Below are positions 1 through 64,000 of a stretch of 64,000 bases of DNA, one piece after another. The DNA lies in assembly GCA_977017645.1 (NCBI GenBank), contig OZ360241.1, forward strand, positions 34,410,001 to 34,474,000, read 5' to 3'. The position numbers and the translations under genes were made by a program. How positions within the stretch are numbered: the stretch's first letter is position 1; each line of letters begins with the position of its first letter. The notes under the pieces are model-generated. The model saw only the letters and a list, made by a program, of their open reading frames with translations. It did not search any database and was not told the DNA's origin. The stretch is from Torpedo marmorata (taxonomy: Eukaryota).

Positions 1-31
1 TAAACCTAACCGGACACCTTCACACTTCCAC

Positions 32-3000
32 AAACAACTGAAGCATCAACAAGTGTAGAGGCGATCGCTGTTTCAACCACGACAACAGCACACACCACAA
101 CTGCAGCAGAAACCTCAACTGCAGGCAGTATGAGTGCTTCAACATCTGAAACTACATATGCTCCAACAATGACAACAACTGCAAACACTGGTGAGTGTAC
201 TTGAAATAGGAACAAGTTAGAAATACAATTCATTTTACATCAAATAAAGCTGAAATAATTCAGATGCGATCTCGCAATGAACGTTGTGCTGATCTTTCAA
301 CCAAATTCACACCAGAGTTGACAGAACGATTTATCTTCCCTCACCTCTGTTCATAAGGTTACTCAGCATCATTCAAAATGTATTTTCATGAAATAATCGT
401 CTTCTAAGATGAAATTGCAATAATCAATCAATGCATTTTCTGAAACAATACTCACTATCTTCAAACTTACTATCACATGACACTTTCACACTTGCAGAAA
501 CAACTGAAGCATCAATAAGTACAGAGGCGACCACTGTTGCAACTACGACAATAGCACTTTCCACAACTGCAGCAGAAACCTCAACTGCAGGCAGTACAAG
601 TGCTTTGACATCTGAAATTACATCTGCTCCAACAATGACGACAACTGCAACCACTGGTGAGTATTCTTGAAAGTGGAAAAATAAATAAATTCAATTCATT
701 TCATATCCAATAAATCGGAAATAATTAAAATGCAATCAACCAACAAACAATTAGCGGATTCTGCAACAAAAATAGCACTGCAATTCGCAGCAGGAATTGG
801 CCAGTATTCAGTGATCAGTAGGACACAGTGCATCATTCAAAAAATAGCTTAACGTTATCATGGCTTTCTGACACGTATATGGAGAGAGAGATCAATGCGA
901 TTTCTCTATAATCACTCACTATCTTCAAACTAACTGTTACTTGACACCTTCACAATTCCAGAAACAATTGAAGCATCAACAAGTGCAGAGGCGACCACTG
1001 TTTCAACCACGACAACAGCACACAATACAACTGCAGCAGAAACCTCAACTGCAGGCAGTACGAGTGCTTCAACATCTGAAACTACATCTGCTCCAACAAC
1101 AAAGGCAAGCACTGGTGAGTATTTTTGAAAGAGGAAAAGATATAAAATCAGTTCATTTCATGTCCAATAAATCTGAAATAATCCAACAAGCAATTAGCTT
1201 ATTTTCGCGCCAAACACGCACCAGAATTAACAGAAAGAATAAAGTTCCAGGAAACATTGTTCAGACGTTTACTCAGCATCATTCAAAATGTATTTTAATG
1301 ACATAATCGTTTGTGCAAAAGCACTCACTATCTTTAAACTTCCTGCAACATGACACTTTCACGCTTCCAGAAACAACTGAAACATCAATAAGTACAGAGG
1401 CGAAGACTGTGGAAACCACGACAACTGCAGAGACCAAAACTGGAGCAGAAACCTCAACTGTCGGCAGTTCGAGTGCTTCAACATCTGAAACTACATCTGC
1501 TCCAACAATGACAACAACTGCAAACACTGGTGAGTGTACTTGAAAGAGGAACAAGTTAGAAATACAATTCATTTTATGTCAAATAAAGGTGAAATAATTC
1601 AGATGCGATCTCGCAATGAACGTTGTGCTGATCTTTCAACCAAATTCGCACCAGAGTTGACAGAAATATTAATTTTCCCACACCTCTGTTCCTAAGGTTA
1701 CTCAGCATCATTCAAAATGTATTTTCATGAAATTATCGTCTTCTAAGATGAAATTGCAATAATAATCAATGCATTTTCTGAAACAATACTCACTATCTTC
1801 AAATTTACTGTCACCTGACACTTTCACACTTGCAGAAACAACTAAAGCATCAAGTACAGAGGCGACCACTGTTGCAACCACGACAATAGCACTTTCCACA
1901 ACTGCAGCAGAAACCTCAAATGTAGGCAGTACAAGTGCTTTGACATCTGAAATTACATCTGCTCCAACAATGACGACAACTGCAACCACTGGTGAGTATT
2001 CTTGAAAGTGGAAAAATAAATATATTCAATTCATTTCATATCCAATAAATCTGAAATAATTAAAATGCTATCAACCAACAAACAATTAGCGGATTCTGCA
2101 ACAAAAATTGCACTGCAATTCGCAGCAGGAATTGGCCAGTATTCAGTGTTCAGTAGGACACAGTGCATCATTAAAAAAGTAGCTTGAAGTTATCATGGCT
2201 TTCTGACATGAATTTGGAGAGAGAGATCAATGCGATTTCTGTATAAACACTCACTATCTTCAAACTAACTGTAACTTGACATCTTCACACTTCCAGAAAC
2301 AACTGAAGCATCAACAAGTGCAGAGGCGACCACTGTTGCAACTACGACAATAGCACTTTCCACAACTGCAGCAGGAACCTCAACTGCAGGCAGTACAAGT
2401 GCTTTGACATCTGAAATTACATCTGCTCCAACAATGATGACAACTGCAACCACTGGTGAGAATTGTTGAAAGTGGAAAAATAAATAAATTCAATTCATTT
2501 CATATCCAATAAATCTGAAATAATTGAAATGCAATCAGCCAACAAACAATTAGCGGATTCTGCAACAAAAATTGCACTGTAATTCGCAGCAGGAATTGGC
2601 CAGTATTCAGGTGTTCAGTAGGACATAGTGCATCATTCAAAAAGTAGCTTGACGTTATCATGGCTTTCTGAAATTGGAGAGAGAGATCAATGCGATTTCT
2701 GTATAAACACTCACTATTTTCAAGCTAACTGTAACTGGACACCTTCACACTTCCAGAAACAATTGAAGCATCAACAAGTGCAGAGGCGACCACTGTTTCA
2801 ACCACGACAACAGCACACACCACAACTCCAGCAGAAACCTCAACTGCAGGCAGTACGAGTGCTTCAACACCTGAAACTACATCTGCTCCAACAACAAAGG
2901 CAAGCACTGGTGAGTATTTTTGAAAGAGGAAAAGATATAAAATCAGTTCATTTCATGTCCAATAAATCTGAAATAATCCAACAAACAATTTGCTGATTTT

Positions 3001-6000
3001 CCTGCCAAACACGCACCAGAATTAACAGAAAGAATAAAGTTCCAGGAAACATTGTTCAGAAATTTACTCAGCATCATTCAAAATGTATTTTAATGACACA
3101 ATCGTTTGTGCAAAAGCACTCACTATCTTTAAACTTCCTGCAACTTGACACTTTCACGCTTCCAGAAACAACTGAAACATCAATAAGTACAGAGGCGACG
3201 AATGTGGAAACCACGACAACTGCAGTGACCACAAATGCAGCAGAAACCTCAACTGTCGGCAGTTCGAGTGCTTCAACATCTGAAACTCCATCTGCTCCAA
3301 CAATGACAACAACTGCAAACACAGGTGAGTGTACTTGAAATAGGAATAAGTTAGAAATACAATTCATTTTATGTCAAATAAAGCTGAAATAATTCAGATG
3401 CGATCTCGCAATGAACGTTGTGCTGATCTTTCAACCAAATTCGCACCAGAGTTGACAGATATATTAATTTTCCCACACCTCTGTTCCTAAGGTTACTCAG
3501 CATCATTCAAAATGTATTTTCATGAAATAATCGTCTTCTAAGATGAAATTGCAATAATCAATCAATGCATTTTCTGAAACAATACTCACTATCTTCAAAC
3601 TTACTGTCACCTGACACTTTCACACTTGCAGAAACAACTGAAGCATCAAGTACCAAGGCAACTCCTGTTGCAAATACAACAATAGCACTTTCCACAACTG
3701 CAGCAGAAACCTCAACTGCAGGCAGTACAATTGCTTTGACATCTGAAATTACATCTGCTCCAACAATGACGACAACTGCAACCACTGGTGAGTATTCTTG
3801 AAAGTGGGAAAATAAATAAATTCAATTCATTTCATATCCAATAAATCTGAAATAACTAAAATGCAATCAACCAACAAACAATTAGCTGATTCTGCAACAA
3901 AAATTGCACAACAATTCACAGCAGGAATACACTAGTAATCAGTTGGACACTGTGCATCATTCAAAAAGGGGCTTGTAGATATCATGGTCTTATGATACAA
4001 AATTAGATTGATCAATGCGATTAATGCATAAACATTCATTATCTTCAACCTAAACCTAACCGGACACCTTCACACTTCCAGAAACAATTGAAGCATCAAA
4101 AAGTGTAGAGGCGACCGCTGTTTCAACCACGACAACAGCACACACCACAACTGCAGCAGAAACCTCAACTGCAGGCAGTATGAGTGCTTCAACATCTGAA
4201 ACTACATCTGCTCCAACAATGACAACAACTGCAAACACTGGTGAGTGTACTTGAAAGAGGAACAAGTTAGAAATACAATTCATTTTATGTCAAATAAAGG
4301 TGAAATAATTCAGATGCGATCTCGCAATGAACGTTGTGCTGATCTTTCAACCAAATTCGCACCAGAGTTGACAGAAATATTAATTTTCCCACACCTCTGT
4401 TCCTAAGGTTACTCAGCATCATTCAAAATGTATTTTCATGAAATAATCGTCTTCTAAGATGAAATTGCAATAATAATCAATGCATTTTCTGAAACAATAC
4501 TCACTATCTTCAAATTTACTGTCACCTGACACTTTCACACTTGCAGAAACAACTAAAGCATCAAGTACAGAGGCGACCACTGTTGCAACCACGACAATAG
4601 CACTTTCCACAACTGCAGCAGAAACCTCAAATGTAGGCAGTACAAGTGCTTTGACATCTGAAATTACATCTGCTCCAACAATGACGACAACTGCAACCAC
4701 TGGTGAGTATTCTTGAAAGTGGAAAAATAAATATATTCAATTCATTTCATATCCAATAAATCTGAAATAATTAAAATGCTATCAACCAACAAACAATTAG
4801 CGGATTCTGCAACAAAAATTGCACTGCAATTCGCAGCAGGAATTGGCCAGTATTCAGTGTTCAGTAGGACACAGTGCATCATTAAAAAAGTAGCTTGAAG
4901 TTATCATGGCTTTCTGACACGAATTTGGAGAGAGAGATCAATGCGATTTCTGTATAAACACTCACTATCTTCAAACTAACTGTAACTTGACATCTTCACA
5001 CTTCCAGAAACAACTGAAGCATCAACAAGTGCAGAGGCGACCACTGTTGCAACTACGACAATAGCACTTTCCACAACTGCAGCAGGAACCTCAACTGCAG
5101 GCAGTACAAGTGCTTTGACATCTGAAATTACATCTGCTCCAACAATGATGACAACTGCAACCACTGGTGAGAATTGTTGAAAGTGAAAAAATAAATAAAT
5201 TCAATTCATTTCATATCCAATAAATCTGAAATAATTGAAATGCAATCAGCCAACAAACAATTAGCGGATTCTGCAACAAAAATTGCACTGTAATTCGCAG
5301 CAGGAATTGGCCAGTATTCAGGTGTTCAGTAGGACATAGTGCATCATTCAAAAAGTAGCTTGACGTTATCATGGCTTTCTGAAATTGGAGAGAGAGATCA
5401 ATGCGATTTCTGTATAAACACTCACTATTTTCAAGCTAACTGTAACTTGACACCTTCACACTTCCAGAAACAATTGAAGCATCAACAAGTGCAGAGGTGA
5501 CCACTGTTTCAACCACGACAACAGCACACACCACAACTCCAGCAGAAACCTCAACTGCAGGCAGTACGAGTGCTTCAACACCTGAAACTACATCTGCTCC
5601 AACAACAAAGGCAAGCACTGGTGAGTATTTTTGAAAGAGGAAAAGATATAAAATCAGTTCATTTCATGTCCAATAAATCTGAAATAATCCAACAAACAAT
5701 TTGCTGATTTTCCTGCCAAACACGCACCAGAATTAACAGAAAGAATAAAGTTCCAGGAAACATTGTTCAGAAATTTACTCAGCATCATTCAAAATGTATT
5801 TTAATGACACAATCGTTTGTGCAAAAGCACTCACTATCTTTAAACTTCCTGCAACTTGACACTTTCACGCTTCCAGAAACAACTGAAACATCAATAAGTA
5901 CAGAGGCGACGAATGTGGAAACCACGACAACAGCAGTGACCACAAATGCAGCAGAAACCTCAACTGTCGGCAGTTCGAGTGCTTCAACATCTGAAACTCC

Positions 6001-9000
6001 ATCTGCTCCAACAATGACAACAACTGCAAACACAGGTGAGTGTACTTGAAATAGGAATAAGTTAGAAATACAATTCATTTTATGTCAAATAAAGCTGAAA
6101 TAATTCAGATGCGATCTCGCAATGAACGTTGTGCTGATCTTTCAACCAAATTCGCACCAGAGTTGACAGATATATTAATTTTCCCACACCTCTGTTCCTA
6201 AGGTTACTCAGCATCATTCAAAATGTATTTTCATGAAATAATCGTCTTCTAAGATGAAATTGCAATAATCAATCAATGCATTTTCTGAAACAATACTCAC
6301 TATCTTCAAACTTACTGTCACCTGACACTTTCACACTTGCAGAAACAACTGAAGCATCAAGTACCAAGGCAACTCCTGTTGCAAATACAACAATAGCACT
6401 TTCCACAACTGCAGCAGAAACCTCAACTGCAGGCAGTACAATTGCTTTGACATCTGAAATTACATCTGCTCCAACAATGACGACAACTGCAACCACTGGT
6501 GAGTATTCTTGAAAGTGGGAAAATAAATAAATTCAATTCATTTCATATCCAATAAATCTGAAATAACTAAAATGCAATCAACCAACAAACAATTAGCTGA
6601 TTCTGCAACAAAAATTGCACAACAATTCACAGCAGGAATACACTAGTAATCAGTTGGACACTGTGCATCATTCAAAAAGGGGCTTGTAGATATCATGGTC
6701 TTATGATACAAAATTAGATTGATCAATGCGATTAATGCATAAACATTCATTATCTTCAACCTAAACCTAACCGGACACCTTCACACTTCCAGAAACAATT
6801 GAAGCATCAAAAAGTGTAGAGGCGACTGCTGTTTCAACCACGACAACAGCACACACCACAACTGCAGCAGAAACCTCAACTGCAGGCAGTATGAGTGCTT
6901 CAACATCTGAATCTCCCTCTGCTCCAATAATGACAACAACTCCAAACACTGGTGAGTGTACTTGAAATAGGAACAAGTTAGAAATACAATTCATTTTACA
7001 TCAAATAAAGCTGAAATAATTCAGATGCGATCTCGCAATGAACGTTGTGCTGATCTTTCAACCAAATTCGCACCAGAGTTGACAGAACGATTTATCTTCC
7101 CTCACCTCTGTTCATAAGGTTACTCAGCATCATTCAAAATGTATTTTCATGAAATAATCGTCTTCTAAGATGAAATTGCAATAATCAATCAATGCATTTT
7201 CTGAAACAATACTCACTATCTTCAAATTTACTGTCACCTGACACTTTCACACTTGCAGAAACAACTAAAGCATCAAGTACAGAGGCGACCACTGTTGCAA
7301 CCACGACAATAGCACTTTCCACAACTGCAGCAGAAACCTCAAATGTAGGCAGTACAAGTGCTTTGACATCTGAAATTACATCTGCTCCAACAATGACGAC
7401 AACTGCAACCACTGGTGAGTATTCTTGAAAGTGGAAAAATAAATATATTCAATTCATTTCATATCCAATAAATCTGAAATAATTAAAATGCTATCAAGCA
7501 ACAACAAATTAGCGGATTCTGCAACAAAAATAGCACTGCAATTCGCAGCAGGAATTGGCCAGTATTCAGTGTTCAGTAGGACACAGTGCATCATTAAAAA
7601 AGTAGCTTGAATTTATCATGGCTTTCTGACATGAATTTGGAGAGAGAGATCAATGCGATTTCTGTATAAACACTCACTATCTTCAAACTAACTGTAACTT
7701 GACACCTTCACACTTCCAGAAACAACGGAAGCATCAACAAGTGCAGAGGCGACCACTGCTGCAACTACGACAATAGCACTTTCCACAACTGCAGCAGGAA
7801 CCTCAACTGCAGGCAGTACAAGTGCTTTGACATCTGAAATTACATCTGCTCCAACAATGATGACAACTGCAACCACTGGTGAGAATTGTTGAAAGTGGTA
7901 AAATAAATAAATTCAATTCATTTCATATCCAATAAATCTGAAATAATTGAAATGCAATCAGCCAACAAACAATTAGCGGATTCTGCAACAAAAATAGCAC
8001 TGCAATTCGCAGCAGGAATTGGCCAGTATTCAGGTGTTAAGTAGGACATAGTGCATCATTCAAAAAGTAGCTTGACGTTATCATGGCTTTCTGAAATTGG
8101 AGTGAGAGATCAATGCGATTTCTGTATAAACACTCACTATCTTCAAGCTAACTGTAACTTGACACCTTCACACTTCCAGAAACAACTGAAGCATCAACAA
8201 GTGTAGAGGCGACCGCTGCTTCAACCACGACAACAGCACATACCACAACTGCAGCAGAAACCTCAACTGCAGGCAGTATGAGTGCTTCAACATCTGAAAC
8301 TACATCTGCTCCAACAATGACAACAACTGCAAACACAGGTGAGTGTTCTTGAAATAGGAATAAGTTAGAAATACAATTCATTTTATGTCAAATAAAGCTG
8401 AAATAATTCAGATGCGATCTCGCAATGAACGTTGTGCTGATCTTTCAACCAAATTCGCACCAGAGTTGACAGAAATATTAATTTTCCCACACCTCTGTTC
8501 CTCAGGTTACTCAGCATCATTCAAAATGTATTTTCATGAAATAATCGTCTTCTAAGATGAAATTGCAATAATCAATCAATGCATTTTCTGAAACAATACT
8601 CACTATCTTCAATCTTACTGTCACCTGACACTTTCACACTTGCAGAAACAACTGAAGCATCAAGTACCAAGGCAACTCCTGTTGCAAATACAACAATAGC
8701 ACTTTCCACAACAGCAGCAGAAACCTCAACTGCAGGCAGTACAATTGCTTTGACATCTGAAATTACATCTGCTCCAACAATGACGACAACTGCAACCACT
8801 GGTGAGTATTCTTGAAAGTGGGAAAATAAATAAATTCAATTCATTTCATATCCAATAAATCTGAAATAAATAAAATGCAATCAACCAACAAACAATTAGC
8901 TGATTCTGCAACAAAAATTGCACAATAATTCACAGCAGGAATACACTAGTAATCAGTTGGACACTGTGCATCATTCAAAAAGGGGCTTGTAGATATCATG

Positions 9001-12000
9001 GTCTTATGATACAAAATTAGATTGATCAATGCGATTAATGCATAAACATTCATTATCTTCAACCTAAACCTAACCGGACACCTTCACACTTCCAGAAACA
9101 ATTGAAGCATCAAAAAGTGTAGAGGCGACCGCCGTTTCAACCACGACAACAGCACACACCACAACTGCAGCAGAAACCTCAACTGCAGGCAGTACGAGTG
9201 CTTCAACGTCTGAATCTCCATCTGCTCCAACAATGACAACAACTCCAAACATTGGTGAGTGTACTTGAAATAGGAACAGTTAGAAATACAATTCATTTTA
9301 CATCAAATAAAGCTGAAATAATTCAGATGCGATCTCGCAATGAACGTTGTGCTAATCTTTCAACCAAATTCGCACCAGAGTTGACAGAAATATTAATTTT
9401 CCCACACCTCTGTTCCTAAGGTTACTCAGCATCATTCAAAATATATTTTCATGAAATAATCGTCTTCTAAGATGAAATTGCAATAATAATCAATGCATTT
9501 TCTGAAACAATACTCACTATCTTCAAATTTACTGTCACCTGACACTTTCACACTTGCAGAAACAACTAAAGCATCAAGTACAGAGGCGACCACTGTTGCA
9601 ACCACGACAATAGCACTTTCCACAACTGCAGCAGAAACCTCAAATGTAGGCAGTACAAGTGCTTTGACATCTGAAATTACATCTGCTCCAACAATGACGA
9701 CAACTGCAACCACTGGTGAGTATTCTTGAAAGTGGAAAAATAAATATATTCAATTCATTTCATATCCAATAAATCTGAAATAATTAAAATGCTATCAACC
9801 AACAAACAATTAGCGGATTCTGCAACAAAAATTGCACTGCAATTCGCAGCAGGAATTGGCCAGTATTCAGTGTTCAGTAGGACACAGTGCATCATTAAAA
9901 AAGTAGCTTGAAGTTATCATGGCTTTCTGACACGAATTTGGAGAGAGAGATCAATGCGATTTCTGTATAAACACTCACTATCTTCAAACTAATTGTAACT
10001 TGACATCTTCACACTTCCAGAAACAACTGAAGCATCAACAAGTGCAGAGGCGACCACTGTTGCAACTACGACAATAGCACTTTCCACAACTGCAGCAGGA
10101 ACCTCAACTGCAGGCAGTACAAGTGCTTTGACATCTGAAATTACATCTGCTCCAACAATGATGACAACTGCAACCACTGGTGAGTATTCTTGAAAGTGGA
10201 AAAATAAATAAATTCAATTCATTTCATATCCAATAAATCTGAAATAATTGAAATGCAATCAGCCAACAAACAATTAGCGGATTCTGCAACAAAAATTGCA
10301 CTGTAATTCGCAGCAGGAATTGGCCAGTATTCAGGTGTTCAGTAGGACATAGTGCATCATTCAAAAAGTAGCTTGACGTTATCATGGCTTTCTGAAATTG
10401 GAGTGAGAGATCAATGCGATTTCTGTATAAACACTCACTATTTTCAAGCTAACTGTAACTTGACACCTTCACACTTCCAGAAACAATTGAAGCATCAACA
10501 AGTGCAGAGGCGACCACTGTTTCAACCACGACAACAGCACACACCACAACTCCAGCAGAAACTTCAACTGCAGGCAGTACGAGTGCTTCAACACCTGAAA
10601 CTACATCTGCTCCAACAACAAAGGCAAGCACTGGTGAGTATTTTTGAAAGAGGAAAAGATATAAAATCAGTTCATTTCATGTCCAATAAATCTGAAATAA
10701 TCCAACAAACAATTTGCTGATTTTCCTGCCAAACACGCACCAGAATTAACAGAAAGAATAAAGTTCCAGGAAACATTGTTCAGAAATTTACTCAGCATCA
10801 TTCAAAATGTATTTTAATGACACAATCGTTTGTGCAAAAGCACTCACTATCTTTAAACTTCCTGCAACTTGACACTTTCACGCTTCCAGAAACAACTGAA
10901 ACATCAATAAGTACAGAGGCGACGAATGTGGAAACCACGACAACTGCAGTGACCACAAATGCAGCAGAAACCTCAACTGTCGGCAGTTCGAGTGCTTCAA
11001 CATCTGAAACTCCATCTGCTCCAACAATGACAACAACTGCAAACACAGGTGAGTGTACTTGAAATAGGAATAAGTTAGAAATACAATTCATTTTATGTCA
11101 AATAAAGCTGAAATAATTCAGATGCGATCTCGCAATGAACGTTGTGCTGATCTTTCAACCAAATTCGCACCAGAGTTGACAGATATATTAATTTTCCCAC
11201 ACCTCTGTTCCTAAGGTTACTCAGCATCATTCAAAATGTATTTTCATGAAATAATCGTCTTCTAAGATGAAATTGCAATAATCAATCAATGCATTTTCTG
11301 AAACAATACTCACTATCTTCAAACTTACTGTCACCTGACACTTTCACACTTGCAGAAACAACTGAAGCATCAAGTACCAAGGCAACTCCTGTTGCAAATA
11401 CAACAATAGCACTTTCCACAACTGCAGCAGAAACCTCAACTGCAGGCAGTACAATTGCTTTGACATCTGAAATTACATCTGCTCCAACAATGATGACAAC
11501 TGCAACCACTGGTGAGTATTCTTGAAAGTGGGAAAATAAATAAATTCAATTCATTTCATATCCAATAAATCTGAAATAACTAAAATGCAATCAACCAACA
11601 AACAATTAGCTAATTCTGCAACAAAAATTGCACAACAATTCACAGCAGGAATACACTAGTAATCAGTTGGACACTGTGCATCATTCAAAAAGGGGCTTGT
11701 AGATATCATGGTCTTATGATACAAAATTAGATTGATCAATGCGATTAATGCATAAACATTCATTATCTTCAACCTAAACCTAACCGGACACCTTCACACT
11801 TCCAGAAACAATTGAAGCATCAAAAAGTGTAGAGGCGACCGCCGTTTCAACCACGACAACAGCACACACCACAACTGCAGCAGAAACCTCAACTGCAGGC
11901 AGTATGAGTGCTTCAACATCTGAAACTACATCTGCTCCAACAATGACAACAACTGCAAACACTGGTGAGTGTACTTGAAAGAGGAACAAGTTAGAAATAC

Positions 12001-15000
12001 AATTCATTTTATGTCAAATAAAGGTGAAATAATTCAGATGCGATCTCGCAATGAACGTTGTGCTGATCTTTCAACCAAATTCGCACCAGAGTTGACAGAA
12101 ATATTAATTTTCCCACACCTCTGTTCCTAAGGTTACTCAGCATCATTCAAAATGTATTTTCATGAAATAATCGTCTTCTAAGATGAAATTGCAATAATAA
12201 TCAATGCATTTTCTGAAACAATACTCACTATCTTCAAATTTACTGTCACCTGACACTTTCACACTTGCAGAAACAACTAAAGCATCAAGTACAGAGGCGA
12301 CCACTGTTGCAACCACGACAATAGCACTTTCCACAACTGCAGCAGAAACCTCAAATGTAGGCAGTACAAGTGCTTTGACATCTGAAATTACATCTGCTCC
12401 AACAATGACGACAACTGCAACCACTGGTGAGTATTCTTGAAAGTGGAAAAATAAATATATTCAATTCATTTCATATCCAATAAATCTGAAATAATTAAAA
12501 TGCTATCAACCAACAAACAATTAGCGGATTCTGCAACAAAAATTGCACTGCAATTCGCAGCAGGAATTGGCCAGTATTCAGTGTTCAGTAGGACACAGTG
12601 CATCATTAAAAAAGTAGCTTGAAGTTATCATGGCTTTCTGACACGAATTTGGAGAGAGAGATCAATGCGATTTCTGTATAAACACTCACTATCTTCAAAC
12701 TAACTGTAACTTGACATCTTCACACTTCCAGAAACAACTGAAGCATCAACAAGTGCAGAGGCGACCACTGTTGCAACTACGACAATAGCACTTTCCACAA
12801 CTGCAGCAGGAACCTCAACTGCAGGCAGTACAAGTGCTTTGACATCTGAAATTACATCTGCTCCAACAATGATGACAACTGCAACCACTGGTGAGAATTG
12901 TTGAAAGTGGAAAAATAAATAAATTCAATTCATTTCATATCCAATAAATCTGAAATAATTGAAATGCAATCAGCCAACAAACAATTAGCGGATTCTGCAA
13001 CAAAAATTGCACTGTAATTCGCAGCAGGAATTGGCCAGTATTCAGGTGTTCAGTAGGACATAGTGCATCATTCAAAAAGTAGCTTGATGTTATCATGGCT
13101 TTCTGAAATTGGAGAGAGAGATCAATGCGATTTCTGTATAAACACTCACTATTTTCAAGCTAACTGTAACTTGACACCTTCACACTTCCAGAAACAATTG
13201 AAGCATCAACAAGTGCAGAGGCGACCACTGTTTCAACCACGACAACAGCACACACCACAACTCCAGCAGAAACCTCAACTGCAGGCAGTACGAGTGCTTC
13301 AACACCTGAAACTACATCTGCTCCAACAACAAAGGCAAGCACTGGTGAGTATTTTTGAAAGAGGAAAAGATATAAAATCAGTTCATTTCATGTCCAATAA
13401 ATCTGAAATAATCCAACAAACAATTTGCTGATTTTCCTGCCAAACACGCACCAGAATTAACAGAAAGAATAAAGTTCCAGGAAACATTGTTCAGAAATTT
13501 ACTCAGCATCATTCAAAATGTATTTTAATGACACAATCGTTTGTGCAAAAGCACTCACTATCTTTAAACTTCCTGCAACTTGACACTTTCACGCTTCCAG
13601 AAACAACTGAAACATCAATAAGTACAGAGGCGACGAATGTGGAAACCACGACAACTGCAGTGACCACAAATGCAGCAGAAACCTCAACTGTCGGCAGTTC
13701 GAGTGCTTCAACATCTGAAACTCCATCTGCTCCAACAATGACAACAACTGCAAACACAGGTGAGTGTACTTGAAATAGGAATAAGTTAGAAATACAATTC
13801 ATTTTATGTCAAATAAAGCTGAAATAATTCAGATGCGATCTCGCAATGAACGTTGTGCTGATCTTTCAACCAAATTCGCACCAGAGTTGACAGATATATT
13901 AATTTTCCCACACCTCTGTTCCTAAGGTTACTCAGCATCATTCAAAATGTATTTTCATGAAATAATCGTCTTCTAAGATGAAATTGCAATAATCAATCAA
14001 TGCATTTTCTGAAACAATACTCACTATCTTCAAACTTACTGTCACCTGACACTTTCACACTTGCAGAAACAACTGAAGCATCAAGTACCAAGGCAACTCC
14101 TGTTGCAAATACAACAATAGCACTTTCCACAACTGCAGCAGAAACCTCAACTGCAGGCAGTACAATTGCTTTGACATCTGAAATTACATCTGCTCCAACA
14201 ATGACGACAACTGCAACCACTGGTGAGTATTCTTGAAAGTGGGAAAATAAATAAATTCAATTCATTTCATATCCAATAAATCTGAAATAACTAAAATGCA
14301 ATCAACCAACAAACAATTAGCTGATTCTGCAACAAAAATTGCACAACAATTCACAGCAGGAATACACTAGTAATCAGTTGGACACTGTGCATCATTCAAA
14401 AAGGGGCTTGTAGATATCATGGTCTTATGATACAAAATTAGATTGATCAATGCGATTAATGCATAAACATTCATTATCTTCAACCTAAACCTAACCGGAC
14501 ACCTTCACACTTCCAGAAACAATTGAAGCATCAAAAAGTGTAGAGGCGACCGCTGTTTCAACCACGACAACAGCACACACCACAACTGCAGCAGAAACCT
14601 CAACTGCAGGCAGTACGAGTGCTTCAACATCTGAAACTACATCTGCTCCAACAATGACAACAACTGCAAACACTGGTGAGTGTACTTGAAAGAGGAACAA
14701 GTTAGAAATACAATTCATTTTATGTCAAATAAAGGTGAAATAATTCAGATGCGATCTCGCAATGAACGTTGTGCTGATCTTTCAACCAAATTCGCACCAG
14801 AGTTGACAGAAATATTAATTTTCCCACACCTCTGTTCCTAAGGTTACTCAGCATCATTCAAAATGTATTTTCATGAAATAATCGTCTTCTAAGATGAAAT
14901 TGCAATAATAATCAATGCATTTTCTGAAACAATACTCACTATCTTCAAATTTACTGTCACCTGACACTTTCACACTTGCAGAAACAACTAAAGCATCAAG

Positions 15001-18000
15001 TACAGAGGCGACCACTGTTGCAACCACGACAATAGCACTTTCCACAACTGCAGCAGAAACCTCAAATGTAGGCAGTACAAGTGCTTTGACATCTGAAATT
15101 ACATCTGCTCCAACAATGACGACAACTGCAACCACTGGTGAGTATTCTTGAAAGTGGAAAAATAAATATATTCAATTCATTTCATATCCAATAAATCTGA
15201 AATAATTAAAATGCTATCAACCAACAAACAATTAGCGGATTCTGCAACAAAAATTGCACTGCAATTCGCAGCAGGAATTGGCCAGTATTCAGTGTTCAGT
15301 AGGACACAGTGCATCATTAAAAAAGTAGCTTGAAGTTATCATGGCTTTCTGACACGAATTTGGAGAGAGAGATCAATGCGATTTCTGTATAAACACTCAC
15401 TATCTTCAAACTAATTGTAACTTGACATCTTCACACTTCCAGAAACAACTGAAGCATCAACAAGTGCAGAGGCGACCACTGTTGCAACTACGACAATAGC
15501 ACTTTCCACAACTGCAGCAGGAACCTCAACTGCAGGCAGTACAAGTGCTTTGACATCTGAAATTACATCTGCTCCAACAATGATGACAACTGCAACCACT
15601 GGTGAGTATTCTTGAAAGTGGAAAAATAAATAAATTCAATTCATTTCATATCCAATAAATCTGAAATAATTGAAATGCAATCAGCCAACAAACAATTAGC
15701 GGATTCTGCAACAAAAATTGCACTGTAATTCGCAGCAGGAATTGGCCAGTATTCAGGTGTTCAGTAGGACATAGTGCATCATTCAAAAAGTAGCTTGACG
15801 TTATCATGGCTTTCTGAAATTGGAGAGAGAGATCAATGCGATTTCTGTATAAACACTCACTATTTTCAAGCTAACTGTAACTTGACACCTTCACACTTCC
15901 AGAAACAATTGAAGCATCAACAAGTGCAGAGGCGACCACTGTTTCAACCACGACAACAGCACACACCACAACTCCAGCAGAAACCTCAACTGCAGGCAGT
16001 ACGAGTGCTTCAACACCTGAAACTACATCTGCTCCAACAACAAAGGCAAGCACTGGTGAGTATTTTTGAAAGAGGAAAAGATATAAAATCAGTTCATTTC
16101 ATGTCCAATAAATCTGAAATAATCCAACAAACAATTTGCTGATTTTCCTGCCAAACACGCACCAGAATTAACAGAAAGAATAAAGTTCCAGGAAACATTG
16201 TTCAGAAATTTACTCAGCATCATTCAAAATGTATTTTAATGACACAATCGTTTGTGCAAAAGCACTCACTATCTTTAAACTTCCTGCAACTTGACACTTT
16301 CACGCTTCCAGAAACAACTGAAACATCAATAAGTACAGAGGCGACGAATGTGGAAACCACGACAACTGCAGTGACCACAAATGCAGCAGAAACCTCAACT
16401 GTCGGCAGTTCGAGTGCTTCAACATCTGAAACTCCATCTGCTCCAACAATGACAACAACTGCAAACACAGGTGAGTGTACTTGAAATAGGAATAAGTTAG
16501 AAATACAATTCATTTTATGTCAAATAAAGCTGAAATAATTCAGATGCGATCTCGCAATGAACGTTGTGCTGATCTTTCAACCAAATTCGCACCAGAGTTG
16601 ACAGATATATTAATTTTCCCACACCTCTGTTCCTAAGGTTACTCAGCATCATTCAAAATGTATTTTCATGAAATAATCGTCTTCTAAGATGAAATTGCAA
16701 TAATCAATCAATGCATTTTCTGAAACAATACTCACTATCTTCAAACTTACTGTCACCTGACACTTTCACACTTGCAGAAACAACTGAAGCATCAAGTACC
16801 AAGGCAACTCCTGTTGCAAATACAACAATAGCACTTTCCACAACTGCAGCAGAAACCTCAACTGCAGGCAGTACAATTGCTTTGACATCTGAAATTACAT
16901 CTGCTCCAACAATGATGACAACTGCAACCACTGGTGAGTATTCTTGAAAGTGGGAAAATAAATAAATTCAATTCATTTCATATCCAATAAATCTGAAATA
17001 ACTAAAATGCAATCAACCAACAAACAATTAGCTGATTCTGCAACAAAAATTGCACAACAATTCACAGCAGGAATACACTAGTAATCAGTTGGACACTGTG
17101 CATCATTCAAAAAGGGGCTTGTAGATATCATGGTCTTATGATACAAAATTAGATTGATCAATGCGATTAATGCATAAACATTCATTATCTTCAACCTAAA
17201 CCTAACCGGACACCTTCACACTTCCAGAAACAATTGAAGCATCAAAAAGTGTAGAGGCGACCGCTGTTTCAACCACGACAACAGCACACACCACAACTGC
17301 AGCAGAAACCTCAACTGCAGGCAGTACGAGTGCTTCAACATCTGAAACTACATCTGCTCCAACAATGACAACAACTGCAAACACTGGTGAGTGTACTTGA
17401 AAGAGGAACAAGTTAGAAATACAATTCATTTTATGTCAAATAAAGGTGAAATAATTCAGATGCGATCTCGCAATGAACGTTGTGCTGATCTTTCAACCAA
17501 ATTCGCACCAGAGTTGACAGAAATATTAATTTTCCCACACCTCTGTTCCTAAGGTTACTCAGCATCATTCAAAATGTATTTTCATGAAATAATCGTCTTC
17601 TAAGATGAAATTGCAATAATAATCAATGCATTTTCTGAAACAATACTCACTATCTTCAAATTTACTGTCACCTGACACTTTCACACTTGCAGAAACAACT
17701 AAAGCATCAAGTACAGAGGCGACCACTGTTGCAACCACGACAATAGCACTTTCCACAACTGCAGCAGAAACCTCAAATGTAGGCAGTACAAGTGCTTTGA
17801 CATCTGAAATTACATCTGCTCCAACAATGACGACAACTGCAACCACTGGTGAGTATTCTTGAAAGTGGAAAAATAAATATATTCAATTCATTTCATATCC
17901 AATAAATCTGAAATAATTAAAATGCTATCAACCAACAAACAATTAGCGGATTCTGCAACAAAAATTGCACTGCAATTCGCAGCAGGAATTGGCCAGTATT

Positions 18001-21000
18001 CAGTGTTCAGTAGGACACAGTGCATCATTAAAAAAGTAGCTTGAAGTTATCATGGCTTTCTGACACGAATTTGGAGAGAGAGATCAATGCGATTTCTGTA
18101 TAAACACTCACTATCTTCAAACTAACTGTAACTTGACATCTTCACACTTCCAGAAACAACTGAAGCATCAACAAGTGCAGAGGCGACCACTGTTGCAACT
18201 ACGACAATAGCACTTTCCACAACTGCAGCAGGAACCTCAACTGCAGGCAGTACAAGTGCTTTGACATCTGAAATTACATCTGCTCCAACAATGATGACAA
18301 CTGCAACCACTGGTGAGAATTGTTGAAAGTGGAAAAATAAATAAATTCAATTCATTTCATATCCAATAAATCTGAAATAATTGAAATGCAATCAGCCAAC
18401 AAACAATTAGCGGATTCTGCAACAAAAATTGCACTGTAATTCGCAGCAGGAATTGGCCAGTATTCAGGTGTTCAGTAGGACATAGTGCATCATTCAAAAA
18501 GTAGCTTGATGTTATCATGGCTTTCTGAAATTGGAGAGAGAGATCAATGCGATTTCTGTATAAACACTCACTATTTTCAAGCTAACTGTAACTTGACACC
18601 TTCACACTTCCAGAAACAATTGAAGCATCAACAAGTGCAGAGGCGACCACTGTTTCAACCACGACAACAGCACACACCACAACTCCAGCAGAAACCTCAA
18701 CTGCAGGCAGTACGAGTGCTTCAACACCTGAAACTACATCTGCTCCAACAACAAAGGCAAGCACTGGTGAGTATTTTTGAAAGAGGAAAAGATATAAAAT
18801 CAGTTCATTTCATGTCCAATAAATCTGAAATAATCCAACAAACAATTTGCTGATTTTCCTGCCAAACACGCACCAGAATTAACAGAAAGAATAAAGTTCC
18901 AGGAAACATTGTTCAGAAATTTACTCAGCATCATTCAAAATGTATTTTAATGACACAATCGTTTGTGCAAAAGCACTCACTATCTTTAAACTTCCTGCAA
19001 CTTGACACTTTCACGCTTCCAGAAACAACTGAAACATCAATAAGTACAGAGGCGACGAATGTGGAAACCACGACAACTGCAGTGACCACAAATGCAGCAG
19101 AAACCTCAACTGTCGGCAGTTCGAGTGCTTCAACATCTGAAACTCCATCTGCTCCAACAATGACAACAACTGCAAACACAGGTGAGTGTACTTGAAATAG
19201 GAATAAGTTAGAAATACAATTCATTTTATGTCAAATAAAGCTGAAATAATTCAGATGCGATCTCGCAATGAACGTTGTGCTGATCTTTCAACCAAATTCG
19301 CACCAGAGTTGACAGATATATTAATTTTCCCACACCTCTGTTCCTAAGGTTACTCAGCATCATTCAAAATGTATTTTCATGAAATAATCGTCTTCTAAGA
19401 TGAAATTGCAATAATCAATCAATGCATTTTCTGAAACAATACTCACTATCTTCAAACTTACTGTCACCTGACACTTTCACACTTGCAGAAACAACTGAAG
19501 CATCAAGTACCAAGGCAACTCCTGTTGCAAATACAACAATAGCACTTTCCACAACTGCAGCAGAAACCTCAACTGCAGGCAGTACAATTGCTTTGACATC
19601 TGAAATTACATCTGCTCCAACAATGATGACAACTGCAACCACTGGTGAGTATTCTTGAAAGTGGGAAAATAAATAAATTCAATTCATTTCATATCCAATA
19701 AATCTGAAATAACTAAAATGCAATCAACCAACAAACAATTAGCTGATTCTGCAACAAAAATTGCACAACAATTCACAGCAGGAATACACTAGTAATCAGT
19801 TGGACACTGTGCATCATTCAAAAAGGGGCTTGTAGATATCATGGTCTTATGATACAAAATTAGATTGATCAATGCGATTAATGCATAAACATTCATTATC
19901 TTCAACCTAAACCTAACCGGACACCTTCACACTTCCAGAAACAATTGAAGCATCAAAAAGTGTAGAGGCGACCGCTGTTTCAACCACGACAACAGCACAC
20001 ACCACAACTGCAGCAGAAACCTCAACTGCAGGCAGTATGAGTGCTTCAACATCTGAAACTACATCTGCTCCAACAATGACAACAACTGCAAACACTGGTG
20101 AGTGTACTTGAAAGAGGAACAAGTTAGAAATACAATTCATTTTATGTCAAATAAAGGTGAAATAATTCAGATGCGATCTCGCAATGAACGTTGTGCTGAT
20201 CTTTCAACCAAATTCGCACCAGAGTTGACAGAAATATTAATTTTCCCACACCTCTGTTCCTAAGGTTACTCAGCATCATTCAAAATGTATTTTCATGAAA
20301 TAATCGTCTTCTAAGATGAAATTGCAATAATAATCAATGCATTTTCTGAAACAATACTCACTATCTTCAAATTTACTGTCACCTGACACTTTCACACTTG
20401 CAGAAACAACTAAAGCATCAAGTACAGAGGCGACCACTGTTGCAACCACGACAATAGCACTTTCCACAACTGCAGCAGAAACCTCAAATGTAGGCAGTAC
20501 AAGTGCTTTGACATCTGAAATTACATCTGCTCCAACAATGACGACAACTGCAACCACTGGTGAGTATTCTTGAAAGTGGAAAAATAAATATATTCAATTC
20601 ATTTCATATCCAATAAATCTGAAATAATTAAAATGCTATCAACCAACAAACAATTAGCGGATTCTGCAACAAAAATTGCACTGCAATTCGCAGCAGGAAT
20701 TGGCCAGTATTCAGTGTTCAGTAGGACACAGTGCATCATTAAAAAAGTAGCTTGAAGTTATCATGGCTTTCTGACACGAATTTGGAGAGAGAGATCAATG
20801 CGATTTCTGTATAAACACTCACTATCTTCAAACTAACTGTAACTTGACATCTTCACACTTCCAGAAACAACTGAAGCATCAACAAGTGCAGAGGCGACCA
20901 CTGTTGCAACTACGACAATAGCACTTTCCACAACTGCAGCAGGAACCTCAACTGCAGGCAGTACAAGTGCTTTGACATCTGAAATTACATCTGCTCCAAC

Positions 21001-24000
21001 AATGATGACAACTGCAACCACTGGTGAGAATTGTTGAAAGTGGAAAAATAAATAAATTCAATTCATTTCATATCCAATAAATCTGAAATAATTGAAATGC
21101 AATCAGCCAACAAACAATTAGCTGATTCTGCAACAAAAATTGCACTGTAATTCGCAGCAGGAATTGGCCAGTATTCAGGTGTTCAGTAGGACATAGTGCA
21201 TCATTCAAAAAGTAGCTTGACGTTATCATGGCTTTCTGAAATTGGAGAGAGAGATCAATGCGATTTCTGTATAAACACTCACTATTTTCAAGCTAACTGT
21301 AACTTGACACCTTCACACTTCCAGAAACAATTGAAGCATCAACAAGTGCAGAGGCGACCACTGTTTCAACCACGACAACAGCACACACCACAACTCCAGC
21401 AGAAACCTCAACTGCAGGCAGTACGAGTGCTTCAACACCTGAAACTACATCTGCGCCAACAACAAAGGCAAGCACTGGTGAGTATTTTTGAAAGAGGAAA
21501 AGATATAAAATCAGTTCATTTCATGTCCAATAAATCTGAAATAATCCAACAAACAATTTGCTGATTTTCCTGCCAAACACGCACCAGAATTAACAGAAAG
21601 AATAAAGTTCCAGGAAACATTGTTCAGAAATTTACTCAGCATCATTCAAAATGTATTTTAATGACACAATCGTTTGTGCAAAAGCACTCACTATCTTTAA
21701 ACTTCCTGCAACTTGACACTTTCACGCTTCCAGAAACAACTGAAACATCAATAAGTACAGAGGCGACGAATGTGGAAACCACGACAACTGCAGTGACCAC
21801 AAATGCAGCAGAAACCTCAACTGTCGGCAGTTCGAGTGCTTCAACATCTGAAACTCCATCTGCTCCAACAATGACAACAACTGCAAACACAGGTGAGTGT
21901 ACTTGAAATAGGAATAAGTTAGAAATACAATTCATTTTATGTCAAATAAAGCTGAAATAATTCAGATGCGATCTCGCAATGAACGTTGTGCTGATCTTTC
22001 AACCAAATTCGCACCAGAGTTGACAGATATATTAATTTTCCCACACCTCTGTTCCTAAGGTTACTCAGCATCATTCAAAATGTATTTTCATGAAATAATC
22101 GTCTTCTAAGATGAAATTGCAATAATCAATCAATGCATTTTCTGAAACAATACTCACTATCTTCAAACTTACTGTCACCTGACACTTTCACACTTGCAGA
22201 AACAACTGAAGCATCAAGTACCAAGGCAACTCCTGTTGCAAATACAACAATAGCACTTTCCACAACTGCAGCAGAAACCTCAACTGCAGGCAGTACAATT
22301 GCTTTGACATCTGAAATTACATCTGCTCCAACAATGACGACAACTGCAACCACTGGTGAGTATTCTTGAAAGTGGGAAAATAAATAAATTCAATTCATTT
22401 CATATCCAATAAATCTGAAATAACTAAAATGCAATCAACCAACAAACAATTAGCTGATTCTGCAACAAAAATTGCACAATAATTCACAGCAGGAATACAC
22501 TAGTAATCAGTTGGACACTGTGCATCATTCAAAAAGGGGCTTGTAGATATCATGGTCTTATGATACAAAATTAGATTGATCAATGCGATTAATGCATAAA
22601 CATTCATTATCTTCAACCTAAACCTAACCGGACACCTTCACACTTCCAGAAACAATTGAAGCATCAAAAAGTGTAGAGGCGACCGCCGTTTCAACCACGA
22701 CAACAGAACACACCACAACTGCAGCAGAAACCTCAACTGCAGGCAGTACGAGTGCTTCAACGTCTGAATCTCCATCTGCTCCAACAATGACAACAACTCC
22801 AAACACTGGTGAGTGTACTTGAAATAGGAACAAGTTAGAAATACAATTCATTTTACATCAAATAAAGCTGAAATAATTCAGATGCGATCTCGCAATGAAC
22901 GTTGTGCTAATCTTTCAACCAAATTCGCACCAGAGTTGACAGAAATATTAATTTTCCCACACCTCTGTTCCTAAGGTTACTCAGCATCATTCAAAATGTA
23001 TTTTCATGAAATAATCGTCTTCTAAGATGAAATTGCAATAATAATCAATGCATTTTCTGAAACAATACTCACTATCTTCAAATTTACTGTCACCTGACAC
23101 TTTCACACTTGCAGAAACAACTAAAGCATCAAGTACAGAGGCGACCACTGTTGCAACCACGACAATAGCACTTTCCACAACTGCAGCAGAAACCTCAAAT
23201 GTAGGCAGTACAAGTGCTTTGACATCTGAAATTACATCTGCTCCAACAATGACGACAACTGCAACCACTGGTGAGTATTCTTGAAAGTGGAAAAATAAAT
23301 ATATTCAATTCATTTCATATCCAATAAATCTGAAATAATTAAAATGCTATCAACCAACAAACAATTAGCGGATTCTGCAACAAAAATTGCACTGCAATTC
23401 GCAGCAGGAATTGGCCAGTATTCAGTGTTCAGTAGGACACAGTGCATCATTAAAAAAGTAGCTTGAAGTTATCATGGCTTTCTGACACGAATTTGGAGAG
23501 AGAGATCAATGCGATTTCTGTATAAACACTCACTATCTTCAAACTAACTGTAACTTGACATCTTCACACTTCCAGAAACAACTGAAGCATCAACAAGTGC
23601 AGAGGCGACCACTGTTGCAACTACGACAATAGCACTTTCCACAACTGCAGCAGGAACCTCAACTGCAGGCAGTACAAGTGCTTTGACATCTGAAATTACA
23701 TCTGCTCCAACAATGATGACAACTGCAACCACTGGTGAGAATTGTTGAAAGTGGAAAAATAAATAAATTCAATTCATTTCATATCCAATAAATCTGAAAT
23801 AATTGAAATGCAATCAGCCAACAAACAATTAGCGGATTCTGCAACAAAAATTGCACTGTAATTCGCAGCAGGAATTGGCCAGTATTCAGGTGTTCAGTAG
23901 GACATAGTGCATCATTCAAAAAGTAGCTTGACGTTATCATGGCTTTCTGAAATTGGAGAGAGAGATCAATGCGATTTCTGTATAAACACTCACTATTTTC

Positions 24001-27000
24001 AAGCTAACTGTAACTTGACACCTTCACACTTCCAGAAACAATTGAAGCATCAACAAGTGCAGAGGCGACCACTGTTTCAACCACGACAACAGCACACACC
24101 ACAACTCCAGCAGAAACCTCAACTGCAGGCAGTACGAGTGCTTCAACACCTGAAACTACATCTGCTCCAACAACAAAGGCAAGCACTGGTGAGTATTTTT
24201 GAAAGAGGAAAAGATATAAAATCAGTTCATTTCATGTCCAATAAATCTGAAATAATCCAACAAACAATTTGCTGATTTTCCTGCCAAACACGCACCAGAA
24301 TTAACAGAAAGAATAAAGTTCCAGGAAACATTGTTCAGAAATTTACTCAGCATCATTCAAAATGTATTTTAATGACACAATCGTTTGTGCAAAAGCACTC
24401 ACTATCTTTAAACTTCCTGCAACTTGACACTTTCACGCTTCCAGAAACAACTGAAACATCAATAAGTACAGAGGCGACGAATGTGGAAACCACGACAACT
24501 GCAGTGACCACAAATGCAGCAGAAACCTCAACTGTCGGCAGTTCGAGTGCTTCAACATCTGAAACTCCATCTGCTCCAACAATGACAACAACTGCAAACA
24601 CAGGTGAGTGTACTTGAAATAGGAATAAGTTAGAAATACAATTCATTTTATGTCAAATAAAGCTGAAATAATTCAGATGCGATCTCGCAATGAACGTTGT
24701 GCTGATCTTTCAACCAAATTCGCACCAGAGTTGACAGATATATTAATTTTCCCACACCTCTGTTCCTAAGCTTACTCAGCATCATTCAAAATGTATTTTC
24801 ATGAAATAATCGTCTTCTAAGATGAAATTGCAATAATCAATCAATGCATTTTCTGAAACAATACTCACTATCTTCAAACTTACTGTCACCTGACACTTTC
24901 ACACTTGCAGAAACAACTGAAGCATCAAGTACCAAGGCAACTCCTGTTGCAAATACAACAATAGCACTTTCCACAACTGCAGCAGAAACCTCAACTGCAG
25001 GCAGTACAATTGCTTTGACATCTGAAATTACATCTGCTCCAACAATGACGACAACTGCAACCACTGGTGAGTATTCTTGAAAGTGGGAAAATAAATAAAT
25101 TCAATTCATTTCATATCCAATAAATCTGAAATAACTAAAATGCAATCAACCAACAAACAATTAGCTGATTCTGCAACAAAAATTGCACAACAATTCACAG
25201 CAGGAATACACTAGTAATCAGTTGGACACTGTGCATCATTCAAAAAGGGGCTTGTAGATATCATGGTCTTATGATACAAAATTAGATTGATCAATGCGAT
25301 TAATGCATAAACATTCATTATCTTCAACCTAAACCTAACCGGACACCTTCACACTTCCAGAAACAATTGAAGCATCAAAAAGTGTAGAGGCGACCGCTGT
25401 TTCAACCACGACAACAGCACACACCACAACTGCAGCAGAAACCTCAACTGCAGGCAGTATGAGTGCTTCAACATCTGAAACTACATCTGCTCCAACAATG
25501 ACAACAACTGCAAACACTGGTGAGTGTACTTGAAAGAGGAACAAGTTAGAAATACAATTCATTTTATGTCAAATAAAGGTGAAATAATTCAGATGCGATC
25601 TCGCAATGAACGTTGTGCTGATCTTTCAACCAAATTCGCACCAGAGTTGACAGAAATATTAATTTTCCCACACCTCTGTTCCTAAGGTTACTCAGCATCA
25701 TTCAAAATGTATTTTCATGAAATAATCGTCTTCTAAGATGAAATTGCAATAATAATCAATGCATTTTCTGAAACAATACTCACTATCTTCAAATTTACTG
25801 TCACCTGACACTTTCACACTTGCAGAAACAACTAAAGCATCAAGTACAGAGGCGACCACTGTTGCAACCACGACAATAGCACTTTCCACAACTGCAGCAG
25901 AAACCTCAAATGTAGGCAGTACAAGTGCTTTGACATCTGAAATTACATCTGCTCCAACAATGACGACAACTGCAACCACTGGTGAGTATTCTTGAAAGTG
26001 GAAAAATAAATATATTCAATTCATTTCATATCCAATAAATCTGAAATAATTAAAATGCTATCAACCAACAAACAATTAGCGGATTCTGCAACAAAAATTG
26101 CACTGCAATTCGCAGCAGGAATTGGCCAGTATTCAGTGTTCAGTAGGACACAGTGCATCATTAAAAAAGTAGCTTGAAGTTATCATGGCTTTCTGACACG
26201 AATTTGGAGAGAGAGATCAATGCGATTTCTGTATAAACACTCACTATCTTCAAACTAACTGTAACTTGACATCTTCACACTTCCAGAAACAACTGAAGCA
26301 TCAACAAGTGCAGAGGCGACCACTGTTGCAACTACGACAATAGCACTTTCCACAACTGCAGCAGGAACCTCAACTGCAGGCAGTACAAGTGCTTTGACAT
26401 CTGAAATTACATCTGCTCCAACAATGATGACAACTGCAACCACTGGTGAGAATTGTTGAAAGTGGAAAAATAAATAAATTCAATTCATTTCATATCCAAT
26501 AAATCTGAAATAATTGAAATGCAATCAGCCAACAAACAATTAGCGGATTCTGCAACAAAAATTGCACTGTAATTCGCAGCAGGAATTGGCCAGTATTCAG
26601 GTGTTCAGTAGGACATAGTGCATCATTCAAAAAGTAGCTTGACGTTATCATGGCTTTCTGAAATTGGAGAGAGAGATCAATGCGATTTCTGTATAAACAC
26701 TCACTATTTTCAAGCTAACTGTAACTTGACACCTTCACACTTCCAGAAACAATTGAAGCATCAACAAGTGCAGAGGCGACCACTGTTTCAACCACGACAA
26801 CAGCACACACCACAACTCCAGCAGAAACCTCAACTGCAGGCAGTACGAGTGCTTCAACACCTGAAACTACATCTGCTCCAACAACAAAGGCAAGCACTGG
26901 TGAGTATTTTTGAAAGAGGAAAAGATATAAAATCAGTTCATTTCATGTCCAATAAATCTGAAATAATCCAACAAACAATTTGCTGATTTTCCTGCCAAAC

Positions 27001-30000
27001 ACGCACCAGAATTAACAGAAAGAATAAAGTTCCAGGAAACATTGTTCAGAAATTTACTCAGCATCATTCAAAATGTATTTTAATGACACAATCGTTTGTG
27101 CAAAAGCACTCATTATCTTTAAACTTCCTGCAACTTGACACTTTCACGCTTCCAGAAACAACTGAAACATCAATAAGTACAGAGGCGACGAATGTGGAAA
27201 CCACGACAACTGCAGTGACCACAAATGCAGCAGAAACCTCAACTGTCGGCAGTTCGAGTGCTTCAACATCTGAAACTCCATCTGCTCCAACAATGACAAC
27301 AACTGCAAACACAGGTGAGTGTACTTGAAATAGGAATAAGTTAGAAATACAATTCATTTTATGTCAAATAAAGCTGAAATAATTCAGATGCGATCTCGCA
27401 ATGAACGTTGTGCTGATCTTTCAACCAAATTCGCACCAGAGTTGACAGATATATTAATTTTCCCACACCTCTGTTCCTAAGCTTACTCAGCATCATTCAA
27501 AATGTATTTTCATGAAATAATCGTCTTCTAAGATGAAATTGCAATAATCAATCAATGCATTTTCTGAAACAATACTCACTATCTTCAAACTTACTGTCAC
27601 CTGACACTTTCACACTTGCAGAAACAACTGAAGCATCAAGTACCAAGGCAACTCCTGTTGCAAATACAACAATAGCACTTTCCACAACTGCAGCAGAAAC
27701 CTCAACTGCAGGCAGTACAATTGCTTTGACATCTGAAATTACATCTGCTCCAACAATGACGACAACTGCAACCACTGGTGAGTATTCTTGAAAGTGGGAA
27801 AATAAATAAATTCAATTCATTTCATATCCAATAAATCTGAAATAACTAAAATGCAATCAACCAACAAACAATTAGCTGATTCTGCAACAAAAATTGCACA
27901 ACAATTCACAGCAGGAATACACTAGTAATCAGTTGGACACTGTGCATCATTCAAAAAGGGGCTTGTAGATATCATGGTCTTATGATACAAAATTAGATTG
28001 ATCAATGCGATTAATGCATAAACATTCATTATCTTCAACCTAAACCTAACCGGACACCTTCACACTTCCAGAAACAATTGAAGCATCAAAAAGTGTAGAG
28101 GCGACCGCTGTTTCAACCACGACAACAGCACACACCACAACTGCAGCAGAAACCTCAACTGCAGGCAGTATGAGTGCTTCAACATCTGAATCTCCATCTG
28201 CTCCAATAATGACAACAACTCCAAACACTGGTGAGTGTACTTGAAATAGGAACAAGTTAGAAATACAATTCATTTTACATCAAATAAAGCTGAAATAATT
28301 CAGATGCGATCTCGCAATGAACGTTGTGCTGATCTTTCAACCAAATTCGCACCAGAGTTGACAGAACGATTTATCTTCGCTCACCTCTGTTCATAAGGTT
28401 ACTCAGCATCATTCAAAATGTATTTTCATGAAATAATCGTCTTCTAAGATGAAATTGCAATAATCAATCAATGCATTTTCTGAAACAATACTCACTATCT
28501 TCAAATTTACTGTCACCTGACACTTTCACACTTGCAGAAACAACTAAAGCATCAAGTACAGAGGCGACCACTGTTGCAACCACGACAATAGCACTTTCCA
28601 CAACTGCAGCAGAAACCTCAAATGTAGGCAGTACAAGTGCTTTGACATCTGAAATTACATCTGCTCCAACAATGACGACAACTGCAACCACTGGTGAGTA
28701 TTCTTGAAAGTGGAAAAATAAATATATTCAATTCATTTCATATCCAATAAATCTGAAATAATTAAAATGCTATCAACCAACAACCAATTAGCGGATTCTG
28801 CAACAAAAATAGCACTGCAATTCGCAGCAGGAATTGGCCAGTATTCAGTGTTCAGTAGGACACAGTGCATCATTAAAAAAGTAGCTTGAAGTTATCATGG
28901 CTTTCTGACATGAATTTGGAGAGAGAGATCAATGCGATTTCTGTATAAACACTCACTATCTTCAAACTAACTGTAACTTGACACCTTCACACTTCCAGAA
29001 ACAACGGAAGCATCAACAAGTGCAGAGGCGACCACTGTTGCAACTACGACAATAGCACTTTCCACAACTGCAGCAGGAACCTCAACTGCAGGCAGTACAA
29101 GTGCTTTGACATCTGAAATTACATCTGCTCCAACAATGATGACAACTGCAACCACTGGTGAGAATTGTTGAAAGTGGTAAAATAAATAAATTCAATTCAT
29201 TTCATATCCAATAAATCTGAAATAATTGAAATGCAATCAGCCAACAAACAATTAGCGGATTCTGCAACAAAAATAGCACTGCAATTCGCAGCAGGAATTG
29301 GCCAGTATTCAGGTGTTAAGTAGGACATAGTGCATCATTCAAAAAGTAGCTTGACGTTATCATGGCTTTCTGAAATTGGAGTGAGAGATCAATGCGATTT
29401 CTGTATAAACACTCACTATCTTCAAGCTAACTGTAACTTGACACCTTCACACTTCCAGAAACAACTGAAGCATCAACAAGTGTAGAGGCGACCGCTGCTT
29501 CAACCACGACAACAGCACACACCACAACTGCAGCAGAAACCTCAACTGCAGGCAGTATGAGTGCTTCAACATCTGAAACTACATCTGCTCCAACAACAAA
29601 GGCAAGCACTGGTGAGTATTTTTGAAAGAGGAAAAGATATAAAATCAGTTCATTTCATGTCCAATAAATCTGAAATAATCCAACAAACAATTTGCTGATT
29701 TTCCTGCCAAACACGCACCAGAATTAACAGAAAGAATAAAGTTCCAGGAAACATTGTTCAGAAATTTACTCAGCATCATTCAAAATGTATTTTAATGACA
29801 CAATCGTTTGTGCAAAAGCACTCACTATCTTTAAACTTCCTGCAACTTGACACTTTCACGCTTCCAGAAACAACTGAAACATCAATAAGTACAGAGGCGA
29901 CGAATGTGGAAACCACGACAACTGCAGTGACCACAAATGCAGCAGAAACCTCAACTGTCGGCAGTTCGAGTGCTTCAACATCTGAAACTCCATCTGCTCC

Positions 30001-33000
30001 AACAATGACAACAACTGCAAACACAGGTGAGTGTACTTGAAATAGGAATAAGTTAGAAATACAATTCATTTTATGTCAAATAAAGCTGAAATAATTCAGA
30101 TGCGATCTCGCAATGAACGTTGTGCTGATCTTTCAACCAAATTCGCACCAGAGTTGACAGATATATTAATTTTCCCACACCTCTGTTCCTAAGCTTACTC
30201 AGCATCATTCAAAATGTATTTTCATGAAATAATCGTCTTCTAAGATGAAATTGCAATAATCAATCAATGCATTTTCTGAAACAATACTCACTATCTTCAA
30301 ACTTACTGTCACCTGACACTTTCACACTTGCAGAAACAACTGAAGCATCAAGTACCAAGGCAACTCCTGTTGCAAATACAACAATAGCACTTTCCACAAC
30401 TGCAGCAGAAACCTCAACTGCAGGCAGTACAATTGCTTTGACATCTGAAATTACATCTGCTCCAACAATGACGACAACTGCAACCACTGGTGAGTATTCT
30501 TGAAAGTGGGAAAATAAATAAATTCAATTCATTTCATATCCAATAAATCTGAAATAACTAAAATGCAATCAACCAACAAACAATTAGCTGATTCTGCAAC
30601 AAAAATTGCACAACAATTCACAGCAGGAATACACTAGTAATCAGTTGGACACTGTGCATCATTCAAAAAGGGGCTTGTAGATATCATGGTCTTATGATAC
30701 AAAATTAGATTGATCAATGCGATTAATGCATAAACATTCATTATCTTCAACCTAAACCTAACCGGACACCTTCACACTTCCAGAAACAATTGAAGCATCA
30801 AAAAGTGTAGAGGCGACCGCTGTTTCAACCACGACAACAGCACACACCACAACTGCAGCAGAAACCTCAACTGCAGGCAGTATGAGTGCTTCAACATCTG
30901 AATCTCCATCTGCTCCAATAATGACAACAACTCCAAACACTGGTGAGTGTACTTGAAATAGGAACAGTTAGAAATACAATTCATTTTACATCAAATAAAG
31001 CTGAAATAATTCAGATGCGATCTCGCAATGAACGTTGTGCTGATCTTTCAACCAAATTCGCACCAGAGTTGACAGAACGATTTATCTTCGCTCACCTCTG
31101 TTCATAAGGTTACTCAGCATCATTCAAAATGTATTTTCATGAAATAATCGTCTTCTAAGATGAAATTGCAATAATCAATCAATGCATTTTCTGAAACAAT
31201 ACTCACTATCTTCAAACTTACTGTCACCTGACACTTTCACACTTGCAGAAACAACTGAAGCATCAAGTACAGAGGCGACCACTGTTGCAACCACGACAAT
31301 AGCACTTTCCACAACTGCAGCAGAAACCTCAAATGTAGGCAGTACAAGTGCTTTGACATCTGAAATTACATCTGCTCCAACAATGACGACAACTGCAACC
31401 ACTGGTGAGTATTCTTGAAAGTGGAAAAATAAATATATTCAATTCATTTCATATCCAATAAATCTGAAATAATTAAAATGCTATCAACCAACAACCAATT
31501 AGCGGATTCTGCAACAAAAATAGCACTGCAATTCGCAGCAGGAATTGGCCAGTATTCAGTGTTCAGTAGGACACAGTGCATCATTAAAAAAGTAGCTTGA
31601 AGTTATCATGGCTTTCTGACATGAATTTGGAGAGAGAGATCAATGCGATTTCTGTATAAACACTCACTATCTTCAAACTAACTGTAACTTGACACCTTCA
31701 CACTTCCAGAAACAACGGAAGCATCAACAAGTGCAGAGGCGACCACTGTTGCAACTACGACAATAGCACTTTCCACAACTGCAGCAGGAACCTCAACTGC
31801 AGGCAGTACAAGTGCTTTGACATCTGAAATTACATCTGCTCCAACAATGATGACAACTGCAACCACTGGTGAGAATTGTTGAAAGTGGTAAAATAAATAA
31901 ATTCAATTCATTTCATATCCAATAAATCTGAAATAATTGAAATGCAATCAGCCAACAAACAATTAGCGGATTCTGCAACAAAAATAGCACTGCAATTCGC
32001 AGCAGGAATTGGCCAGTATTCAGGTGTTAAGTAGGACATAGTGCATCATTCAAAAAGTAGCTTGACGTTATCATGGCTTTCTGAAATTGGAGTGAGAGAT
32101 CAATGCGATTTCTGTATAAACACTCACTATCTTCAAGCTAACTGTAACTTGACACCTTCACACTTCCAGAAACAACTGAAGCATCAACAAGTGCAGAGGC
32201 GACCGCTGCTTCAACCACGACAACAGCACACACCACAACTGCAGCAGAAACCTCAACTGCAGGCAGTATGAGTGCTTCAACATCTGAAACTACATCTGCT
32301 CCAACAATGACAACAACTGCAAACACAGGTGAGTGTTCTTGAAATAGGAATAAGTTAGAAATACAATTCATTTTATGTCAAATAAAGCTGAAATAATTCA
32401 GATGCGATCTCGCAATGAACGTTGTGCTGATCTTTCAACCAAATTCGCACCAGAGTTGACAGAAATATTAATTTTCCCACACCTCTGTTCCTCAGGTTAC
32501 TCAGCATCATTCAAAATGTATTTTCATGAAATAATCGTCTTCTAAGATGAAATTGCAATAATCAATCAATGCATTTTCTGAAACAATACTCACTATCTTC
32601 AATCTTACTGTCACCTGACACTTTCACACTTGCAGAAACAACTGAAGCATCAAGTACCAAGGCAACTCCTGTTGCAAATACAACAATAGCACTTTCCACA
32701 ACAGCAGCAGAAACCTCAACTGCAGGCAGTACAATTGCTTTGACATCTGAAATTACATCTGCTCCAACAATGACGACAACTGCAACCACTGGTGAGTATT
32801 CTTGAAAGTGGGAAAATAAATAAATTCAATTCATTTCATATCCAATAAATCTGAAATAACTAAAATGCAATCAACCAACAAACAATTAGCTGATTCTGCA
32901 ACAAAAATTGCACAATAATTCACAGCAGGAATACACTAGTAATCAGTTGGACACTGTGCATCATTCAAAAAGGGGCTTGTAGATATCATGGTCTTATGAT

Positions 33001-36000
33001 ACAAAATTAGATTGATCAATGCGATTAATGCATAAACATTCATTATCTTCAACCTAAACCTAACCGGACACCTTCACACTTCCAGAAACAATTGAAGCAT
33101 CAAAAAGTGTAGAGGCGACCGCCGTTTCAACCACGACAACAGCACACACCACAACTGCAGCAGAAACCTCAACTGCAGGCAGTACGAGTGCTTCAACGTC
33201 TGAATCTCCATCTGCTCCAACAATGACAACAACTCCAAACACTGGTGAGTGTACTTGAAATAGGAACAGTTAGAAATACAATTCATTTTACATCAAATAA
33301 AGCTGAAATAATTCAGATGCGATCTCGCAATGAACGTTGTGCTAATCTTTCAACCAAATTCGCACCAGAGTTGACAGAACGATTTATCTTCGCTCACCTC
33401 TGTTCCTAAGGTTACTCAGCATCATTCAAAATGTATTTTCATGAAATAATCGTCTTCTAAGATGAAATTGCAATAATCAATCAATGCATTTTCTGAAACA
33501 ATACTCACTATCTTCAAATTTACTGTCACCTGACACTTTCACACTTGCAGAAACAACTAAAGCATCAAGTACAGAGGCGACCACTGTTGCAACCACGACA
33601 ATAGCACTTTCCACAACTGCAGCAGAAACCTCAAATGTGGGCAGTACAAGTGCTTTGACATCTGAAATTACATCTGCTCCAACAATGACGACAACTGCAA
33701 CCACTGGTGAGTATTCTTGAAAGTGGAAAAATAAATATATTCAATTCATTTCATATCCAATAAATCTGAAATAATTAAAATGCTATCAACCAACAAACAA
33801 TTAGCGGATTCTGCAACAAAAATTGCACTGCAATTCGCAGCAGGAATTGGCCAGTATTCAGTGTTCAGTAGGACACAGTGCATCATTAAAAAAGTAGCTT
33901 GAAGTTATCATGGCTTTCTGACACGAATTTGGAGAGAGAGATCAATGCGATTTCTGTATAAACACTCACTATCTTCAAACTAACTGTAACTTGACATCTT
34001 CACACTTCCAGAAACAACTGAAGCATCAACAAGTGCAGAGGCGACCACTGTTGCAACTACGACAATAGCACTTTCCACAACTGCAGCAGGAACCTCAACT
34101 GCAGGCAGTACAAGTGCTTTGACATCTGAAATTACATCTGCTCCAACAATGATGACAACTGCAACCACTGGTGAGAATTGTTGAAAGTGGAAAAATAAAT
34201 AAATTCAATTCATTTCATATCCAATAAATCTGAAATAATTGAAATGCAATCAGCCAACAAACAATTAGCGGATTCTGCAACAAAAATTGCACTGTAATTC
34301 GCAGCAGGAATTGGCCAGTATTCAGGTGTTCAGGAGGACATAGTGCATCATTCAAAAAGTAGATTGACGTTATCATGGCTTTCTGAAATTGGAGAGAGAG
34401 ATCAATGCGATTTCTGTATAAACACTCACTATCTTCAAGCTAACTGTAACTTGACACCTTCACACTTCCAGAAACAATTGAAGCATCAACAAGTGCAGAG
34501 GCGACCACTGTTTCAACCACGACAACAGCACACACCACAACTCCAGCAGAAACCTCAACTGCAGGCAGTACGAGTGCTTCAACACCTGAAACTACATCTG
34601 CTCCAACAACAAAGGCAAGCACTGGTGAGTATTTTTGAAAGAGGAAAAGATATAAAATCAGTTCATTTCATGTCCAATAAATCTGAAATAATCCAACAAA
34701 CAATCTGCTGATTTTCCTGCCAAACACGCACCAGAATTAACAGAAAGAATAAAGTTCCAGGAAACATTGTTCAGAAATTTACTCAGCATCATTCAAAATG
34801 TATTTTAATGACACAATCGTTTGTGCAAAAGCACTCACTATCTTTAAACTTCCTGCAAATTGACACTTTCACGCTTCCAGAAACAACTGAAACATCAATA
34901 AGTACAGAGGCGACGAATGTGGAAACCACGACAACTGCAGTGACCACAAATGCAGCAGAAACCTCAACTGCAGGCAGTATGAGTGCTTCAACATCTGAAA
35001 CTCCATCTGCTCCAACAATGACAACAACTGCAAACACAGGTGAGTGTACTTGAAATAGGAATAAGTTAGAAATACAATTCATTTTATGTCAAATAAAGCT
35101 GAAATAATTCAGATGCGATCTCGCAATGAACGTTGTGCTGATCTTTCAACCAAATTCGCACCAAAGTTGACAGAACGATTTATCTTCCCTCACCTCTGTT
35201 CATAACGTTACTCAGCATCATTCAAAATGTATTTTCATGAAATAATCGTCTTCTAAGATGAAATTGCAATAATCAATCAATGCATTTTCTGAAACAATAC
35301 TCACTATCTTCAAATTTACTGTCACCTGACACTTTCACACTTGCAGAAACAACTAAAGCATCAAGTACAGAGGCGACCACTGTTGCAACCACGACAATAG
35401 CACTTTCCACAACTGCAGCAGAAACCTCAAATGTAGGCAGTACAAGTGCTTTGACATCTGAAATTACATCTGCTCCAACAATGACGACAACTGTAACCAC
35501 TGGTGAGTATTCTTGAAAGTGGAAAAATAAATACATTCAATTCATTTCATATCCAATAAATATGAAATAATTAAAATGCTATCAACCAACAAACAATTAG
35601 CGGATTCTACAACAAAAATAGCACTGCAATTCGCAGCACGAATTGGCCAGTATTCAGTGTTCAGTAGGACACAGTGCATCATTAAAAAAGTAGCTTGAAG
35701 TTATCATGGCTTTCTGACACGAATTTGGAGAGAGAGATCAATGCGATTTCTGTATAAACACTCACTATCTTCAAACTAACTGTAACTTGACACTTTCACA
35801 CTTCCAGAAACAACTGAAGCATCAACAAGTGCAGAGGCGACCACTGTTGCAACTACGACAATAGCACTTTCCACAACTGCAGCAGAAACCTCAACTGCAG
35901 GCAGTACAAGTGCTTTGACATCTGAAATTACAGCTGCTCCAACAATGATGACAACTGCAACCACTGGTGAGAATTGTTGAAAGTGGTAAAATAAATAAAT

Positions 36001-39000
36001 TCAATTCATTTCATATCCAATAAATCTGAAATAATTGAAATGCAATCAGCCAACAAACAATTAGCGGATTCTGCAACAAAAATAGCACTGCAATTTGCAG
36101 CAGGAATTGGCCAGTATTCAGGTGTTCAGTAGGACATAGTGCATCATTCAAAAAGTAGCTTGACGTTATCATGGCTTTCTGAAATTGGAGTGAGAGATCA
36201 ATGCGATTTCTGTATAAACACTCACTATCTTCAAGCTAACTGTAACTTGACACCTTCACACTTCCAGAAACAACTGAAGCATCAACAAGTGTAGAGGCGA
36301 CCGCTGCTTCAACCACGACAACAGCACACACCACAACTGCAGCAGAAACCTCAACTGCAGGCAGTATGAGTGCTTCAACATCTGAAACTACATCTGCTCC
36401 AACAATGACAACAACTGCAAACACAGGTGAGTGTACTTGAAATAGGAATAAGTTAGAAATACAATTCATTTTATGTCAAATAAAGCTGAAATAATTCAGA
36501 TGCGATCTCGCAATGAACGTTGTGCTGATCTTTCAACCAAATTCGCACCAGAGTTGACAGAAATATTAATTTTCCCACACCTCTGTTCCTAAGGTTACTC
36601 AGCATCATTCAAAATGTATTTTCATGAAATAATCGTCTTCTAAGATGAAATTGCAATAATCAATCAATGCATTTTCTGAAACAATACTCACTATCTTCAA
36701 TCTTACTGTCACCTGACACTTTCACACTTGCAGAAACAACTGAAGCATCAAGTACCAAGGCAACTCCTGTTGCAAATACAACAATAGCACTTTCCACAAC
36801 TGCAGCAGAAACCTCAACTGCAGGCAGTACAAGTGCTTTGACATCTGAAATTACATCTACTCCAACAATGACGACAACTGCAACCACTGGTGAGTATTCT
36901 TGAAAGTGGTAAAATAAATAAATTCAATTAATTTCATATCCAATAAATCTGAAATAACTAAAATGCAATCAACCAACAAACAATTAGCTGATTCTGCAAC
37001 AAAAATTGCACAACAATTCACAGCAGGAATACACTAGTAATCAGTTGGACACTGTGCATCATTCAAAAAGGGGCTTGTAGATATCATGGTCTTATGATAC
37101 AAAATTAGATTGATCAATGCGATTAATGCATAAACATTCATTATCTTCAACCTAAACCTAACCGGACACCTTCACACTTCCAGAAACAACTGAAGCATCA
37201 ACAAGTGTAGAGGCGACCGCTGTTTCAACCACGACAACAGCACACACCACAACTGCAGCAGAAACCTCAACTGCAGGCAGTATGAGTGCTTCAACATCTG
37301 AAACTACATCTGCTCCAACAATGACAACAACTGCAAACACAGGTGGGTGTACTTGAAATAGGAACAAGTTAGAAATACAATTCATTTTACATCAAATAAA
37401 GCTGAAATAATTCAGATGCGATCTCGCAATGAACGTTGTGCTGATCTTTCAACCAAATTCGCACCAGAGTTGACAGAACGATTTATCTTCCCTCACCTCT
37501 GTTCATAAGGTTACTCAGCATCATTCAAAATGTATTTACATGAAATAATCGTCTTCTAAGATGAAATTGCAATAATCAATCAATGCATTTTCTGAAACAA
37601 TACTCACTATCTTCAAATTTACTGTCACCTGACACTTTCACACTTGCAGAAACAACTAAAGCATCAAGTACAGAGGCGACCACTGTTGCAACCACGACAA
37701 TAGCACTTTCCACAACTGCAGCAGAAACCTCAAATGTAGGCAGTACAAGTGCTTTGACATCTGAAATTACATCTGCTCCAACAATGACGACAACTGCAAC
37801 CACTGGTGAGTATTCTTGAAAGTGGAAAAATAAATAAATTCAATTCATTTCATATCCAATAAATATGAAATAATTAAAATGCTATCAACCAACAAACAAT
37901 TAGCGGATTCTGCAACAAAAATAGCACTGCAATTCGCAGCACGAATTGGCCAGTATTCAGTGTTCAGTAGGACACAGTGCATCATTAAAAAAGTAGCTTG
38001 AAGTTATCATGGCTTTCTGACACGAATTTGGAGAGAGAGAGATCAATGCGATTTCTGTATAAACACTCACTATCTTCAAACTAACTGTAACTTGACACCT
38101 TCACACTTCCAGAAACTACTGAAGCATCAACAAGTGCAGAGGCGACCACTGTTGCAACTACGACAATAGCACTTTCCACAACTGCAGCAGAAACCTCAAC
38201 TGCAGGCAGTACAAGTGCTTTGACATCTGAAATTACATCTGCTCCAACAATGATGACAACTGCAACCACTGGTGAGAATTGTTGAAAGTGGTAAAATAAA
38301 TAAATTCAATTCATTTCATATCCAATAAATCTGAAATAATTGAAATGCAATCAGCCAACAAACAATTAGCGGATTCTGCAACAAAAATAGCACTGCAATT
38401 CGCAGCAGGAATTGGCCAGTATTCAGGTGTTCAGTAGGACATAGTGCATCATTCAAAAAGTAGCTTGACGTTATCATGGCTTTCTGAAATTGGAGTGAGA
38501 GATCAATGCGATTTCTGTATAAACACTCACTATCTTCAAGCTAACTGTAACTTGACACCTTCACACTTCCAGTAACAACTGAACCATCAACAAGTGTAGA
38601 GGCGACCGCTGCTTCAACCACGACAACAGCACACACCACAACTGCAGCAGAAACCTCAACTGCAGGCAGTATGAGTGCTTCAACATCTGAAACTACATCT
38701 GCTCCAACAATGACAACAACTGCAAACACAGGTGAGTGTACTTGAAATAGGAATAAGTTAGAAATACAATTCATTTTATGTCAAATAAAGCTGAAATAAT
38801 TCAGATGCGATCTCGCAATGAACATTGTGCTGATCTTTCAACCAAATTCGCACCAGAGTTGACAGAAATATTAATTTTCCCACACCTCTGTTCCTAAGGT
38901 TACTCAGCATCATTCAAAATGTATTTTCATGAAATAATCGTCTTCTAAGATGAAATTGCAATAATCAATCAATGCATTTTCTGAAACAATACTCACTATC

Positions 39001-42000
39001 TTCAATCTTACTGTCACCTGACACTTTCACACTTGCAGAAACAACTGAAGCATCAAGTGCCAAGGCAACTCCTGTTGCAACTACGACAATAGCACTTTCC
39101 ACAACTGCAGCAGAAACCTCAACTGCAGGCAGTTCAAGTGCTTTGACATCTGAAATTACATCTACTCCAACAATGACGACAACTGCAACCACTGGTGAGT
39201 ATTCTTGAAAGTGGAAAAATAAATAAATTCAATTCATTTCATATCCAATAAATCTGAAATAACTAAAATGCAATCAACCAACAAACAATTAGCTGATTCT
39301 GCAACAAAAATTGCACAACAATTCACAGCAGGAATACACTAGTAATCAGTTGGACACTGTGCATCATTCAAAAAGTAGCTTGTAGATATCATGGTCTTAT
39401 GATACAAAATTAGATTGATCAATGCGATTAATGCATAAACATTCATTATCTTCAACCTAAACCTAACCGGACACCTTCACACTTCCAGAAACAACTGAAG
39501 CATCAACAAGTGTAGAGGCGACCGCTGTTTCAACCATGACAACAGTACACACCACAACTGCAGCAGAAACCTCAACTGCAGGCAGTATGAGTGCTTCAAC
39601 ATCTGAAACTACATCTGCTCCAACAATGACAACAACTGCAAACACAGGTGAGTGTACTTGAAATAGGAACAAGTTAGAAATACAATTCATTTTACATCAA
39701 ATAAAGCTGAAATAATTCAGATGCGATCTCGCAATGAACGTTGTGCTGATCTTTCAACCAAATTCGCACCAGAGTTGACAGAACGATTTATCTTCCCTCA
39801 CCTCTGTTCATAAGGTTACTCAGCATCATTCAAAATGTATTTTCATGAAATAATCGTCTTCTAAGATGAAATTGCAATAATCAATCAATGCATTTTCTGA
39901 AACAATACTCACTATCTTCAAACTTACTGTCACCTGACACTTTCACACTTGCAGAAACAACTGAAGCATCAACAAGTACAGAGGCGACCACTGTTGCAAC
40001 TACGACAATAGCACTTTCCACAACTGCAGCAGAAACCTCAACTGCAGGCAGTACAAGTGCTTTGACATCTGAAATTACATCTACTCCAACAATGACGACA
40101 ACTGCAACCACTGGTGAGTATTCTTGAAAGTGGAAAAATAAATAAATTCAATTAATTTCATATCCAATAAATCTGAAATAACTAAAATGCAATCAACCAA
40201 CAAACAATTAGCTGATTCTGCAACAAAAATTGCACAACAATTCACAGCAGGAATACACTAGTAATCAGTTGGACACTGTGCATCATTCAAAAAGGGGCTT
40301 GTAGATATCATGGTCTTATGATACAAAATTAGATTGATCAATGCGATTAATGCATAAACATTCATTATCTTCAACCTAAACCTAACCGGACACCTTCACA
40401 CTTCCAGAAACAACTGAAGCATCAACAAGTGTAGAGGCGACCGCTGTTTCAACCACGACAACAGCACACACCACAACTGCAGCAGAAACCTCAACTGCAG
40501 GCAGTATGAGTGCTTCAACATCTGAAACTACATCTGCTCCAACAATGACAACAACTGCAAACACAGGTGGGTGTACTTGAAATAGGAACAAGTTAGAAAT
40601 ACAATTCATTTTACATCAAATAAAGCTGAAATAATTCAGATGCGATCTCGCAATGAACGTTGTGCTGATCTTTCAACCAAATTCGCACCAGAGTTGACAG
40701 AACGATTTATCTTCCCTCACCTCTGTTCATAAGGTTACTCAGCATCATTCAAAATGTATTTACATGAAATAATCGTCTTCTAAGATGAAATTGCAATAAT
40801 CAATCAATGCATTTTCTGAAACAATACTCACTATCTTCAAATTTACTGTCACCTGACACTTTCACACTTGCAGAAACAACTAAAGCATCAAGTACAGAGG
40901 CGACCACTGTTGCAACCACGACAATAGCACTTTCCACAACTGCAGCAGAAACCTCAAATGTAGGCAGTACAAGTGCTTTGACATCTGAAATTACATCTGC
41001 TCCAACAATGACGACAACTGCAACCACTGGTGAGTATTCTTGAAAGTGGAAAAATAAATAAATTCAATTCATTTCATATCCAATAAATATGAAATAATTA
41101 AAATGCTATCAACCAACAAACAATTAGCGGATTCTGCAACAAAAATAGCACTGCAATTCGCAGCACGAATTGGCCAGTATTCAGTGTTCAGTAGGACACA
41201 GTGCATCATTAAAAAAGTAGCTTGAAGTTATCATGGCTTTCTGACACGAATTTGGAGAGAGAGAGATCAATGCGATTTCTGTATAAACACTCACTATCTT
41301 CAAACTAACTGTAACTTGACACCTTCACACTTCCAGAAACTACTGAAGCATCAACAAGTGCAGAGGCGACCACTGTTGCAACTACGACAATAGCACTTTC
41401 CACAACTGCAGCAGAAACCTCAACTGCAGGCAGTACAAGTGCTTTGACATCTGAAATTACATCTGCTCCAACAATGATGACAACTGCAACCACTGGTGAG
41501 AATTGTTGAAAGTGGTAAAATAAATAAATTCAATTCATTTCATATCCAATAAATCTGAAATAATTGAAATGCAATCAGCCAACAAACAATTAGCGGATTC
41601 TGCAACAAAAATAGCACTGCAATTCGCAGCAGGAATTGGCCAGTATTCAGGTGTTCAGTAGGACATAGTGCATCATTCAAAAAGTAGCTTGACGTTATCA
41701 TGGCTTTCTGAAATTGGAGTGAGAGATCAATGCGATTTCTGTATAAACACTCACTATCTTCAAGCTAACTGTAACTTGACACCTTCACACTTCCAGTAAC
41801 AACTGAACCATCAACAAGTGTAGAGGCGACCGCTGCTTCAACCACGACAACAGCACACACCACAACTGCAGCAGAAACCTCAACTGCAGGCAGTATGAGT
41901 GCTTCAACATCTGAAACTACATCTGCTCCAACAATGACAACAACTGCAAACACAGGTGAGTGTACTTGAAATAGGAATAAGTTAGAAATACAATTCATTT

Positions 42001-45000
42001 TATGTCAAATAAAGCTGAAATAATTCAGATGCGATCTCGCAATGAACATTGTGCTGATCTTTCAACCAAATTCGCACCAGAGTTGACAGAAATATTAATT
42101 TTCCCACACCTCTGTTCCTAAGGTTACTCAGCATCATTCAAAATGTATTTTCATGAAATAATCGTCTTCTAAGATGAAATTGCAATAATCAATCAATGCA
42201 TTTTCTGAAACAATACTCACTATCTTCAATCTTACTGTCACCTGACACTTTCACACTTGCAGAAACAACTGAAGCATCAAGTGCCAAGGCAACTCCTGTT
42301 GCAACTACGACAATAGCACTTTCCACAACTGCAGCAGAAACCTCAACTGCAGGCAGTTCAAGTGCTTTGACATCTGAAATTACATCTACTCCAACAATGA
42401 CGACAACTGCAACCACTGGTGAGTATTCTTGAAAGTGGAAAAATAAATAAATTCAATTCATTTCATATCCAATAAATCTGAAATAACTAAAATGCAATCA
42501 ACCAACAAACAATTAGCTGATTCTGCAACAAAAATTGCACAACAATTCACAGCAGGAATACACTAGTAATCAGTTGGACACTGTGCATCATTCAAAAAGT
42601 AGCTTGTAGATATCATGGTCTTATGATACAAAATTAGATTGATCAATGCGATTAATGCATAAACATTCATTATCTTCAACCTAAACCTAACCGGACACCT
42701 TCACACTTCCAGAAACAACTGAAGCATCAACAAGTGTAGAGGCGACCGCTGTTTCAACCATGACAACAGTACACACCACAACTGCAGCAGAAACCTCAAC
42801 TGCAGGCAGTATGAGTGCTTCAACATCTGAAACTACATCTGCTCCAACAATGACAACAACTGCAAACACAGGTGAGTGTACTTGAAATAGGAACAAGTTA
42901 GAAATACAATTCATTTTACATCAAATAAAGCTGAAATAATTCAGATGCGATCTCGCAATGAACGTTGTGCTGATCTTTCAACCAAATTCGCACCAGAGTT
43001 GACAGAACGATTTATCTTCCCTCACCTCTGTTCATAAGGTTACTCAGCATCATTCAAAATGTATTTTCATGAAATAATCGTCTTCTAAGATGAAATTGCA
43101 ATAATCAATCAATGCATTTTCTGAAACAATACTCACTATCTTCAAACTTACTGTCACCTGACACTTTCACACTTGCAGAAACAACTGAAGCATCAACAAG
43201 TACAGAGGCGACCACTGTTGCAACTACGACAATAGCACTTTCCACAACTGCAGCAGAAACCTCAACTGCAGGCAGTACAAGTGCTTTGACATCTGAAATT
43301 ACATCTGCTCCAACAATGACGACAACTGCAACCACTGGTGAGTATTCTTGAAAGTGGAAAAATAAATAAATTCAATTCATTTCATATCCAATAAATCGGA
43401 AATAATTAAAATGCAATCATCCAACAAACAATTAGCGAATTCTGCAACAAAAATTGAAGTTTTATCATGGCTTTCTGACACGAAATTGGACAGAGAGATC
43501 AATGCGATTTCTGTATAAACACTCACTATCTTCAAACTAACTGTAACTTGACACCTTCACATTTCCAGAAACAACTGAAGCATCAACAAGTGCAGAGGCG
43601 AATGCTGTTTCAACCACGACAACAGCACACACCACAACTGCAGCAGAAACCTCAACTGCAGGCAGTACGAGTGCTTCAACACCTGAAACTACATCTGCTC
43701 CAACAACAAAGGCAAGCACTGGTGAGTATTTTTGAAAGAGGAAAAGATATAAAATCAGTTCATTTCATGTCCAATAAACCTGAAATAATTCAGATAAGGT
43801 CATCCAACAAGCAATATGCTAATTTTCCTGCCAAATACGCACCAGAATTGAAAGGAAGAATAAAGTTCCAGGAAACATTGTTCAGAAGTTTACTCAGCAT
43901 CATTCAAAATGTATTTTCATGACATAATCGTTTGTGCAAAAGCACTCACTATCTTTTAACTTCCTGCAACATGACACTTTCACGCTTCCAGAAACATCTG
44001 AAACGTCAACAAGTTCAGAGGTGACGACTGTGGAAACCACGACAACTGCAGAGACCACAACTGCAGCAGAAACATCAACTGTAGGCAGTTCGAGTGCTTC
44101 AACATCTGAAACTACCTCTGCTCCAACAATGACGACAACTGCAACCACTGGTGAGTATTCTTGAAAGTGGAAAAGTAATAAATTCAATTCATTTCATATC
44201 CAATAAATCTGAAATAACTAAAATGCAATCAACCAACAAACAATTAGCTGCAAATTGCAACAAACATAGAATCCCCCTCATCCTCACCTACCACCCCACC
44301 AGCCTCCGCATCCAACACATTATCCGCCGGAATTTCCGGCACTTACTACAGGATCCCACCACCAGACACATTTTTCCTTCTCCTCCCCTCTCGGCCTTCC
44401 GTAGGGACCGCTCCCTCCGCGATTCACTCGTGCACTCATCCCTCCCCACCCATTGCACCCCCGGAACCTTCCCCTGTACCCGCAGGAGGTGCAACACCTG
44501 CGCCCACACCTCCCCCCTCACCACGGTCCAGGGCCCCAAACAGGCCTTCCAAGTGAAACTACACTTCACTTGTACATCTAGAGAACTTATTTACTGCATC
44601 CGGTGCTCCCTTTGTGGCTTTCTATACATTGGAGAGACCGGTCGTAGATTGGGAGACCGCTTTGCTGAGCACCTCCTCTCCGTCTGCAACAACAGCGACC
44701 TCCCAGTATCCAACCATTTCAATTCCGGGTCACACTCCCACACTCACATGTCTGTCCATGGCCTCATGTACTATCCCACCCAGACAACCCGCAAATTGGA
44801 GGAACAACATCTCATATTCCGTCTCGACACTCTCCAGCCAGATGGCAATAACATTGACTTTTCTGCTTTCCACTAAACCTGCTTGTTGTTCCCTTCCCCT
44901 CCCCCCTCACCTGTCCTTCCTGTTTTTCTCCAGCTACCTAGCCATCCCTCCTCCCCCTCTTTGCTGCTGTCCCCTCCCTCCTTTCTCCACCTATCATCTC

Positions 45001-48000
45001 CTGCCTTTGCCATCCCCCTTCGCCCCTCACTCCTTTGTTCGGACACCTGCCGGCAGTTTCTCATACTTTGATGAAGGGCTCAAGCCCGAAACGTCTGTTA
45101 TGTATTTCTACCATTGCTACACAAAAGACACTGTTTGACCTGCTGAGTTTCTCCAGCATTTGTGTTTTTTACTTCAACCACGGTGTCTACAGATTTTCGT
45201 GTTTTACTAAACAATTAGCTGATTCTGCAACAAAAATTGCACTACAATTCACAGCAGGAATACACCAGTAATCAGTTGGACACTGTGCATCATTCAAAAA
45301 GTAGCTTGTAGATATCATGGTCTTATGATACAAAATTAGATTGATCAATGCGATTAATGCATAAACATTCATTATCTTCAACCTAATCCTAACCGGACAC
45401 CTTCACACTTCCAGAAACAACTGAAGCATCAACAAGTGTAGAGGCGACCGCTGTTTCAACCACGACAACAGCACACACCACAACTGCAGCAGAAACCTCA
45501 ACTGCAGGCAGTACGAGTGCTTCAACATCTGAAACTACATCTGCTCCAACAATGACAACAACTGCAAACTCTGGTGAGTGTACTTGAAATAGGAACAAGT
45601 TAGAAATACAATTCATTTTACATCAAATAAAGCTGAAATAATTCAAATGCGATCTCGCAATGAACGTTGTGCTGATCTTTCAACCAAATTTGCACCAGAG
45701 TTGACAGAACGATTTATCTTCCCTCACCTCTGTTCATAAGGTTACTCAGCATCATTCAAAATGTATTTTCATGAAATAATCGTCTTCTGAGATGAAATTG
45801 CAATAATCAATCAATGCATTTTCTGAAACAATACTCACTATCTTCAAACTTACTGTCACCTGACACTTTCACACTTGCAGATACAACTGAAGCATCAACA
45901 AGTACAGAGGCGACCACTGTTGCAACTACGACAATAGCACTTTCCACAACTTCAGCAGAAACCTCAACTGCAGGCAGTACAAGTGCTTTGACATCTGAAA
46001 TTACACCTGCTCCAACAATGACGACAACTGCAACCACTGGTGAGTATTCTTGAAAGTCGAAAAATATATAAATTCAATTAATTTCATTTCCAATAAATCT
46101 GAAATAATTAAAATGCAATCAACCAACAAACAATTAACGGATTCTGCAACAAAAATAGCACTGCAATTCGCAACAGGAATTGGCCAGTAGTCAGTGTTCA
46201 GTAGGACACAGTGCATCATTCAAAAAGTAGCTTGAAGTTATCATGGCTTTCTGACACGAAATTGGAGAGAGAGATCAATGCGATTTCTGTATAAACACTC
46301 ACTGTCTTCAAACTAACTGTAACTTGACACCTTCACACTTCCAGAAACAACTGAAGCATCAACAAGTGCAGAGGCGACCACTGTTTCAACCACGACAACA
46401 GCACACACCACAACTGCAGTCGAAACCTCAACTGCAGGCAGTATGAGTGCTTCAACACCTGAAACCTCATCTGCTCCAACAACAAAGGCAAGCATTGGTG
46501 AGTATTTTTGAAAGAGGAAAAGATATAAAATCAGTTCATTTCATGTCCAATAAACCTGAAATAATTCAGATAAAGTCATCCAACAAGCAATTTGCTGATT
46601 TTCCGGCCAAATACGCACCAGAATTCACAGAAAGAATAAAGTTCCAGGAAACATTTTTCATGAGTTTATCAGCATCATTCAAAATGTAATTTCATGACAT
46701 AATCGTTTGTGCAAAAGCACTCACTATCTTTTAACTTCCTGCAACATGACACTTTCACGCTTCCAGAAACAACTGAAACGTCAACAAGTTCAGAGGTAAC
46801 GACTGTGGAAACCACAACAACTGCACAGACCACAACTGCAGCAGAAACCTCAACTGTAGGCAGTTCGAGTACTTCAACATCTGAAACTACATCTGCTCCA
46901 ACAATGACGACAACTGCAACCACTGGTGAGTATTCTTGAAAGTGGAAAAATAAATAAATTCAATTCATTTCATATCCAATAAATCTGAAATAACTAAAAT
47001 GCAATCAACCAACAAACAATGATCTGATTCTGCACCAAAAATTGCACTACAATTCACAGCAGGAATACACCAGTAATCAGTTGGACACTGTGCATCATTC
47101 AAAAAGTAGCTTGTAGATATCATGGTCTTATGATACAAAATTAGATTGATCAATGCGATTAATGCATAAACATTCATTATCTTCAACCTAATCCTAACCG
47201 GACACCTTCACACTTCCAGAAACAACTGAAGCATCAACAAGTGTAGAGGCGACCGCTGTTTCAACCACGACAACAGCACACACCACAACTGCAGCAGAAA
47301 CCTCAACTGCAGGCAGTACGAGTGCTTCAACATCTGAAACTACATCTGCTCCAACAATGACAACAACTGCAAACACAGGTGAGTGTACTTGAAATAGGAA
47401 CAAGTTAGAAATACAATTCATTTTACATCAAATAAAGCTGAAATAATTCAGATGCGATCTCGCAATGAACGTTGTGCTAATCTTTCAACCAAATTCGCAC
47501 CAGAGTTGACAGAACGATTTATCTTCCCTCACCTCTGTTCATAAGGTTACTCAGCATCATTCAAAATGTATTTTCATGAAATAATCGTCTTCTAAGATGA
47601 AATTGCAATAATCAATCAATGCATTTTCTGAAACAATACTCACTATCTTCAAACTTACTGTCACCTGACACTTTCACACTTGCAGATACAACTGAAGCAT
47701 CAACAAGTACAGAGGCGACCACTGTTGCAACTACGACAATAGCACTTTCCACAACTGCAGCAGAAACCTCAACTGCAGGCAGTACAAGTGCTTTGACATC
47801 TGAAATTACATCTGCTCCAACAATGACGACAACTGCAACCACTGGTGAGTATTCTTGAAAGTGGAAAAATAAATATATTCAATTCATTTCATATCCAATA
47901 AATCGGAAATAATTAAAATGCAATCAACCAACAAACAATTAGCAGATTCTGCAAGAAAAATAGCACTGCAATTCGCAGCAGGAATTGGCCAGTATTCAGT

Positions 48001-51000
48001 GTTCAGTAGGACACAGTGTATCATTCAAAAAGTAGCTTGACGTTATCATGGCTTTCTTAAATTGGAGAGAGAGATCAATGCGATTTCTGTATAAACACTC
48101 ACTATCTTCAAACTAACTGTAACTTGACACCTTCACACTTCCAGAAACAATTGAAGCATCAACAAGTACAAAGACGACCACTGTTTCAACCACGACAACA
48201 GCACACATCACAACTGCAGCTGAAACCTCAACTGCAGGCAGTATGAGTACTTCAACACCTGAAACTACATCTGCTCCAACAACAAAGGCAAGCACTGGTG
48301 AGTATTTTTGAAAGAGGAAAAGATATAAATTCAGTTCATTTCATGTCCAATAAATCTGAAATAATCCAACAAGCAATTTGCTGATTTTCCCGCCAAACAC
48401 GCACCAGAATTAACAGAAAGAATAAAGTTCCAGGAAACATTGTTCAGACGTTTTCTCAGCATCATTCAAAATGTATTTTAATGACATAATCCTTTGTGCA
48501 AAAGCACTCACTATCTTTAAACTTCCTGCAACATGACACTTTCACGCTTCCAGAAACAACTGAAACATCAATAAGTACAGAGGCGATGACTGTGGAAACC
48601 ACGACAACTGCAGAGACCACAACTGCAGCAGAAACCTCAACTGTCGGCATTTCGAGTGCTTCAACATCTGAAACTACATCTGCTCCAACAATGACAACAA
48701 CTGCAAACACTGGTGAGCGTACTTGAAAGAGGAACAAGTTAGAAATACAATTCATTTTATGTCAAATAAAGCTGAAATAATTCAGATGCGATCTCGCAAT
48801 GAACGTTGTGCTGATCTTTCAACCAAATTCGCACCAGAGTTGACAGAACGATTTATCTTCCCTCACCTCTGTTCATAAGGTTACTCAGCATCATTCAAAA
48901 TGTATTTTCATGAAATAATCGTCTTCTAAGATGAAATTGCAATAATCAATCAATGCATTTTCTTTTTTTAAAAAATATTTTATTTAAATTTTTAAATCAC
49001 AAGATACATAAGATAAAATATAAAATTATCAAAATACATGTGATACATTTTCACCCCCCCTCCCTCCCTCCCCTCTCCAACCCCCCCCCATCCCCACTAA
49101 TCTAAAAAAAATAAAAAGTAATAATAGAAAAAAAAGAAAGAAAAAGATAGAGTAAGGGGAATGCCATCTATAAACTAATTCTATTATGGAGGTCAAATAT
49201 GCCAGTAGATCCGATATCCAGAGATCATCAAATCCTTAAACCCACAGCTTTCATATATGGGCTCCAAATTTTTAAGAAAAAATGGTATTTATTACGTAAA
49301 TTATAAGTAATTTTTTCAAGTGGTCTACACGAACGAAGTTCTGTATGCCATCTTTCTAATCCTAAGTCTAAATCAGAATTCCAAGTAATAGCAATGCATT
49401 TTTTTGAAACAGTTAAAGCAATTCACAAAAATTCTACTTGATACATATTTAATTTCTTCTTTTTTTTAAAAAATATTTTATTTAAATTTTTAAATCACAC
49501 AATACATAAATCAAAATATGTAATTTCCAAAATACAGGTGATATATATTTCCTCCCCCCACACCCTCCCTCCCTTCCCTAACCCCCCCAACCCCACTATT
49601 CTAAAAAAAAAGGATAATAAAAAAAAATACATAGAAAAAAAAAGAAAAAGAAAAATAGATTAATAGTGTGGAGAGAACCATCTAAAAACTAATTTTATCC
49701 TGGAGGTTAAACTCGCCAATAGACCTGATTTCTAGAGATTTCAAATCCTTAAACCCATAACTCTCATATATGGGCTCCAAATTTTTAAAAAAGAATGATA
49801 TTTATTGCGTAAATTGTAAGTAATCTTTTCCAAAGGAATACACGAACGAAGTTCTGCATGCCACCTATCTAAACTTAAATCTAAATCTGATTTCCAAGTA
49901 CTAGCAATACATTTTTTTGAGACAGCTAAAGCAATTCGCAAAAATTCTACCTGATACATATTCAATCTATTCCTAATATTAAATTTTCTAATATCTCCAA
50001 ATAAAAATAACATAGGGTCCAATGGAAACATAACATTAAAAACTCTATCTAAAAAATTCTTAACTTTCAACCAAAAATCTTGAATCTTTGGACATAACCA
50101 TGTAGAATGAACAAAAGAACCTACTTCCTTCTTACATCTAAAACACAAGTCCGACAATGTCGGATTAAATTTCTTTAATTTTTTTGGTGTTAAATATAGT
50201 TGATGAAAAAAATTATATTGTACTAATCTATATCTAACATTAATAACTTTAGTCATACTTAATTTACATAAATCTTTCCAATGATTTTCAGCTATATTAA
50301 CATTTAAATCTAATTCCCATTTTAATCTTGATTTATGTAATCCTACTTTAGGCATTTTTCTCTGAAATAATTTATACATTTGAGAAATAAACTTATTAAC
50401 ATTTGCTTTAGTTATTAATAATTCTAACTCATTATGTCTTGGAGCAATCAAATCTTCTCCTAATTTCTCAGTCAAAAAAGCTTTAACTTGATAATAAGCT
50501 AACCATGTATTATCTAATACATTAAATTTTTCCTTCAATCTTTGAAACGTAACAAATCTTCCAGCCTCAAAACAATCTTTAAAATTCTTAATTTCTTTTT
50601 GAAACCATGCTTTCAATAACTGATTATTCATAGTAAATAATAAAAGTGGAGTTTGATATAATGGCATATTTAAAGAAATTAATCCTTTCCCCCCTATTTC
50701 TTTATCTACCTGTGTCCAAATTTCCAACAAATGTTTAATAATAGGTGAATTTTTCTTTTTTACTAATAATAATTTAGAATTCCACTTATAGATAATATCC
50801 TCTTTATAATTTTCTCCTATATTATTTAATTCTATATTAACCCAAGCAGAATTCAGTGTTCAGTAGGACACAGTGCATCATTCAAAAAGTAGCTTGAAGT
50901 AATCATGGCTTTCAGACACGAATTTGGAGAGAGAGATCAATGCAATTTCTGTATAAACACTCACTATCTTCAAACTAACTGTAACTTGACACCTTCACAC

Positions 51001-54000
51001 TTCCAGAAACAACTGAAGCATCAACAAGTGCAGAGGCGACCACTGTTTCAACCACGACAACAGCACACACCACAACTGCAGCAGAAACCTCAACTGCAGG
51101 CAGTATGAGTGCTTCAACACCTGAAACCTCATCTGCTCCAACAACAACGGCAAGCACTGGTGAGTATTTTTGAAAGAGGAAAAGATATAAAATCAGTTCA
51201 TTTCATGTCCAATAAACCTGAAATAATTCAGATAAGGTCATCCAACAATCAATATGCTGATTTTCCCGCCAAATACGCACCAGAATTGAAAGGAAGAATA
51301 AAGTTCCAGGAAACATTGTTCAGAAGTTTACTCAGCATCATTCAAAATGTATTTTCATGACATAATCGTTTGTGCAAAAGCACTCACTATCTTTTAACTT
51401 CCTGCAACATGACACTTTCACGCTTCCAGAAACAACTGAAACGTCAACAAGTTCAGAGGTGACGACTGTGGAAACCACGACAACTGCAGAGACCACAACT
51501 GCAGCAGAAACCTCAACTGCAGGCAGTTCGAGTGCTTCAACATCTGAAACTACATCTGCTCCAACATTGACAACAACTGCAACCACTGGTGAGTATTCTT
51601 GAAAGAGGAAAAATAAATAAATTCAATTAATTTCATATCCAATAAATCTGAAATAACTAAAATGCAATCAACCAACACACAATGATCTGATTCTGCAACA
51701 AAAATTGCACTACAATTCACAGCGGGAATACACCAGTAATCAGTTGGACACTGTGCATCATTCAAAAAGTAGCTTGTAGATATCATGGTCTTATGATACA
51801 AAATTAGATTGATCAATGCGATTAATGCATAAACATTCATTATCTTCAACCTAATCCTAACTGGACACCTTCACACTTCCAGAAACAACTGAAGCATCAA
51901 CAAGTGTAGAGGCGACCGCTGTTTCAACCACGACAACAGAACACACCACAACTGCAGCAGAAACCTCAACTGCAGGCAGTACGAGTGCTTCAACATCTGA
52001 AACTACATCTGCTCCAACAATGACAACAACTGCAAACTCTGGTGAGTGTACTTGAAATAGGAACAAGTTAGAAATACAATTCATTTTACGTCAAATAAAG
52101 CTGAAATAATTCAGATGCGATCTCGCAATGAACGTTGTGCTGATCTTTCAACCAAATTTGCACCAGAGTTGACAGAACGATTTATCTTCCCTCACCTCTG
52201 TTCATAAGGTTACTCAGCATCATTCAAAATGTATTTTCATGAAATAATCGTCTTGTAAGATGAAATTGCTATAATCAATCAATGCATTTTCTGAAACAAT
52301 ACTCACTATCTTCAAACTTACTGTCACCTGACACTTTCACACTTGCAGATACAACTGAAGCATCAACAAGTACAGAGGCGACCACTGTTGCAACTACGAC
52401 AATAGCACTTTCCACAACTGCACCAGAAACCTCAACTGCAGGCAGTACAATTGCTTTGACATCTGAAATTATATCTGCTCCAACAATGACGACAACTGCA
52501 ACCACTGGTGAGTATTCTTGAAAGTGGAAAAATAAATAAATTCATTTCATTTCCAATTAATCTGAAATAATTAAAATGCAATCAACCAACAAACAATTAG
52601 CGGATTCTGCAACAAAAATTGCACTGCAATTCGCAGCAGGAATTGGCCAGTATTCAGTGTTCAGTAGGACACAGTGCATCATTCAAAAAGTAGCTTGACG
52701 TTATCATGGCTTTCTGACACAAAATTGGAGAGAGAGATCAATGCGATTTCTGTATAAAGACTCACTATCTTCAAACTAACTGTAACTTGACACCTTCACA
52801 CTTCCAGAAACAACTGAAGCATCAACAAGTGCAGAGGCGACCACTGTTTCAACCACGACAACAGCACACACCACAACTGCAGCAGAAACCTCAACTGTAG
52901 GCAGTACGAGTGCTTCAACACCTGAAACTACATCTGCTCCAACAACGACACCAACTGCAAGCACTGGTGAGTATTGTTGAAAGAGGAAAAGATATAAATT
53001 CAGTTCATTTCATGTCCAATAAATATGAAATAATTCAGATATAATCATCCAACAAGCAATTTGCTGATTTTCCCGCCAAATACGCACCAGAATTCACAGA
53101 AAGAATAAAGTTCCAGGAAGCATTGTTCATAAGTTTACTCATCTTCGTTCAAAATGTATTTTCATGACGTAATCGTTTGTGCAATAGCACTCACTATCTT
53201 TAAACTTCCTCACTCTGGTTGGGTGACTACATGGATTAAGCCGTGTTAGTCATCGGCTCTGCCAACATTTAACACTTTCCACCTCCGGAGTTAACTTTTT
53301 TTGTGATATTCTCTAACCTAACTTTGGTGGGAGTGTTTTTCAACAACATTATTGATAAATAATCAGAAAAATGTCTCGGAATGCGGCAAAGAAGACAAAA
53401 GTGGCTACTGAAACAACAACTGCCTCTGAATCCGAAGAGGAGATTACCTGTTCTCTGGTTATGGTTACTAATCTGATTAGATCATAGAATAATGAGTTAT
53501 ACGAGAAATTAATGACAGCCGTGCTCAAGTTGGAGGCAAAGTTGGATCGATCAATAGAGGCTATAACACTGATGCAAAAAACGTGTACAAGAAGTTGAAC
53601 AACTAGTACATCTTACGACAGACTCGCTGGAAAAAAAGATGAATAATCTCGACTTAAAATACAACAATCTGTCGTCTCATTTGGTCAACCTGGAGGGCCG
53701 TAGCAGGCGGCAGAATATTCGAATTTTGGGAGTTAAAGAAGGCATCCAGAAGGGGCTCTCTCCTGTAACAGTCTTTGCTCAGCTACATTCCGATTTAGTT
53801 GGGAAAGATGCAATAACTGGAGAGCTCCTCGTGGATCGGGCATATCGGATTCCTTCTTTCAGAGGGACATCGGAGGCACGTTCAAAAGTGGTGATCGTTT
53901 GCTGTCATTATTATCATCAAAATGAACAAATCATTCAAGTGGCTCGTCGAAAGAATGAATTGAATTATCAAGGCCAATCTATTAGATTGGTAGAAGATTT

Positions 54001-57000
54001 ATGTCCAGAAGTATTGGCGATGAGAAGAAAGTTCCATAGTGTTATGCAGATTTTCTATAATGAAGGTCTGAGGCCAATTATGCAGTATCCAGCGCATCTT
54101 CGAATTGTTTTGAAAGATGGACAGAAGAGATTCTTTAACTCTGAGGAACAAGCAAGAAATGCACTTTCTGAGATTTTGCCTGGTTCCTCTGACCAGTTGG
54201 TACTTGGGTTAACGTTTTAGCTTCTAAGGGAGTGATACCATTCTGTAACAGGGGGATGTTTAAGGGATTTCTTTCTGTTTAAATCACGATCGTACTCTTG
54301 GGATGTACCACTGTGGGGATAAGGGTAACTAATAGAATTTTGATTTTTACAATTATAATTTTAAGAGAGAAGGGATATTAATTTTCATTTTCTTTTAGTG
54401 TTGATTTCCCGGTGTTTATTTTTTTTTAAAGTTTTGTTTTGGTCTATTTTAGATTTTAGACACAACAATGTAAAATGGTGCTTAGATATTGATATAGATC
54501 TCTTTGTTCTCAAGGGAATATAAAATGGTGGTTGGGGAGGTATTTTAATTATTATGACTGCTAAAATTTTTATGAGGGAATAATGGTGGTGTTATGTTTT
54601 TTTTTAAAAATGGAGCAGACTATAAAGAAAGGGAGGGAAGATGGCATCGCAGGTTTTTGCCTGGGAGACTATTTTCCCTCCCCCATCTCTGTTACCCTTT
54701 TTTTTCTGTGTTCTGTTCTCTGGACTGATATTTGGAAAGAGTTTTGTGTGAATCTGGATTGGTTTGTAGTTTTTTAAAAATATATAAAGTGACTATTGCT
54801 ATTTTGGTGTGTGTGAGGGCTTTTAGCATTTATTTTTAAACAGGGTTTTTTTTCCCGATGTGCGCTTGCACGGGGTTTTTTTTTAATTTTTTTGAACTTC
54901 TCTGATCGAGGGTTTTTTGGGCCTTCTCTGCGCATGCGCGGGCTGGAGGTTTTTTTTTCCGTCCTGTGCATGTTCACTGACGGCCTATATCTTCGTCGGA
55001 GGGGTTAATGCGGGGTTTTTTTGGGTTTTTTTATTCGCGCATGCGCGATGCATTTTTACGTGTTGTTGCATCCCTTCTCTCAAGAAGGGGGTTTTTTTAA
55101 TTATAAATTTGTCTGGTTGTTCTGCGCATGCACGGGCTGGGGGGTTTTTTCAGCCTGTGCATGCTCGATGATGATTTCTTTAAATCGGGGAGAAGGTTAG
55201 CGCATGCGCAATGGGTTTGGGCCTGCCAAATTTCCATCTGGTAAGATTTTATTTTCCATTTTTTTTCTGTACGTTTGTGTGGATTGGGGGTTGGGGGTTT
55301 TTTTTGAACAAATTTTGAACTAAATATTGTGTAGTTTAAATTATATATTAATCTGCATATATTAATTGCTGTTATTGATCTGTGATAATAATAGAGAATT
55401 GGGGAATTTTAAGTTTGGTTTACTCCTGTCTTTTGTAGATGGGTGTTATTATCAAGTGCTTTTTCTTGGGGAGGGGTTCCCCTTAATTTTATTTTATTGT
55501 ATATGCATATATATATAATGTTTTATAAATCCTTTACTATATATGTATTGGAGTTATATGTGTGGGGATATCATAGTAAGTTAGTTGACATTAACAAATA
55601 CTATAATGAATTAATGATTGGTTACTTGATTGTAGGGAATGATTATCACTTTAAGTTCATATATAAATTTAAGAAAGGAATTATTATTCCTATACATGTA
55701 TTGGATTGATTGGTTGTTATGGGGTTCTTTTTACAAGTTTTGGAATGGAGTTGGGACACCCCCCCTTTTTTTTTTCCTTTTCACTTTATTCCCTCCCCCT
55801 TTTTTTTTCTTCTCTCCGGGGAGGGAAAGTGTTAAATAACCCTTGATTTTTACAATTAACTAGGGTTTCTTTTAACTATTTCAAGTTTGTTGGCTTGAGC
55901 TTATCCATCACAACCAAGTATTTTGGGGTTTCTATTAGTTAGTGAGCGGATCTCCCTCATGTTGGGAGATCTTCAGTTTGGAGTGGGCCGGGAGTGGGGT
56001 GTATTAGTATAGTGGGTAGGACAAGGTTACCAAAATGTTTTGATTTATGTCTTTATGGATCCGAAATGGTGGTTTCCGGGGTTGGCGGAGCTCTCGGGTT
56101 AGTAACTGTGGAATAATTATTTAGTTGGAATGGTTCCAATCAACATAGTTTCATGGAATATTAAAGGTTTGAATGACCCTATTAAATGGCATAGAATAAT
56201 GGCACATTTAAGACAATTAAAAGCAGATGTGGCCTTTTTTCAAGAAACCCATAATAAAAATTCCGATAAAGATAGATTAATGTTTAGATGGAACGGTCAA
56301 TTGTTCCATTCCTGTTCTGAAGCAAAAATTAGAGGAGTTTCGATATTAATTAATCAAAATATTCCATTTGTATTACATAATAGTACATTGGACAAACAAG
56401 GTCGTTGTATTATTTTAATAGGTAAATTATATAATAAACTGGTGGTATTAGCGAACGTTTATGCTCCAAATATCGATGATCCAGCATTTTTTGAAAAGTT
56501 TTTCTCCTTTTTACCTGATTTAATCAGTATTCATTGATTTTTGGAGGTGATTTTAATTGCTGTTTGAATACGGTTTTAGACCGTTCTTCGTTAAAATTAA
56601 CAACTCTTTCTAAATCTGCAGTATTATTACATTCCTTTATGTCGAATTATGGTATTACAGGTGTTTGGCATTTTTTAAATCCCACTAGTAGAGAATATAC
56701 TTTTTTGTCCAATGTGCATCGTTCTTATACGAGGATAGATTACTTTTTAATTGATAATCAATTAATCTCTATGACTAACTCATGCGAATATCAAGGAATA
56801 GTGATTTCTGATCATGCTCCAGTTATTTTATCTTTGAACTTCTATGATATCCCATTTATAAAAAAAACATTGGAGATTTAATACGACTCTCCTTGAAAAT
56901 CAAGTTTTTTAAAACTTTATGGAGAAGCAAATACAGTTCTTTTTTGCTGCTAACTCTTCTCCAATGATGTCTAATTTGATAGTTTGGGACACTATGAAAG

Positions 57001-60000
57001 CCTATTTGAGAGGACAAATTATTTCATATACTGCTAATATTAAGACGAAATCTAATAAGGAAAGGTCTGATTTAATTAACCAGATTAAATAAATTGACAT
57101 TCAATTTTCTCAAAATAAAAATCCGGATTTTTATAAGAGAAGAGTAGAGCTTAAAGCAAAATTTGATTTTCTATCTACTTATTCCATTGAACAACAATTG
57201 TTAAGAAGTAGAAGTTTATTTTATATTCATGGAGAAAAAACTAGTAAGTTACTAGCTGGACAATTGAAAGGAATTTCTGATAAAAAACAAATAAACAAGA
57301 TTAGGATGAAAGATGGGAAAATGTCAACAGATTATCTTAAAATAAATGAGACTTTTAAGGAATTTTATTCTAGCCTTTATAAATCAGAATTTGGTAATAA
57401 TATGACTTGATGTCGGAATTTTTGGATTGATTGAATCTTCCGGTGCTACCTCGGGATGAACGTGCAAGTTTGGAGAAACCTATTTCTCAAGAGGATATAG
57501 CCCTCGCTATTTTCTCGCTGCAGTCTGGTAAATCTCCAGGGCCAGACAGATTTCCTGTGGAATTTTATAAATATTTCTCCAAACAGCTTGTACCTCATCT
57601 GAGTGTGGTATTGGGTGACTCATTTAATGAGGGTAAGCTTCCCGTATCTTTTAATGAGGCCAGTATTTCCTTAATTCTTAAAAAGGGTAAAGAATTGACT
57701 GAATGCGCATCTTATAGACCCATTTCTTTACTTAATGTAGATATGAAGATTTTGTCTAAAGTATTAGCACATAGATTAGAAAATATTTTACCTTTAATTA
57801 TCGATTCAGATCAGACTGGATTTATTAAAAATAATTATTCATATTATAACATTAATAGATTGTTGAATATTTTATATTTACCTTCTACTCCGGCGACGGA
57901 ATGTGTTCTTTCACTAGATGCTGAAAAAGCATTTGATCGGGTGGAGTGGGAATATTTATTTGCTATTTTAGATAAATTTAATTTTGGTTTTGATTTTATT
58001 AAATGGAGTAAGTTATTATATTCTTGTCCTATGGCCTCAGTTTGATCTAATTTACAACAATCAGATATGTTTCGGCTTAATAGAGGAACCCGACAAGGTT
58101 GCCCGTTAAGTCCTTTGCTTTTTGATATAGTATTGGAACCTTTAGCTGTTGCTCTTCGACATTGCAGAGAATTTAAAGGTATAACAAGAAACGGAATTGA
58201 ACATAAAATATCTCTCTATGCAGATGATTTATTGTTATTTATTTCAAACCCTGAAGTCTCTATACCAAATATATTAACCCTATTTACTCAATTTAGACAA
58301 TTTTCAGGGTATAAATTAAACCTACAAAAGAGTGAACTATTGCCTTTAAAAGGACCTTATATTGGTTATTCTAATTTTCCGTTTAAAATAGTGAACGATC
58401 AATACCAATACTTAGGAATAACAATTACAAAAAACCATAAAAGTTTACTGAAAGAAAATTTTTGGGTATTAGTTAATAAGGTTAAATTACAATTAACGGG
58501 TTGGTCACCCTTATCAATTACAATGATGGGCGTATTAATTCGATTAAAATGAATATTTTGCCTAAATTTTTATATCTTTTCCAATCCTTACCAATTTTTA
58601 TTCCTAAAACCTTTTTTACTTCATTGGATTCAATTCTTTCTTCAAATATATGGCAGGGAAAACATCCACATATAAATAAATCCCATCTTCAAAAAATTAA
58701 AAGGAATGGAGGGTTATCACTTCCAGATTTTATATTTTATTATTGGGCGATTAAAATTCGTAATTTGCTTTTGTTATTGCATTTTGATAAGTTAGAGAAT
58801 CGCCCATCCTGGGTGGAAATGGAATTGAAGTTTTCAAAAAAAACATCTGTTAGCAATTTTAGGATACTTTTTACCATTTTCATTCGTTAAATTAACTCAT
58901 AATCCAGTATTGAGATATAGGTTGAGAATATGGGCACAGTTTAGAAATTTTTTTGGATTTAATAGCTTTTCTCTGGCTAGTCCTATTATAGATAATCACC
59001 TTTTACAGCTGTCTGTGATGGATGTAGGATTTAGGGAATGGTATAGATTGGGAATTCATAGTTTTAATGATCTTTTTATTCGAGATAGTTTTGCCACTTT
59101 CAAACAATTGGTCAATAAATTTAATCTTACTAATAGACATTTTTTTAGATACTTACAAATTAGACATTTTGTTCAGTCTAAGCTTTCAGATTTTTCTCGA
59201 ATTTTAAGTTCTAATTTTCTCGATTTACTTTTTAATATACGTTTTTTTTTTCCAAAGTGGATTAACGTCATGTATATATAATAATTTATTGGAAATCAGA
59301 GTAGCTTCTATGACGGGGATCAAGAATCAATGGGAACGTGATTTGAATGTTACATTTACAGATCAAGATTGGTATAATGCTCTTGATCTAATTAACGCCT
59401 CATTTTTTGTGCTAGACACTGTTTATTACAATTTAAAATGGTGCATAGAATTCATATGTCTAAACTTAAACTATCACGTTTTTACTCCGACATAGATCCA
59501 TTGTGTGAGAGATGTAAAATTTTTGAAGCTTCACTGATACATATGTTTTGGGAATGCCCCAATTTGGAGAGATTTTGGAAGGATATTTTTAAATCTTTAT
59601 CATTGATTTTTAAGATTAATATTGAACCATGTTCTATAATTGCTCTGTTTGGTATTTCACGTGAACTTAACATACCTTTGTCTGCATCACAGGAAAAAGT
59701 TTTAGCTTTTTCCACGTTGATTGCCAGACGAACAATTTTATTGAAATGGAAAGATGAGTTATCACCGATACATAGACAGTGGTTACTAGATGTAATGTCC
59801 TTTCTGAGTTTGGAGAAAATTAGATATGATATTAAAGATAGAAAGTTTCAATTTTTAAAGATCTGGGGGCCATTCATTGAATACTATCATGATTGGAAGA
59901 ATTAACAAAACTGACTATCCCGGGGACTCTCTGTCCAATGCTTGGAGGTCGCTACAGGATCCATACCTTTTTTTTTGTTGTTCTTTTCCTTCCTTTTTTC

Positions 60001-60352
60001 AACATCAAGGTAACCTTGCTTAGAGGGAGGGGTTAGAATAGATTAGTTATTAGTGTTTTTTTTTGTCTTCTTTTTTTCTTCCCTTTTATTTTATTTTCAA
60101 TTGGTTTTTTTTAAGATACCGGTAATTATACAAAACTAGTTTTAACCTATATTCAGAATTTAATTACGACAATTTACATAGTAGTTTTTTTTTACATATA
60201 CGTTTTTTGTTACAAAACCAAACCAGCAACGACAGAAGACGCAATGCAAAAGGGGTAAAATTGAAATTTATATTTATTAAAGACAATTAAACATATACCT
60301 TCACAACAATTAACCCCACTATAAACGTCTATAAACACTATTCTTATCTAAA

Positions 60353-60387
<35 letters not shown>

Positions 60388-63233
60388 GCCCAGACCATTA
60401 CAGTCTGTGCCAAACTCTCATGTAAAAATGAAAAAACTTTCCCCAAAAACCCCAGGTCAGTCATAAAAACAAGTCAGTCAAAAAAATATAATACAGTCCA
60501 CAAAAATTCACTCTCTAAGTTCAGGTTCCAAATTCAGCTCTGTGTGCTGGTAGAAGGACTTTTCAATGAACGTTGGAGAGAGACAATGACTGTTTATGCT
60601 TACGAATACTTGGCTTGTTTTTTTTCTTCTCTGATGACTTTTCCTTTGGGTAGAGATTCACGAGGATTGCGACTCCAAATCAGTATACCACTGATTGAGG
60701 CGTGTGCTTGGATCTCACAGCTGGTCTCGCTGATCTCACGCCTGTTCTCCACAAAAGTTGCTTTTAACTCAGGATTTCTCTGAGACAGGAGGCCATGTGC
60801 TATTCTTCCAGCCTTTTCTCTGGGATGCACAAGCCTGGATTTGGCTGTGTTCTCTAGCCTTTGCAACTCCAAACTGCCTGCTTTTTGCAGAGGTCTGCAC
60901 CTGCTTTTGCAAAAGTGCAGCAAAGTATCTTTTCCACAGCCTGTCTCTCTCTCTGCTCTCTCTCTCTCTCTCTCTCTGGGTACACCAAGTCCTGGGCAAG
61001 TTAACTCTTTCAGTACCTGGTCCCAGTGTGTACTCCAAAAGACTTCATCCTTCCTGATGACCGTCCGCAGTCCAAATGGTCAGTCATGGTTCATAACAGT
61101 ATGAATTCCAGCTGATTTTTTTGAATGTTTGTTTTAATTCTGTTACATGTTTATACATGTTTATTGTTGAAACACAATAAAAATATTTTAAAAAAAACTT
61201 CCTGTAACCTGACACTTTCACACTTCCAGAAAAAACTGAAACATCAATAAGTACAGAGGCGACGACTGTGGAAACCACGACAACCGCAGAGACCACAACT
61301 GCAGCAGAAACCTCAACTGTCGGCAGTTCGAGTGCTTCAACATCTGAAACTACATCTGCTCCAACAATGACAACAACTGCAAACACTGGTGAGTGTACTT
61401 GAAAGAGGAACAAGTTAGAAATACAATTCATTTTACGTCAAATAAAGCTGAAATAATTCAGATGCGATCTCGCAATGAACGTTGTGCTGATCTTTCAACC
61501 AAATTCGCACCAGAGTTGACAGAACGATTAATTTTCCCTCACCTCTGTTCATAAGGTTACTCAGCATCATTCAAAATGTATTTTCATGAAATAATCGTCT
61601 TCGAAGATGAAATTGCAATAATCAATCAATGCATTTTCTGAAACAATACTCACTATCTTCAAATTTACTGTCACCTGACACTTTCACACTTGCAGAAACA
61701 ACTGAAGCATCAACAAGTACAGAGGCAACTCCTGTTGCAACTACGACAATAGCACTTTCCACAACTGCAGCAGAAACCTCAACTGCAGGCAGTACAAGTG
61801 CTTTGACATCTGAAATTACATCTGCTCCAACAATGACGACAAATGCAACCACTGGTGAGTATTCTTGAAAGTGGAAAAATAAATTCAATTCATTTCATAT
61901 CCAATAAATCTGAAATAATTAAAATGCAATCAACCAACAAACAATTAGCGGATTCTGCAACAAAAATTGCACTGCAATTCGCAGCTTGAATTGGCCAGTA
62001 TTCAGTGTTCAGTAGCACACAGCGCATCATTCAAAAGGTAGCTTGAAGTAATCATGGCCTTTGACACGAAATTGGATAGAGAGATCAATGAGATTTCTGT
62101 ATAAACACTCACTATCTTCAAATTAATTGTAACCTGACACTTTCTCAGTTCCAGAAACAACTGAAGCATCAAGAAGTGTCGGTGAGACCACTGTTGCAAC
62201 TACGACTACAGCACACACCACAACTGCAGCAGAAACCTCAACTACAGGCAGTACGAGTGTTTCAACACCTGAAACTACATCTGCTCCAATAATGACACCA
62301 ACTGCAAGCAATGGTGAGTAATCTTGAAGGAGGAAAAGATATAAATTCAGTTAATTTCATGTCCAATGAATCTGAAATTATTCGGATACAATCACCGAAC
62401 ATGCAATTTGCTGATTTCTCAACCAGATTCTCACCAGTATTCACTGCAAAAGTAATGTTCCAGTATCCATTGTTAATAAAGTTACTCAGCATCGTTCAAA
62501 ATGTATTTTCATTAAATAATCGTCTTCCAAGATGAAATTGCATTGATAAATCAATGCAAATTTTGCAAAAGCACTTATTATCTTAAAACTCACTGTAAAC
62601 TGACACTTTCACACTTGCAGAAACAACTGAAGCATCAACAAGTACAGAGGCAACCCTTGTTGCAACTACGGCAAAAACACTCTCCACAACTGCAGCAGAA
62701 ACCTCAACTGCAGGCAGTACGAGTGCTTTGACATCTGAAATTACATCTGCTCCAACAATGACGACAACTGCAACCACTGGTGAGCATTCTTGAAAGTGGA
62801 AAAATAAATAAATTCAATTCATTTCATATCCAATAAATCTGACATAATTAAAATGCAATCAACCAACAAACAATTAGCTGATTCTCCAACAAAAATAGCA
62901 CTGCAATTCGCAGCAAGAATTGGGCAGTATTCCGTGTTCAGTGCATCATTCAAAAAGTATCTTGAAGTAATCATGGCCTTGTGACATGAAATTGGATTGA
63001 TAGATCAATGCGATTTCTGTAGAAAAACTCACTTTCTTTAAACTAAATGTAACCTGACACCATCACAATTCCAGAAACAACTAAAGTATCAACAAGTTCA
63101 GAGGCAACTACTGTTGCAACCACGACAACTGCAGTGAGTACAACTGCAGCAGAATCCTCAACTGCAGGCAGTACGAGTGCTTCGACATCTGAAACTTCAT
63201 CTACTCCAACAATGACAACAACTGCAAGCACTG
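32..63233 (+). CDS. Multi-exon mucin-like (PTS, Thr/Ser-rich) gene, internal part only; about 116 repeated coding exons
   Basis: Each ~450-bp unit has a branch-like CTGAC/CTAAC, a pyrimidine-rich ...CACTT(C/G)CAG acceptor, a stop-free exon (ETTEAS...SAPTMTTTATT) and a G|GTGAGT-type donor. Measured exons: 32-190, 498-656, 962-1114, 1371-1529, 1836-1991 and 63075-63233 (159/159/153/159/156/159 nt). Splicing rebuilds a G|AA Glu codon. One exon counted is 28/53 Ser+Thr and has no Cys. Confidence 0.88.
4082..4240 (+). CDS. Representative exon type A (53 codons): ETIEASKSVEATAVSTTTTAHTTTAAETSTAGSMSASTSETTSAPTMTTTANT
   Basis: ccag| at 4081 and |gtgagt at 4241; 159 nt, phase 1-1. Confidence 0.85.
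4547..4702 (+). CDS. Representative exon type B1 (52 codons): ETTKASSTEATTVATTTIALSTTAAETSNVGSTSALTSEITSAPTMTTTATT
   Basis: gcag| at 4546 and |gtgagt at 4703; 156 nt. Confidence 0.85.
5008..5166 (+). CDS. Representative exon type B2 (53 codons): ETTEASTSAEATTVATTTIALSTTAAGTSTAGSTSALTSEITSAPTMMTTATT
   Basis: ccag| at 5007 and variant donor |gtgaga at 5167; 159 nt. Confidence 0.82.
5468..5620 (+). CDS. Representative exon type C (51 codons), ending ...TPETTSAPTTKAST
   Basis: ccag| at 5467 and |gtgagt at 5621; 153 nt, with an in-frame 6-nt deletion relative to the 159-nt types. Confidence 0.85.
5877..6035 (+). CDS. Representative exon type D (53 codons): ETTETSISTEATNVETTTTAVTTNAAETSTVGSSSASTSETPSAPTMTTTANT
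   Basis: ccag| at 5876 and |gtgagt at 6036; 159 nt. Confidence 0.85.
6343..6498 (+). CDS. Representative exon type B3 (52 codons) with an N-T-T sequon: ETTEASSTKATPVANTTIALSTTAAETSTAGSTIALTSEITSAPTMTTTATT
   Basis: gcag| at 6342 and |gtgagt at 6499; 156 nt. Confidence 0.85.
37158..43390 (+). repeat. Recent tandem duplication of a 3224-bp 7-exon block
   Basis: Private variants repeat at exactly +3224: GTGGGT donors at 37343/40567, a VTTEP exon start, and an extra GA in the (GA)n run. ORF pairs 38081/41305 and 38965/42189. Confidence 0.93.
44253..44876 (+). pseudogene. C-terminal fragment of the Penelope polyprotein: linker (CTRRRCNTC) plus GIY-YIG endonuclease
   Basis: Motifs IPLILTYHP, FTCTS..LIYCIRC..C..LYIGETGRRLGDRFAEH, VSNHFN and RKLEEQHLIFRLDTLQPDGNN. 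The N-terminal 33 aa of the track ORF are host sequence. Confidence 0.88.
45061..45106 (+). ncRNA. Minimal type I hammerhead ribozyme-like motif of the Penelope pLTR (C3U variant)
   Basis: TTGATGA (45068-45074), A, GGGC-TCAA-GCCC stem II, GAAA (45088-45091), CGTC. Penelope-like elements are known to carry minimal hammerheads. Stem I pairing is weak here. Confidence 0.6.
48964..49457 (-). mobile_element. L1-clade LINE 3' fragment, copy 1 (tail, 3' UTR, last ~75 codons of ORF2)
   Basis: T-run and TTTATT (AATAAA on the minus strand) at the left end. Homologous to, but diverged from, 49458-49965. ORF2 stop at about 49228-49230. Confidence 0.8.
49458..50850 (-). mobile_element. L1-clade LINE 3' fragment, copy 2 (5'-truncated, ~1.4 kb)
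   Basis: Same tail, TTTTTTTAAAAAATATTTTATTTAAATTTTTAAATCAC, and an uninterrupted ORF2 C-terminus. Host intron resumes at about 50851. Confidence 0.85.
49741..50730 (-). pseudogene. C-terminal part of L1 ORF2 including the Cys/His zinc-binding (zf-RVT-like) region
   Basis: KWELDL...QYNFFHQLYLTP...CFRCKKEVGSFVHSTWLCPKIQDFW...LEKITY...FLKIWSPY. It parallels the ORF2 C-terminus at 59289-59905. Confidence 0.85.
53371..54220 (+). pseudogene. L1 ORF1 (coiled coil, RRM, CTD; Transposase_22-like), disrupted
   Basis: LEGRSRRQNIRILGVKEG, VDRAYRI, IRLVEDL, RRKF, YPAHLRI and FNSEEQA motifs. Probable ATG at 53371 is followed by a premature TAG near 53485. Confidence 0.88.
54861..55210. promoter_or_regulatory. 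Cluster of GCGCATGCGC (NRF1-type) palindromes in the L1 inter-ORF spacer
   Basis: Perfect cores at 54929-54940, 55036-55047 and 55199-55210; near matches at 55123-55134 and 54861-54872. Function is inferred only. Confidence 0.4.
56130..59905 (+). pseudogene. L1 ORF2 (APE endonuclease, reverse transcriptase, zinc-binding domain), broken by frameshifts and stops
   Basis: SWNIKGLN, FFQETH, NVYAPN, GGDFN, RIDYFL, SDH; KSPGPD, YRPISLLNVDMKIL, SLDAEKAFDRVEW, RGTRQGCPLSPLLF, YADD, YLGI; CERC..HMFWECP. These are spread over at least eight ORF pieces. Confidence 0.95.
60355..60384. repeat. (GT)15 microsatellite
   Basis: Direct reading. Confidence 0.95.
60944..60977. repeat. Interrupted (CT)n microsatellite
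   Basis: Direct reading. Confidence 0.9.
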
Positions 63234-63435
63234 GTGAGTATGCTTGAAAGAGGAAAAGATGTAAATTAAATTCATTTCATGTCCAATAAATCTGAAAAGA
63301 TTGAGATGTGATCCCCCAACAAGCAATTAGCTGATTTTCCAACTAAATTTGCATCAGAATTCACAGAAAGAAAAATGTTCCAGTATCCAATGTTCATAAG
63401 GTTAATCAGCATAATTCAAAATGTATTTTCATGAC

Positions 63436-64000
63436 TGTTGTGTTTGGAAAGTATCAGGTTCGGTGGGTTCACAGAGAGACGAGTCTGGACAAAAGTGTTA
63501 CAATCAAAGGTAACTTTATTGAACACATGGGATACAAACAGGGGAAGACGTCATACAAAACTTAATTTCTCTGCTACTAAATAACTACCGTATATAGACA
63601 TTCACATCGTACACATGTTGGACTCCGATACCAGTGGCCGTCTATCTTCCACACAATACGAGACAAAAACTGTAAAGGTACAAGCAGGCACATGAGCCAC
63701 AAGGGAATCCGATACCAGTGGCTGCTTACCCTACCACACTCTCCTGCATGTGTACACACTTTACAGACAGGCACTTTCAAACACATTCCGGATTCCCTGT
63801 ACCAACGGGGGTGGGGCTCTCTGAAAGCACTGATCTATTGCAGTACCACGGCTCAACTCAGTGTAGTGCACACCTTACCCGCGACTCCTCCAGCAATGTC
63901 CACAGAGGCAAACTGGCGTGGAGCGATGTTCGTGACTTGGAGGAAGAGGTAGAGAGAAAGAAATCGCAGGCATTTAAGTCCGGAGATCCAGATCAGTACA
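63436..64000 (-). mobile_element. Non-array insertion, probably LTR-like, truncated by the window edge
   Basis: Host intron homology stops abruptly after AAATGTATTTTCATGAC. New sequence starts TGTTGTG and has CTTTATT about 80 nt in, plus a 15-bp direct repeat TCCGATACCAGTGGC (63624-63638 and 63708-63722). Confidence 0.45.

Follow-up and report, generated by a model that had tools for sequence, protein, structure and literature searches.

A likely MUC16-type transmembrane mucin gene of the electric ray Torpedo marmorata with a predicted stalk of one exon per repeat

The stretch of Torpedo marmorata DNA considered here (contig OZ360241.1, positions 34,410,001 to 34,474,000; the window, 64,000 nucleotides in full) is filled by tandem copies of a short Thr/Ser-rich unit and its spacer. 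The question is whether these copies are exons, and to which gene they would belong. A first-pass annotation had taken them for the exons of a giant mucin-like domain. Our analysis, for which 400 kb upstream and 400 kb downstream of the window were also read, makes it highly probable that the array codes, with one exon per repeat, for the stalk in a transmembrane mucin gene, likely one of the MUC16 (CA125) type. The exons of this gene would be spliced into a signal peptide, approximately 7,550 Thr/Ser/Ala-rich residues, 23 SEA domains, a membrane anchor and a short tail, and the product would be a probably heavily O-glycosylated barrier protein on the epithelial surface. By analogy with MUC16 and with mucin biology, the ray protein may be glycosylated, sit at the cell surface, be shed and act as a barrier.

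The predicted features are the following; positions outside 1-64000 are likewise counted from the window start, and the contig position equals 34410000 + number.

-336838 to -131337: tandem MUC16-like paralog B (signal exon -336838, transmembrane exon -133043, tail exon -131429)
-29568..-29499, + strand: signal-peptide exon (ATG, hydrophobic core, phase-1 donor)
-16974..-263, + strand: 26 upstream cassettes (anchors)
1..64000, + strand: whole window, inside one predicted 244-kb gene (joined exon model)
32..63233, + strand: 116 S/T-rich cassette exons, middle of the N-terminal mucin domain (anchors, frames, splice sites)
32..190, + strand: cassette with a CAC acceptor (acceptor sequence)
10481..32168, + strand: core of the higher-order repeat made of six cassettes (period 2,711 bp)
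44151..45414, + strand: intron lengthened by a fragment of a Penelope-like retroelement (GIY-YIG match at E 0.0024, below the Pfam cut-off)
48713..51006, - strand: intron lengthened by a LINE-like element, 3' part (weak zf-RVT match)
52967..61229, + strand: 8.3-kb intron with a broken LINE-like element and other repeats (endonuclease and reverse transcriptase pieces in several frames)
63234..64000, + strand: first part of a 3,560-nt intron, repeat-derived sequence, next cassette at 66794 (array and repeat scans)
66794..69988, + strand: 6 diverged edge cassettes, 3 without a canonical site (anchors)
75233..112674, + strand: four 9.7-kb blocks, each with 3 diverged S/T cassettes and 2 SEA domains (exon scans)
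77363..210003, + strand: 23 SEA domains of three exons each, plus 21 linker exons (exon scans)
212155..212267, + strand: transmembrane exon (exon scan)
214385..214477, + strand: tail exon with stop (exon scan)

In the window, 116 acceptor and 116 donor anchors (sliding anchors) were found to pair into 116 exon-like units on the + strand, from 32-190 to 63075-63233. Their lengths are 159 nt (n = 69), 156 nt (n = 31) and 153 nt (n = 16), corresponding to 6,085 codons. Every unit begins and ends in phase 1 and is free of stops in that frame (0/116), while the other two sense frames are interrupted in 105/116 and 116/116 units. The 116 stop-free, phase 1-1 exons of 153, 156 or 159 nt described in the first-pass annotation are therefore present as claimed. 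Canonical AG/GT sites flank 115 of the 116 units: the donors are all GT (GTGAGT 98, GTGAGA 14, GTGGGT 2, GTGAGC 2) and the acceptors CAG, apart from the CAC of unit 1 at position 32. That exon has the phase and the open frame assigned to it, but not a canonical acceptor, and it is likely a skipped or silent copy, or carries a base error. The nearest AG upstream of the acceptor is 32-89 nt away in most units. Window introns measure 231-307 nt, with three exceptions enlarged by retroelement pieces. Counted over all 148 units of the array, the short introns come in 16 lengths, split 6/5/5 over the residues modulo 3. Retention of any of 140 short introns would bring in a stop (140/140). An LTR/Gypsy-like element was also noted within an array intron (-11032 to -5332), and a segment resembling the ends of this element recurs near window position 60400-61100. 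One antisense frame is open in 116/116 cassettes and is taken as a by-product of the Thr/Ala/Ser codons; all splice signals lie on the + strand.

Beyond the window the array continues for 26 units upstream and 6 downstream, giving 148 N-terminal units, with splice dinucleotides intact in 144. A length above 6,000 aa and an open left edge had been proposed for it; both hold, but the array proved open on the right as well. The 144 canonical exons (cassettes of 129-159 nt, approximately 22.6 kb) encode a predicted N-terminal S/T domain of 7,551 aa, in keeping with the giant mucin domain originally suggested. It contains Thr (38.4%), Ala (17.5%), Ser (16.4%), Glu (9.1%) and Pro (3.2%) but no Cys, and Ser and Thr together amount to 54.8% (4,141/7,551). 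A rough estimate of the stalk length, assuming 0.25 nm per residue, is 1.9 micrometres.

The unit of duplication would be one exon plus its intron, copied through unequal crossing-over or conversion. Amplification may have proceeded at three nested scales, i.e., single units, then the six-unit block, then blocks of S/T cassettes and SEA exons. Because the cassettes are phase 1-1, gains, losses and splice-site deaths would leave the frame intact, and with a frame indifferent to cassette gain and loss the length of the stalk would be altered chiefly by changes to the DNA. We prefer the reading that most cassettes are included by default. Alternatively, in the same gene, regulated or stochastic exon skipping might generate a ladder of stalk lengths in each animal, a possibility that we regard as real, though the less expected one. 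The symmetry of all cassettes would permit it, and with introns and splice sites so nearly identical, splicing could jump from one cassette to another in register. Comparable behaviour has been put forward elsewhere: control of length by splicing was proposed for chicken Muc13 (Lang, Hansson, Samuelsson 2006; PMC1552070, in the portion available), variants without whole SEA repeats are described for human MUC16 (PMC12563253, available portion), and frog FIM-C.1 is called polymorphic via alternative splicing (PMC7177656, likewise). Among sawfish RefSeq entries, dozens of paralog-B-type isoforms (automatic models) differ by 127-aa steps, which may represent real skipping of SEA units or a mapping artefact. 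However, the uniform consensus donors, the short introns and the AG-free zone fit constitutive splicing, and symmetry would be needed anyway for a tandem duplication of exon plus intron to be tolerated. Joined in order, successive cassettes would give 64 distinct junction sequences of 150 nt, 45 of which are unique, so that short reads could reveal splicing but would hardly tell skipping from mis-mapping.

Mean divergence between monomers is approximately 22%, but only 62 distinct exons and 52 distinct peptides exist among the 116 window units, which are thus not independent, and up to 13 exon copies are identical. A six-unit higher-order repeat has a period of 2,711 bp and 98.3-99.9% identity across 7 shifts. 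The architecture could be real and its copy number inflated or scrambled by the assembly, as the identical copies and blocks at 99.4-99.9% identity might suggest; we consider this improbable. Adjacent blocks differ and their order is irregular, and because of these features and of the 62 distinct exons the array would be large even with its core collapsed. The exact copy number does depend on the assembly.

Regarding selection, changes were counted on a minimum-spanning tree of the distinct copies; as the copies are converted and non-independent, the counts are approximate and may be too high, and alignment noise may account for some of the 1-nt intronic indels. In the window, exonic indels measure 3, 3 and 6 nt, while 23 of 25 intronic indels are not multiples of three (Fisher P 0.003). 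The latter include the 1, 2 and 14 nt changes listed in the first-pass annotation, whose indel of about 74 nt corresponds to intron lengths of 231 and 305 nt. Over all 148 units, distinct indels are multiples of three in 6/6 exonic cases vs 6/50 intronic ones. The intronic mutation spectrum predicts 5.1 nonsense changes for the window; for the 148 units, two ways of counting give 4.2-10.1. The exons contain none; a single "stop" in the table of distinct variants was an artefact of placing a variant on a consensus codon. Exonic frameshifts as frequent as intronic ones would have spoken against selection on a spliced reading frame, and they are not seen. Donor positions +1 to +5 are nearly invariant, as compared to 21% of intron columns. 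On the other hand, dN/dS among cassettes is approximately 1.1, and allele diversity per column is equal in exons and introns (1.29 vs 1.29). The cassettes are selected for reading frame and splice sites, with no purifying selection on residues. It appears that residues would drift freely while Thr/Ser content stays high, selection keeping the frame, the splice signals and the Thr/Ser richness. The array is a clean case in which frame and splice sites are under selection and residues are free of it.

These results bear on the view that the array is a non-coding satellite, or a dead part of a gene, which looks exonic merely due to the youth of its amplification. The six-unit amplification is indeed very recent, the dN/dS value is what such a sequence would give, and the open antisense frame indicates that codons of this kind rarely yield stops. 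Nevertheless, monomers diverged by 22% have had time to accumulate 44 intronic indels that are not multiples of three, as opposed to 0 in exons; splice dinucleotides have been kept in nearly all units; the array has the signal exon before it and the first SEA exon after it, with compatible phases; and a homologous 53-aa period exists in a skate model. We thus hold this view to be very improbable. When a cassette was used as a query against the 6.2-Gb genome, 148 candidates were obtained and all 40 that were scored (40/40) fall at this locus; therefore, as far as the genome search sees, the cassette is not a dispersed satellite.

For the preferred reading, namely a coding stalk, the rest of the gene was modelled from the flanks, where the first-pass annotation had advised a search for signal peptide, SEA and transmembrane exons. 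These were found: a predicted signal exon, 23 SEA domains, a transmembrane exon and a tail, a set that is MUC16-like and not that of a gel-forming mucin. The signal exon lies 29.6 kb upstream of the window and was the sole exon passing the filter in 115 kb; its choice used generic splice weights, and a non-coding or further 5' exon is possible. In an ungapped comparison, 7/24 positions agree with the signal peptide of a paralog-B protein from a stingray (shuffle P 5e-5). A 928-aa open reading frame in intron 1 (+ strand), considered as a hidden mucin exon, was rejected, as its weak reverse transcriptase and GIY-YIG matches point to a long Penelope-like element. The SEA domains are encoded in exons of phases 1-0, 0-2 (always 68 nt) and 2-1, with linkers of 27-30 nt, and measure 124-133 aa plus 9-aa linkers. 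Twenty-two of the 23 SEA units contain exactly two Cys, 19 apart, while the last unit has four. A single transmembrane helix is followed by a short tail with basic residues and a Tyr motif, a pattern found also in named shark, ray, bird, reptile and pika MUC16 proteins.

Joining the modelled exons that are canonical gave 11,233 codons with a single terminal stop, and signal, S/T, SEA, transmembrane and tail parts account for this whole frame. Canonical AG/GT sites are present in 246/253 exons; the non-canonical ones are 7 of the 160 S/T cassettes, and there are none among the SEA-part and linker exons (0/90). Such a distribution would be expected if a symmetric cassette can be silenced without penalty. 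In the 9.7-kb blocks, one cassette class lacks the donor in copies 3 and 4, and another lacks the acceptor in copy 1. A similar alternation of S/T and SEA parts was observed in a sawshark model. At approximately 68560-68620 there is a decayed cassette remnant, in which the 3' end of an exon is fused to intron sequence and the donor is mutated. That the array is part of a secreted gel-forming mucin, or of a gene other than the one with the SEA and transmembrane exons, is scarcely credible. The introns between blocks are large and the link from array to SEA exons is a predicted one, but the S/T domain is devoid of Cys, exon scans between array and SEA exons brought up neither a VWD-like nor a terminal exon, the 9.7-kb blocks alternate S/T cassettes with SEA exons, and several named relatives have S/T repeats directly ahead of the same first SEA domain.

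The assignment of this gene to MUC16 is based on the SEA exons and on its relatives; CD45, endomucin and gel-forming mucins had been entertained as identities and were dropped once the SEA exons appeared. One SEA exon compared against 177,635 PDB sequences gave 4 matches at E<=1, three of them named Mucin-16 and the fourth 1IVZ, a murine SEA domain (PMC10829539, in the part available); a second exon matched 1IVZ only, weakly (E 0.92). Two exons matched Pfam SEA below the cut-off, one at E 5e-4, because the exons are partial domains, and neither a cassette nor a SEA C exon nor the transmembrane exon was assigned to a family by Pfam. A ray relative matched the Mucin-16/1IVZ entries of PDB at E 4e-14 to 6e-16, as compared to E>=2e-4 for other SEA proteins, and its alignment has a one-residue gap relative to the human C-loop. 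All 57 genome matches to a SEA exon (57/57) fall within this gene or paralog B.

The nearest public protein is XP_069779344.1, "mucin-16-like" of Narcine bancroftii (96% identity on the query exon, 74% over 1,772 aa). This automatic model starts inside the last cassettes and joins them to the SEA exons in the same frame. XP_059846977.1, "mucin-16-like" of Hypanus sabinus, is also among the nearest. A wider search returned 50 proteins, most of which bear the name mucin-16 or mucin-16-like; they come from sharks, rays, coelacanth, reptiles, birds and a pika. A tree was built from the last 200 residues of 32 rows, for which 30 of 52 fetched proteins were used, leaving out near-duplicate isoforms and models without the C-terminus. 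With the midpoint as root, our gene is sister to the Narcine model (100/100) in one elasmobranch clade, and the upstream paralog falls in a second. Both clades, A and B, stand together against 8 tetrapod MUC16 rows (100/100), again under a midpoint root and with no outgroup from beyond MUC16. Judging from these sequences, the gene is likely a MUC16 co-orthologue. An intronless actin-like open reading frame of 422 aa (+ strand, approximately 255850-257118) lies 41 kb downstream (Pfam Actin E 1e-109); its top Atlas cluster is "actin-like protein 9" (0.98), tied with 7B and T2-like. It is a possible synteny marker, ACTL9 lying near MUC16 on human 19p13. No other gene was recognised in the flanks, where the exon finder gave 29 candidates without a recognisable host gene.

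As anticipated by the first-pass annotation, public gene models of relatives are without most of the mucin domain. Gene-A-type models have 741-3,584 aa (among models of up to 3,705 aa) and by eye begin in the S/T or SEA region; at most one has a possible signal-like start, and the full array is present in none. Periods in the S/T parts of relatives' models are 53 aa in a skate, 57 and 54/158-162 aa in sharks and 49 aa in a turtle, and because of these 49-57-aa periods the exon-per-repeat design may be old. Homology of cassettes beyond composition was detected in skate (z 2.8-5.2) and Narcine (z 3.6-15.5); in Mustelus, Heptranchias, Pristiophorus and Scyliorhinus it was not, and in Rhincodon and the turtle 1/7 queries each gave it. 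One cassette compared against the longer proteins yielded nothing at E<=0.001 among 2,015 candidates, which is weak evidence given the low complexity of the query.

Paralog B lies upstream, with 102 kb between its end and the signal exon of the cassette gene, and has at least 35 near-identical SEA units. Its mucin domain is a single open exon of approximately 5.05 kb (about -317667 to -312619, hand-counted) with short Pro/Thr/Ser repeats. Each of its SEA units was also seen to carry a second, shorter piece resembling the C exon.

A MUC16-like family is already annotated in sharks and rays, and an exon-per-repeat mucin with a splicing hypothesis dates from 2006 (PMC1552070, in its available text). 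In the open-access literature, no paper came up that treats MUC16 of cartilaginous fishes or a MUC16 mucin domain split over several exons, and the accessible portions of PMC3056801 and PMC11378355 held nothing decisive. Apparently new, in that they were not found in print, are the scale (148 cassettes), the MUC16 setting and the tandem paralog with one 5-kb mucin exon. Our model predicts the entire structure of a MUC16-like gene from a cartilaginous fish; the largest domain of this gene is missing from the public models seen. A broader reading would hold all of the following at once: that the MUC16 mucin domain was ancestrally made of 150-170-nt phase-1 cassettes (periods of 49-57 aa in skate, shark and turtle models), that the giant exons of mammals and of paralog B are separate later inventions, and that the ray array is also read as a splicing ladder, which sets the thickness of the glycocalyx over hundreds of nanometres by means of transcripts invisible to short-read annotation. 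As a whole we consider it unlikely; the ancestry of the design is something that we infer from the repeat periods of relatives' protein models.

Compared with known systems, the predicted frame of the ray gene lacks the traits of gel-forming mucins such as MUC2/5/6/19, i.e., VWD-C8-TIL, CysD and cystine knot. MUC19, which had been named as a precedent for a multi-exon repeat domain, could not be confirmed as one, its central exon being uninterrupted in the longest isoform according to the available part of a 2026 preprint (PMC13345508). The same source, on human data, has all mucins harbouring a large VNTR exon. PTS domains are expected to contain at least 40% Ser and Thr, with Pro often above 5%, which is usual and not required (PMC4948705, in part); the ray domain exceeds the former figure and stays below the latter. 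Dense O-glycosylation gives an extended, protease-resistant stalk (same source). The secreted frog mucins FIM-B.1/C.1, of TFF or VWF type, have transcript evidence, and their polydispersity is ascribed to alternative splicing (from partial text), whereas the ray gene is known from genome sequence alone.

Chicken (and zebrafish) Muc13 resembles the ray gene in having one exon per repeat, in the ray a symmetric one, in a transmembrane SEA mucin. It differs in scale: its repeats measure 20 aa and number at least 12, and it has a single SEA domain, as opposed to 148 units of 51-53 aa and 23 SEA domains in a member of the MUC16 family. Its authors considered the design ancestral (PMC1552070, as far as its text was available), and this proposal, together with the idea that splicing can set mucin length, is now directly testable.

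Elasmobranch "mucin-16-like" models share the SEA domains, the transmembrane part, the tail and the gene-A clade with the ray gene, and S/T periods of 53-57 aa occur in skate and shark. The traits of MUC16 found in the ray gene are tandem SEA domains, the Cys loop, a predicted signal with a large S/T domain, and a transmembrane segment with tail. Human MUC16/CA125 (PDB 8VM1, 8GKL, 7SA9) likewise has a big glycosylated N-terminal domain, SEA domains with a two-Cys loop, a membrane span and a short tail. Human MUC16 has 19 repeats of 156 aa, while the ray has 23 of the shorter SEA units described above, and the Cys spacing is 20 in human (loop at residues 59-79 of the repeat; PMC10829539, in part) vs 19 in the ray. 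The ray array is freshly amplified, in contrast to the human MUC16 VNTR, the length of which is nearly invariant (PMC13345508, in part). Mucin coding length is similar in the two species, the ray having its 22.6 kb in 144 exons and human exon 3 alone exceeding 21,000 nt, the largest internal exon in one survey (PMC3467050, in part), yet no ray cassette is longer than 159 nt. The human-type giant mucin exon is absent from the cassette gene and present in paralog B, so that opposite encodings of a stalk stand side by side: 148 tiny exons, one 5-kb exon next door, and the >21-kb exon of human MUC16.
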